DNA from: Candidatus Nanohalarchaeota archaeon
GTDB taxonomy: Archaea > Nanohalarchaeota > Nanosalinia > Nanosalinales > Nanosalinaceae
Reading direction: 5' to 3'
Length of the DNA: 64,000 nt
NCBI GenBank assembly: GCA_022729235.1
Contig: JALDAJ010000001.1
Location: 576,001 to 640,000, forward strand
Made by a program: the position numbers and the translations under genes. The notes below the pieces were generated by a model that was not told the DNA's origin, made no database searches, and saw nothing but the letters and a program-made list of their open reading frames with translations. The first letter of the stretch is position 1; the number at the start of each line of letters is the position of its first letter. Shown here piece by piece: positions 1 through 64,000 of this stretch.

Positions 1-1069
1 GTATGTCATTTCCTACGAAGCCCTGTGTGACCGCGAGCGCACCTACAACCAGTGAGAATTCGCTTACCTGTGTCATGTTGATGCTTCCGAGGAATGATGT
101 CTTAGGTGTGAATTTCTCCCTGTCGATTAGGTAGAACATGATGATGAAGTTACCAATCATTAATACTGCTGATGCGAATACAGCTTCTTTCCAGTAGGTG
201 AACAGGTTACTTGTTGTTAGCTGTAGTCCGATGCTTGAGAAGAATATTACCATGAAGAAGTCTGTCAGCGGTCTTATGCGCTCCTTGAGCTCCTCTCTGT
301 AAGGTATCTGACCTAGCCCGAGTCCTGCCAGGAATGCCCCGACTTCTACGGAGAGGTCAAGGTACAGGCTGAGGGAGATGAAGACGAAAGCCAGGGCGAT
401 ACCATGTATGAAGAATGCGTGCTGGCTCTCTGCAACCTTCTTGAACAGGTCAGGGAGAACGTAGCGGGAGAGCAGGAATGTGAGACCTCCGATAAGACTC
501 ATCATGACGAATATCTTGACAAGAGTAGTGCCGACAACCTGTGGATCTGTAAGAGTTCCCGCGCTAAATAATGCGAGAATTATGACCAGGTAGATATCCT
601 GGAGTATCAGGACACCGACATCGATTTTACCGGGTAAACTGGTTATCTCATCCTTGTCGGTCAAGAGCTTGACGATGACCGGCGTGGCGCCGAAGACAGT
701 ACATAGCGCGATGACGATAGTCTCTATCATCGTAAAACCGAGAACTAGCGGAACGATGAATGCGAGAGAGGTCTGGAGTATGGTCTGGAGTATAGCGATA
801 TTGGTGACAGGTCTAAGTATCTCCTTTATCTCTTCAAGGTTCATCTCGATACCAAGGAGGAACAGCAGGAAACCGAGACCGAGTTCGGACATCAGCTCTA
901 TCAGCTGCGACTCCGTGACCACGTTAAGCATCACCGGACCGAGAACAAGCCCTGTTGCGATGTAAGCTATGATAGTCGGCTGGTTGGTCTTCCTTGCGAA
1001 GAAGGCTAGCAACGTAGCGGTGATAAGCAAAAGCGCAAAGTCCGTAGCTAGAGCTGTTTCAACCGCCAT
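1..1069 (-). CDS. Cation:proton antiporter (CPA2/KefB-like), runs off left edge
   Basis: Manual translation from ATG 1069: MAVETALATDFALLLITATLLAFFARKTNQPTIIAYIATGLVLGP...ELGLGFLLFLGIEMNL; many TM helices; not in ORF track because truncated. Confidence 0.85.
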   Translation of the reverse strand, partial: MAVETALATDFALLLITATLLAFFARKTNQPTIIAYIATGLVLGPVMLNVVTESQLIELMSELGLGFLLFLLGIEMNLEEIKEILRPVTNIAILQTILQTSLAFIVPLVLGFTMIETIVIALCTVFGATPVIVKLLTDKDEITSLPGKIDVGVLILQDIYLVIILALFSAGTLTDPQVVGTTLVKIFVMMSLIGGLTFLLSRYVLPDLFKKVAESQHAFFIHGIALAFVFISLSLYLDLSVEVGAFLAGLGLGQIPYREELKERIRPLTDFFMVIFFSSIGLQLTTSNLFTYWKEAVFASAVLMIGNFIIMFYLIDREKFTPKTSFLGSINMTQVSEFSLVVGALAVTQGFVGNDI

Positions 1070-1070
1070 A

Positions 1071-1640
1071 TCAGAAGATTTTCTCTATCTCATTTTTATT
1101 GATAGGTCCTTCCCGGTGGATCATGATATCTCCATCAACTACTTCCACGATGGTCGAAGTCGGCGACTCCTGGAGCTCGCCCACATCGATGATATAGTCG
1201 ACATTCTCCCTCAACTCTGGACTGATGTCCTCAACCCGGTAAGAGGTCTCTTCCCCCGAGATATTCGCGCTGGTCGCGGTTATTGGTCCTGCCTCTGCGA
1301 GTTCTGAGGCGACTTCTTCCGAAGAGATGCGGAACACGAACTTCTCATTCAGGTTGTCCGGCACTTTATCCTTCTTCTCCGCGACGAGAGTTAGAGGACC
1401 GGGCATGAACTCTTCTATAATCTTCCTCTCTGTATCGCTCAGTTTGGCGTATCTCTCAGCGGTTTCAAGGCTGTCTACGATAGCGGTCAGACCTTTCGAC
1501 CGCGGTCTCTGCTTAACAGTGTACACCTTGTCGACCGCGTCCTCGTTCAATGCGTCCGCCGCGATCCCATAGGCAGTCTCAGTAGGGGCGATGACGAGCC
1601 CGCCGTCCTCTATGACTTCTTTTGCTTTCTTGGTGCTCAC
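1071..1640 (-). CDS. sua5: L-threonylcarbamoyladenylate synthase (single-domain TsaC/YrdC type)
   Basis: PTETAYG, KQRP, PGPLT, TSANISG motifs. Confidence 0.92.
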   Translation of the reverse strand: MSTKKAKEVIEDGGLVIAPTETAYGIAADALNEDAVDKVYTVKQRPRSKGLTAIVDSLETAERYAKLSDTERKIIEEFMPGPLTLVAEKKDKVPDNLNEKFVFRISSEEVASELAEAGPITATSANISGEETSYRVEDISPELRENVDYIIDVGELQESPTSTIVEVVDGDIMIHREGPINKNEIEKIF

Positions 1641-1654
1641 GAGGAGAGAGCGTT

Positions 1655-2605
1655 TTATTCAAAGTTATATTCCTTGTCCTGGCGAGTGGAGGAGTAGATT
1701 TCGAAAAGCACCTGTTCATCTCTGCTAAGTTCATCGTAATCTACCTCGCCTGCCCTGACCTGCCTGTATTTTTCTTCGCTCAGAACTTTTTCCGGGCTTA
1801 CGTAGAACTCCGGTTCGTGGAACTGTATATGTGATTTATTTCCGTCACAGACTGCGTCGAATGTGTTTCCGTGGTATACAAGGTTTCCGAAGAGATCTTC
1901 TTTTGAATGAGATATGAAGTCTGCGTTTGGAACTATTGCCTCTAGTCTACTGTCAGGCTCGTTTCTCTTATCATTGTACTCCATTATTGTGGCTTCTGCT
2001 GTTTCTGCATCTTCTTCGAGCATCCCCCATGTTTCGTCCCAGCTCTTACCTGATCGAATCATGGTCTCTCTAAGGACTTCTTTTACTTCATTTTCCAGTT
2101 CACTATAGGCTTGCTGGTCTAATGAACCGACTGCTGATTCTACGAGTGTGTCGTTCTCGGGCAATTTATTTGCTATTTCTCTCAAAGGATGGTTTTCTGG
2201 TAGGTCCTGTAACGTGTCTTTATGAGCTACTACCTGTTTTGTGTCACTGTTATCTATTTGGGCGGTGACATTTCTTCCGGTTGTCGTCATATAATCTCCT
2301 GCTTCGGTAAGGACTATGGGATCTCCAGCTCCGAGTGTTTCTTCAAGAGGTTCGACTAGATCGAAGTATTTCATCTGGAAATAATCTGCGAAAGTGTCTT
2401 GAGGATGATTCGGATGAGTATTTATGTCAAACTGCAGGACTGCATCTTCTTCAGCAATAGCACGTATCTCGTCAGGCACCTCCTCCATAGCAGACTCGGG
2501 CTCAGAGGCGGCTCCGCCAAATATGCTAGAAAGTCTCAGACTAATGCCCTTTGAGGCGGTCTCTTTCATGAACTCTCTTCGAGTTCTATCGGAACCATCA
2601 AACAT
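1655..2605 (-). CDS. Hypothetical acidic protein with twin-arginine-like N-terminus
   Basis: 316-aa ORF, TRREFMK motif, no recognisable family. Confidence 0.65.
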   Translation of the reverse strand: MFDGSDRTRREFMKETASKGISLRLSSIFGGAASEPESAMEEVPDEIRAIAEEDAVLQFDINTHPNHPQDTFADYFQMKYFDLVEPLEETLGAGDPIVLTEAGDYMTTTGRNVTAQIDNSDTKQVVAHKDTLQDLPENHPLREIANKLPENDTLVESAVGSLDQQAYSELENEVKEVLRETMIRSGKSWDETWGMLEEDAETAEATIMEYNDKRNEPDSRLEAIVPNADFISHSKEDLFGNLVYHGNTFDAVCDGNKSHIQFHEPEFYVSPEKVLSEEKYRQVRAGEVDYDELSRDEQVLFEIYSSTRQDKEYNFE

Positions 2606-2642
2606 GAATTGTTATTATCAGGTAGTAAATATAAGTCTTTCG

Positions 2643-3617
2643 TTATTTCCACGTAACCTCTGCCTCGTCAGGCCTCCACTTCGGCTTCTTTCCACTTTCT
2701 TCGATAACTGTTTCACGGCCTGCCTGTAGTTCAAGTAGTCCTTGGTGGGCAATCATCGCGCCGTTGTCCATGCAGTACTCTGGAGGAGGTACGTAAGCTT
2801 CTGCGCCCCGCTGTTCGCACATCGTCTCTATCATATCTCTCAGGCGGGAGTTCATCGCGACTCCTCCAGTCAGCAGCGCCTCGTCACTCTCCTCCTGCGC
2901 CATCGCCCGCTCCAGCGCCTCCACAACCGCTGAATATGCGTGTTCCTGGAAGCTGTTCGCGATTACCTCATCCTCCTCACTGTTCACTTTTCTTTCACAC
3001 TCAGTAACTAGTCCAGAAAACGAGAAGTCCATCCCCTTGATGGGGTATGTCAGTTCGATTATATCATCCGTCTTTTCTGCAAGTTTTTCAATCTCTGGTC
3101 CTCCTGGGTGAGGGTAGCCCATCTTTCTCGCGAGCTTGTCAAGCGCGTTCCCGAGCGCGATGTCTAGCGTCTCGCCTATCACACGGTATCTTCCGGAACG
3201 GAGCTCTAGTATCTGTGAGTTCCCTCCGGACAGGTATAGCGTGGTCGGGTCTTCCGCTCCGGTTGTCCTCGTCCCGATGGAGATGTGCGCGAGGCAGTGG
3301 TTGACGCCTACAAGTTTAGTGTCGTACCTCTTTGAGAGTGCTCGCGCCATAACCGCACCTACATCCAGGCACTGAGGGATTCCTGGTCCCTGGGCGAACG
3401 CAACTGCGTCTATCTCCTCTAGATCAATACCCGACTTCTGTTCTACCTGGTTGAGAAGATGCATAGCTTTCTGGTAGTGGTGCTCCGCCGCTTTCCGTGG
3501 ATGTATTCCTCCTTCCTCCGGCTCGAACATCGACTTTACATTCGCGTGTATCTCGTCTTCGTCAACTATTCCGATGCCGAGCGTGTGCGCAGTTGACTCT
3601 ATTCCCAGGACTTTCAT
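2643..3617 (-). CDS. kae1: KEOPS t6A transferase Kae1 (not fused to Bud32)
   Basis: LGIESTAHT, VNHCLAH, LSGGNS, ETLDIALGN, GGVAMN, DNGAMIA. Confidence 0.96.
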   Translation of the reverse strand: MKVLGIESTAHTLGIGIVDEDEIHANVKSMFEPEEGGIHPRKAAEHHYQKAMHLLNQVEQKSGIDLEEIDAVAFAQGPGIPQCLDVGAVMARALSKRYDTKLVGVNHCLAHISIGTRTTGAEDPTTLYLSGGNSQILELRSGRYRVIGETLDIALGNALDKLARKMGYPHPGGPEIEKLAEKTDDIIELTYPIKGMDFSFSGLVTECERKVNSEEDEVIANSFQEHAYSAVVEALERAMAQEESDEALLTGGVAMNSRLRDMIETMCEQRGAEAYVPPPEYCMDNGAMIAHQGLLELQAGRETVIEESGKKPKWRPDEAEVTWK

Positions 3618-3661
3618 GGTAGAAGGATAGTGCTGGAAAAGTTAAAAGAGAAAGCCGTGGT

Positions 3662-3964
3662 TTAAGCTTCTACGGGCTCGGCTGTTTCAGTGTCTTGTCT
3701 GATTTGCTGATCAAGCTTGTAGAGCTGTTTGACTATTTCTGAATCCTGGTTTAGCCGGTATAGCTGTGTCTTCCCGTACTTCCGAGTCTCTTCTACGGCA
3801 TCTATCTCCTCTATCTTGTCCCAGGAGCGGTGGACTGTTGATTCGGCTATTCCGGCTGTCTCTGCTAGATCCTTCTTCGAGTAGTCCATGCTTGGGTGCT
3901 CCATAAGTACGTCTAGAACCTTCAGAACTGCCGATTCTCCAAATACTTTTTCTAAGGGTGTCAT
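3662..3964 (-). CDS. Small winged-HTH DNA-binding protein
   Basis: DYSKKDLAETAGIAESTVHR HTH followed by wing TRKYGKTQLYRLN. Confidence 0.8.
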   Translation of the reverse strand: MTPLEKVFGESAVLKVLDVLMEHPSMDYSKKDLAETAGIAESTVHRSWDKIEEIDAVEETRKYGKTQLYRLNQDSEIVKQLYKLDQQIRQDTETAEPVEA

Positions 3965-4073
3965 CGTCCTACATAAACACTTGTAGCATACACTTTTAAA
4001 CTCTTGTCTATGGGTCTTTCAAGCTCCTATTAATGAAAGTTTTATTAGGTTGGGTTGAGAATAGGTTTCTAGA

Positions 4074-4365
4074 ATGGATGAACTATCGGATAAAAAGAGG
4101 AAAGCTGCACTTATCGAGGGTATGGTTCGTAGAAGACAGTGGAAAATGAGTTATAAGACCGTAGAGGATACTATATCCAAGCTTCCCAATCGTGAGAAGA
4201 AAAAGGCACTGGAAATTATAGATGAACTGGTTAATGAGGGATGGGCGGAGTACCAATAAGGGCGGGGACTGTGTTTCACTTAATTCTTCAAGAAAGTCAG
4301 AGATCAGAAAGTTTCTTGAGGAGTACAGCGAGATGGAGGTGTGGATGCTGGATTCCCTTTTCTAG
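4074..4365 (+). pseudogene. Frameshifted small hypothetical gene (1-nt insertion near 4254-4256) or sequencing error
   Basis: Removing one A from TACCAATAAG gives ...GWAEYHKGGDCVSLNSSRKSEIRKFLEEYSEMEVWMLDSLF*, a continuous 96-aa product. Confidence 0.6.
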
Positions 4366-4383
4366 TATCAGTCTGTGAAGGTT

Positions 4384-4944
4384 TTAGAGTCCTTTCAGGA
4401 ACGCCTGCAGTTTTCCCAGGGCGTCATGTCTGTGGGAGTTCCGGTCCTTATAGTCCGGGTCTTCTCCCCATGTCCTGTCGTGGTCTTTCGGCAGGAATAA
4501 CGGGTCGTATCCGAACCCTCCGTCTCCTCTCGGCTCGACTATCTCACCGCGGGCTTTCCCAGTGAAGACTCTGATATCATCTCTTTCTGGCAGGTACAGG
4601 GCTATAGCTGCGCGGAATTCAGCTTTTGTATCGTCGTCGAGAAGCTTCATTATGTTTTCTTTTCCTACTTTGCGGTCGAAGAACGCTGTCTGTGGTCCGG
4701 GGAAACCGTTGAGAGAGTCTATGAAAAGTCCTGAGTCATCGGCGATTAGAAATGCGTCGTCTTCGATATCTGATTTCTCCAGCGCCTGCTCGACCTTAGA
4801 CTCTGCGATTTCCTCGATTGAATCGATGCTGGGTTCTACAGTCTCTATGTCCAGCTGTTTGACTTCAAAGTTGTCAGGTAGAATGTTGCGTGCGTGCTCC
4901 ACTTTCCCGCTGTTGCCAGTCGCAAAGTAGAGTCGGGTTGACAT
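4384..4944 (-). CDS. rdgB: Non-canonical purine NTP pyrophosphatase (RdgB/Ham1)
   Basis: ATGNSGK, DDSGLFI, GFPGP, GFGYDPLF, SHR. Confidence 0.95.
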   Translation of the reverse strand: MSTRLYFATGNSGKVEHARNILPDNFEVKQLDIETVEPSIDSIEEIAESKVEQALEKSDIEDDAFLIADDSGLFIDSLNGFPGPQTAFFDRKVGKENIMKLLDDDTKAEFRAAIALYLPERDDIRVFTGKARGEIVEPRGDGGFGYDPLFLPKDHDRTWGEDPDYKDRNSHRHDALGKLQAFLKGL

Positions 4945-4945
4945 G

Positions 4946-5095
4946 TTATCCGTGCTTGGTGTATCCGCACTTTCCGCAGCTTACGCGGTCTTCGTGTTCT
5001 GCGAGGAAGCTTCCGCACCTTGGACATTTTTCGCCTTCGTAACTGCCGTCTTCGCTGTATTTCTCCCAGAGCTGTACCTTGTCGTGCTTTGCCAT
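4946..5095 (-). CDS. rps27ae: 30S ribosomal protein S27ae (eS31)
   Basis: [24 protein letters not shown]; start reassigned to ATG 5095 after SD AAGGTGA. Confidence 0.92.
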
Positions 5096-5145
5096 TAAGC
5101 TATCACCTTGTGGTTGGTTAAGTCGAGAAAACTTGTTTTCGTCAT
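5095..5145 (-). repeat. Junction hairpin element forming coupling mini-[19 protein letters not shown]
   Basis: TAATG overlap with rps3 stop and TAATG overlap with rps27ae start; first 22 nt identical to the element at 50184. Confidence 0.75.
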
Positions 5146-6227
5146 TACTCTTCAACTCTGGTCTCTAACCAGTCAATGAATGTTGTGCGGTTTTTGTTGT
5201 CTTTTTCTGCTTCGAGTGCTGCTTCGTAGTCTGGTTCGTCGAGTTCTTCGAGCGCGTCTTTGGCGTCGCTGATTGTGTTGTCGACGATGTCCTCGTAGTC
5301 GGCTCCGCTTGATGTCTCGTCCTCGTCTTTTGTCTCTTCTTCGTCTCCAGTTTCTTCTTCCTCTTCTGCTTCTTCAACATCTTCGTCTTCCGTCTCTGGT
5401 TCGTCCTCGACTTCCTCAGGTTCTGTTTCTTCGGCTTCTTCCTTGATTTCGTCTCCTCTTTCCTCGAATACGTCTCTTACTTCGTTTTTGGAGATATCTT
5501 CGGTTTCTACTTCGAGTTCTTCCATTGCTTCTTCGATTCCTGCCGAGGTCATGTCGTCTGCTTCCACTACTACTCTTTCGATTCTTTCTTCCTGTGGAAG
5601 TGTCTCACCGTGGTCAATGACCTCATGTAGTATCTCTTCTTCGACGTCGACGTCCCGGTGTTTGAACTCTGGCATAGATTCCATTATTCTTACCTTGACG
5701 CCGATTGCGCCGGGCTTTGTTTTTGCGAGTTCGTATGCCTCGTCAACGTTCTCTTTGGAAGTATTTCCACATCTTTTCACGTAGCCGAACGAGAATTTTT
5801 CTGTCCGCCCTCTGTTACCTGATAGTTTGCCGGCGATTTCGATTTCTGCCCCTATGACTCCTGACTCCTTCATCCTGCGGAGGTAGGTGTATCCTACTCT
5901 CTTTGTTCTTCCGCCTTTTTCGAGCCATGAAGCCATCGATTTTGCGACTATCTCTGCGTCCCCGTCAGGATTCTCTATCTCGTTTACTTCTATCTGCGGG
6001 TTTTCAAATCCGAATTCTTCCTCCATATCCGCGGTGAGTTCACGAATCCGGGATCCGCCTCTTCCGATTACGAGTCCTGGTCTCTGTGCGTATACGACTA
6101 TCTTTGTTGATGTAGGTGTTCTTACGATTTCGGAGCGTGAGTATCCTGCTCCTTCTAGCTCTTCTTCCAGGTATTCATGCATCCTTACCTTTCTAGCGCC
6201 TTTGTCGATGAACTGTTTTTCCTGCAT
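5145..6227 (-). CDS. rps3: 30S ribosomal protein S3 with long acidic C-terminal extension
   Basis: [12 protein letters not shown] motif, [17 protein letters not shown]. Confidence 0.96.
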
Positions 6228-6640
6228 TATCGTTCACCTACGATTATCTTTACGTGTGCTGCTTTCATGGTTCTTCCACGGTGTCTTTTCGGTGTTCTAA
6301 ACTCTCTGCCCTGGTTGGTTATGAACTCCTGGATTTCCAGTTCGTCAATGTTCAGTCCTTCGTTTTCCGCGTTGTTCTTCGCGTTCCTTATGACGCCGAG
6401 TACTGCTTCTGCTGCCTTTACAGGGTAGCGTGCTTCTCCCTGTCCGGGTTTGTGTCCTGCACCTGAAAACTTTGTGTATGGTACAGGAAGCTCTTTTTCG
6501 ATTACTCGTTCAAGTTTGTTCTCCGCTTTCTCCACGGAGTCTTCTTTCACGAAGCGCCCGATTTCGGTTACGTCCTTCCAGGACACTCTTAGGTTGTGTC
6601 CTTCTGCTCTTGCCTGGTGTGGCTGTGTTTCTAGCGTCAT
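6227..6640 (-). CDS. rpl22: 50S ribosomal protein L22
   Basis: ARYPVKAA, NAKNNAE; start reassigned to MTLETQ at 6640. Confidence 0.93.
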   Translation of the reverse strand: MTLETQPHQARAEGHNLRVSWKDVTEIGRFVKEDSVEKAENKLERVIEKELPVPYTKFSGAGHKPGQGEARYPVKAAEAVLGVIRNAKNNAENEGLNIDELEIQEFITNQGREFRTPKRHRGRTMKAAHVKIIVGER

Positions 6641-6650
6641 TTTATCGTCT

Positions 6651-7034
6651 TTACTTGAGCGGTACGTGCTGTGAGGACCGTGTTGCTCCGAGTCCTGGTG
6701 CACTGTGCTGTACTTCTTTCCGGGTTTTTGCGAACTCTCCCAGGTAGTGTCCCAGCATCTCTTTTTCGATGTCTACTGGGACGAAGTCCTGTCCGTTGTA
6801 TACGTGGACTGTTTTACCTACCATTTCTGGTACTACTATCATCGACCTGAAATGCGTCTTGACCGAGTCCTTATCTTCAAGGTCTTCAAGTATTTTTTTC
6901 TCCTCTCTTCTAAGTCCTCTTTCGAGTTTCCTTTTCCCTCTTGAGTTAAGAAGTTCTGCAAACTCGTCTAGAGTCATTTCCTGTAGTTCTTCGAGCTTGT
7001 GTCCTCTGAACTTCCATTCCTCGTCATTACTCAT
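6651..7034 (-). CDS. rps19: 30S ribosomal protein S19
   Basis: KTHFRSMIVVPEMVG, GHYLGEF, GATRSS. Confidence 0.96.
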   Translation of the reverse strand: MSNDEEWKFRGHKLEELQEMTLDEFAELLNSRGKRKLERGLRREEKKILEDLEDKDSVKTHFRSMIVVPEMVGKTVHVYNGQDFVPVDIEKEMLGHYLGEFAKTRKEVQHSAPGLGATRSSQHVPLK

Positions 7035-7090
7035 CTCGAAAACACCTCTGATGTTTTCTGGGTTCTTGAAACTCTACGAGTTTTACTCAT
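7031..7090 (-). repeat. 56-bp hairpin element flanked by ATGAGTAA direct repeat; mini-ORF MSKTRRVSRTQKTSEVFSR*
   Basis: Two hairpins, internal GAGGTG SD, ATGA overlap with rps19 start. Confidence 0.75.
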
Positions 7091-7802
7091 CTGAATCACC
7101 TGAACTCTTCTTGTTACCTGTTCTCCGTGCAGAGATGCTTCCTACCTTGCTACCTGGTGAGGCGTGGCGCGAAACTGTCTTCGGCTGTCCTGGCTTTGCA
7201 GAACCTCCGAATGGGTGGTCGACCGCGTTCATTGCTACTGCGGAAACCGTTGGGTACTTCTTGCCTCTTGCCTTCATCGCCTTGCTCTTATTTCCTGCCT
7301 TGACGAATGGTTTGTCTTTTCTTCCGCCACCTGCAACCTTTCCGACAGTGGCTCTGCAGTTAGCATCCATCTTCTTGAACTCTTTACTTGGTAGCCTTAT
7401 TCTTACACCGTCTTTCTCATGTGTTACAACGAAAGCGTATGTTCCAGAAGATCTAACGAGTTTACCTCCGTCATTCGGCTGTAATTCGATGTTGTGAATC
7501 GGTACTCCTTCAGGGATTTCCCCGAGTGGTAGTACGTTTCCTTCTTCGATTGGTGCGGAGATTCCGACTTCGATCTCGTCTCCGACGTGAAGGTTTTCAG
7601 GAGCAAGGATGTTTCTTACGTCACCGTCCTCGAACTCCACTGCTGCTACCGGCGCGGTTCTTGCGGGATCGTGGACTATATCTACGACTGTCCCTGTCGT
7701 TTCGGCGTTCTTGTGCTCCACATCGCCCTTACCCCTGTGGGTCTTGGCCTGCCACGTGGAGCTTCCTTTTCCTCTTCTCTGTTGTCTGATTGGTGATCCC
7801 AT
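7083..7802 (-). CDS. rpl2: 50S ribosomal protein L2
   Basis: QRRGKG, HDPARTAP, AMNAVDHPFGG. Confidence 0.97.
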   Translation of the reverse strand: MGSPIRQQRRGKGSSTWQAKTHRGKGDVEHKNAETTGTVVDIVHDPARTAPVAAVEFEDGDVRNILAPENLHVGDEIEVGISAPIEEGNVLPLGEIPEGVPIHNIELQPNDGGKLVRSSGTYAFVVTHEKDGVRIRLPSKEFKKMDANCRATVGKVAGGGRKDKPFVKAGNKSKAMKARGKKYPTVSAVAMNAVDHPFGGSAKPGQPKTVSRHASPGSKVGSISARRTGNKKSSGDSDE

Positions 7803-7815
7803 CTTGGTAACCTCT

Positions 7816-8085
7816 CTAAATCATGCCGAGCCGGGTCGCGACATCCATCGCGTCGTCTTCCGCGCTCAGCCTGACGAAAGCCTTTTTCTTGGCCTGTGGT
7901 GTGATAGTAGTGTTTACTTTTTTAACCGTGACACCGAACAGTTCTTCGACCGCGTCTTCTACCTGGTTCTTGTTCGCGTCGATGTCAACCATCAGTACAA
8001 GCGTATTATCCTCGTCTACCTTGTCCATCGCTTTCTCTGTGAGGTGCGGGTTCTCGATTATGTTCCATGCCTGTTCTTCTTCCAT
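7816..8085 (-). CDS. rpl23: 50S ribosomal protein L23
   Basis: PHLTEKAM, KVNT, KKAFVRL. Confidence 0.96.
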   Translation of the reverse strand: MEEEQAWNIIENPHLTEKAMDKVDEDNTLVLMVDIDANKNQVEDAVEELFGVTVKKVNTTITPQAKKKAFVRLSAEDDAMDVATRLGMI

Positions 8086-8091
8086 TGTTTA

Positions 8092-8847
8092 TCAATCCAC
8101 GAAGAGCTGTTCTTCTCGGAGTTTTTCGAGAGCTTCGTCGCTCCAGACGATAAGCCTTCCTGGTTGTGTGCCGGGTGCTAGAAGCTCTGCGTTAAGGTTT
8201 TCCACGCGGACTGTTTCGACTCCAGGAAGGTTGTTCGATGCCTGGAATACTCCGTTGTCGTCCGCGACAACTAGTAGAGGACCAACCTTTCTCTTGTATT
8301 TTCTTCCCCTATTGGCTCCTCTGCCGGCTCTTACTTTCTTCTCGCTGACACGTTCGAGTTCTTCTTCGAGCCCGAGGTCTTCAAGTGCCTCTTTCAGTTC
8401 TGCAGTCTTTTCTATTCCCTCGATATCTTCTACTATAGGCAGGTTGCCGTCGTATTCGTGTCTTTCCTGTACAAGTTCGGCGTCGTTTGATGCTGCGATT
8501 CCGGACCTGATGGCTTTTCTTCTCTCTTTGTCGTTGATTTCTTCGTCCCAGTCTTTCTTCGCTTTAGGTCCGTGCGCTCTTCTACCGCCTCTGGTGTTCG
8601 GTGATTCCGCGCCGATTCCAGAGATCTGGCTTCCTCTTCTGAATACGATTTTCCGCGGTGTCCTTGACTGTCCGCGCCCTTTCTGTCCTCTGTACGCGTT
8701 GTTTCTTTTCTTCCAGTACGTTACGTGCTGTAGCCCTGCTTCTTCTGCGTGACCGTATGGTTGACGGTTCTTGGACTGGATGGATAATACTGCGCGCTTT
8801 ATGATATCCGGTCTTACTCTTTCGTTGAACTGCTCTGGTAGCTCCAT
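8092..8847 (-). CDS. rpl4: 50S ribosomal protein L4
   Basis: RPDIIKRAV, GGRRAHGP, LLAPGTQPGRL. Confidence 0.96.
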   Translation of the reverse strand: MELPEQFNERVRPDIIKRAVLSIQSKNRQPYGHAEEAGLQHVTYWKKRNNAYRGQKGRGQSRTPRKIVFRRGSQISGIGAESPNTRGGRRAHGPKAKKDWDEEINDKERRKAIRSGIAASNDAELVQERHEYDGNLPIVEDIEGIEKTAELKEALEDLGLEEELERVSEKKVRAGRGANRGRKYKRKVGPLLVVADDNGVFQASNNLPGVETVRVENLNAELLAPGTQPGRLIVWSDEALEKLREEQLFVD

Positions 8848-8854
8848 TTTCTAT

Positions 8855-9826
8855 TCACCTGTCGATGTGTGTTATCTCTGGTTCTCCTGGGTTTTTGTCT
8901 TTCCTGAGTGCGGTTCTCAGCCTTACGAGTCTCTTTTCCGGTCCTGGAACAGAGCCCTTGATTATTATGTAGTTAGAATTGACTTCTCCATAGTTCTTGA
9001 ACCCGCCTTCGCGCTGAACTTCTTCCGGGTCCTCTCCGTGGTCGATTATCCTCTTGTTGAGCTCTGTTCTATTGTTAAAGCCCTGTTGTCCGGGCAGTGG
9101 AACTCTCCATGAAAGTTTGTCAGGGTGCCACGGTCCGACGTTTCCCGCCTTTCTCCTCTTCTTCTGGGTCTTGTGACCGAGCTTCTTGATTCCGTAACGC
9201 TTGACAGGTCCTTCGACCCCTTTACCTTTGGTTACTGCGACTACGTCCGAGTACTCTCCGGGCTCGAAAACGTCCGAGAACTCGATTTCCTTTCCAATCA
9301 TTTCTTCCGCGTATTCCAGCTGTTCTTCTACGTCTCCGCCGAGCGCTACTTCAAAGTTCTCCGCTTTCTTCTTGGAGAGTCCTGCCTCCTGGGGCTGTGT
9401 GTGGACAAGTAGGCGGACCTCTGTAAGTTCGTCTTTGATTTCTTTAGCTGCTTCGAGGTTGTCCATATTTCCTTCTTTCGGAACGTCAGTTGCTCTCTGT
9501 AGCTCTTTTGCGGGCGAGTCTGTCCAGACCTCGGTGAAGACCTGTTTGCCCGTGTTGATGTCTTCAGTGTAGAAGCGTGCACCGTAAACTCTGAGGGGCG
9601 GTGCTTCTAGTATCGTTACTGGTGTCGCGATTTCCTGACCCTGCGTGGCACCTTCTGTATCGTCTATCATCAGGACTCTGCTCATCCCTACCTTGTAGCC
9701 CGCGAATCCGAGCGGTTTCAGTTCACCTGTTTCTTCCCACGTATCTATCTCTGGGTAGATCCTTTCCGCCCTTACCTTGGGCTTGTATCCGAGTGATCCG
9801 CTTCTTGGTACGCTTGGGTCTGACAT
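8855..9826 (-). CDS. rpl3: 50S ribosomal protein L3
   Basis: PRSGSLG, GYKVGM, TKGKG, GPWHP, KGSVPGP. Confidence 0.97.
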   Translation of the reverse strand: MSDPSVPRSGSLGYKPKVRAERIYPEIDTWEETGELKPLGFAGYKVGMSRVLMIDDTEGATQGQEIATPVTILEAPPLRVYGARFYTEDINTGKQVFTEVWTDSPAKELQRATDVPKEGNMDNLEAAKEIKDELTEVRLLVHTQPQEAGLSKKKAENFEVALGGDVEEQLEYAEEMIGKEIEFSDVFEPGEYSDVVAVTKGKGVEGPVKRYGIKKLGHKTQKKRRKAGNVGPWHPDKLSWRVPLPGQQGFNNRTELNKRIIDHGEDPEEVQREGGFKNYGEVNSNYIIIKGSVPGPEKRLVRLRTALRKDKNPGEPEITHIDR

Positions 9827-10025
9827 AGTTGATTATTCACCTCGAAACTGCCTGGCAGTTTCTGCGATTGCATGAACTCCTCAGGAGTTCAGCAAGTTCC
9901 ATAGGCCTCGCAAGAGGCTTGTCCATCCGAGAACTCGAAACTCCATATAGGAGTTTCTGCGACCCCGGAACCTTAGGCTCCGGGCATCTAGATGGTAATT
10001 CAACAGTCACAACCAAGTTTTATAA
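9827..10025 (-). promoter_or_regulatory. rpl3-operon promoter (TTTATAAA about 10018-10025) and hairpin-rich leader with SD GAGGTG
   Basis: Five stacked inverted repeats between 9841 and 9985, two matching the REP-like consensus. Confidence 0.6.
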
Positions 10026-10054
10026 AGGGAGCGATAGGGTGATTAGAAGCGCAA

Positions 10055-10249
10055 CTATGTATTGTAATCCAGGATGTCTTCGGCTATCTTTCTGAACTCC
10101 TCGCTGTCTAAATCTTCTATCTCTTCCCTGACTTCTTCCTCGGGAAGGTCGGCGAGCATGTCCTCTATCTCTTCCTGAAGTTTCTCCTCTATCTCCGCGT
10201 CGCCGGTGTTCGTCCTTGAGAACTCGTGCCGTATTTTTTCTAGGGACAT
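10055..10249 (-). CDS. Small acidic hypothetical protein
   Basis: 64 aa, acidic composition typical of this genome, co-oriented after rtcB. Confidence 0.65.
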   Translation of the reverse strand: MSLEKIRHEFSRTNTGDAEIEEKLQEEIEDMLADLPEEEVREEIEDLDSEEFRKIAEDILDYNT

Positions 10250-10263
10250 GTATTCTACTGTAG

Positions 10264-13110
10264 CTAACCCTTTATGTTCGCGATGGGTGTTGTGCGCACG
10301 ACTTTCTCTCCGATTCCGAGTTCGTCGGAGACCTTGATTACCTCGTCCACGTCCTTGTAGGCGCCCGGCGCCTCCTCCGCGACGGTTGAGCCTGAGGCAG
10401 CCTTCACGTAGACTCCGTCGCGCTCTAGCTCCTGCATTAAGCGTTCGCCGTAGTAGTCCTGCTTCGCCTGCGTTCTTGACATGAGCCTTCCGGCGCCGTG
10501 TGCCGTAGAGCCGAACGATATCTCAAGCGATTCCTGTCCGCCAGACAGGATGTAGCTGGAGGTTCCCATAGTTCCTGGGATGAGGACGGGCTGTCCGACG
10601 TCTTGATACACGTCTGGCACCTCTTCACGCCCAGCAGGCATCGCTCTAGTCGCGCCTTTACGGTGTACCAGAAGCTCCTTCTCCTCTCCGTCGACTTCAT
10701 GCATCTCTTTCTTGGCGATGTTGTGGCACACGTCGTACACCAGGTCTACGGTTACGTCTTCAGCGATGAGGTTGAGCGCTTCCCTGACGGCCTCCGTCAT
10801 GGCCTGCCTGTTTGCCCACGCGAAGTTGGCGGCGGCGTTCATCGCGTTCCAGTAGTCCTGGCCGAGCCTATCTCCGAGTGGTGCGTAGATCAGCTCCTTA
10901 TCAGGTATGGCATCAACTATTTCAGGGTAGTTCTCCTCGAACTTTCTGAGGTACTCGGTGCAGGTCTGGTGGCCCAGTCCCCGTGACCCGGAGTGAATCA
11001 TAACTACTATCTGGTCTTCTTCCAGGCCGTATGCCTCCGCCTTTTCATCGCTGTATACATCCTCGACTTTTTGAACCTCGAGGAAGTGGTTTCCGCTTCC
11101 AAGGGAGCCGAGCTGACCGACTCCTCTCTTTTTGGCTTTTTCTGGCACTTTGCTGGCATCTCCGTCCAGGCGACCGTTTTCCTCGCACCGTTCCAGGTCT
11201 TCCTCCTTTGCGTGTCCGTTCTCCAGCATCCATTCCATTCCTTTCTCCAGTATCTTTTCCAGGTCGTCGCGGTCGATTTCCAGGTATCCTCTACCACCAA
11301 GTCCGGTAGGTACCTTACTGAAGAGGACGTTTGCAAGTTGCTGTTCCTTGCCCTCTATGTCTTCGTAGGTCAGGCTGGTTCTGAGAACTCTTACTCCGCA
11401 GTTAGATACTATAAACTGGTTTGAAATGAAATTGTGTGCTTCATGTTTTACTCCGATGTCATAAACCTTTTCTTTTCCTGTTTTTTCTATGTGCTTAACT
11501 GTTGCTTTCACTGCTAGATTGTCTTTCACTTCTATATCTTCTGTGAATTCCTCGTAGCCGGGGAATTCTTTGGGCGGTCTTGAAGTGGTTTTCCTGCCCG
11601 AGTATATGCTTCTCTCTATAAACCTGTTGTTGATATCAAATCTCTGCTTTAGTTCCTTAGGTGCTACATTATTTTCATAGAGTTCAACGCATTTCTCTGC
11701 GATTTTCTCTCTTCTCTCAATAGCTTTCTGCTTGGTCTTAAGGTACTGTGTTGCTTTAACTGCTTTCTTCTGTTTCTCAAGGTTGTATCTGTATCCGATT
11801 CTGGTGAAGAACCGGATCAGGTTTTCAGAGTCATTTTTTATTCCGAGTCGGAACCTGATAACTTCTCCATTTTTGTTCTCGTTTGTTTCAAATTCTTCGA
11901 TCTGGTTTGTTTCTATGTCCATCTGTTTCAGGACTCTCTTGATTTCCTGCATAAACTTTCTTCCGGATTCCCTGGCTTCAATGTTCTTGTTCTGTGATAC
12001 CTTGGGACAGTAAAGATTTTTGTCATGCTGCGCTTTAGGAGAACTCATTTCTGCACCGAAAAAGGCGGATAGATAAAGTGCGACCTGCCAGTCTGCAAGT
12101 TCTGAGAGTTGCTCTGGTGTTGTGAACTCTTCTTTCGTCTTAGTTCCTTCAGGAACTCCGATTTTGGTCAGTAGTTTCCTGAAGGCCTTCGATGTTGACT
12201 TGATACTGTATTCGGTTCTCTGGAATTCTCTGTCTTTTACCTCGTGTTTTCTTTCTCTTGAATAGATGGGGGAGGGCTTGAATCCGAGTTCTTCGATGTC
12301 TTTCTGTATCTGCTTCAGGTCTTTTTCCTTACCGTAGAAAGTAGTTTCTCCGTGATTGTTGAAAGACCCGTCACCTGTGTGGAATCCTGCCAGCTTCAGC
12401 AAGATGTTGAACTCTCTGTCAGTAGTTTTCAACGGCAGTAAATCTCTTTTCTCCAGCGCCTGCACGAGCTGCTGGCTCTCGTCTTTGAAATCTTCTCTCG
12501 TGAGAACCTCTTTTTCTTTAGGGTCTTCGTCAGGAAGGCCCTTGAACGGTCGTAGGTATACTTGTGATCCTTCAGAGATCTTATCAAGTTTTTTCATACC
12601 TTCCGTTGTAAGGAAAGGATGGTCTCCTGTTGCCTTGATTTTCTCGCCAGTTTCTGTTTCGACTTTGTATACTTCTTTTTCTTCTTTTTCTGTGAATAAC
12701 TGGATTCGTGACTCGACGGGTTTCTCGGCGGTTACAACCGCCTTTTCTTTATGGAAGTTATTCTTTAGTTTTTCAATCTCTGTAGATCTCCCGAACTCCA
12801 ACAAAACCTCTGAATCGCCCGTTAAGCAGTTTATATCATAGCCGATTCCTCCGGGGCTTATAACTCCGTTTTCAGTGTCTACAGCTGCGACTCCTCCGAT
12901 AGGGAAGCCGTAGCCCTGGTGGCCGTCTGGCATCACGATAGAGTATTTCTGGATGCCGGGCAGTGTCGCAACGTTTTTCACCTGTTCCAGGGTGTCGTCC
13001 TGTTTGATTTCTTCCAGCAGTTCTTCTGAGGCGTAAACTCTGCCAGGGACGTTCATTTTTCCCTCCTTCGGGATTTCGTAGACGTTCTCTGATACTTTGT
13101 TTAGTTCCAT
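10264..13110 (-). CDS. rtcB: tRNA-splicing ligase RtcB with intein
   Basis: MPDGHQGYGFPIGG, GYDINC, GSGNHFLE, HSGSRG, HRKGAT, HGAGR, EEAPGAYK. Confidence 0.97.
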   Translation of the reverse strand: MELNKVSENVYEIPKEGKMNVPGRVYASEELLEEIKQDDTLEQVKNVATLPGIQKYSIVMPDGHQGYGFPIGGVAAVDTENGVISPGGIGYDINCLTGDSEVLLEFGRSTEIEKLKNNFHKEKAVVTAEKPVESRIQLFTEKEEKEVYKVETETGEKIKATGDHPFLTTEGMKKLDKISEGSQVYLRPFKGLPDEDPKEKEVLTREDFKDESQQLVQALEKRDLLPLKTTDREFNILLKLAGFHTGDGSFNNHGETTFYGKEKDLKQIQKDIEELGFKPSPIYSRERKHEVKDREFQRTEYSIKSTSKAFRKLLTKIGVPEGTKTKEEFTTPEQLSELADWQVALYLSAFFGAEMSSPKAQHDKNLYCPKVSQNKNIEARESGRKFMQEIKRVLKQMDIETNQIEEFETNENKNGEVIRFRLGIKNDSENLIRFFTRIGYRYNLEKQKKAVKATQYLKTKQKAIERREKIAEKCVELYENNVAPKELKQRFDINNRFIERSIYSGRKTTSRPPKEFPGYEEFTEDIEVKDNLAVKATVKHIEKTGKEKVYDIGVKHEAHNFISNQFIVSNCGVRVLRTSLTYEDIEGKEQQLANVLFSKVPTGLGGRGYLEIDRDDLEKILEKGMEWMLENGHAKEEDLERCEENGRLDGDASKVPEKAKKRGVGQLGSLGSGNHFLEVQKVEDVYSDEKAEAYGLEEDQIVVMIHSGSRGLGHQTCTEYLRKFEENYPEIVDAIPDKELIYAPLGDRLGQDYWNAMNAAANFAWANRQAMTEAVREALNLIAEDVTVDLVYDVCHNIAKKEMHEVDGEEKELLVHRKGATRAMPAGREEVPDVYQDVGQPVLIPGTMGTSSYILSGGQESLEISFGSTAHGAGRLMSRTQAKQDYYGERLMQELERDGVYVKAASGSTVAEEAPGAYKDVDEVIKVSDELGIGEKVVRTTPIANIKG
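11401..12828 (-). mobile_element. 476-aa intein with LAGLIDADG homing endonuclease
   Basis: DIN|CLTGD...HNFISNQFIVSN|CGVR; block B TGDHPF; LAGFHTGDG and LSAFFGAE helices; AT-richer than exteins. Confidence 0.93.
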
Positions 13111-13203
13111 GTTATCTCCTTGGCGGGTAAGCTTTTTACAAACTGAGGGGCTTTGTAATACAGATTAAGGATTAATCGGGTTATAAGGTGTTTTTGTATT
13201 ACA

Positions 13204-13617
13204 TCAGATGTCCAGCACGGTTTCGATAACCCATTCGCCGTCTCCGTGTTCGACTTTCATCTCGTTGTAGGTCGGTCCCTTGACATCGAGATATGAGCCG
13301 CCGGGGTCGATGGTGTCGGTAAGTATGTCTGCTGTGAGTCGGTACCCTTTGTCTGTTTCTTCTATATCGGCGTTTTCGGCTTCACAGACTATGACTCCTT
13401 CGGTGTCTTGAAGGAATATCAGCTCGTCCATGAAGTCAAACAGCAGCGCCTCCAGGTTCTCTGACTCTACCTCTATATCGTAACCTACCTGTCCGGTCTC
13501 GCCGTCGCCGACGACCGCCCCAAAACCTTTTACTGCCTCGGAGAAGACACCTTCCAGTGTTTCTCCTGTGGCGCGGAACTTGATATCTGCGGTGTGTTCA
13601 AGTATCTCGTACGGCAT
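13204..13617 (-). CDS. Archease (RtcB cofactor)
   Basis: EHTAD, VKGPTY, C-terminal VLDI; adjacent to rtcB. Confidence 0.95.
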   Translation of the reverse strand: MPYEILEHTADIKFRATGETLEGVFSEAVKGFGAVVGDGETGQVGYDIEVESENLEALLFDFMDELIFLQDTEGVIVCEAENADIEETDKGYRLTADILTDTIDPGGSYLDVKGPTYNEMKVEHGDGEWVIETVLDI

Positions 13618-13618
13618 C

Positions 13619-14206
13619 TCAGTTGAACCTCTCTGGAAACAGCTTTTCCAGGATTTCGTCTACAAGCTGGTTTTGTTCCTCGATACTTAATTCAGTGTTG
13701 TCCATTATGATGTCGTAGATATCCCTCTCTTCCGGGTTGATGCCGTAGTAGTCCTCGTAGCGCTGGTAGTCCTCTGTATCCCGTTTCTCCACTATCTCTT
13801 CCGCCTCTTCTGGATCGTAACCATCACGTTCCGCTGTCCTTTTAGCTCTCTCGGAGAGATCTGCCTCCACGTAAATTCTGAGATCTGAGTAGTCGCCGAG
13901 CGCCCATGATGGAAGCCTGCCGTCTATCACACAAGATTTCTTGAGACCTCTCTCCAGGGTTCTCCGGTCGATTTCCAGGTCAATTTCTTTCTCCGCCTCT
14001 TCTGACAGTTCGTGATCTTCAAGCCCGCGTTCCTCCGCTACCTGGTAGAAAACGTCGCTGGCAGAGAAATGTTCTATACCGAGTCTTTGCGCTATGTGTT
14101 CTGCAATAGTTCCCTTTCCCGCGCCTGCAGGACCGTCTACTGTGATGACGATATCTGATTCTTTCTCCCGGTCACTGTTCTGGAATTCTTCTATGTAACT
14201 TCCCAT
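13619..14206 (-). CDS. cmk: Cytidylate kinase, archaeal type
   Basis: GPAGAGKGT, IDGRL, RYEDYYGIN. Confidence 0.9.
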   Translation of the reverse strand: MGSYIEEFQNSDREKESDIVITVDGPAGAGKGTIAEHIAQRLGIEHFSASDVFYQVAEERGLEDHELSEEAEKEIDLEIDRRTLERGLKKSCVIDGRLPSWALGDYSDLRIYVEADLSERAKRTAERDGYDPEEAEEIVEKRDTEDYQRYEDYYGINPEERDIYDIIMDNTELSIEEQNQLVDEILEKLFPERFN

Positions 14207-14230
14207 GTCCTCGGATTCTCTCGCGGTATT

Positions 14231-14467
14231 TTATTCGTTCTGGTCAATCCACTTTTTGGCGCGGGAAATCATCTCTTCTTTCAGTCCGATGAAGACTCCG
14301 CCGTTCTTACCGCCGACAAACGTGTTCTCTCCCGGCTCTATTATCTCGTTGAGTTCCTCGTGTTCGACGTCGATGTGGACGTTCTGCGACCCCGAGTCCT
14401 CGTCTTTTTTATGGACGTAAACTTTGGCGTCTTCCAGCTCAATCTTGGACTTGTGTGGTCCTGCCAT
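14231..14467 (-). CDS. Small hypothetical protein
   Basis: 78-aa ORF, HIDVEH...TFVGGKNGGVFIGL. Confidence 0.7.
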   Translation of the reverse strand: MAGPHKSKIELEDAKVYVHKKDEDSGSQNVHIDVEHEELNEIIEPGENTFVGGKNGGVFIGLKEEMISRAKKWIDQNE

Positions 14468-14498
14468 GAAGAATTATTAGTTGTAGAGTATGAAGAAT

Positions 14499-14672
14499 GT
14501 TCGCCGGGACTGTTCGAAGACTCTAGAGTTCCTGCATTGTGACCGGTGTTGCCGGTCGACCACCGGAGGTGGTCACTATGATCGAACTTGGTAAAGTTCG
14601 CCGGGACTGGGTTCGAAAATCAAAAGATTTTCTGCAACTCGAAACCAGAACTTGGTTTCTCGGATTTGAACC
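14499..14672. repeat. Two partial copies of the tRNA-Ser 3' end interleaved with hairpin repeats
   Basis: CGCCGGGACTG at 14502 and 14599; GGATTTGAACCC at about 14661; REP-like hairpins between. Confidence 0.75.
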
Positions 14673-14726
14673 CTGAACTTCTCGTGAGAGATGTGAGGAT
14701 AATCAAATCCAGCAAGGCGTCAAAGA

Positions 14727-14815
14727 CGCCGGGACTGGGATTTGAACCCAGGAGGGCCGTCACAGCCCACTGGTTCTCAAGACCAGCGCGATCAGCCAGA
14801 CTCCGCCATCCCGGC
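14727..14815 (-). tRNA. tRNA-Ser(UGA)
   Basis: GCCGGGA acceptor stem, CTGGT-CTTGAGA-ACCAG anticodon arm, long variable arm, TTCAAAT, G discriminator. Confidence 0.95.
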
Positions 14816-15000
14816 AGATTATAAATCTGCTGTGGATACAGAAACTCTTATGAGTTCCGAAGATTGTAAAATCTTCAGGACGTAGAAGATCCGTAGTGGA
14901 TCTTCGAGTTTCGCATCCCGGCAATAAGTCTAGTAGAAGTTAGCTGCTGGAAGATTTAAATTAGAGGAGGTTTTTTAGCCCGGAAAAAGAAATCTGGCTT

Positions 15001-15369
15001 ATGAAGGATGTTAAAAGAACAGAGGCGGTTATCGGTCTTACCTTTGCGTTTCTAGTTGTTCTGGGCTCTATAACTCTTTTCGGGGATATGGGTTACTACG
15101 TTATCTGGAGTTACGTTGGGCTAGTATTTTTGTCTGGATTCCTATCTTATGCAGTCGCTTTTAGGTTGACTGGAGATATAGTGAGAAGTGTCTACGCTTT
15201 TTTAGCTAGTTTGGTCGCAGTTATCTCTGTTTCAGTATTCTATGGGCGGATGATTCTCGCTGAACCTTTCTATATAGATTTTGTGGCGTTTGTAACTTCC
15301 GCGGTCTTACTAGGTGCGGTAATAACAGGAGGTCTAGGAGCCTACTTGTTTTCTAGATGGAGAATGTAG
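15001..15369 (+). CDS. Hypothetical membrane protein (about 4 TM)
   Basis: Hydrophobic 122-aa ORF. Confidence 0.7.
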   Translation: MKDVKRTEAVIGLTFAFLVVLGSITLFGDMGYYVIWSYVGLVFLSGFLSYAVAFRLTGDIVRSVYAFLASLVAVISVSVFYGRMILAEPFYIDFVAFVTSAVLLGAVITGGLGAYLFSRWRM

Positions 15370-15379
15370 TAAAGAAGAA

Positions 15380-15688
15380 TCACTCAGTCAGCTCGATTTC
15401 GATGTCGACGCCTTCCGGGACGTGGACACGCATGACCTGGCGTAGTGCGCGTTCGCTTTCCTTGATGTCGATCAGGCGGTTGTGGACGTGCATCTCGTAG
15501 CGTTCGATTGTCTCGCTTCCTTCTCCGTCGGGAGCTTTTCTAGTCGGGATCTCTAGAACGTTTGTTGGTAGAGGTACTGGTCCTGAAACTGTAGCGTTGT
15601 ACTCCTTCCCGATCTCTACTACTTCTTCCGCCAGTTCGTCAATCTTTCCCTGGTCGGTGCTCCGTAGTTTTACACGTGCCTTCTGCAT
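15380..15688 (-). CDS. rps10: 30S ribosomal protein S10
   Basis: GPVPLPT, RKAPDGEGS, HNRLID. Confidence 0.97.
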   Translation of the reverse strand: MQKARVKLRSTDQGKIDELAEEVVEIGKEYNATVSGPVPLPTNVLEIPTRKAPDGEGSETIERYEMHVHNRLIDIKESERALRQVMRVHVPEGVDIEIELTE

Positions 15689-15728
15689 AGCAATCTAGTT
15701 GGAGTTAAATCTTATAAATGGTGCAGAG

Positions 15729-16082
15729 CTACGGCAGATATCTTTCTCTGTTGTTTTCTTTCCATACTTGGTAAGTACGTTGGGGTATTGAGGTTCCTGC
15801 AAGCATTGCAGATCCTCTAAGTAAAGCGGAAGAGGTTCCAACGGCTAGACTGGTCTTAAGATATCCTTTTGCAGCAGATGCTCCTGTTATTATTGCACCC
15901 CAGTATGCCAGATTGTTCGCTAATTCGATACCTGCCTCTTTGACATCCATATTTTCTATCTCATCTCGCACTATGTCTGAGTATGTAGAATCTGTTTCTA
16001 GGGCTTCATGAGACGATATCTGTGATTCAAGCAGTTCTTCCCAGGATTCCTCTCCTGCTTTTTCAAGATAAACGGGGTCCAT
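15729..16082 (-). CDS. Hypothetical protein
   Basis: 117-aa orphan between tuf and rps10. Confidence 0.6.
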   Translation of the reverse strand: MDPVYLEKAGEESWEELLESQISSHEALETDSTYSDIVRDEIENMDVKEAGIELANNLAYWGAIITGASAAKGYLKTSLAVGTSSALLRGSAMLAGTSIPQRTYQVWKENNRERYLP

Positions 16083-16155
16083 AAGGAAGATTTAGAGGAT
16101 GGTATCGACTATTAGAATTTGTTCGGAAGAATGTAGGTCTCGGAGTAGAATAAGC

Positions 16156-16611
16156 CTATATCTGGTCTGGAGAGTCAATTTCTATTTCTCCGTCCGGGTC
16201 AGTCTCTATCTCTATTGTTATACCATACTCGTCTGGGTTATATTCCATTCCAACTTCTTTGTGAAGCTCGCGAAGACGTCTATCTATCTCCAGTTCGTCG
16301 TCCACAGTCTCGCCATCGTAAGCTTCAAGTTTCTCGTCGATAGTTACAGAGGCGTCAAAATCTTCTGTCTGTCCGTACTGCTTTCTGGTTATTTCTGCTT
16401 CGCGTCTATGAGCGTATATTGCTCCGCCTGTACACACTACCGTGTTCAGTATCCAAATTCCTGCGGAATCTCCGTTCAGAAGTCTTTCTATAGCTACTAT
16501 ACTTGAGCCTGCGGCACCAACTCCTAATACGACTTCTGCTAAGGAATTAGGAGCGTAGTTTGTAGGTAAATACTCGAAGTAATTGTCAATAGGCTTACTT
16601 CCATTGTTCAT
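16156..16611 (-). CDS. Hypothetical membrane protein
   Basis: Two hydrophobic segments plus acidic tail. Confidence 0.6.
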   Translation of the reverse strand: MNNGSKPIDNYFEYLPTNYAPNSLAEVVLGVGAAGSSIVAIERLLNGDSAGIWILNTVVCTGGAIYAHRREAEITRKQYGQTEDFDASVTIDEKLEAYDGETVDDELEIDRRLRELHKEVGMEYNPDEYGITIEIETDPDGEIEIDSPDQI

Positions 16612-16658
16612 TTTAACCAGATAAATAGAAATAGAAAGTAGGGGAAAGGAGAAGAAAC

Positions 16659-17927
16659 TTAGTTCTTCTCTTCGACGCTTAGAGCCATTCCGGCTCCGAC
16701 TGTCTGTCCCATGTCCCTGATCGCGAAACGGCTCATCTGTGGGATTTCGTCGTTTTCTTCGATGACGAGTGGCTGCTGTGGTGTAATCTCCACGATCGCT
16801 GCCTGTCCCTGCTTGATGTAGTCAGGGTCTTCCTCGACTGTTTCGCCGGTCTTAGGGTTCATGGTCTTCTTCAGGTCTGTGAAGGTGCATGAAACCTGTG
16901 CTGTGTTAACGTGGAATACCGGCGTGTACCCTTCGCTGATGACGTTAGGGTGGTTGAGGACGATGACCTGCGCCTCGAAGGAGTCAACGACTGTCGGAGG
17001 ATTGTCTGCTGGTCCTGCAACGTCTCCTTTCTTGACATCGTCTGTTCCTACTCCTCTGGTGTTCCATCCGATGTTGTCCCCTGGCTCTGCAGATTCAACT
17101 TCTTCGTGGTGCATCTCGATTGTCTTAACTTCTCCGCCTACACCTGCGGGCTGGAATGTGAGGTCGTCTCCCTGGGAAATCTCTCCTGTCTCAACACGTC
17201 CTACGGATACAGCTCCGATTCCGGAGATGTTGTAGACGTCCTGGATAGGAATTCTTGTTGGGAGGTCGACAGCTCTTTCAGGTTCTTCGAAGTCGTCTAG
17301 AGCGTCGACAAGGGTTGGTCCGTCGTACCATCCTGTCTCGTCGCTCTCTGTTGCGACGTTCTCTCCTTCGAATGAGGAGATAGGTACGAAGTCGATGTCA
17401 GATGGATCGTATCCTACACCTTGAAGCATCTGGGATACTTCGTCCTTGATGTCGTTGTATGCTCCTTCCTCGTAGTCTTCGAGATCCATCTTGTTGATGG
17501 CGACAGCCAGCTGGTCGATTCCAAGGGTCTTTGCAAGGTATGCGTGCTCCTTGGTCTGCGGCTGGATACCGTCGTCAGCAGCTACGACCAGTACGCCTGC
17601 ATCCGCCTGGGATGCTCCTGTGATCATGTTTTTGATGAAGTCGCGGTGTCCGGGAGCGTCGATGATTGTGAAGTAGTAGTTGTCAGAGTCGAACTCCTGG
17701 TGTGCAAGGTCGATTGTTACTCCTCTTTCACGTTCTTCCTCGATGGTGTCCATCGCGAACGCGAAGGAGAATGTTTCCTTGCCTGCTTCTTCTGCTGCTT
17801 CTTCTAGCTTCCTCATCTCTTCTTGTGGAAGGTTTTCAGTCTCCCACAGTAGTCGTCCGATTGTGGTGGACTTTCCGTGGTCGACGTGACCGATAAATAC
17901 TAGGTTAATGTGTGGTTTGTCTGCCAT
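16659..17927 (-). CDS. tuf: Elongation factor 1-alpha
   Basis: [31 protein letters not shown]. Confidence 0.98.
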
Positions 17928-18031
17928 AGTTTTTGCACCTGCGTATATACCGGAATTAACCGGTTAAACTTTAAAAAGGGTGTCATATACTTGTTCTTAA
18001 ACGATATTAAAGTTTATGACTTAAGAGTTAC

Positions 18032-18385
18032 ATGATGGCTGAAGATCGGGTCCAGCGAGGTAATGTCGAGTATGGTGAACAGAGTGTAGTTTCGGAGAGA
18101 GAATTTTTTGACAGAAACACTCCTGACTCCGTAGGAACGCTAAAATATGAATTTACTGGGGAAAACGGACTTTGCTGTAGACTGACTCTTTTCGATGATG
18201 GCAGGGCTAATTTCTCTTATGAATGGGGTGCTTTGGATGTAGATGATTCGGTATCTCTTAAAAGAGGTAACGATTTAGCTGATAGTTATGGATGGAGATA
18301 TGCTACAGACCAGTTAGATGATGACGACAGAGGACTGCTGGAAGACTTAGCATATGAGATTTTTGAAAATGAGATACTTAGATAA
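18032..18385 (+). CDS. Hypothetical protein
   Basis: 117-aa acidic orphan on opposite strand between fusA and tuf. Confidence 0.6.
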   Translation: MMAEDRVQRGNVEYGEQSVVSEREFFDRNTPDSVGTLKYEFTGENGLCCRLTLFDDGRANFSYEWGALDVDDSVSLKRGNDLADSYGWRYATDQLDDDDRGLLEDLAYEIFENEILR

Positions 18386-18422
18386 TAACCTTTTCCGCAG
18401 ATACTAGAAAAGAGGGAGGAGT

Positions 18423-20612
18423 TTACTCCTCTCCTGGGCTTGGCATCTCCTGTTTCATGCCTTTTCTCTCGCGGATGTCCATGATCTTTTCTTCCTGGAG
18501 GTTCATCGGTAGTGGTTCGAATACCACATCCTTCGGGTTGAAGAATCCTTTTCCTCCGGTCGCGGATTTCAGGTCGGCTTCGAACCCGAATGATTCATCC
18601 ACAGGTAGTTTGCATGTGAGGACTGCTGAGTCTCCTTCCTCATCCATGTCCATCACGTCACCACGTCTGTTAGAAATCTCTGTCATCGCGTCTCCCATGG
18701 TTGGGGAGGGTGTATCTATCCTGACTACTCTTACAGGTTCGATGAGCTGTGGGGATGCCTGGAGGAAGGATTTTGTTATAGCGTCTTTTGTTGCAGGAAT
18801 CATCTGTGCTGGACCTCTGTGGATTGCATCTTCGTGCAGCTTCGCGTCATGAAGCTTGACCTTGAGACCGATAACCGGTTCCGCTGCAAGTGGTCCTTCA
18901 TCGCAGAACTCTTGGAACGCGTCTACTAAGTACTCCTTGATCTCTCTGAGGTTTTTGATACCTCTGGAGTCATTGATGAAAAGGTTCTCTTCGTAGACTT
19001 CCATGATGTTGTCTGCTTCATCCTTGTCCATTCCTGCATCTACAAGCGCGTCTCTTATCTCGTGTTGTTCATCTGCCTGCATTTTGACTTCTTCGTAGTC
19101 TTCCTTGATGAACTTGCGGACGTCTTCGTCGAGTGGTTCGACTGAAATCTCGAGCTTGTTGTGCCGGTTTGGTGACTTACCTACTACTTCGGGCCCGTCA
19201 TCGTCGATTCCTTCCCTGAATACGACAATCGGTTCGGAGACATCGATGTCGATTCCTTTCTCGTCAAGGTGGCGCTCGATTTTTGCCTCGATGTGTAGTT
19301 CACCGAGTCCGGAGACTAGAGTTTCTCCAGTCTCTTCGTCGATGTCGACCTTGATGGTGTTGTCCTCCTTTGCCCGCTTTCTCAAGGTTTCGATGAGTTT
19401 CGGCAGGTCTGAGGTGCGTTTTGGTTCGATAGACTTTGTGACGACAGGTTCGAACACGTGTTCGATTTGCTCGAAAGGTTCGATTTCGTCTTCTCCTGAA
19501 AGTACGAATGTTTCTCCTGTCGAGAAGTCAGGTCCTGTGATCGCGGCGATGTTGCCCGCGGGAACTGAGTCAACTGTCAGTTTTCTCGGTCCAGAGTAGA
19601 TACCTACCTGCTGCGCTCGCTCGGTTTTCTGCGAGCCGATGCCGTAGAGTTCGTCTCCTTCACTGACTGTTCCGGAGAACAGTCTTGCCGTAGCAATGGT
19701 TCCTGCGTGCTCATCATCTTCTACGTTAGTCACCACTCCGATTAATGGTCCGTCCTGGTCCTGGTCTGCCATTGACTCTCCAACTTCTGTATCAGGTTCT
19801 CCGGGCCATACAGCAGGAATCCTGTAGTCTGCTGATGTCTGTGGGTCTTCGAGGTGTTTTACTACCATGTCAAGAACTACTTCTTCAATCGGTGCGTCTT
19901 GGGATAGTCCTTCGTGGTCTCCCTCGTTCACCCTGTCGATTATTTCCTGGAAGCTGATCCCGGTTTCTTGCATGTAAGGAACTGAGATAGCCCAATTCTT
20001 GAGGGCGGAACCGAACGCTACTGTTCCGTCGTTTACAGCCATCTTCCATTCTTCCGCGGTCTCTTCATCCGCGTATTTTCTTAGCGCGGTGTTAACTTCT
20101 CTTATGATTTTTGTAAAACGTTCCTGCATCTCTTCAGGTGTTAACTGCATCTCTTCGATAAGTCGGTCTACCTTGTTGATGAATAGTACTGGCTTAACTC
20201 CTTCCTGGAGCGCCTGCTTCATGACGGTCTCGGTCTGGGGCATGACTCCGTCGACCGCGTCTACAAGTACTACTACGCCGTCAACCGCACGCATCGCGCG
20301 TGTAACGTCGCCACCGAAGTCAACGTGCCCGGGAGTATCGATAAGGTTGATCAAGTAGTCATCGCCGTCAAATTCGTGGACCATCGAGATGTTCGCGGAG
20401 TAGATAGTGATACCTCTTTCCGCTTCCTGGTCGTCGAAGTCCATGAAGCGCTGGTCTCCAGCAAGCTTCTCCGAAATCATGCCTGCTCTCGCAAGCAGGT
20501 TGTCTGTTAGCGTTGTTTTTCCGTGGTCGATGTGCGCTGCGATGGCGATGTTCCTGATTTGTTCCGGGTCGTTGATGACCTCTTTTATGGCGTCAAGCTC
20601 TTTGTCGCTCAT
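18423..20612 (-). CDS. fusA: Elongation factor 2
   Basis: AHIDHGKTT, DTPGHVDF, NKVD, GLGELH, diphthamide loop LHEDAIHRGPAQ. Confidence 0.98.
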   Translation of the reverse strand: MSDKELDAIKEVINDPEQIRNIAIAAHIDHGKTTLTDNLLARAGMISEKLAGDQRFMDFDDQEAERGITIYSANISMVHEFDGDDYLINLIDTPGHVDFGGDVTRAMRAVDGVVVLVDAVDGVMPQTETVMKQALQEGVKPVLFINKVDRLIEEMQLTPEEMQERFTKIIREVNTALRKYADEETAEEWKMAVNDGTVAFGSALKNWAISVPYMQETGISFQEIIDRVNEGDHEGLSQDAPIEEVVLDMVVKHLEDPQTSADYRIPAVWPGEPDTEVGESMADQDQDGPLIGVVTNVEDDEHAGTIATARLFSGTVSEGDELYGIGSQKTERAQQVGIYSGPRKLTVDSVPAGNIAAITGPDFSTGETFVLSGEDEIEPFEQIEHVFEPVVTKSIEPKRTSDLPKLIETLRKRAKEDNTIKVDIDEETGETLVSGLGELHIEAKIERHLDEKGIDIDVSEPIVVFREGIDDDGPEVVGKSPNRHNKLEISVEPLDEDVRKFIKEDYEEVKMQADEQHEIRDALVDAGMDKDEADNIMEVYEENLFINDSRGIKNLREIKEYLVDAFQEFCDEGPLAAEPVIGLKVKLHDAKLHEDAIHRGPAQMIPATKDAITKSFLQASPQLIEPVRVVRIDTPSPTMGDAMTEISNRRGDVMDMDEEGDSAVLTCKLPVDESFGFEADLKSATGGKGFFNPKDVVFEPLPMNLQEEKIMDIRERKGMKQEMPSPGEE

Positions 20613-20715
20613 TTTAGTTTAAACCTCGATTTATGTTGAAAGAAAGAGTTACAAGATTTAAAAGGGCATCGTGAAAGTGCTTGCTGAATAGAATATAGTA
20701 AGTAAATGAGGGAGC

Positions 20716-21345
20716 TTACCGTGCTCCTTCTGCCTCGCGTTCTCTGCGTTCTTTCTCTCTGACTGCTCTGATTTCCGAGCTTTCGTTTGCGGCTTCCATT
20801 ATCTCGTTCGCAAGTGTTTCGACCGCGTCGCTTGAGGAAGCAAGTCTGTTCTCGTACGCTCCCTGTACAAGTAGCCTGATCGCGAGGTCTACACGTCTCT
20901 GTGGGCTTACAAGTACTGCTTTCCGTGCTCTTACACCACCGCGTTGATAGGTAACTACTTCCTCTGTTGGAGCAGAGTTCTCGATAGCATCAACCAGGAC
21001 TTGAATAGGGTTCTCTCCTGTCTCGTCTTCGATAGTCTCGAAGATTTCCTCTATCATGTTCCAGAGTTTCTGGCTGTCTCCGGTGTTGTGTCCGGAGTCC
21101 ACCAGGTGTTTTCCACCCCTGTGTCCTGCGACGTACATCCTGTTGAGGAGTCTTTCAACTACTGGTGTGTCCGCCTTGTAGAACTGTCTTTCTGTGTGTC
21201 TTCCGCGGGAGCGTGGTGCAAGAATGTTTTCGAGATTGAGGTATCTTACTAGTCCATCGTCCTCGATTTCTACTTCTTCAGCATCCCATCTCCCGAAGGT
21301 TAGTATTTCGTCGTTGATTTCGATAGCTGCAGGATTGTCAGTCAC
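20716..21345 (-). CDS. rps7: 30S ribosomal protein S7
   Basis: NPIQVLVDAIENSAP, SPQRRVDLA; start reassigned to GTG 21345 just after rps12 stop and SD GGTGA. Confidence 0.93.
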   Translation of the reverse strand: MTDNPAAIEINDEILTFGRWDAEEVEIEDDGLVRYLNLENILAPRSRGRHTERQFYKADTPVVERLLNRMYVAGHRGGKHLVDSGHNTGDSQKLWNMIEEIFETIEDETGENPIQVLVDAIENSAPTEEVVTYQRGGVRARKAVLVSPQRRVDLAIRLLVQGAYENRLASSSDAVETLANEIMEAANESSEIRAVREKERREREAEGAR

Positions 21346-21352
21346 TCGAAAA

Positions 21353-21775
21353 TCACCGCGTTGGTTTCTCCGCGTCGCCTTCAACGAGTTGCTCAAGTGA
21401 GACGCCGTTGACTTTTACGACTTTGTACCGGACGGTTGGGATATCTCCTTTCGGTCCTCCCTTTGCGCCTCCGATTCCTTCGATGAGTACTTCGTCGTGC
21501 TCGTCGATGAAGTCGATTGCACCGTCTCCTGGTACGAACGCGGTGAGTTGTTTACCGTTTTTGATCAGTTGCACGCGCACACATTTTCTCAGTGCGGAGT
21601 TCGGCTGTTTTGCCTCGATAACGCGTTTTTCAAGGACGATTCCGCGACCCTGTGGTGAGCCTTCTAGCGGGTCAGCTTTCTCCTTGAGATTCTCCATTCT
21701 GCGCTTGTAGTCGATGTCGCTCCAGCGCTGTTCCTGGCGCTTTTTCCGAAGCTTGCGTGCGTTGTAAAGTCCCAT
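21353..21775 (-). CDS. rps12: 30S ribosomal protein S12
   Basis: [20 protein letters not shown]. Confidence 0.97.
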
Positions 21776-21824
21776 GTTCAGTGCCTCGAAGTTAAACTTT
21801 TTATATACCCTGTAGTGTCAAAGG

Positions 21825-21998
21825 TTAGTTCTGTTCTCCAGGTTCTTCTCCTGAAGCCTTCTCTGGCATCGGCCCGCTGTAACCACAATTTCTACATATC
21901 CAGTCATTTATGTTGCCGTGGGAGAAAACAGTTGTCCCGGTGGTATCTGGTTTCACGTTCTTTGAGCCGCATTCCGGGCAGGAACGTTTGTTTGACAT
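21825..21998 (-). CDS. 57-aa CPxCG zinc-finger microprotein (below ORF-track cutoff)
   Basis: MSNKRSCPECGSKNVKPDTTGTTVFSHGNINDWICRNCGYSGPMPEKASGEEPGEQN*. Confidence 0.8.
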   Translation of the reverse strand: MSNKRSCPECGSKNVKPDTTGTTVFSHGNINDWICRNCGYSGPMPEKASGEEPGEQN

Positions 21999-22035
21999 GA
22001 AGAAATTATGTGGGGGTTCATGGTATTGTGTTTTT

Positions 22036-22458
22036 CTATTCTACAGTGACTTCATCGACGTCGTGTGTTCTTGCGAGGATGTTGCGGATGGATTCTATCT
22101 TGTTACCGTTTTTTCCTACTACTCTGCCCTTGTTTTCGCGTGAGACCTGGATTTCGACCTCTTTTTCTTCTCCGTTCTCTTCTACGTCGACCCCTCTTAT
22201 ATCTGCTGATAGTATGTTGTTGAGGAACTTGCCGATGTTGTCGCTGTACTCGTAAACTTTGATGTCCTTGTTGAGTTTTCTCTGAACCTTCTGGACTATT
22301 TTTCCGCCTTTTCCTATTGCCATCCCTGCTTTTCCTTCAGGGACTACGAAGTAGGCTTCGTCTTCTTTTATAACGCAGTCTACTGTGTCGACTCCGGTGA
22401 CGTTTTCGAAGATGTTGATCGCCCGGAGCATGTCTGTGTCGTAGGTTACATTTCCCAT
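22036..22458 (-). CDS. nusA: Archaeal NusA
   Basis: Two KH motifs AIGKGG and VVGKNG; position after rpoA''. Confidence 0.93.
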   Translation of the reverse strand: MGNVTYDTDMLRAINIFENVTGVDTVDCVIKEDEAYFVVPEGKAGMAIGKGGKIVQKVQRKLNKDIKVYEYSDNIGKFLNNILSADIRGVDVEENGEEKEVEIQVSRENKGRVVGKNGNKIESIRNILARTHDVDEVTVE

Positions 22459-22523
22459 GCTGTTATCCTTGTTATCTATGCCTGAGAAGGCTTGTTTTAT
22501 AAAGGGTTTGTGGTTTCATGGCT

Positions 22524-23633
22524 TTACTCACTGCTGAATCCTGCCTTGAGGTCGATCATACCTGTTCCAACAGGTACCGACTGGCCAACTATTATATTTT
22601 CAACGATTCCTTCAAGTTCGTCTGTTTCTCCCTGGAGTGTTCCCTGGATGAGGTGTTTCTTCGTCTCCTCGAATGCGGATCTTGCCAGTATCGACTTCTT
22701 GTTCCCGACGATTCCGTAACGGGTGGTTCCGTTGAGTTCTCCTTCTTTGGTCATCATATCTGCGAGTAGCATGATGTGCCTGTCATCGACGCTGATTCCC
22801 TGGGCTGCCAGTGTTTCGTTTATCTCTTCTATAATCTGGTGTCTTAGTGCTTCTACTCCCAGGACTTTTTTGACTTCGAAGAGGTCGTTCGAGACGGTGC
22901 GGTTCTCATCTACTTCCTCTATCTTGAGTGTTTTCCTCAGGGAGGTTCCTGCAGTCTGCAGTCTCCATTCATCATTTTCTTCCTGGATAACGACCTGTTC
23001 GATTCCTTTTATCCCTTTTATCCGGGTTTCCTCTGCCTTTTCCTTTATGTCCTGTAGGTCTCTCAAGTCGTAGTCTTCTTCTGAAGAAGCGATTACGAGT
23101 TCGTTGTCTCCGGCTATCTCGATTTTCGCCTTTTTCGCTTTTTCCTGCACCCTGGATTTAACGTCTTCCATGTCAACGTCGTAGTCATCCAGTAGGTCGG
23201 CATTTAGGTTATAGGAGACTTCGAGTTGCATTATGTCGATAGTATCCTTTCTAACCAGGTCTTCCAGTGTTACTTCTCTGAGTTTCCTTGCGACTTTCTT
23301 TGCATCTTCTTCGCTACTGTAGTCTTCTTTCAGGTATACATCCATGGACGGTGTGTCAGGGTTGCGCCTGGCGTCCACGATTTCGATGAGGCGCGGAAGT
23401 CCTGCAGTAAGTGATACCTGTGCAGCTCCTGCTGCGTGGTATGTTTCCATTGTCAGCTGTGTAGCGGGTTCCGCGAGTGACTGTGCTGCAACGAGACCTA
23501 TGGCTTCTCCCGGCTCGTACTGCATCTTCTCGTATCTTTCCTCTAGTTTTTCCTGTGTTTCAGCCTCTACTCCTAGTTCCCTGTATCTTGGAGGTAGTTC
23601 CTGTGCGCGATCTTTCCAGCTTATCTCGTTCAT
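22524..23633 (-). CDS. rpoA2: RNA polymerase subunit A'' (Rpo1C)
   Basis: GEAIGLVAAQS, EPATQLTM, GLPRLIE, ARSAFEET; start reassigned to MNEISW at 23633 after SD GAGGTGA. Confidence 0.96.
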   Translation of the reverse strand: MNEISWKDRAQELPPRYRELGVEAETQEKLEERYEKMQYEPGEAIGLVAAQSLAEPATQLTMETYHAAGAAQVSLTAGLPRLIEIVDARRNPDTPSMDVYLKEDYSSEEDAKKVARKLREVTLEDLVRKDTIDIMQLEVSYNLNADLLDDYDVDMEDVKSRVQEKAKKAKIEIAGDNELVIASSEEDYDLRDLQDIKEKAEETRIKGIKGIEQVVIQEENDEWRLQTAGTSLRKTLKIEEVDENRTVSNDLFEVKKVLGVEALRHQIIEEINETLAAQGISVDDRHIMLLADMMTKEGELNGTTRYGIVGNKKSILARSAFEETKKHLIQGTLQGETDELEGIVENIIVGQSVPVGTGMIDLKAGFSSE

Positions 23634-23646
23634 TTTTCGATCACCT

Positions 23647-26115
23647 CTAGTCCGTCTGTATCTCGGTGGATAGTATTCCTCTGTCGGATTTTTGTGGGTC
23701 AACACCGTCTTCTCCTGCCCTGAACTGGATAATCTCTCCCTCTGCGTTCCTGACGGTCTGGTCGTACTCGACTTTCAGGTCTTGCAGAGAGTTTGATACA
23801 CGGCGATACATGTATCCCGATGTTTTTGTTCTCAGCGACTTGTCCATCAGCGCCTTTCTCTGTGACATCTGGTGGAAGAACAGTTCCTGTGCGTCGAGTC
23901 CTTCAAGTATGCTTGAGGAAACGAAACCGTGTGCTTTAGGTGATAACTCTCCTTTCTTGAAGTGTGACGTTGTTCGTCCCTTGTATCCTCTGTTGATTCG
24001 CTGATCTCTTACAGAGTTCTGTCCCAGAAGACCTGCCATGGTTGTAACGTTCTGCATGGAACCTCTTGCTCCGGAGTCGGCCATGACCAGTGCGCTTGAG
24101 TCTTCATCTATCTCGTCTTCTATTATACTTCCTATATCTGTGAATACTTCGTTCAGGGTTGTCGTGATCTTGATTTCCCGGGTTTCCTCCAGGGTCTTTC
24201 CGGTTATAGCCTCCATCTCATCTCCCCTGTATCTTTCGATGACCTCTTCGGCGTTTCCTACTGTGTTCTGGATAAGTTCATTGATTTCTTCGGTTGCTTC
24301 GTCAGGTATCTCCAGGTCGTCGAGGCTGATTGAGAACCCTCTCCGTGTGAGGTAGACCGAGCCTATCCTTGAAACACGGTTCAGGAATTCTGAGACTTTG
24401 TCGCTCCCGTACTCAATATTGAGTTGCTGTATGATTTCTCCTCCGTAGTCTCCGAGTGCGTCTTCGTCCAGTACCCCCTTCACGAGTTGACCGTCTTCGA
24501 TCACCAATTCGTTGTCTTCTCCCTCGTTTATTGTCAGTGAGATGTCGTCTGGTATGAAGAGCGATACCAGGTCTTCTCCCTTTATAGTTTCCTGGTCAGG
24601 AAGAGATTTTTCGTGTTCTCCTGCCTCTGCGAGCAGGTTGAACGCTTCTTCCTGTGTTAGTTCAGTATCCCCGCGTGTCAGTAGGTACAGTCCTGACACG
24701 TAGTCCTGAAGCATGCCTAGAATCGGTGCTCCCATCTTCGGTGACTTGGCGTGTTCCTGCACCTTCATCAGTTCTTCTGCTTCCGCCCTTGCTTCCTCTG
24801 TCTGTGGCACGTGGAGGTTCATCTCGTCGCCGTCGAAGTCTGCGTTGTATGGTGCGCAGACGTTCGGGTTGATACGGAAGGTGCGTTGAGGTAGTACGCG
24901 CACCCGGTGTGCCATGATAGACATCCTGTGTAGAGATGGTTGTCGGTTGAATAGTACGACATCTTCGTCCTGGAGGTGCCGTTCGATTTTCCATCCTTCT
25001 CCAGGTTCTATCATTTCGAGTAGTTCTTCCTTGTTTTCCTCCGTTATCCTTCTTCTCCTCCCGTCAGGGTGGAAAACGTAGTTCGCGCCGGGATGTTCTT
25101 CAGGTCCGTTTTCGACCGCTTCGATCATTTCGTCGTAGTTTCTTTCATTGACTTTTCTGGCGATAGAGAGTTTCTGCGCTATTTCTTTGGGCACCCCGAC
25201 CTCGTTGATCCCTATGTTCGGGTCTGGTGATATCACTGTTCTTGCGGAGAAGTTGACACGTTTTCCTATCAGGTTCTGTCGGAACCGTCCTTCCTTACCC
25301 TGGACGCGCTCGATAAGCGACTTGAGGCTTCTTCCTGATCTGTGCCGTGCCGGTGGTACGCCAGACATGTCGTTGTAGAATAGTGTTGATACGTGGTACT
25401 GCAGTAGCTCCCAGAGGTCGTCGATAATGAACTCCGGTGCCTCGATTTCGATGTTGTTCTGCAGTCTCTTGTTAATCCTGATAATATCGACTAGTTTGTG
25501 TGTGATGTCGTCCTCACTTCTTTCACCTGTTTCCAGTGTGATGGAGGGTCTCATCGTTACAGGTGGTACCGGTACGTGTGTCAGGACGAGGTTCTTGGGG
25601 TCGCTTCCTTCGACACCCAGTACTGCCGCGTTTTCTTCCGGTATCATCGCCAGTCTTTCCCTTATTTCATCCGGCTTGATCTCGTTTCCTCCTTCGTAGA
25701 AGCTGTACGGCTTGTCGAGATCGATATCTTCCTGTTCTTCCCCGCATTCCGGGCATTCAGTCTTCAGGTTGCTTTTTCTGAGAGACTTGTCTTCATCCTT
25801 GATAAGCAGTGACTGGCATTCTGTACAGGTGAATCTGAGTAGGTTCCTGACTTTTTTGGTGTATAGTACGTGTACTACCGGTCTTGAAAGCCGGATTATA
25901 CCGAAGTGTCCCTGGCATTCTCTTATTCTCCCGCCGCATGTCTGGCAGGTCATTCCTGGGTCGATTACACCCAGTGCAGGGTCCATAACCCCGTCTTCAA
26001 CAGGGAATCCGTCTGCGTCGTATACTTCTGCCTTGTTGATTTCTTTTACAGCTATTTCCTGGAGTTTTTCCGAGCTTAGGATTCCGAAGTCAAGTTTTTC
26101 GATCTTTTTTGTCAT
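23647..26115 (-). CDS. rpoA1: RNA polymerase subunit A' (Rpo1N)
   Basis: Catalytic YNADFDGDEMN, NRQPSLH, GKRVNFSAR. Confidence 0.98.
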   Translation of the reverse strand: MTKKIEKLDFGILSSEKLQEIAVKEINKAEVYDADGFPVEDGVMDPALGVIDPGMTCQTCGGRIRECQGHFGIIRLSRPVVHVLYTKKVRNLLRFTCTECQSLLIKDEDKSLRKSNLKTECPECGEEQEDIDLDKPYSFYEGGNEIKPDEIRERLAMIPEENAAVLGVEGSDPKNLVLTHVPVPPVTMRPSITLETGERSEDDITHKLVDIIRINKRLQNNIEIEAPEFIIDDLWELLQYHVSTLFYNDMSGVPPARHRSGRSLKSLIERVQGKEGRFRQNLIGKRVNFSARTVISPDPNIGINEVGVPKEIAQKLSIARKVNERNYDEMIEAVENGPEEHPGANYVFHPDGRRRRITEENKEELLEMIEPGEGWKIERHLQDEDVVLFNRQPSLHRMSIMAHRVRVLPQRTFRINPNVCAPYNADFDGDEMNLHVPQTEEARAEAEELMKVQEHAKSPKMGAPILGMLQDYVSGLYLLTRGDTELTQEEAFNLLAEAGEHEKSLPDQETIKGEDLVSLFIPDDISLTINEGEDNELVIEDGQLVKGVLDEDALGDYGGEIIQQLNIEYGSDKVSEFLNRVSRIGSVYLTRRGFSISLDDLEIPDEATEEINELIQNTVGNAEEVIERYRGDEMEAITGKTLEETREIKITTTLNEVFTDIGSIIEDEIDEDSSALVMADSGARGSMQNVTTMAGLLGQNSVRDQRINRGYKGRTTSHFKKGELSPKAHGFVSSSILEGLDAQELFFHQMSQRKALMDKSLRTKTSGYMYRRVSNSLQDLKVEYDQTVRNAEGEIIQFRAGEDGVDPQKSDRGILSTEIQTD

Positions 26116-26128
26116 TATTTGTTCACCT

Positions 26129-27931
26129 CTATTCCTCCTCTTCGAGCTCGATTTCAGTATCCATCATCATGGATTTTAGCTCGTTGAGCAGTAGCAGGAA
26201 TGCGTGAGGCACCTGCGAGTCTTCAAGTTTTTCTGAGTCGCATGCGGGGCAGTAGTCGCGGTTTTCTTCGTGATCGTGGATTCCTATCTCCCCACACTTT
26301 TCACATACTTTTATCTCGGTGTTATCCGCCCCGAACCGTTCCTTGAGCAGTAGTGAGGCTCCGTGTCCTACGAAGACATCTTTTTCCATCTCTCCGAGTC
26401 GGAGTCCACCTTCCTGGCTTCTTCCCTCGGTAGGCTGTTTTGTGAGGAGGGTGACGGGACCTCTTGCACGTCCGTGTATCTTGTCCGCGACCTGGTGGTC
26501 GAGTTTGAGGTAGTATCCTGGTCCTATGAGTATATCGGCTTCCATTTCTTCTCCTGTTACTCCGTTGTACATCGTTTCCTTGCCGTGTTTCTCAAACCCT
26601 ATTTCTTCCAGTTGTTCTTTTATGTCGTCCTTGTCTTCATTGTGGAAAGCTGTCCCGTCAACAGGTTCGCCTCGTAGTGCGCCGGCTTTACCAGCTATTA
26701 GTTCGATCAGCTGTGACACGGTCATACGGCTGGGGATGGCGTGTGTTGATAGTATAACGTCAGGTGTGATTCCCTGTCTTGTGAAAGGCATGTTTTCCTC
26801 GGGGACCGTCATCCCGATAACTCCTTTCTGTCCGTGCCGGGTTGCGAACTTGTCTCCGAGTCCTGGTACACGGTACTCTCTTAGTTTTAGTTTAAGCAGT
26901 TTGTCTCCGTCTCCGGTCTCTGAAACCATGACCTTGTCTATTCGTCCTTGTTCCCCGTGTCTTACGCTGAGCGAGGTCTCTCTTCTCTCTGCAAGCCCCA
27001 TCTTGACCTCTTCTCCACCTCCGCTTCCAAGGAATTTTGGTGGTGAGGTCTTTCCTACTAGGACATCATCGGCTTCGACATCTGTTTCAGGGTTGACGAT
27101 ACCGTCGTCATCGAGGTGGTTGTATGCCTCTTCATTTCTGTATCCTCTGACATCTTTATCCGGTATCTCGATTTCGTCTTTCTGTCCTCCCCAGAAACGC
27201 TGTGCCTCTGTCTTGTATGTCCGCATGTAGGTGGAGCGCGCCAGACCTCTGTCGATTGAGTCCTGATTCATTATGATGGCGTCCTCGATGTTGTAACCAT
27301 CAAATGATGCGAGTGCGATTATCATGTTCTGTCCGATAGGGTGATTTCCTACAAGTGTATCATTTGTCTGTGTGTCAACGATAGGTTGCTGACCGTAGGT
27401 CAGGACGTTTGCGTTCGTGTCGAATCTCTGGTGGAACTCACGTGAGTACATCCCGATTCCCTGCCCGCTCATCTTTGCCCCGAAGTTAACACGGTCTCCT
27501 CTGTTGTTCTCCGGGTAGACTACTAGCGAGGCGGAGAGCCCGTGCGTTATCGCAGGATCTACCTCCATATGGGTGTGGTCCTCTGTTACTTCTTCCTCGT
27601 TCATCGCAACGTACAGGTTTTCTTCTTCCTCGGCGTCGATGTATTCGATTATACCTTCTTCCTCAAGATCTCTGAGTGTTATCTCTCCTTCATCCAGTTT
27701 CTCCCTTTGCTTGTCGGTCAGTCTTGGTTCTCCGTCTTCAACTATGATCAGAGGTCTCAGAACTCGTCCGGAGTCTGTGTTAATCCTGAGTTCGTCTTTG
27801 TCATCAGCATAGTAGACAGAGATTTCTTCATCGATTTCTCCAGATCTTCTTTTATCTATCAGGGATTCTCTAATTTCTTTAGAATCTTCTATTTCGTCGA
27901 TAATTTCGCCGTCAAGGAAAACCTTTGTCAT
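26129..27931 (-). CDS. rpoB1: RNA polymerase subunit B'
   Basis: GYNIEDA, GDKFATRHGQKG, GGLRLGEME. Confidence 0.97.
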   Translation of the reverse strand: MTKVFLDGEIIDEIEDSKEIRESLIDKRRSGEIDEEISVYYADDKDELRINTDSGRVLRPLIIVEDGEPRLTDKQREKLDEGEITLRDLEEEGIIEYIDAEEEENLYVAMNEEEVTEDHTHMEVDPAITHGLSASLVVYPENNRGDRVNFGAKMSGQGIGMYSREFHQRFDTNANVLTYGQQPIVDTQTNDTLVGNHPIGQNMIIALASFDGYNIEDAIIMNQDSIDRGLARSTYMRTYKTEAQRFWGGQKDEIEIPDKDVRGYRNEEAYNHLDDDGIVNPETDVEADDVLVGKTSPPKFLGSGGGEEVKMGLAERRETSLSVRHGEQGRIDKVMVSETGDGDKLLKLKLREYRVPGLGDKFATRHGQKGVIGMTVPEENMPFTRQGITPDVILSTHAIPSRMTVSQLIELIAGKAGALRGEPVDGTAFHNEDKDDIKEQLEEIGFEKHGKETMYNGVTGEEMEADILIGPGYYLKLDHQVADKIHGRARGPVTLLTKQPTEGRSQEGGLRLGEMEKDVFVGHGASLLLKERFGADNTEIKVCEKCGEIGIHDHEENRDYCPACDSEKLEDSQVPHAFLLLLNELKSMMMDTEIELEEEE

Positions 27932-27946
27932 TTTGTTATCACCTTT

Positions 27947-29404
27947 TTACTGGGCTTCAAGCCCTTCTTCCTCAAGTTTTGCTCTAAGTGAGTTTTTCTC
28001 CATATCGTTCATTCCCGTGGAAACGTTCGCGCTCATAGCGAGATACGTTCTCAGTCCGATGTTCATACCCTCCGGTGTCTTGATAGGGTCGATGCGTCCC
28101 CACTGTGTCGGGTGCAGGTCACGCGCCTCGAAGTGCTGTCTCTCGCTTGAAAGAGGTGAGACAACATTTCTGAGGTGTGAAAGAGTCTTGATCCTGTTGT
28201 CTCTGTCAAGTCTCTGGCATACTCCTGTTCTACCTCCTACCCAGTTACCTGTCGCCATAGCTCCCATAATCTGCTTGCTGAGGGTGTCTGAGACGATTGT
28301 GGACTGGAGAGATGGTAGGCGTCCACGTTTCGCGCTCTTCCTGAAGTTGTACTTCATGCGGGCGAGCAGACCCCATTTCCCGAGGAACACTGACCTGAAC
28401 TGCATCTCCAGCAGTTCTCCCGCCAGGTTGAGCCTCTTGTTTGCGTAATGGTCCATGTCGTCTTCATTGATGTCGCCCTTTCCTAACGCGATGGTGTTTC
28501 GTATCATGTTTGCGAGGAACTCTGCCTTTTCCTCGCGGTACTCAGGTTCCTGCCCTAGGTGTGGTAGCAGGTAGTCGTCTAGTATGCTTTCTACACGTTC
28601 TTCGACATCCGATGTGATTCCTGCCTGGTTCGCCACGTATTCGTAGGCTTCTTCCTGGTTGCTCGCATCTGTTTCGTACATGTTCAGGTAGACATCGCTC
28701 GCGTACTCTTCTCCAATAGCCTGTACGATTTCACGGTCAGTCTCGTACCCGAGTGCCCTGATAAGTGCGACTGCCGGTGTTTTCTTCACGTTAGCGAACG
28801 AGATGTTGACGATGTCGTCATCGCGTCTGAGAACGTGTCGCTGTACGTAGCCTGCCTGTTCGGAGTTGATACGGCAGACCTGTTCTCCGTCGTCATCCTG
28901 GTAGATGGGCTTGTTGTCTGCCATCTCTTCCATGCAGATAAGCGTTTTCTCGGAGCCGTTGACTATAAAGTATCCGCCAGGGTCTTCAGGGTCTTCTCCT
29001 GCATCTCTTAACTCCTCGTCGTCCATGTCTGAGGTCCAGCACAGGTCGCCTCCGATCATTACAGGTATCTGACCTATCGTTACTTCCTCAGATTCCTGCT
29101 GTACTCCCTCGAAAATCGGTGTCATCGTGACCTTGATCTCTGAGGAATAAGTGAGGTCTCGCATCCGTGCTTCTTTCGGAAGCACCTTTCTTACGGACCC
29201 GTCTGCCTCGTTGATATGAGGTCTCTTGATATTTACGTCTACTATCTTGATAACCAGTTCCTCTCCTTCCGGGAGGTCGGGTTTAATCTCGCCTACCTCG
29301 TTTAGAATAGCCTGTATCCTGTCTTCAACAAAACGGTTGTAGGAGTCGATCTGGTGTTTAACCATGTTCTGCTCGATGAGCTGGGAGAGGAATTCTTCTT
29401 TCAC
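27947..29404 (-). CDS. rpoB2: RNA polymerase subunit B''
   Basis: HQIDSYN, DPGGYFIVNG, RDLHPTQWG, TPEG. Confidence 0.97.
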   Translation of the reverse strand: MKEEFLSQLIEQNMVKHQIDSYNRFVEDRIQAILNEVGEIKPDLPEGEELVIKIVDVNIKRPHINEADGSVRKVLPKEARMRDLTYSSEIKVTMTPIFEGVQQESEEVTIGQIPVMIGGDLCWTSDMDDEELRDAGEDPEDPGGYFIVNGSEKTLICMEEMADNKPIYQDDDGEQVCRINSEQAGYVQRHVLRRDDDIVNISFANVKKTPAVALIRALGYETDREIVQAIGEEYASDVYLNMYETDASNQEEAYEYVANQAGITSDVEERVESILDDYLLPHLGQEPEYREEKAEFLANMIRNTIALGKGDINEDDMDHYANKRLNLAGELLEMQFRSVFLGKWGLLARMKYNFRKSAKRGRLPSLQSTIVSDTLSKQIMGAMATGNWVGGRTGVCQRLDRDNRIKTLSHLRNVVSPLSSERQHFEARDLHPTQWGRIDPIKTPEGMNIGLRTYLAMSANVSTGMNDMEKNSLRAKLEEEGLEAQ

Positions 29405-29460
29405 TCGAAAACACCTCGGGTGTTTTCTGCGAGTCCAGAATCTCTTTTAGATTCGTTCAT
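29401..29460 (-). repeat. 56-bp hairpin element; mini-ORF MNESKRDSGLAENTRGVFE* ending in GTGA overlap with rpoB''
   Basis: CAGAAAACACCCGAGGTGTTTTCGAG nearly identical to the element before rps19; same 56-nt start-to-start spacing. Confidence 0.75.
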
Positions 29461-29467
29461 GATTGAT

Positions 29468-29704
29468 TCAGCCTTCGATTACGACTCTGTAATAAGTGGT
29501 TTTTCCTGCAGTAGGGCTTTCACGCTCGATCTCAATCACGTCACCGACCTCCGCGTCCATCTGTTTAAGCGCGGCATCAGTCCTCTCGATTCTCGGTAAA
29601 TCCTCTTTTTGCGTACCGTATCTCTCAAAAACCTCTTCGGCTTCATCCTCGTCGAGTTTCCGGTGTTCGGGAACTGCTCGGTGGTCTGTGATGTCAATGG
29701 CCAT
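29468..29704 (-). CDS. rpoH: RNA polymerase subunit H (Rpo5)
   Basis: HRAVPEH, LPRI, RESPTAG, YYRVV. Confidence 0.96.
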   Translation of the reverse strand: MAIDITDHRAVPEHRKLDEDEAEEVFERYGTQKEDLPRIERTDAALKQMDAEVGDVIEIERESPTAGKTTYYRVVIEG

Positions 29705-29797
29705 GTTATCCCTTTGTCGATAGAAGCTACATTCTACTAGACTCGGGTAACCTTTAAATAGGTGGTGACCAGTTACCGAAAGGTATTAAAAAGGGTT

Positions 29798-30469
29798 CTA
29801 GATGTGGAAGTTTACCGCTCTAGAGCCTCTCATACTGGATATGTTTTCTCCGACAATTACATGGTCCAGTACAGTTATTCCGACCTTTTTCGCCGCCTCA
29901 ATTAACTGCTCTGTAACTTCGATATCTTGATCGGTTGCTTCATCACGTCTTGAAGGATGATTATGGGCGAGGACTACGGCTGCCGCGTTTGTCTTCACAC
30001 CTTTCCTCAATACTTCCTGGAAATCGATCTTCACCGAATCTACTCCGCCAGCAAACTCTTTTTCACCAAGCAACTCGTTTCCCGAGGATAGGTAGAAAAC
30101 ACGTAGCTTTTCCTCTTCAAGATACTTCATGTCCTCGACACGCGCTTTAACATCGGAAAGACTCTCCAGTTTCTCCCGTTCCTCTCTCTGCATCCTCCTC
30201 GCCAGCTCCCCGACCGCCTTCAGCTGCCCGGCTTTAACACGGGAGATGCCCTCGAATCCTTGCAGGTCTTCCAGCGACCTGTTTCCGAGTTCCGCCAGTG
30301 AGTAGTTGCGAAGTATCTCGCTCGAAAGCTCCTTCACGTTTTTCCCTTGAATCCCGGTTCTTAGAACTAGTGAAAGAAGTTCAACTTCTGTAAGAAGTTC
30401 TGCGCCATGTTCCTCAAGTTTTTCTCTTGGTCGCTCACTCTGAGGCAACTCTTTGATAGTATAGTCCAT
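29798..30469 (-). CDS. radC: RadC family JAB-domain protein
   Basis: ERPREKL, HhH motif, AHNHPS, VLDHVIV. Confidence 0.93.
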   Translation of the reverse strand: MDYTIKELPQSERPREKLEEHGAELLTEVELLSLVLRTGIQGKNVKELSSEILRNYSLAELGNRSLEDLQGFEGISRVKAGQLKAVGELARRMQREEREKLESLSDVKARVEDMKYLEEEKLRVFYLSSGNELLGEKEFAGGVDSVKIDFQEVLRKGVKTNAAAVVLAHNHPSRRDEATDQDIEVTEQLIEAAKKVGITVLDHVIVGENISSMRGSRAVNFHI

Positions 30470-30537
30470 ATATTAGGCTTTGATTCTTGCGGTAGTTAAA
30501 GGTTACAGCTAAAAAATTCGTGTCTAACTCAGTGGTC

Positions 30538-31323
30538 ATGGAAGAACTTGTCGAAAACCCGGACGTCTCCACTGCGCGTGATATAATAGAGGAGTACGTC
30601 GCGCGGAAGTACACGCTCCAGATCAACGGTTTATGTAGCGTGAACTACCAGGGTCGTGCGAAGTCCAAGCTGGATCGAGGAGAGCGTATCGTAATCGTGA
30701 AGCAGTGCTCCGCGCTGCTGGTACACGGTCCGGAAAACTACCAGCCGAAGAACTGGCAGCCCGAGGTTGATTCCTGGAGCGTTGAGGTCGATGATGAGAA
30801 CGATGAACTCGTGCTGGAGGCGAGGCGTTCCAATCCGGAGGAGCTTGTGGAGATACGGTTCGAGGAGATAGATCTTGTTACCGTGAACAAGATGGTTGAT
30901 AAGTCCGAGCTGAAGATAAGGGGTCACGAAGTTGATATTCATGAGTCGATAGAGGACGACCCTGAGCTTGTGGAAGAAGGGCTCACGGTCATCGAGCGTG
31001 AACGGGAGACTCCTGCCGGTTTCATAGACGTCTTCGCGAGGGACGAGGACGACAACTACGTGGTTATAGAGGTCAAGCGCAACCCGGACTACAACACTGT
31101 CCTCCAGCTACAGCGTTACGTGGACGAGATAGAGGACGAGTTCCGCGGCGATATACGCGGGATATTGGTTGCGCCGAAGATGACGGAGAAAGTCCTCGCG
31201 TATCTTGAGGAGCGCGACCTCGAGTTCGTCGAGGTCGAGATGGAGGACGTCATCGCCTCGTACGAAGCTATTGACAGGTCGCAGAAAGGATTGAGCGACT
31301 TCGGTCCTGAATACGAGACCTAA
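30538..31323 (+). CDS. nucS: Mismatch-specific endonuclease NucS/EndoMS
   Basis: CSVNYQGRA, PKNWQP, GFIDVFA...VIEVKR, QLQRY, GILVAP. Confidence 0.93.
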   Translation: MEELVENPDVSTARDIIEEYVARKYTLQINGLCSVNYQGRAKSKLDRGERIVIVKQCSALLVHGPENYQPKNWQPEVDSWSVEVDDENDELVLEARRSNPEELVEIRFEEIDLVTVNKMVDKSELKIRGHEVDIHESIEDDPELVEEGLTVIERERETPAGFIDVFARDEDDNYVVIEVKRNPDYNTVLQLQRYVDEIEDEFRGDIRGILVAPKMTEKVLAYLEERDLEFVEVEMEDVIASYEAIDRSQKGLSDFGPEYET

Positions 31324-31348
31324 CTCCTGTTTATTCAAAAGTTGCGAG

Positions 31349-31999
31349 CTATTCTTCCTGTAGTTCCCAGTGTTTTAAGCTCGGTGAAAGATCTCTAGTA
31401 TAGCCTTCTGACGGCCAGGTTCTGTGAGAGCTATCAAAGACTCCTACTCTAGTTAGAAGTCTTCCTATCCGACCTCTTTCAGCCCATTCATAGCCTGTGT
31501 CTAGGGCTCTACTATTAGTCCTCTCAAGGTAGTCTTTCTTAGAGAGTAGGGCTTCTCTTTTGTCTCCTACTACCTCATTCCCGGCGTCAAGACCTGTTAC
31601 GTCCCTGAATTTCTGTATTTTATCTCGGTCTTTATCTTCTAGTACTTCTTCTGCAAGGGCTTCGGGACTTATCGGGAAACCGGTGGGGTTCGCATCTTTC
31701 AGATTCCATGCCTCTAGAGCTATCTGTTCAGTTAACCAACGGGCAGGTCTCAGAAGGTCTTCAAATCCTTCTTCGTATCCAACGTCTTGGAGATAGTTTA
31801 TGACTTCATCCTCATATCCTTCCTCGTGCATGTTTTCATCTATTATACGTTTGTGGATGTCCAGCGCGTCCTGCAAATGATATGCATGTTTTTCAGCGGT
31901 CTCTATGTCGTCCCAGAAATCTTCAAATCCGACATCTTTGATTCTTGTACTCCAACCATAGTCTGGAAAATTACGTTCTGACCAGGAAAATTGGCTCAT
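31349..31999 (-). CDS. Hypothetical protein
   Basis: 216-aa acidic orphan. Confidence 0.6.
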   Translation of the reverse strand: MSQFSWSERNFPDYGWSTRIKDVGFEDFWDDIETAEKHAYHLQDALDIHKRIIDENMHEEGYEDEVINYLQDVGYEEGFEDLLRPARWLTEQIALEAWNLKDANPTGFPISPEALAEEVLEDKDRDKIQKFRDVTGLDAGNEVVGDKREALLSKKDYLERTNSRALDTGYEWAERGRIGRLLTRVGVFDSSHRTWPSEGYTRDLSPSLKHWELQEE

Positions 32000-32080
32000 A
32001 GATCATAAATGTGCGGTAGTTTTTATTTTTATGTTGGATTACAGGTTATCCACAAAAATCTTGTTAGCCATCGGAGTATC

Positions 32081-34000
32081 ATGTGCGGCATATCTGGCGG
32101 AGAAAACGCGGAAGAACTGTTACGGAATCTCGAACATAGGGGTGATTCCTCAAGTGTCAGGGAGGGAGAGATAGACCTAGGTCACGTTCTGCACTCGGTT
32201 GTTGGTAATGTTGAGCAGCCGCTGGAGGGAGAGGGTGTTCTCGCCGCGAACTGTGAGATCTACAACTGGGAAGGGCTCGCGAGACAGCTCGGAACGGATG
32301 CCGAGAACGATGCAGAACTCCTGCTTTCACTTCTTGACAGGGAAGGTCTCGACGCGCTGGAACTTCTTGACGGGGTCTACGCGTTCGCCTACTATAATAA
32401 TGGAGAGCTCGTGCTCGCACGCGACCTACTTGGAGTAAAACCTCTGTGGTACTCCCGCGAGCCGTTCGCTTTCGCCTCGGAGAAACAGGCGCTGGAGAAA
32501 GAAGGACTGGAGGCGAAGGAGCTGCATCCCCGACGGGTTCTGAAGTATGATACTGAGACAGACAGCATCGAGTTCGAGCAGAGAGAATTCTTCGAGATCC
32601 CGAAGAACTCAGAGAGAGATATCGATCAGGTAGCGGAGGAGGTCAAGGAGCTGTTCCTGAAAGCTGTTGAGAAGCGTGTTCCTGAAGGCGACCTCGCACT
32701 GCTGTTTTCGGGGGGCGTCGACTCGACCATGGTGGCTACTGCGTTACAGGAACTTGGAGAGGACTTCACGTGCTACACCGCGGGTATCCAGCACGGAAAC
32801 GTTAACGCACCGAGGGATATGGAGTGGGCGGAAAAAGTCGCCGAAGATATGGGTCTTGAACTTGAGTCGTACGAGGCATCGCTTGCGGAGGTCGAGGAAA
32901 CACTTCCTGAGGTAGTTGACTGGATATCTTCTACTAGCGTCGTAAAGACAGGGGTCGCGTTACCGTTTCACTACGCGCTACAGGGAGATGAGAAGGTCGT
33001 GATGAGCGGGCTGGGTTCCGAACAGCTCTATGCAGGTTATTCGCGTATGAAGGAGGGCTACCTGAACCAGGAATGCTTGTCCGGTCTCCGCTCACTCTTC
33101 CACCGCGACCTTTACAGGGATGACGTGGTGGCTATGAGGAACGGTTATGAGCTGAGACTTCCGTTTTTAGATCATGATTTAATTGAGCATGCGTTGTCAA
33201 TTCCGGGAGACCAGAAAGTTAGTGATGATTACAAAAAATATGTGCTCAGGAAGGCAGCGGAAAAACTGGGTGTTCCCGAGGAAGTAGCTTGGCGTGGAAA
33301 AACTGCGGCGCAATACGGCAGTAACTTCGACAAGGCTATAGCTAGGCTGGCGAGGGATAACGGCTTCGACCACAAACAGGGGTACATCAACTCTTTCAGA
33401 GACCGACCTAACAATAAAATCGCAGCTCTCACTTCAGGCGGTAAGGATTCTAACGCCGCACTCTATAGGATAAACCGTAGGAACAACGAGATCGCGTGCC
33501 TGGTCAACCTGCAGTCTGAGAACAGGGACAGCTACATGTTCGATTCCAAAGAGATGAGCATAGTTGAAGAGCAGGCTGAACAGCTCGGCATACCGCTGAT
33601 AGTCCAGGAAACAGAAGGTGAGAAGGAGAAAGAGTTAGGAGATTTGAAGAAGGGATTACAGAGAGCGGTTGAAGAGTACGGTATTGAAGGAGTTGTTGCT
33701 GGCGCTATCGCTTCCACTTACCAGCGTGACCGCGTGGAAAATGTCGCGGAAGAGCTAGGTCTTAAGGTATTTGCGCCGCTGTGGATGGAGGACCAGGAGC
33801 GCTATATGCGGTGGCTGGTAAGAGAGGGCTTCGAGGTCGAGATCACTGAGGTCGCGGCTAGAGGTCTAGAGGAGCGCTGGATAGGTAAAGTACTGGATGA
33901 AGAGTCGGTAGAGGAGCTTATCGATCTATCGCAGGAGTACGGTTTCAATGTTGCCGGTGAAGGCGGTGAGTACGAGACACGGGTACTGGAGTTTCCCTAG
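32081..34000 (+). CDS. Asparagine-synthase-like (Ntn amidotransferase + synthase) fused to diphthine-ammonia ligase Dph6
   Basis: N-terminal MCGI, HRG, NCEIYN, RDLLGVKPL, LFSGGVDS, RLPFLD; then TSGGKDS, SYMF, GAIASTYQ, PLW, GEGGEYET. Confidence 0.9.
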   Translation: MCGISGGENAEELLRNLEHRGDSSSVREGEIDLGHVLHSVVGNVEQPLEGEGVLAANCEIYNWEGLARQLGTDAENDAELLLSLLDREGLDALELLDGVYAFAYYNNGELVLARDLLGVKPLWYSREPFAFASEKQALEKEGLEAKELHPRRVLKYDTETDSIEFEQREFFEIPKNSERDIDQVAEEVKELFLKAVEKRVPEGDLALLFSGGVDSTMVATALQELGEDFTCYTAGIQHGNVNAPRDMEWAEKVAEDMGLELESYEASLAEVEETLPEVVDWISSTSVVKTGVALPFHYALQGDEKVVMSGLGSEQLYAGYSRMKEGYLNQECLSGLRSLFHRDLYRDDVVAMRNGYELRLPFLDHDLIEHALSIPGDQKVSDDYKKYVLRKAAEKLGVPEEVAWRGKTAAQYGSNFDKAIARLARDNGFDHKQGYINSFRDRPNNKIAALTSGGKDSNAALYRINRRNNEIACLVNLQSENRDSYMFDSKEMSIVEEQAEQLGIPLIVQETEGEKEKELGDLKKGLQRAVEEYGIEGVVAGAIASTYQRDRVENVAEELGLKVFAPLWMEDQERYMRWLVREGFEVEITEVAARGLEERWIGKVLDEESVEELIDLSQEYGFNVAGEGGEYETRVLEFP

Positions 34001-34305
34001 TCTCTCTTCAGTTCCTCTGCTATCTGCTTAGTGCTGTTATTCAAGCAGTAGATATCTTTTGACCTAACAGTCGGTCTCTTTAGCTTAATCAAACCTATCT
34101 GTTCGGCAGTATTCAACCAAGATCGGAATACTTCTTCTGTAACTCCGGGACCGACTTTCTCGTAGAGCTCTTGAGGCGTAAGTTCTTCGTTATGGAGCTG
34201 GATAAGGGTCTCATCTCTCCAGTTTCGCTCATTATCTCTGTTGAGGGTTTTATCGGAGCTCTTTTTCCGGTATAGAAAGTTCTTCAAGGTTCTGAGGGAG
34301 GACAT
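33997..34305 (-). CDS. Hypothetical winged-helix-like protein
   Basis: LTPQELYEKV...FRSWLNTAEQIGLI. Confidence 0.55.
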   Translation of the reverse strand: MSSLRTLKNFLYRKKSSDKTLNRDNERNWRDETLIQLHNEELTPQELYEKVGPGVTEEVFRSWLNTAEQIGLIKLKRPTVRSKDIYCLNNSTKQIAEELKRD

Positions 34306-34428
34306 AATAAATTCGGACGAGACCTAGGTGCTTTAAATCCTCTACAGAGAAAAGTATAGGTTCAGATGAATAGGAAAAAGGTAAAGCGTGTAAGTTGTGG
34401 AGTACGAGACATGGTGTAAGGTTTCTTC

Positions 34429-34812
34429 TCAAGAGTAAATACTCTGCGTTTCGAGTACTTTTCTCAGGTCCCCGGGCAAAGAATAGTATACATCGATGTC
34501 AGGGTTTTTGCCTGTTTTTTGTTTCTCCAGGTAGTCTAACTTTTCTTCCCTGTTAAGCCGGCTTCTGAAATGGTTCATACTTGGAGAGTCTCTATCCCCG
34601 ATAGTTTCGTTATATAGCTCTTTTGCTTCGGTTTCTCCATTTTCGTAAAGGTGATCTATAACCTCTCGGAGCCAGCCCCCTTCTACGTGCTCAAGATACG
34701 CTATCAGTTCTTCCTCCCGTGGATTTTCTTCTTTATTCTCGCTTTCCGCGTCTGGTTTTCCACTGTTTTCTCCGTTTAGCAAATGTTTTACTTTCCTAAA
34801 ACCTTCTAACAT
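34429..34812 (-). CDS. Hypothetical winged-helix-like protein
   Basis: AKELYNET...FRSRLNREEKLDYL...YYSL, resembles neighbouring ORF. Confidence 0.6.
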   Translation of the reverse strand: MLEGFRKVKHLLNGENSGKPDAESENKEENPREEELIAYLEHVEGGWLREVIDHLYENGETEAKELYNETIGDRDSPSMNHFRSRLNREEKLDYLEKQKTGKNPDIDVYYSLPGDLRKVLETQSIYS

Positions 34813-34881
34813 GAGGAAGAGATTCTATTAACGGTTTAAACCTACTATTACAGCCTTCTGTAAGAAGAGATGTAAAGAAGG

Positions 34882-36240
34882 TCAGGACAGCATCCTGTCC
34901 TGGTACTCTTCTAGATGCTTCGAGGACTGGTTAACGTCTATGAAGTGTTCTCTTGCCTTCTCAACGTGTTCTTTTGTAATTACTTCTTCACCTTGTTGCT
35001 CGGCTATGTCGTTTGCCGGTGCGATGAGGTGTGATGCGTACCTGAGGGAGGATTCGTCGCCGATCTCTGCTAATGCGTCAAGCGCTTCATCTTCAAACTC
35101 TATGTCCTCGTTCTCAGCTCTGATCTCTACGATCTCCCTGATTTCCTCTTCCCTGTATGGTTCTGTCTCAATGATCAGTAATCGGTCAAGTAGGTCGAGC
35201 GGTAGTCCGTGAGGTGATTCTATGTCTGTGCCTCTGATCTTGGTCTCTCCGCGGTTGGAAGCCATTACGATGATAGGTGAGAACTCGCGCTCCATCGCCC
35301 GGTTCAGGAATGATAGTGCCTCGATGTCCAGCATGTGGACTTCGTCGATGAAGAGTACTCCTGGCATTAGTTCTCCTTTTCCTTTCTCGATCATTTCCTT
35401 GACTTGTTCGTTGACCGCGTTCCTGATATCTTCATCGATTCCTGAGTCTCCTGCACCCAACATAGCTGCGAGTCCGCCACCACTTCTCTGGGCATTAACT
35501 TTGTCCATGTGGTGGAGAGTTAGGGTGTGGGTGAACTCTTTTTCCTGCTGCACGTGTCCAGTGGGTGTTGGAACTAGGTCTGCAACTGAGGCGTCTGCGG
35601 TGTCCTCCCAGTCTTCTTTCGCTTTACCAAGTCTCTGCACTTGACCTGATTCGGAGTCGATCCTGATAACGTCGCCCCTTGTGATGTTCTCCTGCTGTAG
35701 CTGTTGCGCCACTCTCCTACCAAGCCTCAGGTTGCGTGAGTCGTCCTGTGTCTCCAGGGTTACGGAGGCTTCCATGGCTCCTCCCTGAGCCATCGGGTTC
35801 ATGCCCTGTCCCTGTTCGATATCGATGTCCACGACCTTACCTTCGTAGACTTCACGTTCTTCCTGTATCTTCACTCCTAGCGCACGCCGGAACTTCTCTT
35901 TTAGCACCTCGTTCTTGTCCTTGTCAGCGGAGAATATCTCGGAACCGGTCAGCTGGACGAAGGGGATGTCCTGCCCGAGTTCGTTCGCCATTCCAACTGC
36001 TAGAGCCGTTTTACCGGTTCCTGGAGGTCCTGAGAACAGGACTGCACGACCCGCCAGTTTTCCCTTCTTCGCGAGGTTGACCACGTGTCCTGTGGATTCC
36101 CTCGCCTTCTGCTGACCGACCAGTCCGTCACCGGTTTTAGATGCTTCACCGTTTTCATCGATTCCCAGACCCCTGATATGAGAGTGAGAACCGATTCTTT
36201 CGAAATCAACTTCTTCTGATACCTCTTCTATCTGAACCAT
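34882..36240 (-). CDS. RuvB-like helicase TIP49 (Rvb1/2 homolog)
   Basis: HSHIRGLG, GPPGTGKT, GVLFIDEVHMLD, SPHGLPLDLLDR, SLRYA. Confidence 0.95.
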   Translation of the reverse strand: MVQIEEVSEEVDFERIGSHSHIRGLGIDENGEASKTGDGLVGQQKARESTGHVVNLAKKGKLAGRAVLFSGPPGTGKTALAVGMANELGQDIPFVQLTGSEIFSADKDKNEVLKEKFRRALGVKIQEEREVYEGKVVDIDIEQGQGMNPMAQGGAMEASVTLETQDDSRNLRLGRRVAQQLQQENITRGDVIRIDSESGQVQRLGKAKEDWEDTADASVADLVPTPTGHVQQEKEFTHTLTLHHMDKVNAQRSGGGLAAMLGAGDSGIDEDIRNAVNEQVKEMIEKGKGELMPGVLFIDEVHMLDIEALSFLNRAMEREFSPIIVMASNRGETKIRGTDIESPHGLPLDLLDRLLIIETEPYREEEIREIVEIRAENEDIEFEDEALDALAEIGDESSLRYASHLIAPANDIAEQQGEEVITKEHVEKAREHFIDVNQSSKHLEEYQDRMLS

Positions 36241-36332
36241 TTTGTATCGCCTCGAATTCGGAAGATAGAATTTAGATTTAAATATAGGATGGAATACGGA
36301 GTTGTATCGACAACGAAGTCTAGGAGGGATGT

Positions 36333-36800
36333 TTATCCTTCTCCGGGACGCCTATCATATTTTTCTAGACTGTCATCAGGAGGGAGGTATTCATCAAAAT
36401 CTTCTAGCCTGACTTCTACCATGTCCCAGCGGTCTTCATCGCTCTCAATATCCTCTTCAAACACGGTCTCTCCAAAACCGGTTATTCGGTAATACTTTGC
36501 TGTAAAGTTTCCTCTTGTTGATTCAGCGAGACCTTTATTTTCGAGTCTCTTGAAAACAAGACTGTAAGAGCTTTCCGATTGATCTGTTAACCTGTCTAGT
36601 TCAGGCGACATGTGTAGTGGTCTTCTCTTTTCTGAACCTGCTGGAGGGCTGTTCTCGTGTTTTTCAAGGTAGTATAGAAACGCGAGAGCGTTATGGGCAA
36701 CTGGCTTCTCTCCTAGATAGGTTAAAGCCTCCTCTAAAAGGTCTTCATTGTTCTCTTCGGGCTCCAGAAAGTGTCTTAAGTAACTCTTGATTCCGAACAT
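36333..36800 (-). CDS. Hypothetical winged-helix-like protein
   Basis: SYSLVFKRLENKGLAES...YYRITGFG. Confidence 0.6.
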   Translation of the reverse strand: MFGIKSYLRHFLEPEENNEDLLEEALTYLGEKPVAHNALAFLYYLEKHENSPPAGSEKRRPLHMSPELDRLTDQSESSYSLVFKRLENKGLAESTRGNFTAKYYRITGFGETVFEEDIESDEDRWDMVEVRLEDFDEYLPPDDSLEKYDRRPGEG

Positions 36801-36911
36801 AGGATGTTCTAAAGCTCTTCAGATAAAAGCAAAACTGGGATTCGGTGGATGAAAGGATGTGTCTGGCAGGATTTGAAGTCGAAAACAAGTGTAGAACTTT
36901 TTAAGTCGTTA

Positions 36912-37268
36912 TCAGAACCGGATGCTTTTCCTGAGTCCTGCCTTTGCGGGGTCAGGTTCTACTAGCTGGTAGGCGTGGTCCTGGATTTCGGCGAATTTTC
37001 CGCACTGCGGACATCGCTGGTACCCGGAGTGGTCGCCTCCAACTGTTTGCTGGTGACCGCAGCTCCCACAGGACATCAGTGTTTTTAGGTGTTCTACGTC
37101 AAGGTCGATGCGTTCCAGTATGGTGCCGCGGGCGAAGTGGTTGAAAAGTGATTCAAAGGTATCGGGGTCGCACAGGTTCTGGTTGATTCTAACTCTAGCT
37201 GATCCGTTGGTAGAAATGCGGGAGAGATCCTGCATGACTCCGATTACCACGTCGCCTACTTTGTCCAT
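36912..37268 (-). CDS. HypA/HybF-like zinc-ribbon protein
   Basis: DPDTFESLF..ARGTILE, CGSCG...CPQCG. Confidence 0.7.
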   Translation of the reverse strand: MDKVGDVVIGVMQDLSRISTNGSARVRINQNLCDPDTFESLFNHFARGTILERIDLDVEHLKTLMSCGSCGHQQTVGGDHSGYQRCPQCGKFAEIQDHAYQLVEPDPAKAGLRKSIRF

Positions 37269-37372
37269 TAACTAACCCTCTTGGTATTCCCTTTCCCCCT
37301 AAGGATGCACTTCCTCACAACCTTTATTTAAGTTAACGGCTCCGGATATCGACGCCGGTTCTCCCGCTTTTT

Positions 37373-37798
37373 TTACGGCAGGACTGGTTCGAGGTATTCC
37401 CTGTTTTTCTTGATATACATCGCCGCGATTGATACCGTGATTATGGCGGAATTTGCTTCAAGGCTGTATGCGGACACCAGTGAAAGAGAGAACTGATGTC
37501 CTAGAGGGAAGAGTAATGGGATGCTGGAGTATGTGAGAATGTCAAGGAACAGGTGCGAGCTATAGCCCAGGAAGCAGCTCTCAGCTGATACTCTATCTTC
37601 TGTATAGGTGTATACTAGTAGGGTGAAAACAGATGCGGCGAATATAGAATGCATTATACCGTGGTATGTAAACGGGTAAGTGTGGTTGAGGAGGAAGTCA
37701 AAACTCGGGACTAGAGCAAAAATTACTGCTGTAACAAGTCTTTTATCAAGTATGTAGGCTAGAGACAGGGCGAAAACGGCATATGTTAAAGATATCAT
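37373..37798 (-). CDS. YdjM-like membrane metal-dependent hydrolase
   Basis: HGIMHS, GYSSHLFLD, PLLFP. Confidence 0.75.
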   Translation of the reverse strand: MISLTYAVFALSLAYILDKRLVTAVIFALVPSFDFLLNHTYPFTYHGIMHSIFAASVFTLLVYTYTEDRVSAESCFLGYSSHLFLDILTYSSIPLLFPLGHQFSLSLVSAYSLEANSAIITVSIAAMYIKKNREYLEPVLP

Positions 37799-37801
37799 GG
37801 T

Positions 37802-38866
37802 CTAAAAAGTATAGGTGCCGGGTAATTCAAATATATCCTCCATGCCTCTTCTTTCCTGTTCGCGCCTTATTCTAGCAAGTTCTGCTGCGCCGTATACACC
37901 CGTATCATACTCATTTTTGGCTGTCTTTATCTCTGGTATGAAGAGGGCGTAACCTCCGAGGTGCTCTTTTGCGAGGTCAAGAAGATATGGTTGTTCTAGG
38001 ATGACGGTTCCTCCTGTGGTCAGAAGATTTTCTTCTTCATCGTTTTCCAGAAATAAGTTTATCATGTTTCCGTAGCCGGAGGCATTTATATGTGAAAGCA
38101 CATCTTCAGTGAATTCTTCCACTACTGGCTCTCCCTGATGGTAATGTTCAAAGATGTTGGCCGTGGTGAATTCTCCATCTATCACATATTCTGGATCTTT
38201 GTCTTTGTGTTCACAGTATTTCCGGAAGAATGGCGGTATATTTTGGCCCGATGCGTAGGCCTCCCAGACGTTTCTCTTATCAAAGGTCTCCATACGGAGG
38301 CCTATTTGGGGGTTAACCTGACAATAGCCTAGCTCTGCGCCGCTAGATATTCTATTTCCCTTTATGACTCCGCCGCCGATACCCGTTCCGTGAACAACGT
38401 GAACTAGGTTATCGTAATTTCCTTCTTTCCCGTGTCCATGGGATATTTCACCTATGGCTGCGGTAATGCCGTCGTTCTCAAGGAAGAGAGGGACTCCATC
38501 AACTTCTTTTTCAAGTTCGAGGTCAGGGCTATTCGCTGCTGTCTCAACTGTCCTGTTTTCCCGGGCTTCCTGGTTTAGCGGTCCGGGGCAGCCAATGCCT
38601 ATGCCAGAGAGCTGGTCAGGACCTATATCTTTCTCCTGTGAATATTTCCTAAACGCACTCACTACTGAATCTGATGCTGACTCTGGGCCTGCTACTAATT
38701 CTTCTGTGAGATATTCTCGCGAATCCGGGACAAGTTCTCCTTTAGGTCTCAGGATCCCGAATCTACATGTAGTCCCGCCGAAGTCGATTCCTCCAAAAAA
38801 GTAGCCCTCTGCTTCTGAAGGAGGAGAACCGCGTTTCTGGTTTGTTGTGGTAGAGCTGACTCTCAT
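37802..38866 (-). CDS. ROK-family sugar kinase
   Basis: GIDFGGT, GIGCPGP, LENDG, GTGIGGG, AELG, EAYASG. Confidence 0.88.
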   Translation of the reverse strand: MRVSSTTTNQKRGSPPSEAEGYFFGGIDFGGTTCRFGILRPKGELVPDSREYLTEELVAGPESASDSVVSAFRKYSQEKDIGPDQLSGIGIGCPGPLNQEARENRTVETAANSPDLELEKEVDGVPLFLENDGITAAIGEISHGHGKEGNYDNLVHVVHGTGIGGGVIKGNRISSGAELGYCQVNPQIGLRMETFDKRNVWEAYASGQNIPPFFRKYCEHKDKDPEYVIDGEFTTANIFEHYHQGEPVVEEFTEDVLSHINASGYGNMINLFLENDEEENLLTTGGTVILEQPYLLDLAKEHLGGYALFIPEIKTAKNEYDTGVYGAAELARIRREQERRGMEDIFELPGTYTF

Positions 38867-38997
38867 TTAACCTCATTAACAGATGTGTCGAGGAGCATAT
38901 TTCAACAAATATGTGATGTAGGACATGTATCTAGTCTTTTCAGTAATTTCTATACCATGTAGAGAAAAGCGGACAGCGCTGAAAGACTAATTTGAGA

Positions 38998-39072
38998 TAG
39001 CGGGGCGTGGATTTGAACCACGGGCCTCCGGGTTATGAGCCCGACGAGCACTCCTGGCTGCTCTACCCCGCT
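38998..39072 (-). tRNA. Initiator tRNA-Met(CAU)
   Basis: AGCGGGG...CCCCGCTA with A1-U72; GGG/CCC anticodon stem around CTCATAA. Confidence 0.95.
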
Positions 39073-39161
39073 AAGCTAGTATAGTTTGAAGGGTATGTCA
39101 GTTTTTTAAACCATCTTGATTCGGGCATAAGGATATTATTATCAATGGTTGATTCTAAGGT

Positions 39162-39821
39162 ATGAAGGTTCTAGGAGTTGACGAGGCAGGTAGAGGTCCG
39201 GCGATAGGTTCGATGTTCGTCGGGGGTTTTCTTGTGGAGGAAGAAGATATAGAGAGGTTGGAAGAGCTCGGTGTCAAGGATTCGAAGAAGCTCTCTGACA
39301 GGAAAAGAGAGTCGATTCGCGAAGAATTGGGTGACGTTGGCGACTTCTCTATGCGAGAGGTTACTGCCTCGGAGATTGATGAGCTCCGCGAGGTTATGAA
39401 CCTGAACGAGATAGAGATCAAGGCGTTCGTCGATGTCATATCCAGAACAGATCCAGACAAGGTGATAGTTGATCTTCCGGAGCCGGATGGAGACCGTTTC
39501 ATCAGGAAACTGAAGTCGGAACTACCTTCGGACTTTCAAGACGTGGAGTTCGTGGCGGAGCACGGCGCGGACGACGAGTATCCTGTGGTTTCAGCCGCGT
39601 CGATAGTGGCGAAGAGCGCCCGGGAGGAGCACGTTGAGGAACTGAAGCAGAAGTATGGCTTCGACTTCAAGTCAGGTTACGCGCACGACGAGGAGGTCTC
39701 GCAATTTCTGAGAAAGTACCTGGAAGAGTTTGGAGAACTACCTCCAGAAGCAAGAGAGTCCTGGAAGACCTGTCAGCGCATAGTCAAGGAGTCAGAGCAG
39801 AGGGATCTGGATGAGTTCTGA
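39162..39821 (+). CDS. rnhB: Ribonuclease HII
   Basis: GVDEAGRGP, DSKKL, VSAASIVAK, SGY. Confidence 0.96.
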   Translation: MKVLGVDEAGRGPAIGSMFVGGFLVEEEDIERLEELGVKDSKKLSDRKRESIREELGDVGDFSMREVTASEIDELREVMNLNEIEIKAFVDVISRTDPDKVIVDLPEPDGDRFIRKLKSELPSDFQDVEFVAEHGADDEYPVVSAASIVAKSAREEHVEELKQKYGFDFKSGYAHDEEVSQFLRKYLEEFGELPPEARESWKTCQRIVKESEQRDLDEF

Positions 39822-39862
39822 GAGGCTCACAAATATATATTTTATTACTAGTAAATAGTTAC

Positions 39863-40531
39863 ATGTCTCAGGTCGTCGAGAAAGGTAACTTATGCTCCCA
39901 GCTTGAACCACGGGAGACTACTGTAGAGGAGTTGTTCGAGTCTATACAGGATGATCCTGTGGCGAGTGAGAGGGACTTTGTCGAGCTGTTTTACGACCGT
40001 AGTTATTCACCTCCCGAAGAAGGTATTCTTGATGAGAAGGGTTATGACTTTGATGATAATGAAAAAGTGGTATATATCTCTCCAGAACACGTTTCAGAAG
40101 GGGTAGGTAAGAGTCCAATGGCGATACTCACCTTCCTGAGAGATAGGGAGCCTGTGCCGTATACCCCGAAGTGGTTCGGTTACAGTCGTGTTGACACAGA
40201 AAAGGACGATGAGGAACTATCCGCAGACTATCACGCGGCATGTAGAGGAAAGAAATACGGTCCACTGGTACCTCTTGCAGGACTGTCGCTTGCGGGCGGA
40301 CCTTCCGAAAGCGCGGTCTTCTATGAACTCCTGAACACGGAACTGATCAGGAAGACCATGCTTGGAATAGGCGCACTGGTTGCCGTTGGAGGTATCATAG
40401 GGTGGCGGTATGAATCTGGGCGTTGCGATGCACTGGAGCCGGAGATGTACAAGAGGAGAGCCGAAGAACTTGTCAACCGCTTCGGAGACTACGGGATAGA
40501 TGAACGGGAACTTAGCCTGGACGAGTTCTAG
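39863..40531 (+). CDS. Hypothetical membrane-anchored protein
   Basis: 222 aa with a C-proximal TM segment. Confidence 0.6.
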   Translation: MSQVVEKGNLCSQLEPRETTVEELFESIQDDPVASERDFVELFYDRSYSPPEEGILDEKGYDFDDNEKVVYISPEHVSEGVGKSPMAILTFLRDREPVPYTPKWFGYSRVDTEKDDEELSADYHAACRGKKYGPLVPLAGLSLAGGPSESAVFYELLNTELIRKTMLGIGALVAVGGIIGWRYESGRCDALEPEMYKRRAEELVNRFGDYGIDERELSLDEF

Positions 40532-40566
40532 CCAAGTTTAAAAGCTTCATACTGCTTTCTCTTGAT

Positions 40567-41112
40567 ATGATAACAGGAAAACTTGCAGAGTCCCGCGTAA
40601 GAATCGTTGACGAGGAGGATGCGGAAGAAGTTCATGATGAGTACTACTACGGAAAGTTTCAGGACGAGGAGGAAACAGTTCTTGAGCTTTCGCTTGTTGA
40701 GGCGCTGCACCTGGTTGACCGTGACGTGATAGAGGTAGAAGATAGTGGAGAAACTCTCTCACGTGAGACTCTCTACGATCACTGCATCGAAGTTGACGAC
40801 GAGTTCGACCAGAAATACAAGGTGTACGACGATTTAAGGGATAGAGGCTACATCGTGAAGAGCGGTTTCAAGTTCGGTGCGCACTTCCGCGTCTACCCTG
40901 AGGGTGTGAACCCGTATAAGGAAGGACCGAAGAGTCAGAGAGAACACACACAGTGGGTGGTACACGCTGTTCCCGAGGACTACACGCTCAGTTTCCAGGA
41001 GATGTCCCGTGCAGTAAGGCTGGCGCACAACATCCGCGCCACCATGTTATGGGGTATCGTCGACTCGGAAGGCGGAGTCACGTACTACGAAGTCGAAAGA
41101 GCTACTCCTTAG
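40567..41112 (+). CDS. endA: tRNA-splicing endonuclease (single-unit size)
   Basis: LSLVEALHL, VYDDLRDRGY, KSGFKFGAHFRVY, VRLAH. Confidence 0.93.
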   Translation: MITGKLAESRVRIVDEEDAEEVHDEYYYGKFQDEEETVLELSLVEALHLVDRDVIEVEDSGETLSRETLYDHCIEVDDEFDQKYKVYDDLRDRGYIVKSGFKFGAHFRVYPEGVNPYKEGPKSQREHTQWVVHAVPEDYTLSFQEMSRAVRLAHNIRATMLWGIVDSEGGVTYYEVERATP

Positions 41113-41701
41113 AATTTTTGTCTTCTTTCTCAGGAAATCCAAGTGGTTGCTGGTCTAAGTCAGATACGTATTTCCTCTTACTACCTCTTTCATGAATACC
41201 CAATCCTTCAGGTTCTTTTAATCCTGCTCTTCCTATAGAGGGCGGGATTGCATGGACACGGAGTTCTCCGGGGAATAGCTCTCTTACTTCTTCATCGCCT
41301 ATCAGGGTTACTGTGCCTTTGTGTTCCTCAAATCCGAGCCAGCCTGTCCAGCTTTTGGGCTCTCCTCCGTATTGCTGGAAATTCATGTAGTAAACTGTTG
41401 TCTCGTTGGGGCTGTGTACTGCAGGTTTTAGATTCCAGTCATCGGGTAAAACTATATCTGCGGCGGAGGGATCAACAAGTAGATCCGCGCGTCTGCTGCA
41501 GTAATCCTTGTTTCCAAGCGAGGGCGACCTCGTAGTTGGAAGTGAATTACCGTAGAACTGGTCAAATGTTTCATAATCCTCTGGTACTGCGTAACCGTTA
41601 CCATCTCCTATGGACATGAATGTCCCATAATCGCCTGTTTGAGAATCATCATGAGTTGAGAGAAGTTCGTCCATTTCATCTGGACAGTCCATTGGATACA
41701 T
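41102..41701 (-). CDS. Hypothetical protein
   Basis: 199-aa orphan ORF. Confidence 0.55.
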   Translation of the reverse strand: MYPMDCPDEMDELLSTHDDSQTGDYGTFMSIGDGNGYAVPEDYETFDQFYGNSLPTTRSPSLGNKDYCSRRADLLVDPSAADIVLPDDWNLKPAVHSPNETTVYYMNFQQYGGEPKSWTGWLGFEEHKGTVTLIGDEEVRELFPGELRVHAIPPSIGRAGLKEPEGLGIHERGSKRKYVSDLDQQPLGFPEKEDKNSKE

Positions 41702-41728
41702 TGTTTGAAGTGAGTAATAAAAATGTTG

Positions 41729-42694
41729 TTAATATCCGAGCAAGTCCAGAACTCCCTGTCTGGGCTGATGTTTTTCTCTTAGTTTCTTTCCGTACCATAC
41801 GCCTAGTATGAGTCCTGTCAGGTGGGCTGAGCTCGCAAAATTCCCGATCACGGGCAGTGTTATGCCTACCATCTTTGTCAGCAGGTTGAATGTCTCTATT
41901 GATCCGAAAGCGTATAGTGCAGTCTTTATCTTCATAGGTATCACGAAGAAGAGCAGTACTTCGGCACGCGGGTACAGTACGGCGACGGCTGCGAACACAG
42001 CTACTACGGCGCCCGAAGCACCTACGATAGGTGGTAGTGTGACTGCGCCCCCGACTGCAGGTCCGTAGACCTGGAACAGTAAGTTCCGGAAAAGTACCAC
42101 TGCTATACTGGCTGCGAGCCCTGCTGCTACGTAGAACTTCAGTAAACGTTTCGCACCTATCATCCTTTCCAGCGGTGTGCCGAAGAAGTAGAAGGTTATC
42201 ATGTTCGCGAAGATGTGGAATCCTCCTCCGTGAACCAGCATAACTGTGGCGAGAGCCCACGGCGATTCGAGAAGAGTCTTTGTCAGTAGCTCCGAGGAAT
42301 AGCCCATCTCTGCCGCAGCCATGTTGGTCGCCTCCACTGCGCCAGTAGTAAGTGCGGGGGACAGGGTCAGGAAGTCTTTGAACGCGGGCGACGCCTCGTG
42401 AAGAAGGAATGCGGCTACTGTTACACCTATGATGGCTAACGTGGTACTGCTTGTTAAGGCGTCAATCGCGTCTCTGAATATGGACTGGTGTTTAACCTTT
42501 CGAGGTTTAAGCTCACCTCTCACCTCTTTCTCCTCAAACCATTTCTGCGTCTCCTCCCGCTCCTCTTCAACTCCTTCCTCAAGACTGTCACAGTCATGGT
42601 TCTCGGGTAATCTGTGTGAGGAGCAGAACTTCTTCCCGCAGTACTTGCAGGTGAATGCCATCGACTCGTCTCCGCATTTTGAGCACTCGGCCAT
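41729..42694 (-). CDS. Rhomboid protease with N-terminal AN1-type zinc finger
   Basis: CKYCGKKFCSSHRLPENHDC; HIFANM, GASG, AHLTG; start reassigned to MAECS at 42694. Confidence 0.93.
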   Translation of the reverse strand: MAECSKCGDESMAFTCKYCGKKFCSSHRLPENHDCDSLEEGVEEEREETQKWFEEKEVRGELKPRKVKHQSIFRDAIDALTSSTTLAIIGVTVAAFLLHEASPAFKDFLTLSPALTTGAVEATNMAAAEMGYSSELLTKTLLESPWALATVMLVHGGGFHIFANMITFYFFGTPLERMIGAKRLLKFYVAAGLAASIAVVLFRNLLFQVYGPAVGGAVTLPPIVGASGAVVAVFAAVAVLYPRAEVLLFFVIPMKIKTALYAFGSIETFNLLTKMVGITLPVIGNFASSAHLTGLILGVWYGKKLREKHQPRQGVLDLLGY

Positions 42695-42769
42695 GGAAGA
42701 ACCTGCGGTACCGCTCTTTATCAAATTGTTATCGGTACAGCCTAACTTTCTCTGCGTCCGATTCACCGC

Positions 42770-44512
42770 TCAAAATTCTTTGAGGTCGTTTCCGTCCATG
42801 AAACCTTTGAGGCTCTTCTCTAACTCTTCAACATTTACTCTTACCTGTTCAGTGGAGTCCCTGTCCCGGAGAGTCACGGTCCCGTCTTCCAGGGTCTGGT
42901 GGTCCACGGTCGCGCATATCGGCGTACCGATCTCGTCCTGCCGCCTGTAACGGCGACCGATAGCGCCTGAATCATCATACTTCACGGAGAAACCGCTTTC
43001 TCTTAGGCTCCTGGCGACTTTTCGTGCGCGCTCTCCCATCCCGTCCTTATCCATCAATGGGAATACAGCCACTTCTACAGGTGCGACTTCCGCGGGTAAG
43101 CGGAGAACGGTTCTCTCCTCTCCATCTACTTCGTCTTCCTCAAGGTTATGCGCTAGAACCGTGTAGAGTATTCGGTCGACACCGAACGACGGTTCTACAG
43201 TTTCAGGCATGATATGTTCTCCGGTCTCCTCAACTTCTTTTCGTGTAAATCCTGTTTTCTCCACGGGAACATTTACAGTCTCGCCATCGATTTCCAAGCT
43301 GATGCTTTCCTGCTCCTCGAACCTCTCCGGTTCTTCCTCCGCGATTCTCCCGAGTTCGTCCGCGATATCTGAGGCGCGGTCACCGTATTCAGGTCCAAGG
43401 ACGCTCATGTCTGGACTGACGGTTGCTTTCTCCACGGTCTTGGGCTCGTCGTATGGCTTGAAAACAGTGAAGTCTTCGCCCGAGTGCTCCTGGTGCTTCT
43501 TGAGGTCGTAGCATCCTCTGTACGCGAAACCTGTGATTTCAATCCAGTCACCTCCGACTTCAGATTCGGCGTCCCAGCAGTCGCTCGCGTAGTGCGACCT
43601 CTCGTCCTCCAGGTGCTGCCGGAACCTGAACCGGTCCATATCGATACCTATCCGCTCGTACCACTTCTTTGAGATACCGAGATAGTATGCTATCCAGTCG
43701 CTCGCGACCACGCCGTTTTCGACTGCTTCCGCCACGGTCATCTCGAGTACTTCTCCGCCGTCTTTATCCTGCTCGTTGATAGGGTAAAGGCGGAGCTCGA
43801 CGTCTTCCACGTCCTCCATTTCCGGTTCGTCTTTTTCTGGATCGATAAAGAACTCCAGCTCTGCCTGCGTGAACTCTCTGACGCGGACAATCGATTTCCG
43901 CGGTGATATCTCGTTCCTGTAAGCCTTTCCTATCTGTGTAACCCCGAACGGCAGCTGGTTGCGGGCGTATTCTTTCCACTGAGGGAACTCGACGAAGATT
44001 CCCTGAGCTGTTTCAGGTCGTAAGTAGCCGGGTGAGGAATCTCCTGGACCGATGTTTGTGCCGAACATCAGGTTGAAATCGTCGACTTCCACGTCTGCCA
44101 GTTCCTCGCCGCAGTTCGGACACTGGAGGCTGTTTTCTTCGATTATCTCCATTATCCTATCGGTGGAGAAGCTCTCCGCCTCCTCGATATCCGTGTTATC
44201 CTCGACCAGATGGTCTGCCCTGATGGATTCGCCGCACTCGGGGCATTCTATTATCATGTCGTCGAAGGTCTCAAGGTGCCCGGATGCCTCGAACACGTCT
44301 TCAGGCATGATTGTCGGTGCTTCTATCTCCATGTTGCCTTCCTGGTAGGTGAACCGGTCTCTCCATACATCCTCCAGGTTTCTCTTCAAGGCGGTACCGT
44401 GGGGTCCGAACGTGTAGAAACCGGCTGTACCTCCGTAAATCTCATTGGAGGGAATAAAAAATCCGCGTCTCTTCGCCAGTTCTTTCAGGCTCTGTGTGGT
44501 ATTCTGGGTCAC
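42770..44512 (-). CDS. glyS: Glycyl-tRNA synthetase (alpha2 type)
   Basis: RRGF, YLRPETAQG, RNEISPR, REFTQAE, EPSFGVDR, GRRYRRQDEIG; start GTG 44512 after SD GAGGTG. Confidence 0.97.
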   Translation of the reverse strand: MTQNTTQSLKELAKRRGFFIPSNEIYGGTAGFYTFGPHGTALKRNLEDVWRDRFTYQEGNMEIEAPTIMPEDVFEASGHLETFDDMIIECPECGESIRADHLVEDNTDIEEAESFSTDRIMEIIEENSLQCPNCGEELADVEVDDFNLMFGTNIGPGDSSPGYLRPETAQGIFVEFPQWKEYARNQLPFGVTQIGKAYRNEISPRKSIVRVREFTQAELEFFIDPEKDEPEMEDVEDVELRLYPINEQDKDGGEVLEMTVAEAVENGVVASDWIAYYLGISKKWYERIGIDMDRFRFRQHLEDERSHYASDCWDAESEVGGDWIEITGFAYRGCYDLKKHQEHSGEDFTVFKPYDEPKTVEKATVSPDMSVLGPEYGDRASDIADELGRIAEEEPERFEEQESISLEIDGETVNVPVEKTGFTRKEVEETGEHIMPETVEPSFGVDRILYTVLAHNLEEDEVDGEERTVLRLPAEVAPVEVAVFPLMDKDGMGERARKVARSLRESGFSVKYDDSGAIGRRYRRQDEIGTPICATVDHQTLEDGTVTLRDRDSTEQVRVNVEELEKSLKGFMDGNDLKEF

Positions 44513-44674
44513 TTTTGACACCTCTGGAAAAGTTGTCGATTAGAAGCCTTAAAAACCGACAGGACGAAAGAGCTAGAACTGGTTAAAGGGTTATTCGAAA
44601 CACGTGAAGTGTTTCTCAACGCAACTTCCTGGAGAAAGCTGCGAGAGTCCAAAGTAGCCACCCTTGATTGACAT
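44509..44674 (-). promoter_or_regulatory. glyS leader ORF MSIKGGYFG... with putative +1 frameshift cassette
   Basis: ATG TCA ATC AAG GGT GGC TAC TTT GGA; 0-frame stop 44591; +1 frame open to TGA overlapping glyS GTG. Confidence 0.75.
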
Positions 44675-44739
44675 AGATATCACAGTTGGTTCTGCTCGTG
44701 GAAAGCTTAAAAACCGTCCGAGTATTACGATGTAATATA

Positions 44740-45927
44740 ATGCCGGGTTCTGGAATGAAGAGTTTGGAAGATGCAGAGTTGGAAGGTAAAAGCGTGGTTC
44801 TCAGGACTGATCTAAACCTTCCTGTCGAGGACGGCGAGCCGCAGAAGACGGTCCGGTTTGAACGCTACATTGAAACAGTGAAGGAGCTCAGTGACGAAGG
44901 TGCGAGGACGATGGTAATCGCGCACCAGGGGAGACCGGCGAGGAAGGATTTCATGTCGCTGGAAAGACACGCAGAACTGATGTCGGAAGAGCTAGGGCAG
45001 GACGTTAACTTCGTACGGAGCTTCTTCGGACCGGAGCTTGGAGATGCAGTCGCCTCGATGGAGGACGGCGATGTAGTACTGCTTGAAAACATACGTTTCC
45101 TCTCCGAGGAGCTTCAAAACTTGCCCTCCGAGAGGCATTCTGATGATTATTTTATTGAGAATCTCTCCAGGTACTTCGATATTTTTGTAGACGATGCGTT
45201 CTCTGCATCACACCGCTCCCACGGATCGATAGTTGGATTCGTACCGCGCCTCGAATCCTATGCAGGACCTGTTATGCAGCGTGAACTGGAGAACTGTGGC
45301 AGGGTAAGAGATGAGCTTGACAATCCGTTGCTGGTTCTAGGAGGGGAGAAACCTTCCGATTTGATAGGTATGATGGAGCAGGTAATTGACCGGGCTGAGA
45401 AAGTACTGCTGGGCGGTATCCCTGGCGAACTTGCACTCAAGCTCCAGGGAAACGATCTCGGCGGGAAATCCGAGTGGATAGAGGAGCAGGGCTTTGACGG
45501 TAAGAGCAAGGAGCTTCAAAGAATCATCGAAGAACACGAGGAAAAGATAGTTCTGCCTGTAGATGTCAGAACGGACTCAGGTAACCACAAGATCGGTGAA
45601 GTCCCGGAAGGAGAGATGACATGGGATATCGGAGAGGAGACGCGGGAAAGGTTCGTGGAAGAGATAGGTGACGCGGAATCGATTGTCATGAAAGGTCCTA
45701 TGGGTGCGTTCGAGGATTATCCTGAGGGCACGCGAGCGGTAATCGATGCGATAGCAGAAAACGATGGCTTTACAGTACTCGGCGGAGGACACACATCTTC
45801 ACTTATACACCGATTCGGTCATGACCTCGACGAGTTCACACACGTCTCCATCGCGGGCGGAGCATTTGTCCGGTACATGAGCGGGGAAGAACTGCCCGCG
45901 GTCGAAGCGCTCAGGGAGTATTCTTAG
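44740..45927 (+). CDS. pgk: Phosphoglycerate kinase
   Basis: RTDLNLP, AHQGRP, LLENIRF, DAFSASHRSHGS, GGGHT, HVSIAGGA; start 44740 or 44755. Confidence 0.95.
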   Translation: MPGSGMKSLEDAELEGKSVVLRTDLNLPVEDGEPQKTVRFERYIETVKELSDEGARTMVIAHQGRPARKDFMSLERHAELMSEELGQDVNFVRSFFGPELGDAVASMEDGDVVLLENIRFLSEELQNLPSERHSDDYFIENLSRYFDIFVDDAFSASHRSHGSIVGFVPRLESYAGPVMQRELENCGRVRDELDNPLLVLGGEKPSDLIGMMEQVIDRAEKVLLGGIPGELALKLQGNDLGGKSEWIEEQGFDGKSKELQRIIEEHEEKIVLPVDVRTDSGNHKIGEVPEGEMTWDIGEETRERFVEEIGDAESIVMKGPMGAFEDYPEGTRAVIDAIAENDGFTVLGGGHTSSLIHRFGHDLDEFTHVSIAGGAFVRYMSGEELPAVEALREYS

Positions 45928-45985
45928 GGTCCGGATGTTGCTGACTGTCGAAATATACTTAACGCAGACTTCACAATAATGACGT

Positions 45986-46152
45986 ATGCAGCAAGGTGGC
46001 TGTTTTTGGACTTTTGCATCTGAATGATTTAGACAGCAGTATTTCTATTCCGGGTGGATGTTTTTGGGCCATCTAGTCTTCTAAAGGACAGGTTACGCTT
46101 TTCCCTGAACTATCTCAGAATCTGCTCAGTAAGGGAGCTTTCATGGCTTTAA
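45986..46152 (+). promoter_or_regulatory. Tandem Trp leader with two GGCFW cassettes chained by +1 frames
   Basis: MQQGGCFWTFASE*; its +1 frame reads ...SISIPGGCFWAI*. Confidence 0.7.
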
Positions 46153-46294
46153 TCAATTAAATCGGTTTTTATACACTTCAACATATTTTCTAAGTCTTTT
46201 AGATAGAAATAGTCATTATTCTATCTTTTTAGACTCTAAAAACCTCTAAAAGCTATTTAAAAGTTTTCTAACAACTGGAAAACACGTGATTAAA

Positions 46295-46369
46295 ATGACA
46301 AACGACACACAAGACGAAACACAGGCAGAAGCCCGACAGGGGGGATGTTTTTGGAGAACAAAATCTTGA
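46295..46369 (+). promoter_or_regulatory. Trp leader ORF MTNDTQDETQAEARQGGCFWRTKS*
   Basis: CAG GGG GGA TGT TTT TGG; TTTAAA box at about 46256. Confidence 0.7.
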
Positions 46370-46389
46370 AGAAGTTGTAAAGGGGGGCA

Positions 46390-46725
46390 TTGCTGGAGCA
46401 GGGTAGAGAAAGGGCTGTTTCGGTAATTGATAACTGTCTAACGATTGATGTAGACTCTTTCGATGAGGAAGTCTATTCAGAGGTTTTTGAGGTGCTGTTT
46501 TCTCCTGAAGAAGGATATCTAAGAGATGTTCCAGAGGACTTCCAATTCCGGCTCAGAAAAATATCGAGGTTCACTGTCGGCTGGGGTACGGAGTACTCGG
46601 AAACATATTCCAATGAACTAACTGGCCGTGATATCCGGGAGATGCAGAGGAAGGCGGTTGAAGAATCGTACACAGTTGGCTATTCCTCTGAAAAGTTCAT
46701 CGAACTGTACGAGGAGGTGATGTAG
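46390..46725 (+). CDS. Hypothetical protein upstream of trpS; true N-terminus uncertain
   Basis: Acidic ORF with TTG start; would continue the leader +1 frame if G6 at 46382-46387 were G5. Confidence 0.6.
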   Translation: MLEQGRERAVSVIDNCLTIDVDSFDEEVYSEVFEVLFSPEEGYLRDVPEDFQFRLRKISRFTVGWGTEYSETYSNELTGRDIREMQRKAVEESYTVGYSSEKFIELYEEVM

Positions 46726-46786
46726 TATCGCGGTAAGTGAGAAAGATTCCACCGGATATAAGAGCGCTAGGGAGGAATGATTAACC

Positions 46787-47890
46787 ATGCCAGAGATAGA
46801 TCCGTGGGGAGACGTTGAAGTCGGAGAGTACCGTGAAAAGATGGAGAAGTTTGGTATCGAGCCGATCGAAGAGATAGCAGATAAGCTCCCTGACCACCGA
46901 TACATAAGAAGAGGGATAATCTTCGGTCACCGCGGGATGGACGAGTACCTGGACGCGCTCGACGACGGCGAGGACGTGGCGATGATAACTGGTATAATGC
47001 CGTCCGGCATGTTCCACCTCGGGCACAAGATAGTGGTCGACCAGGTGCTGATGTACCAGGAGATGGGCGCAGACGTAACTCTCACTGCGGCGGACATCGA
47101 AGCGCACAACACCCGCGGTATCTCGCTGGAAGACGCGCGTGAGATGGTTATCGAGCAGTACCTGACCAATTACGTCGCTCTGGGTCTCGACCTGGAGAAC
47201 GTTGATTTCTACTTCCAGAGCCAGGCAGGCAACGACCACCTTGCCCGCTCCAAACTTTTCGCGAAGCACCTGACACGGAACGAGATGGACGCCACCTACG
47301 GAGAACCAAGTCCTGGTAAGATAGCGTCCGCATTAATGCAGTACGCCGACATACTGAGACCGCAGTTCCCGGAGAACGGCGGACCGAAACCAACTGTTGT
47401 TCCTGTTGGTATCGACCAGGACCCTCACATAAGACTGACCCGGGAGGTCGCGCGGAAGGCGTCTCAAGACTTCTACAAGCCCGCATCCATTTACAACAAG
47501 TTCATGCGCGGGCTTCAGGGTGGGAAGATGTCGAGCAGCGATCCGAAGAGCTACATCGCGCTTACAGATTCTGTTGAAGAGGAGAAACAGAAGATCGACG
47601 AGGCGAAGACTGGTGGTCGTGACACGCTGGAGGAGCACCGTGAGAAAGGTGCGGACGTTGAAGAGGACATGGTCTTCGAACTACTTGCTTTCCACCTTAT
47701 CGAGGACGACTCCGAGCTTGAACGTATCCGTGAAGAGTATGAGTCGGGCGAGATGCTGTCCGGAGAACTCAAGCAGATAGCGAAGGAGAAACTGGAGGAG
47801 TTCCTCCTCGCGCATAAAGAGAGGAGAGAAGACGCGCGTGAAGAAGTCGAACAGTTCGTCGAGGAGAACGTAGAGTCAGAACTTGTTTAA
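46787..47890 (+). CDS. trpS: Tryptophanyl-tRNA synthetase
   Basis: FHLGH, VPVGIDQDPH, KMSSS, AKTGGR, GEMLSGELK. Confidence 0.96.
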   Translation: MPEIDPWGDVEVGEYREKMEKFGIEPIEEIADKLPDHRYIRRGIIFGHRGMDEYLDALDDGEDVAMITGIMPSGMFHLGHKIVVDQVLMYQEMGADVTLTAADIEAHNTRGISLEDAREMVIEQYLTNYVALGLDLENVDFYFQSQAGNDHLARSKLFAKHLTRNEMDATYGEPSPGKIASALMQYADILRPQFPENGGPKPTVVPVGIDQDPHIRLTREVARKASQDFYKPASIYNKFMRGLQGGKMSSSDPKSYIALTDSVEEEKQKIDEAKTGGRDTLEEHREKGADVEEDMVFELLAFHLIEDDSELERIREEYESGEMLSGELKQIAKEKLEEFLLAHKERREDAREEVEQFVEENVESELV

Positions 47891-47914
47891 GTCCGGCTCC
47901 AGTATTTCTGACTT

Positions 47915-48610
47915 ATGTTGCCCGAGTTGATACTGCGTGAGGAGGAAGAGGAGAACCTTCCTCTGCTTGCAGTTCTAGGTCTCGCATCAGGTCTGGCAGG
48001 ATTTATTGCTGCAAGAGCTCTTTTTCCATCGCAGATAGATCTTCTTACGGTGATTTTTGCCTCGATACCGCTTGTATACCCTCTCGTGACGTATTTCCTG
48101 GAGCGTGAGAACGAGTCGCGACCCCATCTCCCGGAGATACAGGTCTACGGTTCGATTTTCCTTGGAATGGCGGCAGCATTCTTTATCCTGGGCTTGTATA
48201 ATCCTGAGTTATTCTCATTGCAGAATGCTATTATAGGTGCTGCAGGGCATGCAGTCAATCCAGTATCCTTCACCACGGTCTTATCCAATAACCTGATGGT
48301 GTTCCTGGGGATTCTGGCTGTCGCGTCGATTATAGGGTCGGCAGGAGCCTTTATACTGACCTGGAATGCCTCAGTCTTAGGAGTCTTCATGGCAGGGCTT
48401 GTACGTGACTCTATTCTCATGCCGTTCGCCTACATCCCCCACGCGTCTCTGGAGATGGCAGGGTTCATAGTCGCAGGAGTTGCAGGTACAATGATCTCTG
48501 CCGCAGTCTACAGAGAGCATTTCGATAAGGATACATGGCTCGACCTCTCAAAGCTGGTCGCCACGGGTGTTGGACTGATAGTCATCGCGGCGGTGCTGGA
48601 GACTGCGTAG
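47915..48610 (+). CDS. SpoIIM-family membrane protein
   Basis: NNLMVF, WNASVLG, PHASLEMAG, AAVLE. Confidence 0.85.
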   Translation: MLPELILREEEEENLPLLAVLGLASGLAGFIAARALFPSQIDLLTVIFASIPLVYPLVTYFLERENESRPHLPEIQVYGSIFLGMAAAFFILGLYNPELFSLQNAIIGAAGHAVNPVSFTTVLSNNLMVFLGILAVASIIGSAGAFILTWNASVLGVFMAGLVRDSILMPFAYIPHASLEMAGFIVAGVAGTMISAAVYREHFDKDTWLDLSKLVATGVGLIVIAAVLETA

Positions 48611-48641
48611 ATATTAAAATCTGTGGTACAAGAAGAGAGTT

Positions 48642-48798
48642 ATGTCACCATCCGAAGCACAGGGAACACTGAAGGGTGGACGTTTTTTCCGCCTGTGAAA
48701 GGCAGATTAACAGCTCTATTTCTGGATTGGTTTTTTCGAGGTCTCGGACAGGTATCGCTCAGATATTAAAGTTTAATTTGGGAGGTGTAAACCTGTGA
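48642..48798 (+). promoter_or_regulatory. pheS leader ORF MSPSEAQGTLKGGRFFRL* with putative +1 frameshift cassette
   Basis: AAG GGT GGA CGT TTT TTC; 0-frame stop 48698; +1 frame open to TGA 48796-48798 overlapping pheS GTG. Confidence 0.75.
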
Positions 48799-50186
48799 GA
48801 CTTTCAAGCCAGTCAATACAGGTTCTGGAAGAACTGAGAGAACAGAGCCCACGCACGGTCGAAGATCTGGAAAAAGAGGGATACGACCAGTCGATGGTTC
48901 ACCGTGCCGCGATGGAACTTGAAGAAAAAGGAATTGTTAACTACAGGGAGGAGGAAGAGGTAGAATGGGTCATAACTCCTGCCGGCGAAGAAGTAATTCA
49001 AGAAGGCTCGCCCGAGCACCAGCTAATAGAGAGGCTTGCGGATGGAGCTGTACCGCTCTCCGAACTTGAAGATCTCGACCTGGATGTCGCGCTTGGAAAG
49101 GCGCGGGAGAAGGGATGGGTCCGTATCAAGGAGGGCGAGGTCTCGCTTACCGAACAGGGACGGCAGGGTCTCGGCTCGGACCGTGTTCAAAACAAGTTAA
49201 AGGACCAGGAATACGACGAAGAGGTCCGTGAGAGAGGGCTGGTCGCGCCGCAGGAAAGAACTGAACGAATACTGGATTTGACTGGTGAAGGAGAAGCCAT
49301 AGATACAGGAGAGCTAGGAGAGGAGTTCAACGTCGAGGCGCGGGTGAAAACACCGCGGACAGGTAAGAAACATTTCTACCGCGAGATAATGGACTACGCC
49401 CGCCGTGTGTGGAAAGACATGGGCTTCGAGGAGATGAGCGGTGACTACGTCACCTCCGGACTGATGAACTTCGACGCGCTTTACATCCCGCAAGACCACC
49501 CTGCCAGAGAGCTCCAGGACTCGTTCTTCATGGAGACTCCGGCGAAAACAGATTTATCCATTTATGGGGGAAAGGTGCAGGAAGTGAAAGACGTCCACGA
49601 GTTTGGTGGTGATGCCGGCGGTAAGGGATGGCAGTACGATTGGTCGCGTGAAGACGCGGAAAGAAACGTGCTGAGAACACATACAACTGACGTTTCCGCG
49701 AAGAGGCTCCACGAGATGGAGATTAACGAGGAGGAGCTACCGAAAAAGTTCTTCTGTCTTGGTAGAGCGTTCAGGAATGAGACGGTTGACAGGACTCACA
49801 ACGCAGAGTTCTACCAGACCGACGGTATCGTCGTAGGAAAAGACCTGAGCTTCCGCAACCTGAAAGGTTACCTGAGCGAGTTCTTCGAGAAGATGGGTTA
49901 CAGCGAGTTCCGGCTTATCCCCTCCTACTACCCCTACACGGAGATGAGCGTAGAGGTACAGGTCTGGGACGATGAAGACGAGGAATGGCTCGGGATGGGT
50001 GGAGCAGGTATGTTCCGCCCGGAAGTTGTGAAACCGATGCTGGGCTTCGAGGCGACAGTACTGGCATGGGGTCTAGGAATCGGGAGGATAGCCATGATAA
50101 ACGCCGAACTCAACGATATAAGAGAGCTTTACAGGAACGATATCGAAATCCTGGAACAGACACCTGTATGGAGGCCTGATCAGTAA
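48795..50186 (+). CDS. pheS: Phenylalanyl-tRNA synthetase alpha subunit
   Basis: NFDAL, PQDHPARELQD, LRTHTT, FRNE, YYPYTE, GAGMFRPEV. Confidence 0.97.
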   Translation: MRLSSQSIQVLEELREQSPRTVEDLEKEGYDQSMVHRAAMELEEKGIVNYREEEEVEWVITPAGEEVIQEGSPEHQLIERLADGAVPLSELEDLDLDVALGKAREKGWVRIKEGEVSLTEQGRQGLGSDRVQNKLKDQEYDEEVRERGLVAPQERTERILDLTGEGEAIDTGELGEEFNVEARVKTPRTGKKHFYREIMDYARRVWKDMGFEEMSGDYVTSGLMNFDALYIPQDHPARELQDSFFMETPAKTDLSIYGGKVQEVKDVHEFGGDAGGKGWQYDWSREDAERNVLRTHTTDVSAKRLHEMEINEEELPKKFFCLGRAFRNETVDRTHNAEFYQTDGIVVGKDLSFRNLKGYLSEFFEKMGYSEFRLIPSYYPYTEMSVEVQVWDDEDEEWLGMGGAGMFRPEVVKPMLGFEATVLAWGLGIGRIAMINAELNDIRELYRNDIEILEQTPVWRPDQ

Positions 50187-50299
50187 TGACGAAAACAAGT
50201 TTTCTTAAGCTCGAAAACCGTAGGTTTTCTGCAGTCGAGAAGACTCATAGAGTCTTCGACCTCGCCAACCACGAGGTGGTAGCCGAGTGCCTCACGTAA
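50184..50299 (+). repeat. Junction hairpin element with nested 51-nt insert; mini-ORF MTKTSFLKLENRRFSAVEKTHRVFDLANHEVVAECLT*
   Basis: Homologous to 5095-5147; TAATG overlap with pheS stop; supplies GAGGTGG SD for pheT. Confidence 0.75.
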
Positions 50300-51936
50300 A
50301 AATAGACAAGAGAGAGTTCGATGAACTCGTCGGTAGAGAGGTCGATGAAGAACTACTGTACGAGAAGGCTTCTTTCCTCGGCGTCCACTGGAACCATGAA
50401 GAGGGTCCAGAATGGGATGTAGAAGTCTATCCAAACCGACCTGATTTACTCAGTGTAGAAGGCTTGGCTCGTGCGTACAGAGGTTTCTTCGGCGTGAAGA
50501 CTGGGTCGGAGAGTTACACTCCTTCAGGAGGCTCCATTGAGGTCGATATCGATTCTTCAGTCGAGGAAGTAAGACCTCACATCGCCTGCGCAGTCGTGAG
50601 GGATGTTGATGTATCAGAAAAGATACTGAACGGCTGGATACAGCTACAGGAGAAGCTCCACGAGTCGATGGGGCGGAAGAGGGATAAACTGGCGATAGGT
50701 CTTCACGACCTTGGACAGGTTGAGCCACCGTTCACCTACAGGGCGGTGGAGCCGGATAGAGTATCATTCACTCCTCTCGAACATGACAGGGAGATGCAGT
50801 TAGGGGAGATACTGGATGAGCACGAGAAGGGGCAGGAATACGCGTGGATACTCGAAGACGAGGACAGATACCCGGTGATAGAAGATTCGGAAGGAAGAGT
50901 TATCTCTTTCCCTCCTATAATCAACAACCAGCTGACCGAGGTAACAGCCGGGACAAGCGACATATTCATCGACGTGACTGGAAAGGATCGCAGGACAGTA
51001 CTTAAAGTACTAAACATCCTCACCACGGCTCTCTCCGAGAGGGGAGGTTACGTGGAAACGGTACTGGTCAACGGAGAGGAGATGCCTGACCTGGAACCTG
51101 ATGAATGGAAACTAGACCCGGAATATTTCCGGGACATCTCTGGTCTCGAACTTGATGACAGTCAAATCATCGAACGGCTGGAGAAGATGAAGTTCGGGGC
51201 GGAGAAGAAAAACGATGCTATAGAAGTCAGGGTCCCGGCTTACAGGAACGACGTGATGCACCAGTACGACCTGATAGAGGACGTGGTGATCGCACACGGC
51301 TACGACAATATAGAACCGGAGATACCTGAGATCGACCAGGTCGCAGAGGAAAGACCTGTCGAGGATTACACGCGTATAATGAGAGATATACTACAGGGTA
51401 CGGGGGCGCTGGAAACTCATACCTATGTGCTCTCCAACCGCGAGAAACTGTTCCACAGGATGAACCTTGAGGGGGAAGAGATCGCAGAGATGTCGAATGC
51501 GTTGACAGAGGACTACACCGCGGTAAGAAACTGGCTCCTTCCCTCCTTGATGAATGTGCTTCGGAGGAACAGGCACCGATCCTACCCGCAGAAGTTCTTC
51601 GAGGTCGCCGATGTCTCGGTGCTGGACGACTCTGCAACAGGCGCGTCCAACAGGAGAAAGCTGGCGTACGTCCACTCAGGCAACAGCGCGGATTATACAG
51701 ATGTCCGGCAGGTACTCCAGGTGCTGGAACGTGATCTTGGAGTTGAGTTCCGTATAGATTCTGGATCAGGAAACTGCTTCGACCCTGAACGCTCCGGCGA
51801 CATCTACCTGGGAGAGGAAAAGATAGGTATTATAGGTGAGTTCTCCAGCAGTGTCATAGAGAACTGGGACCTGGACCGCGGCGTTGCGGGCTTCGAGCTG
51901 GACGTGGAGAAATTGCTGGAGATCATCAGGAACTAG
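50287..51936 (+). CDS. pheT: Phenylalanyl-tRNA synthetase beta subunit
   Basis: PNRPDLLSVEG, IQLQEKLH, SFPPIIN, DLIEDVVIAHGY. Confidence 0.97.
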   Translation: MPHVKIDKREFDELVGREVDEELLYEKASFLGVHWNHEEGPEWDVEVYPNRPDLLSVEGLARAYRGFFGVKTGSESYTPSGGSIEVDIDSSVEEVRPHIACAVVRDVDVSEKILNGWIQLQEKLHESMGRKRDKLAIGLHDLGQVEPPFTYRAVEPDRVSFTPLEHDREMQLGEILDEHEKGQEYAWILEDEDRYPVIEDSEGRVISFPPIINNQLTEVTAGTSDIFIDVTGKDRRTVLKVLNILTTALSERGGYVETVLVNGEEMPDLEPDEWKLDPEYFRDISGLELDDSQIIERLEKMKFGAEKKNDAIEVRVPAYRNDVMHQYDLIEDVVIAHGYDNIEPEIPEIDQVAEERPVEDYTRIMRDILQGTGALETHTYVLSNREKLFHRMNLEGEEIAEMSNALTEDYTAVRNWLLPSLMNVLRRNRHRSYPQKFFEVADVSVLDDSATGASNRRKLAYVHSGNSADYTDVRQVLQVLERDLGVEFRIDSGSGNCFDPERSGDIYLGEEKIGIIGEFSSSVIENWDLDRGVAGFELDVEKLLEIIRN

Positions 51937-52136
51937 CTGTCGTCTTTAACCTCGCTCTCTGTCGGTATTATTAACCAGGCAATCAGGTAGAGAAGGATTC
52001 CGGAGCCTATTCCAAACAGGACTAATGCTATCAGGAGTAATCTTACCAGCGTCGGTTCTAGGTCATAAACCTCGGCGATACCGCCACAGACTCCTCCGAG
52101 GACTCTATCGGTTTCTGACCTGTAAAGCTTCGTCAT
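51933..52136 (-). CDS. pspC: PspC-domain membrane protein
   Basis: KLYRS..DRVLGGVCGGIAE, YLIAWLIIP. Confidence 0.93.
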   Translation of the reverse strand: MTKLYRSETDRVLGGVCGGIAEVYDLEPTLVRLLLIALVLFGIGSGILLYLIAWLIIPTESEVKDDS

Positions 52137-52137
52137 T

Positions 52138-52629
52138 TCACATCACTTCGTCTTCGTGTGCGTGCCTGTAGTCGTGTAGCTCTTCGTCTGAGAACCAGAT
52201 GCCGAGTTCTTTTTTAGCTTCTTCAAGTGTGGCTGATGCGTGGATGATGTTCTTGTAATGAGTTCCTGATTCGTCAGCGTGGTCCATCGACATGTGTGCG
52301 AAACGTCCCCTGATAGTTGAAGGATGAGCGTCTTTCGCACTGGTATCACCGACTATTTTCCGTAGGTTCTCGACTGCGTGGACACCTTCGATAGCGAGCG
52401 CGACTATAGGTCCCTGCTTCATGTACTCTGCTAGTCCTTCGTAGAACGGTTTGTCAACGTGCTCCTCGTAGTGCTGCTCCAGGAGCTGGTCGGTTGCCTG
52501 TACCATCTTCATGCCGGAGATCTTGAACCCGGCGTTCTCGATAGTGGCGATTATGTCGCCTACTATACCTCTTTTAACTGCATCGGGTTTCAGCGCTACA
52601 AAGGTGGTTTCCACATAGTCATCTGCCAT
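52138..52629 (-). CDS. ndk: Nucleoside diphosphate kinase
   Basis: TFVALKPDAV, HYEEH..KPF, TIRG, NIIHAS. Confidence 0.96.
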   Translation of the reverse strand: MADDYVETTFVALKPDAVKRGIVGDIIATIENAGFKISGMKMVQATDQLLEQHYEEHVDKPFYEGLAEYMKQGPIVALAIEGVHAVENLRKIVGDTSAKDAHPSTIRGRFAHMSMDHADESGTHYKNIIHASATLEEAKKELGIWFSDEELHDYRHAHEDEVM

Positions 52630-52693
52630 TTTCGATTACCTCTTATCCATTCAATTTGGCGCAACATTTTTTAACTTGTTAAAAACCAGGGAT

Positions 52694-53143
52694 TCAGCTC
52701 GAAGCTTCGAGGTGGCGGTAAGTAGTTTCTTCGCATGGCAGCAGGTTCACGTTCTCGTTCTCCAGCCATTCATCGCCGGACTGTCCTTCATACTCTGCCC
52801 CGGAGGTCCATTCCATGCCGCTGATGTCTTCACCGCAGATATCGTACGCCTGGACCATAAGCTCTGCCTCGACAAGGCGGTAATAGTTCTCGGTACCTTC
52901 TTCAGGTGTCTCGTAGTCGTCGTAGTTGTATACCTCGTAAGTTTGTCTCTCGACACCCAGACAGATACCTACGTCCAGTCCGGCACAGTAAGTATCGACC
53001 TCCACAAACCCTACCTCGACGGGGTCGCTGTCAGTTATGAGGTTGTTGCCGGCGATAACCGCGACTACTATTGCTATACATGCTCCGAGAAATTTTAGGT
53101 CGCGCCTGAAGTCGTCGCTGAGGTTGATTTCGCCTAAATCCAT
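52694..53143 (-). CDS. Hypothetical membrane-anchored extracellular protein
   Basis: Start reassigned to MDLGEI; N-terminal TM, four extracellular Cys. Confidence 0.65.
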   Translation of the reverse strand: MDLGEINLSDDFRRDLKFLGACIAIVVAVIAGNNLITDSDPVEVGFVEVDTYCAGLDVGICLGVERQTYEVYNYDDYETPEEGTENYYRLVEAELMVQAYDICGEDISGMEWTSGAEYEGQSGDEWLENENVNLLPCEETTYRHLEASS

Positions 53144-53225
53144 AATCTGTGGTTGAGTATGTAGACTCTTAAAATGGTGTGATGCGGGAAATTTATGAAC
53201 CTGAGCATCGACCCTCATTATAGGG

Positions 53226-55088
53226 ATGCAGCTAGGGACTATACAGGGAGAAGTCAACACTTCTTCATTCACTTTCAGAGCGACTGAGGAGGTCAAGAAG
53301 TTCGACTTCGTATCGGTGAAAAGTAACGACCAGTGGATACTCGGTCAGGTAGAGGAAGTGACGAAACACCCTGACGGTGAAACGGTAGCGAACGCGAACA
53401 TCATAGGTTACCGTGACAAGGGATTGACCAAGGCTCCTCGGCGTGTTATAGAGCCGGATTCGATTGTCTACAGGGCGGACCAGGAGCTTATATCGGAGAC
53501 ACTGGGGCTTGAAGACTCAGGTTTACAGGTCGGTACCCTGGAGACGAACCCCGACATCGATATCCATGTGGACGCGGAGGATTTCTACAAGCACTTCGCG
53601 GTGCTAGCTCAAACTGGCGCCGGAAAGAGCTATCTTACTGGAGTATTGATCGAGGAGATGCTGGAGCAGGACTTACCGGTGCTGATAATAGATCCTCACG
53701 GGGAGTACTCCTCGCTGAGGCAGCATAACGAAGACTCTGACAACCCGAAGGGTTACGACGTGAAAGAGTACTCGCCTAACACAGACATCAACCAGGACGC
53801 GATTCCGATGTCGTTCTCGTCAGTCAACCTGGAGAAGAAGGAGTTGATGGATGTTATCCCGGACTCACTGACTAATTCGCAGATGGGTGTGCTTTACAAC
53901 GCGTTGAAGCGTCTCCGCGAGAAAGATGAAGACTATAATCTCAACGATCTTATGGACGCGGTTTCGCACGAAGAGTCGACCGCGAAGTGGAACCTGTTGA
54001 ATTCTCTGGAGCAGATAGAGCAGTCAGGACTGTTATCCGAGAGCCCGGTGGATCTGGAGTCACTGGTGGACCCGGGTGAGGCGACTATAATCAATCTCAA
54101 GGCGGTTGAACCAGAACCCGCGGAGATGACGATGTACCTGCTCGCGAAGAAGCTTTTCGACCTACGGAAGAAGAACCATATTCCGCCGTTCCTGATGGTG
54201 ATTGAGGAGGCGCACAACTTCGCTCCGGAGAAAGGGTTCCAGCAGGCGCTGTCAAACGATATACTGAGAAAAATCGCGTCGGAGGGAAGAAAGTTTGGTC
54301 TTGGTATCGGCGTCATCTCACAGAGACCGGCGAGAATCGACAAGAATGTGCTCTCCCAGTGCAACACCCAGTTCATATTAAGGGTGACTAATCCGAACGA
54401 TCTCAAGGCTATCTCCAAGTCTTTCGAGGGAGTCACCTCGGAAGTTGAATCGATGATAAAGTCGCTGCCTCCGGGCGTGTCTTTCGTTCTCGGAAATGAG
54501 TATCCTGTCATGACTGATGTACGCACCAGGAAATCAAAGCACGGTGGCGAGACACAGACCTCGGAGGAGTATACTGAGCGGAGAGAGATAGAGGTGTTCC
54601 CGCCCCGTAAGGATATCAGGGAGCTAGAGTCGGAGCGCGGGGAGAAGTATTCCCTGGCGCATTATCCTCTTTATCTACTGGAGAACGATGAGAAGAAGCT
54701 GCTTCTCGATGGCACATCGGGTGATGTCAAGGCGGAGCGCGAAAGTCTTTCTGGACAGGAGAAGAAGATTCTCGAGATGATAGGGAACGGGAAGTCAAAG
54801 AGCAATATAGTCGAGGAACTGGAGCTTGGGGTGGCGAAGGTGACAAATGTGATTGAGGGGTTGAAGGAGAAGGATAGGATAGATGATGAGGAAGAGATAG
54901 AGAGTTCTGTGCTTGATATAGATATAGAGGAGAAGAGGGTCGAGGAAGATAAGCTGATAGATTTTGAGCTTGCTAAAAGCGAAATAAAGGATAGGATGGG
55001 AGATGCATCGGTCAGGCGCGTCTATTACCCGTATTATTCCCGGGATGATGAAGTCTATGATCCTATATTGGAAAAGGAAGTAGGGTGA
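53226..55088 (+). CDS. HerA/DUF87 family ATPase with C-terminal extension
   Basis: HAS-barrel-like N-terminus, AQTGAGKS, IDPHGEY, IEEAHNF, EGRKFG, SQRP. Confidence 0.9.
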   Translation: MQLGTIQGEVNTSSFTFRATEEVKKFDFVSVKSNDQWILGQVEEVTKHPDGETVANANIIGYRDKGLTKAPRRVIEPDSIVYRADQELISETLGLEDSGLQVGTLETNPDIDIHVDAEDFYKHFAVLAQTGAGKSYLTGVLIEEMLEQDLPVLIIDPHGEYSSLRQHNEDSDNPKGYDVKEYSPNTDINQDAIPMSFSSVNLEKKELMDVIPDSLTNSQMGVLYNALKRLREKDEDYNLNDLMDAVSHEESTAKWNLLNSLEQIEQSGLLSESPVDLESLVDPGEATIINLKAVEPEPAEMTMYLLAKKLFDLRKKNHIPPFLMVIEEAHNFAPEKGFQQALSNDILRKIASEGRKFGLGIGVISQRPARIDKNVLSQCNTQFILRVTNPNDLKAISKSFEGVTSEVESMIKSLPPGVSFVLGNEYPVMTDVRTRKSKHGGETQTSEEYTERREIEVFPPRKDIRELESERGEKYSLAHYPLYLLENDEKKLLLDGTSGDVKAERESLSGQEKKILEMIGNGKSKSNIVEELELGVAKVTNVIEGLKEKDRIDDEEEIESSVLDIDIEEKRVEEDKLIDFELAKSEIKDRMGDASVRRVYYPYYSRDDEVYDPILEKEVG

Positions 55089-55124
55089 TGTTTAAAGAAA
55101 TTTACCGTCGCTTACTTTATTCGC

Positions 55125-55251
55125 GGGTCCGTGGTCTAGCTTGGTTATGACGTCGCCCTTACAACCGCACCGCGTGTGACGCGTTGCTTGAACCCGCACG
55201 CAGAGCGAGTGAGTGAGGCGAAGATCCCCAGTTCGAATCTGGGCGGACCCA
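55125..55251 (+). tRNA. tRNA-Val(UAC) with 52-nt intron (55164-55215) at position 37/38
   Basis: GGGTCCG acceptor stem, TCGCC-CTTACA|intron|A-GGCGA, BHB central helix CTTA/TGAG, TTCGAAT. Confidence 0.92.
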
Positions 55252-55370
55252 CTAATTCCTGTCTGGGGAGGAATAACTCCGGAACATGAGTGTTGTTACC
55301 AGAAGGTACTTAAACAATGATGAGTAATTTTGTGTTAATACCTTAAAGCCTCGCGAGGAAGAATCAGTTT

Positions 55371-55718
55371 ATGACCGACTTTAAACAGGCGATAATTGTG
55401 AGAGAAGATATCGGGATGTCACGTGGAAAGATGGTAGCGCAGGCGTGCCACGCATCTCTAGGTGTATACAGGAAAACACCCGAGACGCAGAGACAGAGAT
55501 GGGAGGAGCAAGGTGCTAAAAAGATAGTGCTCGAAGCTGGTGACACAGACCTTATCGAGATACATGAGCAGGCGAAAAGTAATGGTGTGCCATCGTATCT
55601 TGTCCAGGACGCAGGGATGACTGAGCTGGAACCTGGAACAAAGACTGCTGTCGGGATAGGTCCTGCAGAGGAGGATAAAATCGATAATATAACTGGCGAA
55701 CTGAGATTGGTAGAGTAA
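55371..55718 (+). CDS. pth2: Peptidyl-tRNA hydrolase Pth2
   Basis: MSRGKMVAQACHA, DAGMTE, GIGP. Confidence 0.95.
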   Translation: MTDFKQAIIVREDIGMSRGKMVAQACHASLGVYRKTPETQRQRWEEQGAKKIVLEAGDTDLIEIHEQAKSNGVPSYLVQDAGMTELEPGTKTAVGIGPAEEDKIDNITGELRLVE

Positions 55719-55734
55719 AGAGGTGAAAATAAAG

Positions 55735-56898
55735 ATGGAAGAGATACCAGAATGGGATTATTACTCCGATACACCCGGGATCAAGGGAAGTATCAAGGAG
55801 CAGGTGAGCGACTTCATAGTTACAGAGCTAGCTTCTCATGAGACTGATGAAGAAGGCGATCATCTTATAGTGAAGCTCAGGAAGCAAAACATGACTACGA
55901 TGGAGGCGGTCGACACCCTGTCAAATATCCTCCATATCTCAAAAGACCGTGTAGGGTACGCAGGAAACAAGGATAAGAGAGCTGTGACAGAGCAGTACAT
56001 CTCCATCCAGGGCGTCTCCGAGGCAGATGTGAACCAGATATTCACGGACGAGTTCGATCTTGAGGTCGTAGGTAGAAACGGTTATATCGGTCTAGGAAAT
56101 CTTAATGCAAACCGGTTCGAAATCACTGTAAGAGACCTTAATATCCCGTTAGAAGACATCCGGAACCGCACGCTGAAGATAGTGGACGAACTGGACGGTA
56201 AGTTCCCCAATTATTTCGGCAAACAGCGTTTTGGGTCATCCCGACCTATCACCCACCAGGTCGGACGACACATACTGAAGGGCGACTTCGAAGAGGCAGT
56301 ATGGACGTACATCGCCAAGCCTTATGACCACGAGTACAAGTCGATAAGAAAGGTCAGAGAAGAGCTGTGGGAAACACGGCAGGTAGAGGACATGGCAGAG
56401 AAGTTCCCCAAGCATTACCGGTACGAGAAAGCACTGCTTTATCATCTGACGAAGAACGAAGACGACTACAAGGGAGCTATCAAAAGACTGCCTGAAGGTC
56501 TCCAGAGGCTTTTCATCCACGCCTACCAGTCCTGGGTTTTCAACCGCGTTCTTTCAGAGCTTATCGGTGAGGGATGGTATGATGCCGAATACGAAATCCC
56601 GCTAGTAGGTTACAAAACAGAGCTCAAGGACAACAAGCCTGGTAACCTGGTCAAGGAAGTTCTGGAGGAGGAAGGTATAAGCCAGGAAGATTTCAGGCTA
56701 CAGGAGTTCCCGGAGCTCAGGAGCGAAGGCAGTTACAGGCGCGCATTCGCAGATTTCAGGAACTTTGAAATCCAGGATATAGGGGAGGACGACCTTAACA
56801 TGGCAAAGAACAAGATGAGGGTTAAATTCGACCTGCCCAAGGGTGCTTACGCAACAGTGCTACTAAGGGAGATAAGAAAGACCGGACCTAATAACTGA
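55735..56898 (+). CDS. truD: tRNA pseudouridine(13) synthase
   Basis: DFIVTE, AGNKDKRAVTEQ, PNYFGKQRFG, HAYQS, LPKGAYAT. Confidence 0.96.
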   Translation: MEEIPEWDYYSDTPGIKGSIKEQVSDFIVTELASHETDEEGDHLIVKLRKQNMTTMEAVDTLSNILHISKDRVGYAGNKDKRAVTEQYISIQGVSEADVNQIFTDEFDLEVVGRNGYIGLGNLNANRFEITVRDLNIPLEDIRNRTLKIVDELDGKFPNYFGKQRFGSSRPITHQVGRHILKGDFEEAVWTYIAKPYDHEYKSIRKVREELWETRQVEDMAEKFPKHYRYEKALLYHLTKNEDDYKGAIKRLPEGLQRLFIHAYQSWVFNRVLSELIGEGWYDAEYEIPLVGYKTELKDNKPGNLVKEVLEEEGISQEDFRLQEFPELRSEGSYRRAFADFRNFEIQDIGEDDLNMAKNKMRVKFDLPKGAYATVLLREIRKTGPNN

Positions 56899-56902
56899 TA
56901 AC

Positions 56903-58135
56903 ATGATACTTTACGTCGCATGGCTGCTGATTTTTTCATCAGTATTTATCGCGATATTTTACTTAAGCATCTATTCTAACGTTAAAGGCACAAGACAGGA
57001 AGAGCTCCTGGATTTTGAAAACCCTCCCAAGGTCACAGTTCTGATGCCTGCCTTTAACGAAGAAAAAGTGGTAGAAGAGGCTCTAGAGTCAGTTAAAACC
57101 CTGGACTACCCGGACTATGAAGTTATCTTCATCGATGACGCATCCACTGACTCCACGCTGGAGAAGGCGAGGGACAATTCCTTTGAGGACATGACAATCC
57201 TCCGGCACGAACAAAACAAAGGGAAAGCTGCGGCACTGAACACCGGGATTGAGGAATCCGAGGGAGAATACGTAGTTGTACAGGATGCTGACTCGAAAAT
57301 CGAGGCTAACCTGATCTACAAGGCTTTAAGTCGGATGGAGAGGGATGACTCCCTTGGTGCGGTGATAGCGTCTATAAAACCTCTGGATACGGATACGTTT
57401 CTCAGGAAGATACAGGCGGTCGAGTACCAGGTTATGAACTTTTACAGGATGCTGATGACAGAGATAAATACCCTGAATGTAACCCCGGGAGCTTTCTCTA
57501 TCTATAACGCATCGAACCTCAGGGAAGTAGGTGGATTTGATGAAGGCAATATAACGGAGGACCTGGAGATGGCGTTCAGACTAAGGAAAAATGGGAAGAT
57601 GTTTGAGATGGTTTACTTCGACTCGTCTCACACCGAGTTCCCTGCTACTCTTAAACAACTCTACAACCAGAGGGTGAGATGGGCTAGAGGATTCATCTAC
57701 AACGGATTAAAATACAGGGAGATGTTTCTAAACCCGGATTACGGGTACTTCGGGACTTTGCAGCTGCCTATGCTGGTCTTGATGCCGGCGCTGATCGTGA
57801 CTTCGTTTGTCCTGGTCATAACCGGTATCTTACAGATGAGTTACCAGTTCGCCCTCCAGGTCTCTGCTGTAGGATTATGGATGCCTGAATTATCTCTGGA
57901 AAGTATTCACATCGCCTTTCTAGGTGCAAACATGAAAATCTATATACCTCTCCTGCTCAGTCTGGTCCTGATAGCCTACATCATAAAGACAGCGTATAGT
58001 TACTCTGGTGAAAAGCCCAAGAACATCCCGGCACTGATGTTATACTTCTTCACATACTTCCTGCTACAGTCCGGGTTCTGGGTTTCAGCACTTTTAAAAG
58101 AAATAGCCAGGAGTGAAAAAGTATGGACTTCGTGA
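56903..58135 (+). CDS. Membrane GT2 glycosyltransferase (processive-type motifs)
   Basis: PAFNEE, DDASTD, GKAAALN, DAD, TED, QRVRW, several TMs. Confidence 0.92.
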   Translation: MILYVAWLLIFSSVFIAIFYLSIYSNVKGTRQEELLDFENPPKVTVLMPAFNEEKVVEEALESVKTLDYPDYEVIFIDDASTDSTLEKARDNSFEDMTILRHEQNKGKAAALNTGIEESEGEYVVVQDADSKIEANLIYKALSRMERDDSLGAVIASIKPLDTDTFLRKIQAVEYQVMNFYRMLMTEINTLNVTPGAFSIYNASNLREVGGFDEGNITEDLEMAFRLRKNGKMFEMVYFDSSHTEFPATLKQLYNQRVRWARGFIYNGLKYREMFLNPDYGYFGTLQLPMLVLMPALIVTSFVLVITGILQMSYQFALQVSAVGLWMPELSLESIHIAFLGANMKIYIPLLLSLVLIAYIIKTAYSYSGEKPKNIPALMLYFFTYFLLQSGFWVSALLKEIARSEKVWTS

Positions 58136-58764
58136 AAGAATCCTTCTTGACAGCAGTAGGGTTCACATTTTTGATGATAAGCCTGGGTGTCCTGATAGGC
58201 TTACAAATGGACGATTTCAGAGGAGACCACCTTTCCGACGAACTGAGACAGTCACAGCTGGATTCGGAGACGTTCTCAGTGATCGAATCATACTCTGGCG
58301 CATCCGGGAATAATTACTGTGGACTTCTAGAAGTCCAAATCCCTGAAATAGGGGAGAGAAACGCAGAACTAGGCTCGAGACTGGAGCGGTTCGATGCACA
58401 GAGCCTGGGAGATGACTCTGAGTACGTTTACATACGTGACCGGTACTACAATAACCAGCTCCGGCTTTACATGGCGCTGGAGAGCTACCAGAACGACTGC
58501 AGTGATAACCAGACCAGGATACTCTACTTTTTCGATGACTCTTCGAACAGTGAGAGACAGGGCGCGGTGCTTGATGAAGTTGTAGAAGATAAAGGCGTAC
58601 AGGTCTTCAGTTTCAACGTCAAAGCGGATTCGCCGGTTGTACAGGTACTGGTCCAGAACTACAATATAACAGAACAGCCGACTCTGATTATTAATGGAGA
58701 GACGAAACTGGAGGGATTCATCTCGAGAGGAGAACTCTTGAATGACGTAATCGATAACTCCTAG
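58123..58764 (+). CDS. Membrane-anchored protein with thioredoxin-like C-terminal domain
   Basis: N-terminal TM; YNITEQPTLIING...EGF. Confidence 0.65.
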   Translation: MDFVKESFLTAVGFTFLMISLGVLIGLQMDDFRGDHLSDELRQSQLDSETFSVIESYSGASGNNYCGLLEVQIPEIGERNAELGSRLERFDAQSLGDDSEYVYIRDRYYNNQLRLYMALESYQNDCSDNQTRILYFFDDSSNSERQGAVLDEVVEDKGVQVFSFNVKADSPVVQVLVQNYNITEQPTLIINGETKLEGFISRGELLNDVIDNS

Positions 58765-58822
58765 CGCTATTTCACTTTCTATCAGATACCTTAAAAACTT
58801 TCAGTAAAAACCAGGATAAGTA

Positions 58823-59131
58823 ATGGAGCTACCCAGAATTGTGGTCGCGGCTGTTCTTGCAGGTCTCTTCCTGGGGCTTATAGCCTATAACTACAGTCCT
58901 GGGAACGGTCCGGACCTTGATGACGGCTACTGCCAGGACGTCGAGGAGAACATACGGGCGAATGCCACGTTTGAAGGCTCTATAGCATGTCATCCTCCTG
59001 ATGCTGAAGAGGTAAGAGGAATCAATGTCTCTCATGATGTAGAGGACAGGACCGACTTAGCATGTGTATGCGTGAACAGTTTCGAGGATAACAGGGAACC
59101 TAATATATTCACGATAAATATCGCGGGCTAA
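58823..59131 (+). CDS. Small secreted/membrane-anchored protein
   Basis: N-terminal hydrophobic segment, four Cys. Confidence 0.65.
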   Translation: MELPRIVVAAVLAGLFLGLIAYNYSPGNGPDLDDGYCQDVEENIRANATFEGSIACHPPDAEEVRGINVSHDVEDRTDLACVCVNSFEDNREPNIFTINIAG

Positions 59132-60015
59132 CCCCTGTAACTTCTTGATATCGACAACCTGTTACTTCTCCCTTCTTTCTCCTTAACTACTACCTCATTT
59201 TCCACCAGGTTGGAAACTATGCCCGACACCTTTGCCTTGGAGTAGTCAAGCTCACCGACGATATCTTTCTGCAGCATCGTTCCATCATTATCTCTCAACA
59301 GCTCCAGAACCTCCACCTCATCATGACCTAGATCGCCGTATACGTTTTCTATATCCTCCTGCCTCATACGGCGGAAGGAAAAATAGCCCGTAAGAGCTAC
59401 GAGTGCCGCGACAGTCGCCAGTGCTACCCCTTCATAAAGGTTTATCGGTGTGGAGAAGCGCTCGTAGGCGATCTGGAAATTGACTGTTTCTCCCAGGCTT
59501 GGCTCTGTTTCCCATTCTACAAATATCCGCTGTCCATCACTGTTCGTATTTGCACCAGGGGGCTCGATTACTGACATAGAAACATTTTCCTCGTCAGGCA
59601 GTCCTGCCCCGCGTGGAAGCAGAACCCTGAGACTGAACTCTTCTGTACGGCGGTAAAAATTCTGCGTGTATTCGAAAAGCCTGATGTCCTGTCTCTCAGT
59701 TACAGTATCCGACACCTTGAAACCCATTTGAACGTTGAAACTTTCCTCTGGAGGAGGTTCGCAGCTTATCTCAGACCCTATCTGTAAGCGGGTTACCTCA
59801 CAGTCAGCAGTCGCCCCGTCGATGGCGACCTCTACATCATCTATAGGATAATTGACAAGGTATGTGAAGCGGTTAGCGGTTAAATCGCTTACAGTCATAT
59901 CAACTTCAACGGACTGATCTGCGAGATCGATCAGAACATCCTCGTTCTGTATGGTTGTGGCGGCAGCTGAAGATACCATGAAGACGGCAAAACATGCCGC
60001 GATGAACTTTCTCAT
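59128..60015 (-). CDS. Membrane-spanning regulator: signal peptide, extracellular domain, TM, C-terminal winged HTH
   Basis: Start MRKFIAAC at 60015; LQKDIV.ELDYSKAKVSGIVSNL...GRSNRL. Confidence 0.82.
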   Translation of the reverse strand: MRKFIAACFAVFMVSSAAATTIQNEDVLIDLADQSVEVDMTVSDLTANRFTYLVNYPIDDVEVAIDGATADCEVTRLQIGSEISCEPPPEESFNVQMGFKVSDTVTERQDIRLFEYTQNFYRRTEEFSLRVLLPRGAGLPDEENVSMSVIEPPGANTNSDGQRIFVEWETEPSLGETVNFQIAYERFSTPINLYEGVALATVAALVALTGYFSFRRMRQEDIENVYGDLGHDEVEVLELLRDNDGTMLQKDIVGELDYSKAKVSGIVSNLVENEVVVKEKEGRSNRLSISRSYRG

Positions 60016-60049
60016 GAATTTCTTTCCCGTTTTCAACGTTAAATAGGTT

Positions 60050-60451
60050 TTACTCGTTTGCCCTTGAGATAAGAACTCCTCCAGGACCCATCTGCGCGTA
60101 CTGGTGCATGGTGCTTGCAACGTTCTGCAGTGCTTCCTGGGCTTCTCTCAACTTCATCTCGTAGTCATCCGGACCCTCAATCTGCACGTAAGTAGGTCCG
60201 TAATTGATGACTGTCTGGATAGCCCTGTCGAACCCGTCCAGCTTTACTCTTACCTCTGCGATCTGGGAGTAACCAATATCCATGTCCGGGTGAGGATTTT
60301 CCACTTCTGATACTTCATCGACTTCAGATTCAATTATTTCAACGCGTTCCTCAGTACCAAGCGCCTCCACATGGTCTTCCAGCGCACCCTCAAGCGCTTT
60401 TCTTTCAGGGGCGACAGCCTCAAAAGCCATCCAAAGCTTCAGTTTCTCCAT
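60050..60451 (-). CDS. Hypothetical protein
   Basis: 133-aa acidic ORF, YSQIAEV...NYGPT. Confidence 0.7.
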   Translation of the reverse strand: MEKLKLWMAFEAVAPERKALEGALEDHVEALGTEERVEIIESEVDEVSEVENPHPDMDIGYSQIAEVRVKLDGFDRAIQTVINYGPTYVQIEGPDDYEMKLREAQEALQNVASTMHQYAQMGPGGVLISRANE

Positions 60452-60531
60452 GTTTCCTGGCTTAACCCTGAATCTTTAAAGCCGTACCGACCTGTCGAAC
60501 CAATTTAAACCGCCAGTACGATTCTAAAACT

Positions 60532-60963
60532 ATGGAAGAACAGGAGAAAATCGAGGAAGTAAGGCACAGGCTTGAAGAGATAGGAGGAGAGTATGGCATA
60601 GACCAGATAGAGCTCGGTAAACTCCTTATAGTGGTTTCTGCCTCTGTTCTGATGGTTTCAATCCCTGCAGCAATGGCTTTTCACAGCGCTCTAGGTAGTG
60701 TAGAATCGACCCAGGAAAACATGAGCCAGGCAGCAGATTTCGTCCAGTCCAGCAGCTTCCAGTCAGAACTCGATAACCTGGTCATGCAGGAGGACGGAGA
60801 CCAGTTTCTCTGGGCGTACCAAGGGTTTCAGAGGGCGGGAGATGCAGCTGAAGGGCTTGAAGAAACTTCTGATGACATGGAGGAGAGATACACGGTCTTC
60901 CAGTGGATAAGTCTCCTCGCCATACTCGGGCTTGTATCTGGAATCACCATCATCTATTTGTAA
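60532..60963 (+). CDS. Hypothetical 2-TM protein
   Basis: Two hydrophobic helices around a coiled region. Confidence 0.7.
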   Translation: MEEQEKIEEVRHRLEEIGGEYGIDQIELGKLLIVVSASVLMVSIPAAMAFHSALGSVESTQENMSQAADFVQSSSFQSELDNLVMQEDGDQFLWAYQGFQRAGDAAEGLEETSDDMEERYTVFQWISLLAILGLVSGITIIYL

Positions 60964-60988
60964 ACCGCTAAAAAATCTAGTTTTAAGG

Positions 60989-62311
60989 ATGAGAAGACTC
61001 TTCCCGGTCCTGTTCCTGGTTTTCTTTATCCTGGGAGCAGCAGGACAGGAAACACCGCAACCTACGCTGCAGGAGATAGAGATTTATGACGTGGAAGGCT
61101 TGAGCGCCTCGGACCGTGAGACCGGGGGATACCTGGTAACTTCAGGTATCAATCAGACTTTCAGTATCAACCACTCGGAGAGGTACCACGAGTACAGGTT
61201 CGAGTTTATAATAGAAAATGAGGGAGATGGAGAATGGAATCTGGATGATGGAGACGTTATGGAGCACGAGAACCTTGACCCTGGGTGGGGAATCGATGAA
61301 AGCGGTGATGTCTGGTACAACACTACCAGTGAACGGTACTTCGGCGGGGCTTTCCAGGACGGGGACATAGAGTGGGACACCTCCCCGGGGGGAACAGTTG
61401 GAACAGGAGAAACACTTTTCGCGAAGTACGTGGTCAACATCTCCACGGAAGCTGAGGATCTCAGAGACCAGTACTTCCTGGTCAACACGACGGATGATGA
61501 ATACGAGGGTAGTGAGGACTACCATGAGCTTGATGTGAAACGGTTCGGCGCCCTATACCCTGTACTGGTAGAACCTCCAAATGACACTAAAGTCCAGAAA
61601 AACAGGTTCTTCGAGATGATGGCGGAAGTAACGTGTCTCGAAGGAGTATGCGGAGAGGTTGACACCTCCATAAGATACAATGAGACCGGTGATGCTGACA
61701 CCCTGGTACAGGAAAACAGTGCAGAACCGTTCTACACCAACGCATCCAACACGGCGACATGTTCCGCGGATTTAGGGCTTGACGAGACCTGCTCGGAGAG
61801 ATTCTTCGTGAACGCCACGGGTGAGACTGAGTCCTACCACCTGCTCGACACCAATGCGAGTTCGAGCTACAGCGACATCGATAACAACAGCTCTGATGAC
61901 AACCAGGTGCAGATAAACGAGGTCCTTATGGTTGATGCACAGTTCGATGCTGTTGAATTCGGGTTACTGGACCCGGGAACTGAGAACAGCTCCGCGACAG
62001 GTAACGAAGACCTGGCTTACAACATCAGTATACCCGAAGAGAGCAACACAGTTGACAACCTCTGGATAAGGGCTACCGAGATGGAGTCGCAGGAACGCGA
62101 GGATTACAACATCCAGCCCGGGAACGCCTCCTACAGCACCGAGAACGATGTAGATACGTCTGAAAGACTTTCAAGTAGCTACCAGTTACTGGCTAATAAC
62201 CTGGTTCCTGGTAGCGTGCTCACAACTTTTTACTGGCTTGACGTACCGTACGGCATATATCAGGGAGGATACAACGGGACGCTTTACTTCAAGGTGAATT
62301 CCACGGGGTGA
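60989..62311 (+). CDS. Secreted/surface glycoprotein
   Basis: Signal peptide MRRLFPVLFLVFFILGAAG; many N-x-S/T sequons. Confidence 0.8.
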   Translation: MRRLFPVLFLVFFILGAAGQETPQPTLQEIEIYDVEGLSASDRETGGYLVTSGINQTFSINHSERYHEYRFEFIIENEGDGEWNLDDGDVMEHENLDPGWGIDESGDVWYNTTSERYFGGAFQDGDIEWDTSPGGTVGTGETLFAKYVVNISTEAEDLRDQYFLVNTTDDEYEGSEDYHELDVKRFGALYPVLVEPPNDTKVQKNRFFEMMAEVTCLEGVCGEVDTSIRYNETGDADTLVQENSAEPFYTNASNTATCSADLGLDETCSERFFVNATGETESYHLLDTNASSSYSDIDNNSSDDNQVQINEVLMVDAQFDAVEFGLLDPGTENSSATGNEDLAYNISIPEESNTVDNLWIRATEMESQEREDYNIQPGNASYSTENDVDTSERLSSSYQLLANNLVPGSVLTTFYWLDVPYGIYQGGYNGTLYFKVNSTG

Positions 62312-62315
62312 TCCA

Positions 62316-62999
62316 GTGAGGAAACCGATTCTTATCCTGGTCCTGTTAATGTTCACCTTACAGGTATCCGCATTCGGCACCATGATAGAGACCTCGGAGA
62401 AAACTGTTGAAGGTCTTTCCGCTGATTACACGGTCTACCTCTTTAATATGGGTGAGGAAGAGATCGAAGTAGAATTTGAGGTGTCGGGTCTGGAGAGAGC
62501 AGACTACTCCGGTCTAGAGAACATTCTGGTCGGACCTTCTAACGTCAGCGAAGAGCCGAGGGAAGGATGGAGCTACATCGATGGGAGGTACGTTGAGCCT
62601 GCAGAGGAAAGCTTTACGGTCCAGATGGATAGACAACGGGAAAATAGTTCGATGGACTTCCAGCTTGAGGTGACGGCACGCCTCCCGGATGACGCGGAGA
62701 GAACTATTCGCCAGGAAATAGTGCATGAACGCGTGCATGACCTCCGGATGGAGACCCGGACCGTGATAATAGACCCAGAGGATGAAGAGGAGCAGGAGCT
62801 GTGGAGAGAGGTTAACGCTACAGAAAGAGAGGGAATGGAAGAATTCCGGGGTGAGAGGGAGGAAGAAAATGGAGAACTTGTAGAGAATAATATGACAGGT
62901 GAAGACACTGAAGGTAGTGATAGAGGCTCTGTAAACACGCTAACGTTTGTATTAGTCGCAGGGATACTGCTTATGTCAGCCTACCTGTTGACTGTGTAG
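62316..62999 (+). CDS. Surface protein with signal peptide and C-terminal TM anchor
   Basis: Hydrophobic N- and C-termini, acidic linker. Confidence 0.75.
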   Translation: MRKPILILVLLMFTLQVSAFGTMIETSEKTVEGLSADYTVYLFNMGEEEIEVEFEVSGLERADYSGLENILVGPSNVSEEPREGWSYIDGRYVEPAEESFTVQMDRQRENSSMDFQLEVTARLPDDAERTIRQEIVHERVHDLRMETRTVIIDPEDEEEQELWREVNATEREGMEEFRGEREEENGELVENNMTGEDTEGSDRGSVNTLTFVLVAGILLMSAYLLTV

Positions 63000-63105
63000 T
63001 TTGGAAACATCTTTTAACCGGAAATACAAAGCATAGAGTGAGGGGGAGGGAAAAATAGTAGCCGGTAGATCCTGGGAAGACTTCCGGTTCCGGAGAGGTC
63101 TAAAA

Positions 63106-64000
63106 ATGGAGAACAACTTATTCACGCTGGGCTTAGCCGCCCTTCTACTGGTAGCTGCAGCCGCAGCTGTAGATACATTTGATGATTCAGAGATCCATGT
63201 GAACGTTAATGATTCCTGCCAGGTCTCCCTTTACAACTTTGAACAACCCGGTTTCGGGTTTGAACACCACCGGAAGATAGGTTTCGGAGGTAACGGGACA
63301 TGGGGAAATGATGGTCCGGTAACTGTCGTAAACACCGGGAACCAGAACGCGAGCTACCTTTTTAACCTGTCGATATATCCTTCCACAAAACCGGAGATAG
63401 AAACTATTGCTCCGGAGCAGAACGATACCTTCAGCATCGAGGACGGGGAGGAGACAGAGGTGACCTTTGAATACAGGTTTGAGGCATTCTCGGGAGAAGA
63501 GGCGGTTGCGGATTTGCTGATAAAGGAGGACTCTGAGGAAGAATACTCTACCATAGATACACAGAACCAGACAGCGAGCGATGGCTCCGTCCTGTACGAA
63601 CAAACACAGGATCTGCCGGAGGGGGAGCACTTTTACATGGTAGAGGTGGAGTCAGCCCACGGAAAGGTGTATCACACAGAGCCGGTTGGTTTCGCGGTTG
63701 GAGACGATAATAACGCGTCTATGCCTGATAAAGGTGCGGACATGGATTTCAAACCAATGGATATCAACGTGCAGCCAAATCCTGAAGAGTACACTGACAA
63801 CACGACATTATCCGCTAACTGGGCGGCAAACGAGTCTATCCCCGGGGATTTCCCTCCCCGTGAAAATCTGGGTATAGACTTCACGGCTAACTACCCGCCC
63901 GCGAACTACACAGGAAACGCGACTGTTGAATACGTATGCGGAGACTTGGCAGAACTGGAGGATGACAGGCAGAATGATACCATAACTTATGACTACAGTT
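63106..64000 (+). CDS. Secreted/surface glycoprotein, runs off right edge
   Basis: MENNLFTLGLAALLLVAAAAAVD...; open frame, many sequons; not in ORF track because truncated. Confidence 0.75.
   Translation, partial: MENNLFTLGLAALLLVAAAAAVDTFDDSEIHVNVNDSCQVSLYNFEQPGFGFEHHRKIGFGGNGTWGNDGPVTVVNTGNQNASYLFNLSIYPSTKPEIETIAPEQNDTFSIEDGEETEVTFEYRFEAFSGEEAVADLLIKEDSEEEYSTIDTQNQTASDGSVLYEQTQDLPEGEHFYMVEVESAHGKVYHTEPVGFAVGDDNNASMPDKGADMDFKPMDINVQPNPEEYTDNTTLSANWAANESIPGDFPPRENLGIDFTANYPPANYTGNATVEYVCGDLAELEDDRQNDTITYDYS

Follow-up and report, generated by a model that had tools for sequence, protein, structure and literature searches.

Modular palindromic inserts at operon junctions of an archaeal genome as putative translated relay cassettes

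Can neighboring genes whose translation is coupled tolerate a palindromic insert at their junction? The question is raised by a window of 64,000 nucleotides (the whole stretch of DNA that was analyzed) from a complete, one-contig archaeal genome of 1.03 Mb (G000). Inserts lie there between rps3 and rps27ae (J1), rpl2 and rps19 (J2), rpoH and rpoB'' (J3), and pheS and pheT (J4), all of these genes having NCBIfam matches above the curated cutoffs. In one study of Haloferax volcanii and Escherichia coli, termination-reinitiation coupling is reported to be almost lost with spacers of ∼20 nt (PMC10666635).

Rereading the sequence confirmed the four mini-ORFs of the preliminary description, with their lengths, overlaps, and start-to-start distances of 50, 56, 56, and 101 nt. 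The J1 mini-ORF (5095 to 5145, minus strand; 16 codons plus stop) runs from the rps3 stop (5147-5145) to the rps27ae ATG (5095-5093), with TAATG at both ends and start-to-start spacing of 50. It holds a weak hairpin, GAAAAC-AA-GTTTTC (5127 to 5140, minus), and the Shine-Dalgarno (SD) sequence AGGTGA (5103 to 5108, minus), 7 nt 5' of the rps27ae ATG. The J2 mini-ORF (7031 to 7090, minus; 19 codons plus stop; start-to-start, 56) begins within the final rpl2 codons, and its end overlaps the start of rps19 as ATGA. The 8-nt direct repeat reported to surround this insert, ATGAGTAA, was found again: the upstream copy (7090-7083, minus) includes the rpl2 stop and an orphan ATG, and the downstream copy (7034-7027, minus) lies at the rps19 start. 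Between them are hairpin 1, AAACTC-GTA-GAGTTT (7069 to 7083, minus; sequence and fold), and an SD hairpin (7038 to 7058, minus) of 9 bp including one U·G pair, with the SD GAGGTG in its loop and 3' arm.

At J3, the mini-ORF (29401 to 29460, minus; 19 codons plus stop; start-to-start, 56) opens with an ATG that lies 7 nt 3' of the rpoH TGA, and it closes in a GTGA overlap. Its hairpin 1 is GAATCT-AAAAG-AGATTC (29438 to 29454, minus; sequence and fold), and its SD hairpin, GAAAACACC-CGA-GGTGTTTTC (29407 to 29427, minus), is supported by sequence, alignment, and fold; in the minimum free energy (MFE) fold, an outer CUCG/CGAG helix extends the latter to the GTG start. The J4 mini-ORF (50186 to 50299, plus; 37 codons plus stop; start-to-start, 101) has TAATG at the pheS stop and ends inside pheT, 13 nt past its GTG (50287). 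It contains hairpin a, GAAAAC-AA-GTTTTC (50191 to 50204, plus), identical to the J1 hairpin and thus a 5' module common to both junctions; hairpin b, GAAAACC-GTA-GGTTTTC (50213 to 50229, plus), and hairpin c, GAAGACTC-ATA-GAGTCTTC (50239 to 50257, plus), each seen in sequence and fold; and a short SD hairpin, ACCAC-GAG-GTGGT (50268 to 50280, plus), with the SD GAGGTG 8 nt 5' of the pheT GTG.

An AGGTG-type SD had been proposed ahead of each downstream start, and (A/G)AGGTG indeed lies 7 to 8 nt 5' of it at all four junctions; the 3' end of 16S rRNA, read from the genome, is GGATCACCTCC. The proposed pairing of the elements also held: J1 and J4 are identical at 24/24 nt of the 5' end and 17/19 nt of the 3' end, and J2 and J3 at 24/26 nt. 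The pairs are better regarded as variants of a single modular hairpin family than as the two subfamilies first suggested, and the long forms consist of different hairpin modules joined together.

How well do the inserts fold? RNAfold z-scores were −2.88 for J3, −2.74 for J4, −1.53 for J2, and −0.27 for J1, whose fold was no better than its shuffles. The earlier statement that each junction contains hairpins is therefore weak for J1. The SD hairpin shows compensatory covariation. In an alignment of 38 sequences (A1), 86.9% of cells were paired versus 71.6% in shuffles, none of 500 shuffles reached the observed value, and double-sided changes occurred at 9/9 pairs; slid controls gave at most 56.5% paired. 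On the sense strand, there were 18 G·T/T·G pairs and 6 A·C/C·A pairs.

All four inserts belong to a modular, noncoding family of palindromic repeats that is present across an archaeal order. The family has GAA..C/G..TTC stems and a final hairpin with the SD as its 3' arm, in units of ∼45 to 60 nt or doubles of ∼100 nt. The genome-wide search proposed earlier returned many further copies: G000 carries 51 perfect GAA-type hairpins in both orientations, 46 of them in the 10% of the genome called intergenic by a simple custom script for gene calls. The exact hairpin GAAAATC-N3-5-GATTTTC occurs in 51/70 genomes of the order, with up to 19 copies per ∼1-Mb genome, and its backwards-read control is absent from 69/70; many genomes of the archaeal family have none. 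A 7-bp stem with purine-rich triloops (AAA, AGA, GGA, GAA) recurs through the order.

Roughly half of the perfect copies are found away from protein junctions, where the reading frame is irrelevant: in tRNA introns, in tRNA flanks (at distances of 34 to 110 nt from the tRNA gene), and in gaps of rRNA size. At least five long tRNA introns contain a GAAGAYC hairpin module. In the window, two family hairpins (14615 to 14659) form an insertion within a tRNA-Ser 3' end that is duplicated, and two more (14859 to 14905) stand immediately upstream of tRNA-Ser (14725-14816, minus). An Rfam search of the whole window at the gathering threshold returned only three tRNA matches, and none for the family hairpins. 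That the hairpins occur in either orientation, and within the introns and flanks of tRNAs as well, suggests a property unrelated to translation.

In G000, the junction elements cluster in operons that serve translation and transcription and between genes for subunits of the same complex. Sixteen of 23 separate genes for ribosomal proteins, RNA polymerase, aIF2-gamma, Spt5, or aminoacyl-tRNA synthetases, and further elements separate paired subunit genes, for example those of topoisomerase VI B/A and ATPase F/A.

Are the same junctions occupied in relatives? The comparison that the preliminary description had called for revealed both states, orthologous junctions being either empty, with an overlap or a gap of ≤15 nt, or occupied in steps of ∼50 or ∼100 nt. 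At J1, a related element is present in G001, of the same genus, and an empty TAATG overlap in G012. J2 is filled in G001 and G006 and empty in G005 (locus L002), where ...GATGAGTAATGAC holds a single copy of ATGAGTAA. The J3 insert is absent from 18/18 readable relatives; J4 is empty in G001 and G005 and bears different elements in G007, G011, and G008. Across five types of ribosomal-protein junction in 32 genomes, which as relatives are nonindependent samples, 29/156 were filled, and lengths were bimodal (≤15 nt, or 49 to 69 and 93 to 112 nt); in the nine genomes without the exact hairpin, 1/39 was filled. The flanking repeats vary from 4 to 8 nt (ATGAGTAA at J2, TAATG at J1, ATGAA/GTGAA at J3 and rps17/rpl14), with one precise empty site. 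This patchy presence suggests that the inserts are mobile. Sister genomes hold the same operons without inserts, so the elements are dispensable, which tends to favor "tolerated" over "domesticated."

Is the reading frame of the inserts tied to the hairpins? In G000, a strict bridging ATG-ORF was found at 15/20 hairpin-bearing junctions versus 27/361 junctions without family hairpins (odds ratio, 37; Fisher P = 3.6e-12). Among the five that lack one, the J4 ORF overruns the start by 13 nt and the rps4e/rpl5 ORF stops within the SD. In relatives, again nonindependent samples, 29/32 ribosomal-protein junction spacers of ≥30 nt were bridged by a mini-ORF; hairpin-less spt5/rpl11 spacers were bridged in 2/18. 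All six double-length elements were open and in frame, with 13 to 18 extra codons. Copies in short same-strand junctions run in frame from the upstream stop to the downstream start much more often than the remaining spacers do, and therefore the outcome that was to count against the proposal, random frame and no link to stop/start overlaps, was not seen. The empty and filled sites, the genome-wide framing, and the operon context together support the relay or tolerance interpretation offered at the outset.

Judging from sequence, the mini-ORFs of the inserts probably let ribosomes cross from one gene to the next. Our preferred reading, to which we give somewhat better than even credence, is that palindromic inserts prone to gain and loss persist at coupled junctions only as putative translated relay cassettes. 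Such a cassette begins with a start codon at or overlapping the upstream stop, often the orphaned original start, whose SD still lies in the final codons of the upstream gene. One or more GAA..C-loop-G..TTC hairpins come next, and then a final hairpin whose 3' arm is the SD (GGUG...) and whose 5' arm mimics the 16S 3' end (AUCACC); the stop codon overlaps the downstream start (TAATG, ATGA, or GTGA). A ribosome that has finished the upstream gene would reinitiate on the mini-ORF, its translation would melt the hairpins, and termination atop the freed SD and start would allow reinitiation on the downstream gene. The relay may thereby restore a termination-reinitiation coupling that a spacer of 50 to 100 nt would otherwise abolish. 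Translation of the mini-ORFs, selection for coupling, and the manner of spread are putative parts of this reading. Against it speak the dispensability of the elements, the five hairpin-bearing junctions of G000 without a strict bridging ORF, the weak fold of J1, and the copies in and near tRNA genes.

Could the inserts instead be purely selfish or neutral, with mini-ORFs that are by-products of target duplication at stop/start overlaps and of stop-poor sequence, the downstream gene being translated by ordinary SD-dependent initiation on the SD that the element carries? Their dispensability and patchiness, the repeats flanking J1, J2, J3, and rps17/rpl14, and the ORF-less copies in noncoding niches are in keeping with this, as is the rise of the filled fraction at ribosomal-protein junctions with hairpin load elsewhere (Spearman, 0.70 across 32 related, nonindependent genomes). 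Stems without TA and TG dinucleotides make open frames cheap, and duplication of a stop/start target supplies at no cost both the orphan ATG and the stop at the end, so part of the ORF signal needs no selection. However, a by-product predicts the correct frame in about one-third of cases, against the 29/32 observed and 6/6 long forms, and the SD hairpin covaries; by sequestering the SD, it would hinder independent initiation. Cross-genus elements are also 70 to 77% identical versus 28 to 48% at 4-fold sites of the adjacent gene, although elements from different junctions are 66% alike as well. On balance, we judge this account unlikely. A role of the hairpins as RNA-level cis elements for a conserved trans factor, a binding protein or ribonuclease that would process, stabilize, or coregulate ribosomal-protein mRNAs, tRNAs, and rRNA, with the mini-ORF secondary, strikes us as quite improbable. 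It would suit the uniform 7-bp stem and purine-rich triloops throughout the order, the modules in and near tRNA genes and in rRNA-sized gaps, the excess of wobble over A·C pairs on the sense strand, and the negative searches for transposon proteins described below. Yet it leaves the frame and the stop/start placement unexplained, sense transcripts carry the modules in either orientation, the hairpin is missing from many genomes of the family, and no candidate factor was identified.

The direct repeats at the borders of J1 and J2 and the GAAGAYC module shared with at least five long tRNA introns would fit spliceable intervening sequences akin to those introns, whose removal would restore the overlapping junction. 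However, no bulge-helix-bulge appears at the borders in the MFE folds of J1 to J4, and neither an SD at the correct spacing of 7 to 8 nt nor an open ORF would be selected in an insert that is removed, which makes splicing very unlikely. It is scarcely credible that the mini-ORFs encode functional small proteins. Some copies at the same junction are read in one frame across genera and give similar peptides, but the same hairpin is also read in different frames (J2 in G000 versus G001), variation clusters in hairpin loops rather than at third codon positions, and the 37-residue J4 peptide had no NCBIfam match at E values up to 1.

To what known class might the elements belong? No match to the IS200/IS605 TnpA model (NF033573; a RAYT relative) was found in the one-contig genome, in which a profile search for TnpB was also negative; the searches covered these TnpA and TnpB models, and the control search for TnpA was positive in 5/14 reference genomes. 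With respect to the terminal inverted repeats of MITEs, the hairpins are internal, and the ends show just 3 to 4 nt of CTCG/CGAG symmetry; with respect to target-site duplications of fixed length, the flanking repeats are those of 4 to 8 nt given above.

By analogy, mycobacterial MIRUs and synthetic bicistronic designs appear closest. MIRUs, reportedly the subject of Supply et al. in 1997, are bacterial and form tandem arrays of direct repeats whose copy number varies. Compared by description only, they resemble our elements in lying between co-oriented operon genes (J1 to J4) and in an ORF running from near the upstream stop to a −4/−1 overlap (15/20 in G000, 29/32 in relatives). The elements here differ in being archaeal, built of hairpin modules with an SD-sequestering hairpin, and present also in tRNA introns and flanks, and Tandem Repeats Finder detected no tandem array at J1, J2, J3, or J4. 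Palindromic elements of Rickettsia are selfish repeats of a reduced genome that survive by in-frame translatability; they insert inside genes and join the protein, unlike the separate mini-cistrons between genes seen here. MIRUs are described as short, seemingly mobile repeats with an arrangement believed to minimize the cost of insertion (PMC12548453). In bicistronic designs, a short leader cistron contains the SD of the target gene, its stop overlaps the target start, and the translating ribosome removes inhibitory structure at the ribosome-binding site (PMC12548453, PMC5995908, PMC6302717). The likeness, a short ORF that includes the SD of the downstream gene and ends in a stop/start overlap, is a functional analogy with no homology family; the cassette here is natural, repeated, and placed between two genes as a putative relay from the upstream one, whereas the source there is a promoter-proximal SD, and the SD here is deliberately paired.

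Bacterial REP/BIME and REPIN-RAYT elements are portrayed as extragenic palindromes of 20 to 40 bp, in many copies, both orientations, and composite forms (PMC2817692, PMC3116915, PMC3733652), with a GTAG or CGTC head conserved at one end (PMC3733652). Our elements are likewise short, multicopy, in both orientations, extragenic (51 perfect, 46 intergenic), and often within operons. They differ in the absence of a RAYT-like TnpA or TnpB from the complete genome, in their flanks (CTCGCA/CGAG/TGCAG rather than GTAG/CGTC), in copy number (tens, not hundreds), and in the stop-to-start framing that REP elements lack. Under the RNA-unfolding model of bacterial ribosomal-protein operons, the downstream ribosome-binding site is locked in secondary structure and is opened only by ribosomes on the preceding cistron (PMC12548453); the lock lies there within the upstream gene itself, and here it comes from an inserted repeat that brings along a putative relay ORF.

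A joint reading, which we hold to be rather unlikely, would have a transposase-less module occupy every noncoding niche that the translation apparatus offers, from tRNA introns through the flanks of tRNA and rRNA genes to the junctions of ribosomal-protein and RNA-polymerase operons; at these junctions, it would have been domesticated as an obligate ribosome relay. Template switching from one stop/start overlap to another might have spread it as complete ATG-to-stop cassettes, which would explain the conservation of frame without any transposase. The anti-SD mimic would lock every downstream SD, so that cistrons of core operons would be translated only sequentially. If this is true, the shared stem and triloop would provide a handle by which one trans-acting factor could act on the whole apparatus.

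Inserts with mini-ORFs separate four gene pairs in the window. At rps3/rps27ae (J1; 5145..5095, minus strand), the mini-ORF has 16 codons and TAATG at both ends. At rpl2/rps19 (J2; 7090..7031, minus strand), it has 19 codons with an ATGA overlap, and the insert is flanked by the direct repeat ATGAGTAA (7090-7083 and 7034-7027, minus strand). The mini-ORF at rpoH/rpoB'' (J3; 29460..29401, minus strand) also has 19 codons, with a GTGA overlap, and that at pheS/pheT (J4; 50186..50299, plus strand) runs for 37 codons and stops 13 nt into pheT. Start-to-start distances for J1 to J4 were 50, 56, 56, and 101 nt, and (A/G)AGGTG lies 7-8 nt 5' of the downstream start at each. Codon counts, overlaps, and distances all agreed with the preliminary description, as did its grouping of the inserts into two homologous pairs: when the junctions were compared with the genome by BLAST, identities were 24/24 and 17/19 nt for J1/J4 and 24/26 nt for J2/J3. 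Its claim of hairpins in every insert held for J3, J4, and J2 (fold z-scores of -2.88, -2.74, and -1.53) and was weak for J1, which at -0.27 is barely structured. The 37-aa peptide of J4 had no NCBIfam match, Rfam at gathering thresholds returned tRNAs only, and none of the elements at J1 to J4 is a tandem array. Inspection of CUC-GCA-GA...UC-GAG as a K-turn showed Watson-Crick rather than tandem G.A pairs adjoining the bulge, and this reading was rejected. A reading of the inserts as BHB introns is improbable, with no such motif at the borders in the MFE folds of the four junctions.

Do relatives carry the same inserts? Both states, filled (with an insert) and empty (an overlap or a short spacer), were present at the same junctions. 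J2 was compared in 19 relatives' loci, one of them masked by N. In one empty relative (G005; ...GATGAGTAATGAC), the overlap of the rpl2 stop and the rps19 start is the exact 8 nt flanking the insert in the source genome, i.e., one copy of the flanking repeat. A member of the same genus (G001) has a homologous insert with flanks ATGAGTGA/GTGAGTGA, G006 has a different insert with TAATG at its end, G011 (locus L014) has a 328-nt insert that itself contains an ORF of ∼100 codons, and the other 14 relatives have short spacers. The J3 insert was absent in 18/18 readable relatives, G001 included. J4 was empty in G001 and G005 and held other elements of the family in G007, G011, and G008. A genome of another taxonomic family (G024, locus L053) has a 107-nt GC-rich hairpin insert at J4, flanked by the 14-nt direct repeat GGGGTGGTTGAAGT; this suggests that junction duplication also takes place in other families within the order, where the hairpin sequence differs. 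At J1, G001 was filled with a related element, G012 had a bare TAATG overlap, and G005 and others had spacers of a few nucleotides.

Across ∼30 genomes of the taxonomic family, the spacers of two ribosomal-protein gene clusters were sharply bimodal in length, at ≤15 nt or at 49-69 nt or 93-112 nt. Filled junctions made up 29 of the 156 instances of five ribosomal-protein junction types (duplicated locus removed). Where a junction is empty, the downstream Shine-Dalgarno (SD) sequence is within the final codons of the upstream gene; where it is filled, this old SD stands 5' of the mini-ORF start and the element brings a new one. Downstream starts adjoining elements are often GTG, inside a recurrent ...TTTCGAGTGA end. 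Upstream of rps27ae in G006 and G007 (loci L144 and L145), the final codons of the preceding gene form a GAAGGC-loop-GCCTTC hairpin that has the stop codon in its loop, another way for a hairpin module to sit on a stop codon.

The source genome (G000) is a single contig of 1,027,595 bp with 48.5% G+C, of which the window is bases 576001-640000; all relatives in the genome collection have genomes of 0.6-1.7 Mb. NCBIfam matches above curated cutoffs identified the window as archaeal through its split rpoB'/rpoB'', rpoH, rps27ae, and the gene order rpl3-rpl4-rpl23-rpl2-rps19-rpl22-rps3. The small genome and its acidic proteins suggest a DPANN-type organism resembling nanohaloarchaea. The rps3 ORF (5148-6227, minus strand) encodes 360 aa, of which NCBIfam models span residues 2-205 only. 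Its C-terminal 150 aa are an acidic extension, the end of which is conserved across the family and occurs also in genomes with no rps3 match in the fetched locus (1.5 kb on each side of rps27ae). Same-strand intergenic distances had two peaks genome-wide, the second at 30-60 nt (212/785 pairs); these spacers are mostly AT rich and hairpin-less and may serve leaderless transcripts as minimal promoters. An SD-like motif preceded only 459/1192 called genes.

Perfect hairpins (stem, ≥7 bp) were not in excess genome-wide (624 versus 643 in a Markov-3 control). Their placement alone was unusual, with 290 of the 624 inside the 10.4% of the genome called intergenic, a label that depends on gene calls from a crude custom script (1192 genes, 89.6% coding). 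A relaxed hairpin finder made 526 calls and was too permissive to use; with it, the sense fold beat the antisense fold in 107 versus 39 of 146 cases, uncontrolled for composition. About 20 further same-strand, hairpin-bearing junctions share the anatomy of J1 to J4. A start codon lies at or overlaps the upstream stop (ATGA, TAATG, or TGATG), followed by at least one hairpin with GAA..C/G..TTC stems, most commonly GAAAATC-NNN-GATTTTC, and linkers such as TCGCA or TGCAG. The last hairpin, e.g., GAAA(A/T)CACC-loop-GGTG(A/T)TTTC, is followed after 2-6 nt by a stop overlapping the downstream start. Because the 16S rRNA 3' end is GGATCACCTCC, this last hairpin has the SD as its 3' arm and a copy of the anti-SD (AUCACC) as its 5' arm. 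By NCBIfam, the flanked pairs are rps28e/rpl24e, rps17/rpl14, rpl14/rpl24, rps4e/rpl5, rps5/rpl30, rpl11/rpl1, rpl1/rpl10, rps3/rps27ae, rpl2/rps19, rps6e/aIF2-gamma, rps9/rpoN, spt5/rpl11, unnamed/rpl18e, rpoH/rpoB'', pheS/pheT, topo VI B/A, KH protein/topo VI B, and ATPase F/A, plus five pairs in which one gene or both are unnamed. Of these 23 junction elements, 16 belong to the translation and transcription core, and the rest are mostly at subunit pairs.

We then asked about chance: how often would a mini-ORF run from the upstream stop to the downstream start? Over all same-strand spacers of 20-200 nt, 43/434 had such a bridging ATG ORF, against 30.7 ± 4.2 in shuffles, an excess that is small and carried by the hairpin class. 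(Counting from the most upstream in-frame start, a faulty definition, gave 58/434 versus 49.5 ± 7.4 and no enrichment.) A family hairpin was present in 20 of the 381 spacers of 30-160 nt, and 15 of these 20 had a bridging ORF, defined by an ATG near the upstream stop and an end within -8 to +4 of the downstream start, compared with 27 of the 361 others (odds ratio, 37; Fisher P = 3.6e-12). The comparison is conservative because J1 and J2, both missed by the perfect-hairpin filter, were counted among the 361; the J4 ORF overshoots the limit by 10 more. In relatives, 29/32 spacers of ≥30 nt at ribosomal-protein junctions had a bridging ATG ORF, with spt5/rpl11 set aside; the AT-rich, hairpin-less spt5/rpl11 spacers had one in only 2/18. 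The frame was open in 6/6 double-length elements, which are 13-18 codons longer than single-length elements at the same junction. Copies in short same-strand junctions are thus framed stop to start much more commonly than other spacers, in line with the proposal from the four junctions. Part of this ORF signal is free, since the stop/start target is duplicated and the stems contain few stops.

An alignment of 38 terminal hairpins from the source genome and 16 others revealed that 86.9% of cells in the 9-bp helix were paired, compared to 71.6% ± 1.5% after shuffling (0/500 reached the observed value) and at most 56.5% in slid-alignment controls. Two-sided changes occurred in 9/9 helix pairs, with 38 compensatory cells versus 11.9 expected. 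On the sense strand, 18 G.T/T.G versus 6 A.C/C.A pairs were counted, a wobble surplus that gives a modest hint that RNA may be the selected molecule. One hairpin is read in different frames between copies (e.g., J2 in G000 versus G001), and the sequence varies mainly in the loops, so what is conserved is not the peptide.

Copies also occur outside protein junctions. Of the 51 perfect GAA-type hairpins of the source genome, 20 are in short same-strand junctions, 19 in longer same-strand gaps, 6 in divergent gaps, 1 in a convergent gap, and 5 within called genes. Most of those in long gaps occupy long tRNA introns or sit 34-110 nt from a tRNA gene; three are in rRNA-sized gaps. ARAGORN with intron detection found 35 tRNAs, many with long introns (52-203 nt), among them a tRNA-Val with a 52-nt intron (window 55125-55251) and, elsewhere in the genome, loci at 268378-268570, 298036-298171, 820519-820663, 235815-235965, 227634-227780, and 92052-92328. 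At least five introns form one family, with a CCTCAAGTTCTCC...GGAGAACGAGGAC hairpin and then a GAAGAYC-loop-GRTCTTC hairpin, which is also the module of the operon junctions. This common module may connect intron evolution with intergenic repeats in DPANN-type archaea. In the window, four family hairpins flank tRNA-Ser (14725-14816), and two of them interrupt its duplicated 3' end: 3' of the gene (14500-14740, minus strand), GGGTTCAAATCC...CAGTCCCGGCG recurs, split by the two hairpins, and a third partial copy, CAGTCCCGGCGAAC, follows ∼100 nt further on. These look like attachment-site-like repeats or serial insertions. A second repeat, the 9-mer TGTAATACA, occurred 18 times on both strands (∼8 expected at uniform base frequencies), with at least five inverted pairs ∼50 nt apart, often beginning right at a stop codon (window 13154-13203; genome 285266/285315, 562242/562291, 1003479/1003528, 680653/680722, and 782808/782849). 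These pairs may represent a distinct unit, either MITE-like or terminator-like.

The exact hairpin GAAAATC-N3-5-GATTTTC was found in 51/70 genomes of the order, with 14 copies in the source genome and up to 19 elsewhere; a control pattern gave 0 in 69/70. In one orientation, most of its loops read AAA, AGA, GGA, or GAA. A phylum-level search yielded nothing from outside the order. Hairpin load outside the examined junctions correlated with the filled fraction (Spearman, 0.70; 32 related, not independent genomes), and filled junctions numbered 1/39 in genomes without the exact hairpin and 23/73 in those with at least 7. With fill rate tracking load and near zero in hairpin-free genomes, the inserts are dispensable and lineage specific, as expected of a proliferating repeat. 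Neither IS200/IS605 TnpA nor TnpB was found in the source genome. Between genera, element identity was 70-77% versus 28-48% at 4-fold sites of the next gene. Elements at different junctions (0.66) were nearly as alike as those at the same junction (0.70; shuffled baseline, 0.55), so this conservation is not cleanly assignable to vertical purifying selection; the sequences indicate that a family consensus is being maintained, by selection or turnover.

How could such inserts persist? One study reports that spacers of ∼20 nt almost abolish termination-reinitiation coupling in a haloarchaeon and Escherichia coli (PMC10666635), and a review suggests that archaeal RNA left untranslated is prone to FttA-dependent polarity (PMC12548453). 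An insert of 50-100 nt at a coupled junction should therefore harm unless ribosomes are carried across. A relay mini-ORF with a locked SD would carry them, and we regard this mechanism as moderately probable. The preliminary description had held that palindromic elements are either tolerated in essential operons only when they rebuild the relay or domesticated as translational spacers. Its general idea fits the repeat family, the presence/absence pattern with short flanking repeats, the association of hairpins with mini-ORFs, and the covarying SD-sequestering hairpin. Since sister genomes do without the elements and part of the ORF signal is free, tolerance through a rebuilt relay is better supported than domestication.

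Among natural systems, the nearest analogue is the mycobacterial MIRU, according to PMC12548453 a mobile repeat that targets start codons and whose internal ORF is coupled at -4; the closest engineered one is the bicistronic design. REP/BIME elements are alike in form, but two REP features were missing here (a RAYT-type gene and a GTAG/CGTC head). A literature search returned nothing on such elements for Nanohaloarchaeota-type genomes, and passages of PMC10266531 contain no description of them.

To our knowledge, a relay mini-cistron with a locked SD has no prior description in archaea; it would be a new natural route around the known ∼20-nt coupling limit. For annotation, the inserts yield spurious small ORFs and shifted starts (GTG for ATG) in ribosomal-protein operons. 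Across a phylum of ∼1-Mb genomes, the same essential junctions exist in dozens of independent forms, filled and empty; this natural experiment shows how selfish DNA can persist in highly compact genomes and what a coupling cassette minimally requires.

Follow-up and report, generated by a model that had tools for sequence, protein, structure and literature searches.

Results

Leaders at the glyS, trpS and pheS loci

The window, the whole stretch of 64,000 nt analysed here, contains three aminoacyl-tRNA synthetase (aaRS) genes, identified by NCBIfam equivalog models as those for glycine--tRNA ligase (glyS, 42770..44512, minus strand, start GTG at 44512-44510), tryptophan--tRNA ligase (trpS, 46787..47890, plus strand) and the phenylalanine--tRNA ligase alpha subunit (pheS, 48795..50186, plus strand). 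An earlier note had described upstream of these genes a cassette of two Gly codons, one further codon, TTT and a codon X for the amino acid of the downstream synthetase, and all five strings that it quoted are present in place, one each at glyS and pheS and three at trpS.

The glyS leader ORF lies at 44591..44674 on the minus strand in the 0 frame (27 codons, MSIKGGYFGLSQLSPGSCVEKHFTCFE and a stop) and carries the cassette AAG GGT GGC TAC TTT GGA at 44648..44665 (minus), in which the roles assigned by reference to the 16S 3' end are an SD-like GGUGG, E-site UAC, P-site UUU and GGA (Gly) as the putative A-site sensor codon. GGA is also X in the orthologous Gly leaders at 17 of 26 relatives' loci in a gene-first scan. 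A hairpin is predicted directly 3' of the sensor codon (44615..44647, minus; MFE -16.4 kcal/mol, z -4.6). The +1 path from the shift site (44509..44649, minus) contains 46 sense codons, crosses a proximal TATA-like box at 44549..44557 (minus), ∼32 nt before the glyS start, and ends in a TGA at 44511-44509 that overlaps the start GTG (GTGA). An SD-like GAGGTG is found 6 nt 5' of this start, and an alternative GTG at 44521.

At trpS, the first leader ORF (45986..46027, plus; MQQGGCFWTFASE and a stop) has its cassette at 45992-46009 with X = TGG, and a TATA-like ATATACTTAAC is located ∼30 nt upstream of the ORF. Its +1 path (46008-46076) takes in the second cassette (46050-46067), which reads CCG GGT GGA TGT TTT TGG GCC ATC TAG (46050..46076, plus) and has no ATG of its own; the claim that every cassette sits in a short upstream ORF holds for the other copies and fails for this middle one, which lacks an in-frame ATG. 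The third leader ORF (46295..46369, plus; MTNDTQDETQAEARQGGCFWRTKS and a stop) carries a GGG GGA variant at 46337-46354, without GUG, and is of a long acidic type also present in the relatives G001, G018, G020 and G011. Its +1 path (46353-46406) ends 14 nt inside ORF111 (46390..46725, plus), which is located between this leader and trpS, has no ATG near its 5' end and gave no match in a family search. In G001, from the same genus, the +1 path is one open frame of 108 codons ending 30 nt before trpS.

The pheS leader ORF (48642..48698, plus; MSPSEAQGTLKGGRFFRL and a stop) has its cassette at 48672-48689 with X = TTC, and a TATA-like GATATTAAAATC is centred ∼27 nt 5' of its ATG. The +1 path (48688..48798, plus) crosses a proximal TATA-like box at 48762-48771 and then an SD-like GGGAGGTG at 48780-48787 before its TGA (48796-48798) overlaps the start GTG at 48795, again as GTGA. 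Thus, as had been claimed, the +1 frames of glyS and pheS are open and end on the start codon, while the 0 frame ends far from the gene, its stops lying 97-150 nt 5' of the genes.

Spread of the cassette within the genome

In the window, enrichment of the loose core GGNGGNNNNTTT is mild, with 14 matches against 7.3 +/- 2.5 expected and at least 14 in 2 of 100 shuffles. Across the 1,027,595-bp genome there are three copies of the 15-mer GGKGGMTGTTTTTGG, all of which fall in 45995-46354, and the strict pattern ARGGTGGNYRYNTT has 14 genome matches against one for the reversed control; 13 of the 14 are of leader type, the other being internal to a long coding ORF. A short ATG-started cassette ORF precedes 10 of the 18 aaRS loci of this 1.03-Mb genome (G000), those for Thr, Ser, Gly, Val, Leu, Phe, Trp, His, Cys and Lys, and X is cognate at each, extending the observation beyond the window to seven further specificities (Thr, Ser, Val, Leu, His, Cys and Lys). 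The consensus of these leaders is R-GUG-R-N / YRY / NUU / X, with X a cognate codon.

Composition of the cassette

The 16S rRNA 3' end of this organism is GGAUCACCUCCA, with whose UCACC the RGUGR element can pair, and the suggestion that the G-rich element pairs with an archaeal anti-SD therefore agrees with the organism's own sequence. Besides GGUGG codons, the variants GGUGAA, AGUGAU and GGUGAC are found, each likewise pairing with the 16S 3' end. The encoded dipeptide changes (GG, GE, SD, GD) while RGUGR is retained, which argues that "Gly-Gly" is a constraint on nucleotides rather than on the peptide; of the original description, the G-rich element is constant and the two glycines are not. 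The same argument has been made for prfB, in which the glycine codons are described as incidental to the SD (excerpted text of PMC5009743).

A pooled set of 137 distinct leaders from G000 and its relatives was collected with a pattern that forced GGTGG, YRY and NTT. With one exception GGU is the first Gly codon, and the E-site codon is YRY throughout, under a pattern that forced GGTGG and YRY; likewise, the P-site codon ends in U in every leader under a pattern that forced NTT. GUU in the P site is confined to X starting with C or U (28/28), whereas UUU is used with any first base, an association with Fisher p = 5e-10 by leader and 0.02 by amino-acid type, values that overstate it because the leaders are related. 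Restriction of GUU to pyrimidine-first X is expected if the tRNA re-pairs after slipping +1. In bacteria, UUU_Y is described as especially prone to +1 shifting (excerpted text of PMC5009743). A point against such a slip is that, with A or G as the first base of X (Thr, Gly, Val, Ile, Lys), +1 re-pairing of tRNA-Phe retains only two of three pairs. Of the coupled cassettes, 82 of 82 have a GUG in the +1 frame, at a fixed position.

The cognate rule across relatives

An aaRS gene lies within 1.7 kb downstream of 94 of the 137 pooled leaders and X is cognate in 94/94, across 11 amino acids; several of the counts rest on a crude ORF map and on choice of the nearest candidate start. Orthologues in relatives thus retain the cassette, and X tracks the specificity of the gene. 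Scanning from the genes instead, a cognate match with GUG at the fixed spacing is found at 63 of 108 Thr, Ser, Val and Gly loci, and non-cognate matches with GUG at the conserved spacing at none. In the same scan only one of 29 IleRS loci matched, without the GUG, and the cassette is absent before MetRS (0/18), GluRS (0/28), AspRS (0/28) and ArgRS (0/5). Association with aaRS genes therefore covers many specificities and is not universal.

X also matches targets other than aaRS genes, an Ile leader preceding a PALP enzyme and Trp leaders a PF00591 TrpD-type protein, an aminotransferase and a peptidase M20. Some leaders are composite, of Ile+Leu or Val+Leu type. X is a common codon (GGA 36%, ACC 28% and GTA 27% of their respective families), so that context, and not a rare tRNA, would have to confer sensitivity.

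The frame rule and fusions

The first +1-frame stop is located at most 20 nt from the candidate aaRS start in 84 of 85 leaders, including 37 exact ATGA/GTGA overlaps, compared with 11 of 85 for the -1 frame. The ending of the +1 frame on or beside the start codon, noticed in the window, is therefore found in relatives as well. The +1 frame is open up to the aaRS start in 84/85 and the -1 frame in 14/85, giving a binomial tail of 1e-64 at p = 14/85, a value overstated by relatedness among the leaders, although each of the 11 leader types follows the rule. On the other side, the +1 frame of the His leader of G000 ends 29 nt inside the next gene, and that of the Ile/Leu composite leaders ends >100 nt before the next ORF.

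Elsewhere the +1 frame enters long ORFs without their own start codon (GNAT-like, aminotransferase, TrpD-like and HisG-like), running 108-397 codons into proteins in which the first ATG is 45-157 codons in. In these fusions conservation begins at the first codon past the shift site; it extends over three genera for the GNAT-like case (G018, G020, G002) and two for the IGVP-type case (G011, G007), whose homologue in G000 has its own GTG start. This arrangement argues that the system also controls genes other than those for aaRSs, some fused to the leader directly in the +1 frame.

Promoters, initiation geometry and RNA structure

An AT-rich TATA-like peak is observed at -36..-24 relative to the leader ATGs, and the leader ORFs are probably leaderless; in the commonest form (47/137) the ATG is 6 nt before GGU. 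At the aaRS starts, an SD-like 4-mer at -15..-4 is found in 59 of 85 cases, compared with 4/85 and 16/85 in two control windows, as would be expected of a start located internally in a longer mRNA. The internal TATA-like boxes flagged by the earlier note are real, and in relatives a BRE/TATA-like block (AAAACC-N-TTNAAA-type) is conserved 25-45 nt before aaRS starts, suggesting that a second, leader-independent transcript probably exists. The proximal box of glyS is likely such a second promoter, and much of the aaRS mRNA may start downstream of the leader.

A hairpin follows X immediately in 13 of 15 Gly leaders, with differing stem sequences. It is not general in other leader types, mean z being -0.28 for the 137 leaders and -0.22 for upstream controls, and neither a T-box nor any other Rfam family was matched in 44400-48900.

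Discussion

The sequence architecture of these loci is observed, as are its conservation and both the cognate and the frame rule, and from them we infer the transcripts, the frameshift and its dependence on charging as a starvation response, and reinitiation. The reading that we favour, at a probability of roughly 0.7, is that at a hungry sense codon the leaders direct a +1 frameshift of the prfB kind, with termination-reinitiation or direct fusion as the next step. Each short upstream ORF would be an amino-acid-specific sensor, in which the ribosome reads from ATG through R-GUG-R-N and YRY to NUU, mostly wobble-read UUU, bringing NUU into the P site and X into the A site. With charged tRNA for X plentiful, X would be decoded, translation would terminate a few codons on and the gene would never be reached. 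With it scarce, the A site would stand empty, the 16S 3' end would pair with the SD-like RGUGR 4-5 nt upstream, and the peptidyl-tRNA would slip one base forward. Translation in the +1 frame would then end on or next to the synthetase start (ATGA/GTGA), where the ribosome could reinitiate, or alternatively would continue into the body of a gene that has no start codon. The predicted output is more synthetase, or more peptidase, aminotransferase or biosynthetic enzyme, at a shortage of its own amino acid or charged tRNA, with the proximal BRE/TATA-like block probably supplying basal, leader-independent synthetase mRNA. The leaders have the look of an amino-acid sensor shared across the nanohaloarchaeal phylum, and a literature search that included frameshifting reviews found no description of such a system.

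Sensing could also occur without a change of frame, the ribosome pausing at X for want of cognate charged tRNA and thereby stabilising the mRNA, preventing premature transcription termination or polarity, or opening an RNA structure that hides the synthetase start, much as in erm-type induction or attenuation by bacterial leader peptides. Such stalling fits the cognate rule and the leaderless geometry equally well, and the SD-like elements of the aaRS starts themselves and the hairpin conserved in Gly leaders are in its favour. We consider it unlikely, as it explains neither why only the +1 frame is open to the start codon, nor the startless long ORFs fused in exactly that frame and conserved from the shift site, nor the restriction of GUU to pyrimidine-first X; in addition, general downstream structure across the 137 leaders and an Rfam match in 44400-48900 are both lacking.

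A second uORF is a rather improbable source of the frame rule. Here the +1 frame would start by itself at the GUG within RGUGR and be coupled to the synthetase, with the overlapping ATG-started 0-frame leader modulating its initiation. The invariant +1-frame GUG of the coupled cassettes, the GUG-started ORFs listed at 44509..44661 (minus) and 48676..48798 (plus), and the ability of haloarchaea to initiate on leadered mRNAs without an SD are all consistent with this. In the commonest leaders, however, the GUG would be 7 nt from the likely 5' end with no SD before it, the third Trp cassette has no such GUG, and the conservation of YRY and NUU and the GUU/pyrimidine rule would be left without a reason. 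Furthermore, a ribosome stalled at X would cover the GUG, and starvation would lower synthetase output, the wrong sign.

A non-decoding site (protein-binding site, oligo-T terminator or repeat remnant) whose codon match is coincidental would suit the T4-T6 runs of several cassettes positioned after upstream genes (pgk, a SpoIIM-like gene) and the local repeat of three Trp copies, but is close to refuted by the cognate counts over 11 amino acids, the gene-first scan and the frame test. Also against it are the in-frame ATGs and short stops, the divergent glyS leader region with no upstream gene to terminate, and T-runs of varying length (T3 in TAC TTT GGA).

The +1 frameshift sensor favoured here resembles the autoregulatory +1 frameshift of bacterial prfB (release factor 2) in its parts: a short 0-frame ORF with the product reached only in the +1 frame, a P-site codon that ends in UU and is read by wobble, a slow A site at which the rate of decoding reflects how much of the regulated factor is present, and a YRY codon in the E site, UAU in E. 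coli prfB. In prfB, too, an SD-like stretch inside the ORF, a few nt before the shift codon, base-pairs with the 16S 3' end (excerpted text of PMC5009743). The system differs in sensing charged tRNA at a sense codon rather than a release factor, in having a dozen specificities per genome rather than one gene, in an output proposed to pass mostly through stop/start overlap and reinitiation rather than fusion, and in belonging to an archaeon. A slow A-site sense codon beside a shift-prone P-site codon would be shared with hungry-codon shifting in starved E. coli and at yeast Ty1/ABP140 (CUU_AGG_C) and EST3. Ty1-type sites set a ratio fixed by a rare tRNA, whereas X is a common codon. The E. coli starvation shift is a laboratory phenomenon, and for starvation-specific trans-frame proteins "no examples are known" in the excerpted text of PMC5009743; in contrast, the site here is conserved and tied to a cognate gene, with a regulatory role proposed.

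Control of amino-acid genes by a short uORF whose cognate codons respond to charged tRNA is likewise the basis of bacterial leader-peptide attenuation (trpL, hisL, pheL, thrL, the ilv/leu leaders and the pheST leader). The composite Ile+Leu and Val+Leu leaders are a further point of likeness. Here there is one cognate codon instead of runs, the proposed read-out is a change of reading frame, and a structure scan of the leaders found no terminator/antiterminator alternatives. T-box riboswitches similarly turn on synthetase and amino-acid genes when the cognate tRNA is uncharged and use a single specifier codon, but bind tRNA directly without a ribosome. The GGGUGG of the cassette resembles the T-box sequence; contact of one tRNA with both GGGUGG and X, T-box style, is ruled out by the 6-nt spacing. 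As in eukaryotic antizyme, the shift would be both sensor and effector of a metabolite circuit (excerpted text of PMC5009743), antizyme differing in that it is one gene family and responds to polyamines, the shift occurring at a stop codon with nascent-peptide modulators and a pseudoknot on the 3' side. Finally, ATGA/GTGA overlaps, often with an SD-like element 5' of the downstream start, are shared with Haloferax volcanii, in which termination-reinitiation at stop-start overlaps was shown for 13 of 14 tested pairs (excerpted text of PMC6728339). There the upstream partner is an ordinary gene in its own frame, whereas here the frame that ends at the synthetase start would be reached only after a frameshift.

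Results

Short ATG-started ORFs carrying a common cassette, R-GUG-R-N / YRY / NUU / X, precede aminoacyl-tRNA synthetase (aaRS) genes throughout the source genome. The codon X, hereafter the sensor codon, is termed cognate when it codes for the amino acid of the downstream aaRS. A scan with GGTGGNNNNTT returned 56 matches, and nearly all of the intergenic ones are tiny ORFs of the type M-x-[KQ]-G-G-[CRYH]-[FV]-X. Pfam and NCBIfam searches located 18 aaRS loci, and X is cognate before thrS (ACC), serS (TCC), valS (GTA), leuS (GTT CTA), glyS, pheS and trpS, while a His leader (X = CAC) precedes an operon whose last gene is hisS. A relaxed scan, in which NTT, a cognate codon and a +1 frame (the path followed from NUU after a forward slip of one base) reaching the start were the sole requirements, added cysS (AGT GAT CGT TTT TGT) and lysS (GGT GAC TGC TTT AAG), and no leader was found at the Glu, Arg, Tyr, Ala, Asp, Ile, Met and Pro synthetase loci of this genome. 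The earlier note, drawing on glyS, pheS and trpS, had held that X follows the specificity of the downstream synthetase, an expectation borne out by cognate leaders at 10 of the 18 loci and, in a pool taken from this genome and its relatives, by all 94 leaders (94/94) with an aaRS within 1.7 kb downstream. These 94 comprise Thr 26, Ser 16, Gly 15, Val 11, His 7, Trp 6, Tyr 5, Cys 3, Phe 2, Pro 2 and Leu 1, and belong to a pool of 137 distinct leaders from which motif matches were left out if no in-frame ATG lay within 150 nt or if the stop of the 0 frame (the leader's own frame) came more than 120 nt on.

The GTDB phylum holds 70 species genomes, all of a single order, and over these the strict pattern ARGGTGGNYRYNTT matches 372 times as opposed to 120 for the reversed control; the family of the window accounts for 317 (78 reversed) and the other four families for 55 (42 reversed). 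A scan starting from the genes, with loci having usable upstream DNA as denominators, detected a cognate leader with a +1 frame reaching the start at 19/28 thrS, 15/27 serS, 14/27 valS and 17/26 glyS loci. GUG occurs at the fixed spacing in 63 of these 65 Thr, Ser, Val and Gly loci, and no locus in the scan combined a non-cognate match with GUG at that spacing. The same scan was negative for MetRS (0/18), GluRS (0/28), AspRS (0/28) and ArgRS (0/5, the E-value cut having left few loci); the single IleRS case (1/29) lacks GUG and was judged chance, and of two LeuRS cases (2/13) one is that of the source genome and the other lacks GUG. Ala, Pro, Tyr, Phe, Trp and His leaders were sought in a census of 15 relatives starting from the motif, which contributed leaders for Tyr, Cys and Pro ahead of the matching synthetases. 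Beyond the phylum the search was for the exact Thr leader pattern, which occurs at 24 loci in about 185,000 species genomes: 18 have a nanohaloarchaeal-type ThrRS directly behind, one is cut by a contig end, and five are bacterial without ThrRS, consistent with chance. One of the 18 (locus L227) lies in a record filed as a Colwellia polaris MAG and precedes a thrS 77% identical to that of the source genome; the contig is probably nanohaloarchaeal and mis-binned into a bacterial MAG.

The frame in which the leaders meet the synthetase genes also follows a rule. In the window, the glyS leader (minus strand, ATG 44674 to TAA 44591, peptide MSIKGGYFGLSQLSPGSCVEKHFTCFE then stop) precedes glyS (42770-44512, minus strand, with pgk divergent to it), and the pheS leader occupies 48642-48698 (peptide MSPSEAQGTLKGGRFFRL then stop). 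The +1 path after TTT is open for 46 codons at glyS and 36 at pheS, and both paths close at a TGA overlapping the GTG start. Every string quoted in the earlier note was found in place, its description of an open +1 frame stopping on the start codon (GTGA) was confirmed for both genes, and the arrangement recurs in relatives: with aaRS starts less than 450 nt away counted (nine of the 94 leaders, with starts at 450 nt or more, being set aside) and with the gene map and start codons being our own rough calls, the first +1 stop lies within 20 nt of a candidate aaRS start in 84/85 leaders, 37/85 having an exact ATGA or GTGA overlap. The -1 frame has its first stop within 20 nt of the start in 11/85 and is open as far as the start in 14/85, as against 84/85 for the +1 frame. 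From one leader type to another the bridges to the gene share neither sequence nor length, and they cross AT-rich, promoter-like blocks; stops are nevertheless avoided in their +1 frame, and in that frame alone.

At a second class of loci the +1 frame has no stop and continues for 108-397 codons into the body of a protein. The fused proteins are a GNAT-like one, seen in three genera, an aminotransferase of class I/II, a TrpD-type (PF00591) protein and an 'IGVP' protein, which precedes hisS. Their first in-frame ATG lies 45-157 codons in, and conservation starts at the first codon after the shift site. A +1-frame product without a start of its own is confined to these fused cases; synthetases have their own start, reached by the stop/start overlap. 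Other targets also match X: a PALP enzyme lies behind an Ile leader, a peptidase M20 behind a Trp leader and a glutamine amidotransferase behind a Leu leader. The only leader with a target not evidently linked to its amino acid is Lys-type (L161, genome G017; MQGGCFKRRRMYEKN then stop), whose +1 stop adjoins an endonuclease V gene.

Conservation within the cassette follows nucleotides. The first Gly codon is GGU, the sole exception being the third Trp copy in the window, and the second is GGA in 121/137. In a pool whose pattern forced GGTGG, YRY and NTT, the third codon is always Y-R-Y (CGY, UGY, CAY or UAY, four chemically unlike residues) and the fourth always ends in UU. Where 'Gly-Gly' (GGUGGA) is replaced, as in GGUGAA (GE), AGUGAU (SD) and GGUGAC (GD), RGUGR is kept. 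The 16S rRNA 3' end of the source genome is GGAUCACCUCCA, so that RGUGR, which lies 4-5 nt ahead of the P-site codon, can by complementarity base-pair with UCACC. Judged by what is conserved, the cassette is an RNA signal and not a peptide signal. GUU replaces UUU only where X starts with C or U (28/28), UUU being found with any first base; Fisher's test gives p = 5e-10 when leaders are counted and 0.02 when amino-acid types are, a significance overstated by the common descent of the leaders. This rule is expected if the peptidyl-tRNA re-pairs after a one-base slip; with a purine-initial X just 2/3 pairs survive the slip of the P-site tRNA. Measured from the initial G of the cassette, the 0-frame stop of every one of the 137 leaders falls 18-87 nt downstream, a range partly imposed by the 120-nt filter. 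X codons are common in the genome, not rare, and the 40 nt after X have a mean folding z of -0.28 compared with -0.22 in control windows, just the Gly leaders folding.

Combined, these observations would be explained most economically by the mechanism that the earlier note proposed on the model of prfB, to which we assign a probability of roughly 0.7. A cognate codon left hungry in the A site by scarce charged tRNA, a wobble-read NUU in the P site and the pull of the SD-like element would together produce a +1 shift; the shifted ribosome would then terminate on the synthetase start and reinitiate, or alternatively would read directly into a start-less gene. Stalling of the ribosome at X with no change of frame would account for the cognate rule equally well but leaves the frame rule, the fusions and the GUU rule unexplained, and we regard it as unlikely. 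More improbable still is a separate uORF started by the GUG in the +1 frame, which agrees with the universal presence of GUG yet gives the wrong regulatory sign and offers no explanation for YRY-NUU conservation. Arrest by a K-G-G-x-F nascent peptide as the main constraint was rejected on the GE, SD and GD variants, which keep nucleotides, not residues; direct, T-box-like tRNA binding through GGGUGG on the lack of an Rfam match, the ORF and frame architecture and the 6-nt spacing from the element to X; rare-codon design on the commonness of the X codons; and a general 3' stimulatory structure, which was not found over the leaders. Extended to the phylum, hungry-codon shifting would make these leaders a regulon of protein-free, amino-acid-specific sensors in Nanohaloarchaeota, in which a hungry sense codon diverts the ribosome by +1 to the cognate synthetase start or to start-less amino-acid-supply genes, a generalization that we hold with slightly less confidence than the mechanism and still consider probable.

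Upstream of leader ATGs an AT-rich, TATA-like peak occurs at -36 to -24, the spacing of the TATA box in archaeal genes whose mRNAs have short leaders or none. An SD-like 4-mer is present at -15 to -4 of the aaRS starts in 59/85, compared with 4/85 and 16/85 in control windows, which argues that these starts would be used internally on a longer mRNA. Many aaRS starts also have, 25-45 nt before them, an AAAACC-N-TTNAAA block matching the BRE/TATA appearance of the leader promoters, among them the boxes near 44553 and 48766. We infer that this block is a proximal promoter for basal, leader-independent synthetase mRNA, to which the leader transcript would add an inducible share. Two direct copies of RRAAGCYTTAAAAACCG, both resembling BRE/TATA elements, lie in the glyS-pgk divergent region (44541-44560 and 44700-44719), one before pgk and the glyS leader, the other inside the glyS +1 path.

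The fit is looser at some loci. In the window region, glyS and the divergent pgk are followed by 860 bp of spacer, then by trpS (46787-47890), a SpoIIM-like membrane gene and pheS/pheT. The spacer preceding trpS contains three copies of GG(T/G)GG(A/C)TGTTTTTGG, a 15-mer found nowhere else in the 1,027,595-bp genome. Replication-origin (ORB-like) repeats flanking the AT-rich 46100-46300 were considered for these three 15-mers, as was a pseudogene remnant of MsrA with its 'GCFW' motif; both were dropped because the same cassette recurs before other synthetase genes. Trp leaders are tandem (window 45986-46406; genome 831463-831900, outside the window; loci L145, L168, L170 and L116), a short first leader being followed 270-345 nt on, past AT-rich sequence, by a longer acidic leader, ..AEA[RQ][QK]GG[CR][FV]W, coupled or fused to the target gene. 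In the window the +1 frame of the first Trp leader reads in frame the middle of the three cassette copies. Here the leaders would work through the tandem arrangement and ORF111 (46390-46725), which matches no family, lacks an ATG close to its 5' end and does not share the frame of the third leader's +1 path; in G001, a genome of the same genus, that path stays open as a single frame of 108 codons and closes 30 nt before trpS. An indel, an assembly error or reinitiation are possible causes of the mismatch in the source genome.

Leaders of the source genome without an aaRS behind them are an Ile+Leu composite leader, a further pair of Trp leaders and one leader of Tyr type. In composite leaders a single ORF holds two sensors, the first Ile or Val and the second Leu; these leaders (genome 457109-457200, plus strand, outside the window; also L142, L156, L065 and L127), are kept across genera and precede proteins of 376 aa, or of 130-170 aa, without Pfam matches; in Ile/Leu composites the +1 path closes more than 100 nt before the next ORF, and the His leader of the source genome is similarly loose, its +1 stop lying 29 nt inside the next gene. 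The +1 frame of the Tyr-type leader (genome 968115-968214, minus strand, outside the window) is an AbrB/SpoVT-like peptide without Met, and the leader of the His operon (884411-886928, outside the window) precedes another AbrB-like small gene, which hints at a second regulatory tier. The sole non-leader strict-pattern match in this genome (1018353-1018366, minus strand, outside the window) is inside a long coding ORF (..GKGGYVEYGEDGK..). ARAGORN reports just 15 tRNA genes in 1.03 Mb, two of them in the window; most must be non-canonical (with introns or split) or missed by the program.

Discussion

To our knowledge, next to nothing has been learned of how archaea adjust their synthetase levels to the supply of amino acids; the T-box and the leader attenuator belong to bacteria. 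If true, hungry-codon shifting at these leaders would be the archaeal counterpart of those systems; it would also be the first case in nature of such frameshifting serving regulation, and in Archaea the first programmed +1 frameshift of a cellular gene. The cassette would constitute a modular, 15-nt, codon-programmable sensor of tRNA charging, and the amino acids monitored by a host-dependent DPANN symbiont would be Thr, Ser, Gly, Val, Leu, Ile, Phe, Trp, Tyr, His, Cys, Pro and Lys, no Glu, Asp or Met leaders having been seen in the source genome and the relatives scanned. It would also explain nanohaloarchaeal genes that seem start-less or frameshifted (GNAT-like, TrpD-like, aminotransferase), and standard gene callers will miss or mis-start the leaders and fused genes.

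Among known systems, T-boxes and leader attenuators do the same job, but their RNA structures are missing here. An Rfam search at E <= 1 over 44400-48900 gave no match to any family, the T-box with its stem I and antiterminator included. As in leader-peptide attenuation, a cognate codon lies in a short leader ORF, here one at a fixed place, with two sensors in tandem in the Ile+Leu and Val+Leu leaders; the terminator/antiterminator hairpins that follow such leaders were, in contrast, not found in the folding comparison. Termination-reinitiation coupling is resembled in that the upstream-frame stop overlaps or adjoins the downstream start, and such reinitiation at ATGA overlaps is documented in Haloferax (PMC6728339). 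The likeness to prfB consists of a short 0-frame ORF stopping soon past the shift site and an internal SD-like element that lies a few nt 5' of the shift codon, can pair with the 16S 3' end and is kept as RNA, not peptide; for the prfB site a 2016 frameshifting review reasons in the same way, 'SD, not glycine' (PMC5009743). In prfB the slow codon in the A site is a stop codon, read by the product of that gene itself, whereas here it is a cognate sense codon, and the logic of the sensor is analogous although the feature is not the same. Of starvation-specific trans-frame proteins made by hungry-codon shifting, the 2016 review states that 'no examples are known' (PMC5009743), and a 2021 review of archaeal recoding gives one cellular -1 case and +1 only as a suspected viral case (PMC8211752); if our reading is right, the leaders fill both gaps. 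A search of the full-text literature returned no prior description of such leaders, which would be an outlying form of regulatory programmed frameshifting.

Follow-up and report, generated by a model that had tools for sequence, protein, structure and literature searches.

A leader ORF upstream of glyS in a nanohaloarchaeon as a probable member of a family of codon-specific +1 frameshift sensors of aminoacyl-tRNA supply

The glyS gene, which encodes a dimeric archaeal-type glycine--tRNA ligase, occupies positions 42770..44512 on the minus strand of the window, i.e. of the whole stretch of 64,000 nucleotides that was analysed. Its product scored 660.1 bits against NCBIfam TIGR00389, for which the equivalog cut-off is 243.3, and was thus assigned to the dimeric archaeal/eukaryotic type. 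The start was taken as GTG 44512, which is preceded at a distance of 6 nt by the Shine-Dalgarno (SD) sequence GAGGTG (44519..44524, minus strand); GTG 44521 is also in frame. The N-terminus of GlyRS was also aligned with orthologues. The choice of GTG 44512 with GAGGTG, already made in the original prediction, agrees with the orthologues and with the leader of pheS, a paralogous case (GGAGGTGTAAACCTGTGA).

Upstream of glyS on the minus strand, a zero-frame leader ORF of 27 codons (44591..44674) extends from ATG 44674 to TAA 44593-44591 and encodes the product MSIKGGYFGLSQLSPGSCVEKHFTCFE. Within this ORF and on the same strand we identified a short cassette whose first part, AAG GGT GGC (44657..44665), is an SD-like element whose GGUGG is complementary to the UCACC close to the 16S rRNA 3' terminus. 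It is followed by the spacer codon TAC (44654..44656, of the form Y-R-Y), which would occupy the E site at the proposed shift, by TTT (44651..44653), the proposed slippery P-site codon, and by GGA (44648..44650), the proposed A-site sensor codon, which is cognate to glyS. TTT accounts for just 28% of the Phe codons in this genome. Skipping G 44650 after TTT opens a +1 frame (44509..44649, minus strand) of 46 sense codons, from GAC 44649 to AAG 44514-44512, that reads DSRSFLQ...QRCQK and closes at TGA 44511-44509. This stop overlaps the in-frame GTG of glyS (44512-44510), forming GTGA at 44512-44509, so that glyS shows the NTGA overlap and the upstream SD-like motif by which termination-reinitiation coupled pairs are recognised. 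From the A site to the glyS start there are no stops in the +1 frame, four in the 0 frame and two in the -1 frame. The positions originally given for the ATG, TTT, GGA, TGA, GTG and SD were all verified on the sequence.

A TATA-like box, TTTTTAAG, is located at 44706..44713 on the minus strand, 31 nt before the leader ATG 44674. It had been noted before, at about 32 nt upstream of this ATG; the box is present and is most readily taken for an archaeal TATA box, although it lies at -38 and not at the usual -29, where TATA-like hexamers peak relative to ATG genome-wide. The same signal precedes 93 leader ATGs in relatives; some of its occurrences form a minor cluster between -42 and -38, which takes in the glyS-leader box. 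The leaderless-promoter signature of the genome is found at leader ATGs, whereas SD-like motifs mark the synthetase starts that follow, with SD-like pentamers peaking at -12 and -11 of 57 cassette-led synthetase starts. Since the box, read on the plus strand as CTTAAAAA, also stands 27-34 nt before ATG 44740 of pgk, it may serve the leader, the divergent pgk, or both. A second copy of TTTTTAAG is present at 44548..44555 (minus strand), inside the +1 frame and 36-43 nt before GTG 44512. From its sequence this copy could be an internal promoter or meaningless; in the former case it could yield leader-free transcripts, a point against the leader model. Among the 57 leaders, an internal leaderless promoter at -29 of the synthetase start was not a general feature, with just 8 TATA-like hexamers at -32 to -27.

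The cassette is not confined to glyS. It is a module of the form AAG-GGT-GGN-YRY-TTT-XXX, conserved in Nanohaloarchaea, of which the copies share a core of 15-18 nt only, with different flanks. In this genome the codon XXX is cognate to the synthetase gene that follows in the case of Gly, Phe, Thr, Ser, Val, Leu, Lys and Cys, and to a more distant one for Trp (trpS) and His (hisS); the identities of these genes were confirmed. The Phe and Trp copies to which the original prediction had referred were both found in the window, on the plus strand. The paralogous Phe leader (48642..48798) starts at ATG 48642 and carries AAG GGT GGA CGT TTT TTC at 48672-48689; its 0 frame stops at TGA 48696, and its +1 frame comprises 36 codons and ends in TGA 48796-48798 over GTG 48795 of pheS, the identity of which was confirmed. 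Two Trp cassettes follow each other in series (45986..46152). The first has its own ATG (45986) and GGT GGC TGT TTT TGG at 45995-46009, and the second (GGT GGA TGT TTT TGG, 46053-46067) has no ATG and stands in the +1 frame of the first. One TAG, at 46074, closes both the +1 frame of cassette 1 and the 0 frame of cassette 2, whose own +1 frame ends at TAA 46150. Such a pair, of which the second Trp cassette lacks a start and is read in the +1 frame of the first, recurs at a paralogous locus and in G014. A third Trp cassette (46295..46406; ATG 46295, GGG GGA TGT TTT TGG at 46340-46354) has its +1 stop, TAG 46404, 14 nt after TTG 46390, which starts a 111-aa ORF (46390-46725) 5' of trpS (ATG 46787; identity confirmed). 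No cassette lies directly upstream of hisS; the His cassette is 1.2 kb away, and the +1 frame of its leader ends 29 nt inside an AbrB/MazE-like ORF. Inspection by eye of the 300-400 nt upstream of alaS, argS, gluS, ileS, metS, aspS, proS and tyrS in this genome revealed no cassette.

We also surveyed related genomes for the module. A pattern search of 70 genomes returned 165 matches, compared to 5 for a reversed control. Of 116 matches that were fetched, 109 were cassette-like, and 80 of these had a synthetase gene within 2.6 kb; the synthetase was cognate to the A-site codon in all 80 cases and non-cognate in none, these being related genomes and not independent samples. Six of 100 fetched matches (L080, L099, L107, L131, L133 and L140) were dropped from the count for having no in-frame ATG within 48 nt or a spacer other than Y..Y. 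L185 was also dropped from the cassette set, and L009, L024 and L068 were left out because their upstream sequence was missing. L080 (Trp) and L133 (Val) may be genuine start-less cassettes. Altogether 12 amino acids are represented. In four genomes Ile cassettes stand 5' of a threonine ammonia-lyase gene, an assignment checked in one genome (TIGR01127, 394 bits vs a cut-off of 379); judged from gene content, this combination is the logic of an amino-acid-supply sensor.

The spacer codon in 94 cassettes of relatives was CGT (50), CGC (23), TGT (15), TGC (4), CAT (1) or TTT (1). The P-site codon was TTT in 15 of 15 glyS leaders in which the pattern permitted TTY, and the A-site codon of Gly cassettes was GGA in 14/14 of one set and in 15/15 of another, with GGG occurring once (L019). 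In contrast, none of 56 haloarchaeal-titled glyS loci carried a cassette, despite GlyRS proteins that are 63-68% identical. These counts already contradict the explanation that the cassettes are products of chance, or relics of a dispersed repeat element with no decoding role, which we regard as extremely improbable. Such an origin would be compatible with the 46-codon open frame of the window taken alone, which is weak evidence for function, since shuffling the 46-codon stretch 20,000 times left it stop-free in 10% of cases. It does not account for the match between codon and gene, for the excess over the reversed control, for the absence from haloarchaeal loci or for a shared core so short with flanks that differ.

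The behaviour of the +1 frame in other leaders was more informative than that of a single locus. Stops in the +1 frame, or indels that are not multiples of three, in orthologous leaders had been named beforehand as observations that would tell against the proposal. When the orthologues were checked, all 17 cassette-bearing glyS leaders stayed open, with the +1 frame extending to between -15 and +10 nt of the start, and an ATGA or GTGA overlap was found in 12 of them although the distance from cassette to start ranged from 72 to 162 nt. Taking all leaders, the +1 frame remained free of stops up to at most 16 nt from the start in 17/17 glyS, 22/22 thrS and 55/57 other leaders; in the latter group the control frames were open to the start in 0/57 (0 frame) and 6/57 (-1 frame). 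Exact NTGA overlaps were present in 12/17 glyS, 16/22 thrS and 21/57 other leaders. The density of stops from A site to start was highest in the 0 frame (8.7%), lower in the -1 frame (4.7%) and lowest in the +1 frame (1.1%), where they are essentially the terminal stops immediately ahead of the start codon. The Trp leaders L115 and L162 depart in part from the rule that the +1 frame ends at the start of a separate ORF, as theirs crosses an ORF of about 110 codons. L151 was dropped from the leader-frame test because a run of N hid the start, and six loci of the glyS survey had too little upstream sequence. Chance is therefore untenable for the open frame at glyS because of these comparative data, and not because of the single-locus frame.

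Downstream of the cassette, the glyS leader contains two adjacent hairpins on the minus strand (44597..44646; 44646-44616 and 44615-44597), which begin 2 nt after the GGA codon and together fold with -21.5 kcal/mol (z = -3.5; 0 of 200 shuffles fold as well). The original prediction had described a REP-like hairpin. The hairpin does exist, at 44615-44597, but its sequence was found once in the 1.03-Mb genome; both hairpin sequences are single-copy, and the identification as a repeat was rejected. In most glyS orthologues a hairpin of unrelated sequence occurs at the same position. A 3' hairpin as a general stimulator was rejected, because outside the Gly leaders no such strong hairpin is the rule: the 93 cassettes examined had a mean z of -0.33, with z below -2 in 12. 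Folding of the leader was likewise not predicted to sequester the SD and the start, their openness being 0.47 for native sequences and 0.42 for upstream-shuffled ones, with 14 of 55 lower. Because of this, leader-independent initiation at the glyS SD may take place according to the folding model, and a gain from coupling is only presumed.

These hairpins suit an explanation in which the ribosome stalls and does not shift. A pause at the hungry GGA would then alter RNA folding, stability or transcription termination, as in bacterial attenuation or ermC-type control, and the +1 frame would be incidental or otherwise used. Transcription and translation are coupled in archaea, which would allow for such control, and one cognate codon in a short leader ORF suits any stalling model. 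We nevertheless consider this explanation unlikely, since it leaves unexplained both why openness is specific to the +1 frame in 17/17, 22/22 and 55/57 leaders (against 6/57 for the -1 frame) and why the start-less Trp cassette lies in the +1 frame of the first. It is further weakened by the finding that the hairpin is not general, that the SD is not sequestered and that an oligo-T terminator is not enriched, runs of at least 5 T between 0-frame stop and start being found in 5/57 leaders where 6.3 were expected.

Frameshifting, on the other hand, is consistent with the geometry of the cassette. The 3' end of the 16S rRNA reads GCGGCUGGAUCACCUCCA, with a tail (...GGAUCACCUCCA) complementary to GGUGA, and GGUGGC-UAC-UUU has the prfB arrangement of an SD-like element about 3 nt before the shift codon, with pairing predicted from sequence. 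In general form the layout shared with prfB comprises GGUGR, 3-4 nt of spacer, the slippery UUU and an A-site codon that is decoded slowly. The spacing from SD to slippery codon was invariant, in cassettes found by patterns that fixed that spacing. In Phe, Ser, Trp, Tyr, Cys and His cassettes UUU is followed by U or C, which allows perfect re-pairing in the +1 frame; in Gly, Val, Thr, Ile and Lys cassettes re-pairing is only near-cognate (on UUG or UUA), which at glyS counts against the shift. The P-site codon is GUU in Leu cassettes and CCY (including CCU) in some Thr cassettes, and because these members re-pair poorly, plain P-site slippage is not the whole mechanism. The P-site tRNA of Ty3 does not re-pair, and by analogy a Ty3-style shift may bear on the GUU and CCY variants. 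Transcriptional slippage was rejected, since the T run has a length of only 3 in Gly and Thr cassettes.

The SD-like element also bears on an alternative with two overlapping upstream ORFs. According to this, the +1 ORF would initiate by itself at the GTG inside GGTGGN (G-GTG-GCT-ACT-TTG...) and be coupled to glyS, and the ATG ORF would merely modulate it. An ORF from the cassette GTG (44509..44661) does appear in the ORF listing, and most variants of the element (GGTGGA, GGTGAA, GGTGAC, AGTGAT and CGTGGT) provide a GTG in the +1 frame, the last four of them retaining GUGR while altering the peptide. However, GGGGGA (window 46340) and GGCGGA (L069) have no GTG and keep the +1-frame logic. Besides, no SD stands at working distance from the GTG, which is only 6-12 nt from the predicted 5' end, and the invariant TTT would have no explanation. 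A stalled ribosome would moreover cover the GTG, so that less synthetase would be made under starvation, contrary to what such control requires. Together these points make independent initiation at the GTG very unlikely.

We therefore return to frameshifting as the preferred reading. With a probability of roughly 75%, judging from the sequences compared here, the glyS leader belongs to a family of translational sensors in Nanohaloarchaea, each specific for an amino acid, that act by +1 frameshifting at a hungry cognate codon, followed by termination-reinitiation at the synthetase start. The slip of tRNA-Phe at UUU-GGA that would feed the glyS GTG, as originally proposed, is thus supported by comparison, while the shift itself is something we infer. 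From the position of the promoter, a leaderless or nearly leaderless transcript would begin at or just before ATG 44674. As read from the sequence, the ribosome would make M-S-I-K-G-G-Y-F and come to stand with tRNA-Phe in the P site, on UUU, and with GGA presented in the A site. With ample Gly-tRNA, GGA would be decoded without a shift, and translation would terminate at TAA 44593, 80 nt short of glyS. With scarce Gly-tRNA the A site would be empty, and GGUGG would pair with the 16S tail, a pairing for which the P-site position leaves too little spacing; by analogy with prfB, the pairing and the empty A site together would move the ribosome by +1. The 46 codons that follow would be a mere track for the ribosome, which would terminate at the UGA over the glyS GUG and reinitiate there, raising GlyRS synthesis. 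Provided that regulation has this direction, the net outcome would be a negative feedback from charged-tRNA supply to synthetase output.

The 15-nt module would be retargeted by swapping one codon, its presumed targets being synthetases, threonine ammonia-lyase and genes of unknown function. Apart from the 111-aa ORF 5' of trpS, the non-synthetase targets comprise ORFs of 365-376 aa and of 633 aa without a Pfam match and a 155-aa ORF at the second Trp locus. Combinations of cassettes would apparently extend its logic: the serial, out-of-frame Trp cassettes would give an AND gate or a squared response, and in-frame tandem cassettes for Ile+Leu or Val+Leu seem arranged to give an OR gate. To our knowledge, no amino-acid-specific control of aminoacyl-tRNA synthetase genes has been established in archaea, and our literature searches turned up none. 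A full-text literature search found no published description of these leaders. If the proposal is true, a codon-addressable frameshift switch of 15 nt would govern a whole regulon in a DPANN lineage with genomes of about 1 Mb, and would show how symbionts that rely on host amino acids monitor their supply. It would also account for the long 'non-coding' leaders in these genomes and better the annotation of gene starts. Furthermore, it would offer a natural system for the effects of E-, P- and A-site occupancy and of SD-like pairing on archaeal +1 frameshifting, as well as a compact, retargetable sensor for the charging of any chosen tRNA.

Leader-peptide attenuators (trpL, pheL, pheM-pheST, hisL, thrL and ilvL) resemble these leaders in having a short ORF with cognate codons 5' of biosynthesis or synthetase genes and in sensing charged tRNA through the speed of the ribosome. 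The cassette leaders differ from attenuators by their single cognate codon in place of a run of such codons, by the lack of enrichment of the oligo-U tracts that would follow a terminator hairpin, and by a conserved +1 frame that ends at a start codon. T-box leaders of Gram-positive bacteria share with them the modular design, a single specifier codon matching the downstream synthetase or biosynthetic gene, and the response to tRNA charging. The sequence AGGGUGGA bears a superficial resemblance to the T-box motif. An Rfam scan of window positions 40000-48000 with E up to 1 gave 0 matches, hence none to the T-box leader family (RF00230), whose model spans Stem I with its specifier loop and the T-box antiterminator, and identity with a T-box was dropped on account of this result and of the geometry. 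In the nanohaloarchaeal leaders the codon belongs to an ORF with an ATG start that stands 3-15 codons ahead of it, where the ribosome and not tRNA-RNA pairing would read it, and there is no terminator/antiterminator pair.

With termination-reinitiation pairs the leaders have in common an upstream stop overlapping the downstream start and an SD-like motif upstream. In one study, coupling at ATGA overlaps proved strict for 13 out of 14 pairs of genes tested, of which 9 came from Haloferax volcanii (PMC6728339). The difference is that the upstream frame here is entered solely by frameshift, and hence coupling would be conditional.

A further parallel is prfB (bacterial release factor 2), in which, as described in PMC12421855, an SD-like element lies about 3 nt before the slippery P-site codon, and a slow A-site codon early in the ORF reports the level of the regulated factor in a negative feedback. 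The slippery codon of prfB is CUU, but some genomes have UUU, and TTTTTGA variants exist on which tRNA-Phe is used. In prfB, however, the A site holds a stop codon that the product of the gene itself recognises and the +1 frame is the body of the protein, whereas here a sense codon (GGA) and an aminoacyl-tRNA would take these roles, and the +1 frame, which makes no functional protein, runs up to the start codon of another gene. The nanohaloarchaeal device is also modular, covering 12 amino acids, and occurs in archaea.

The +1 shift at a slow A-site sense codon is shared with the Ty1/Ty3 retrotransposons, antizyme and Gallant's 'hungry codon' frameshifting; a 2016 recoding review describes hungry-codon and Ty1 shifting as promoted by such a codon, with scarce tRNA or starvation, and says of the natural use of starvation-specific frameshifts that 'no examples are known' (PMC5009743). 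Ty1/Ty3 and antizyme shifts produce fusion proteins and starvation shifts are not known to be used by cells, whereas here a dedicated sensor would be coupled to a downstream cistron. We find it rather probable that the cassettes constitute a codon-programmable sensor of aminoacyl-tRNA supply in Nanohaloarchaea, a functional counterpart of the T-box regulon built on +1 frameshifting at one hungry sense codon, and the first natural regulatory use of such a shift.

The window, with a G+C content of about 49%, covers positions 576001-640000 of a single contig of 1,027,595 bp, and the proteins encoded in it are, as judged by eye, strongly acidic in appearance. The glyS gene, coding for a dimeric archaeal-type glycine--tRNA ligase (GlyRS; TIGR00389, 660 bits vs. 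a cut-off of 243), occupies positions 42770-44512 of the minus strand and is divergently oriented from a phosphoglycerate-kinase-like gene (pgk), recognised by eye, which starts on the plus strand at ATG 44740. A leader ORF begins on the minus strand at ATG 44674, carries the cassette AAG GGT GGC TAC TTT GGA (44665-44648), in which TTT is the P-site codon and GGA the A-site or sensor codon, and ends in its own frame (0 frame) at a TAA (44593). Skipping one base after TTT opens a +1 frame of 46 codons starting with GAC (44649 onward), whose TGA (44511-44509) overlaps the glyS GTG at 44512; GAGGTG is located 6 nt upstream of this GTG (44524-44519). The original prediction, that the +1 frame of this leader ends on the glyS start codon, proved exact in its coordinates when the sequence was read again. 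Two hairpins lie 3' of GGA, and most glyS orthologues carry a hairpin of unrelated sequence at the same place, a feature mostly absent after the sensor codon of the other cassette classes. As a speculation, these hairpins may compensate for a weaker re-pairing on UUG in the Gly leaders.

The cassette was present at 17 of the 22 family-level glyS loci with sufficient upstream sequence, 15 of them detected by the pattern and two (L013 and L019) with GGT GAA replacing GGT GGA; it was not found at the remaining five (L011, L017, L020, L022 and L023). The original prediction had expected the +1 frame to be conserved, and it was indeed open from TTT to between -15 and +10 nt of the start codon in 17/17 cassette-bearing loci, despite cassette-to-start distances ranging from 72 to 162 nt, with an ATGA or GTGA overlap in 12 of them. 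Among 29 usable thrS loci, 22 carried a cassette, always with ACN as sensor codon, and seven did not. The +1 stop was found at the thrS ATG (NTGA overlap) in 16 of these 22 and at -4 to +10 nt in the other six; CCC or CCT replaced TTT as P-site codon in five, two of which also had CGT GGT for GGT GGA.

Frames were compared in 57 close cassette-synthetase pairs of relatives, counting those with a first stop no more than 16 nt from the synthetase start. This was the case for 55/57 in the +1 frame (21 exact NTGA overlaps and 10 at +5, the serS type ATGCTTGA), for 6/57 in the -1 frame and for 0/57 in the 0 frame, where the stop was always well upstream. Both exceptions in the +1 frame were Trp leaders, in which this frame stretches about 340-355 nt across a small ORF, to a stop 29 nt short of trpS. 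Stop density between sensor codon and start was highest in the 0 frame (8.7%), intermediate in the -1 frame (4.7%) and lowest in the +1 frame (1.1%), the last value being essentially made up of terminal stops just 5' of the start codon. Relatives are non-independent samples in these counts, but most of the sequence in between cannot be aligned, and paralogous leaders show the same outcome again.

Cassettes of this genome were listed by a genome scan combined with inspection upstream of every synthetase gene that could be located. An NTGA overlap between +1 stop and start codon was found for the Gly (TAC TTT GGA), Phe (CGT TTT TTC), Thr (TGC TTT ACC), Val (CGT TTT GTA) and Leu (CAT GTT CTA) cassettes. 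The Phe leader (MSPSEAQGTLKGGRF-F-RL*; 48642-48798, plus strand) has a +1 frame of 36 codons, the TGA of which overlaps the pheS GTG 48795 after GGAGGTG. The +1 frame stops 5 nt past the serS ATG for Ser (CGT TTT TCC), 12 nt short of the cysS ATG for Cys (AGT GAT CGT TTT TGT) and 17 nt past the first lysS GTG for Lys (GGT GAC TGC TTT AAG). The His cassette (TAC TTT CAC) has hisS 1.2 kb downstream, Trp cassettes (TGY TTT TGG) occur in five copies, three of them in the window 5' of a 111-aa ORF and trpS, and the Ile cassette (CGC TTT ATC), which does not adjoin ileS, is followed by an in-frame Leu cassette (CGC GTT CTG). The products of thrS, serS, valS, leuS, lysS, cysS, hisS, pheS, trpS and glyS all scored above their NCBIfam cut-offs. 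No cassette was found in the upstream regions inspected for alaS, argS, gluS, ileS, metS, aspS, proS and tyrS of this genome.

Three loci of this genome showed further features (C1, coordinates of the genome itself). At the His locus (C1:884411-885627, plus strand, L037), between the cassette (MQGGYF-H) and hisS, 1.2 kb downstream, lie an 81-aa ORF of AbrB/MazE fold, 29 nt into which the +1 frame stops, and a 252-aa ORF without Pfam match; hisS and a His cassette are similarly far apart in one relative (G019, L145). At C1:968012-968214 (minus strand, L040) there is a leader resembling a cassette, METHTRKPSSKGGRV-Y (GTT TAC); tyrS lies elsewhere, at 462112 on the minus strand, and has no cassette. 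The canonical TTT-TAY cassettes of relatives preceded tyrS in 8/8 cases (seven from the family survey and L184). In the metS frame (C1 about 797374-797540, minus strand, L041), no ATG, GTG or TTG occurs from the in-frame TGA upstream as far as HLGN, a HIGH-like motif. This TGA is overlapped by a GTG (GTGA) that is offset by one base in the upstream direction from the metS frame, 31 nt past a TTTAAA box, and that a +1 shift would join to it; the start could be non-canonical, there could be a sequencing error, or this could be a further frameshift.

In relatives, the pattern AARGGTGGANNNTTT gave 147 matches, spread over 41 genomes of the family (reversed control, 19), and the pattern with a YRY spacer gave 165 (reversed control, 5) in 70 genomes of the phylum, the matches falling in 46 of the 49 other genomes of the family and in 5 genomes of two further families. 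Of 116 matches retrieved (family 106, other families 10), 109 were cassette-like. A synthetase gene lay on the same strand within 2.6 kb downstream of 80 of these (69 close, 11 more distant) and was cognate to the sensor codon in 80/80; a non-cognate synthetase within that distance was found at 0/109. The other 29 had no synthetase within reach (Trp 11, Ile 10, Val 4, and Phe, Leu, Ser and Thr 1 each), two of them sitting at contig ends. All sets combined, the amino acids addressed are C, F, G, H, I, K, L, S, T, V, W and Y. The glyS-leader finding was confirmed, and orthologues, codon-gene match and frame statistics support, at the level of sequence, its interpretation as a +1-frameshift leader.

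The three Trp cassettes of the window lie between pgk and trpS (45986-46152 and 46295-46406, plus strand). The +1 frame of the first (ATG 45986) reads the second (46053-46067) in phase; the latter lacks an ATG, and it stops in the 0 frame at the very TAG (46074) that ends the +1 frame of the first, so that the two cassettes represent two decisions in series. The same arrangement occurs in one relative (G014) and at a paralogous Trp locus (genome position 831.47 kb), where the +1 frame of the first cassette contains GGT GAC TGT TTT TGG TAA. A start-less cassette accessible only via a +1 shift would be difficult to account for if the +1 frame were not translated. The third Trp cassette is 5' of the 111-aa ORF (46390-46725, no Pfam match), itself 5' of trpS; in two relatives (L115 and L162) the +1 frame passes straight through the equivalent ORF. 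At two other Trp loci (L175 of G035 and L188 of G011) the +1 frame is open for 1204 and 1045 nt, and could form a long ORF entered through the shift.

Ile cassettes (L039 of this genome; L112, L117, L136, L170, L096, L158 and L122 of relatives) were never seen 5' of ileS. Four genomes have one 5' of an ORF of about 350 aa, and the only one checked (L117) scores as threonine ammonia-lyase (TIGR01127, 394 bits vs. a cut-off of 379), the enzyme of the first step towards isoleucine. An in-frame Leu cassette with P-site GTT follows the Ile cassette in the leader of this genome (C1:457136-457304, plus strand), and occurs as second cassette in four further Ile leaders of relatives and in one of their Val leaders. 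The Ile+Leu leaders stand 5' of 376-aa and 633-aa ORFs without Pfam match.

In this genome, the regions 5' of 704 long ORFs starting with ATG show an A-rich stretch followed by a T-then-A-rich box (-31 to -24); TATA-like hexamers peaked at -29, which is the signature of leaderless mRNAs, and SD-like pentamers at -12. The 93 distinct leader ATGs of relatives showed the same TATA signature, with its peak between -31 and -28 and a second, minor cluster between -42 and -38, and in 40/94 cassettes the ATG is just two codons ahead of GGTGGA, so that the leaders are predicted to lie at the extreme 5' end of transcripts. Synthetase starts of 57 cassette-bearing leaders had 37 SD-like pentamer occurrences beginning at -16 to -9, as against just 8 TATA-like ones between -32 and -27; neither SD nor start is predicted to be buried by leader folding. 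At glyS, a box TTTTTAAG located at -38 from the leader ATG 44674 falls in the minor cluster and, on the other strand, is rightly placed for pgk; a second, internal TTTTTAAG (44555-44548, minus strand) might be a second promoter. Just 5' of the pgk start, an inverted repeat of the type GTAATAC-N3-GTATTAC (about 44718-44740), kept in L011, L013, L017, L019 and L022 with or without the glyS leader, may be a regulator binding site for pgk.

Among named records, in which the closest relatives of this GlyRS are titled Nanohaloarchaea or Candidatus Nanohalobium, the Gly cassette was present at 15 of 74 glyS loci with sufficient upstream sequence (titled Nanohaloarchaea/Nanohalobium 12, 'uncultured archaeon' 2 and a bacterial MAG label 1, the last of which looks like a binning error). 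It was absent from one Nanohaloarchaea-titled locus and from 56/56 Halobacteria-titled loci, although their GlyRS is 63-68% identical. It was likewise absent from glyS in the four other families of the same order that were examined, two of which do have cassettes of the same logic for Cys, Thr and Ser. In the named records (L196-L269), GlyRS of this genome is about as close to that of Halobacteria (e.g. Haloarcula, Halovenus, Natronomonas; 63-68%) as to that of many other Nanohaloarchaea, and only 39-47% identical to that of other families of its order; these identities suggest gene transfer between host and symbiont lineages.

A full-text literature search found no description of these leaders. 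For starvation-specific products of hungry-codon frameshifting, a 2016 recoding review states that 'no examples are known' (PMC5009743), and in a 2021 review of archaeal recoding the words Nanohaloarchaea and DPANN do not occur and tRNA synthetases appear only in relation to Sec and Pyl (PMC8211752). Regulatory +1 frameshifting and leader-peptide sensing are known kinds of control; as far as could be found, neither their combination nor the use of a sense codon as sensor, the modularity of the regulon or the archaeal setting has been described.

The 16S rRNA ends in ...GCGGCUGGAUCACCUCCA, to which GGUGA(U) is perfectly complementary and with which GGUGG pairs by way of a single G-U. The variants GGTGAA, GGTGAC, AGTGAT and CGTGGT alter the peptide (G-E, G-D, S-D and R-G) and retain GUGR, which suggests that the element acts as RNA and not through the nascent peptide; codon choice suggests the same, the first Gly codon being GGT and the Phe codon TTT when these make up 29% of Gly and 28% of Phe codons genome-wide. 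The spacer is Y-R-Y, chiefly CGY or TGY. Re-pairing from UUU to UUG is near-cognate, and the P-site variants GUU (Leu) and CCU (Thr) re-pair poorly, so the shift may depend on an SD-like pull or on out-of-frame decoding and not on simple slippage. The cassette has the same layout as prfB: 3 nt separate an SD-like element from a slippery codon, and the A-site codon after it is decoded slowly. In prfB, according to PMC12421855, anti-SD pairing displaces the E-site tRNA, the P-site tRNA slips +1, and natural TTTTTGA variants are read by tRNA-Phe. A prfB-like +1 shift at the cassette would be followed, as last step, by termination at NTGA and reinitiation, for which PMC6728339 describes strict coupling of translation in 13 of the 14 pairs tested, including 9 from Haloferax volcanii.
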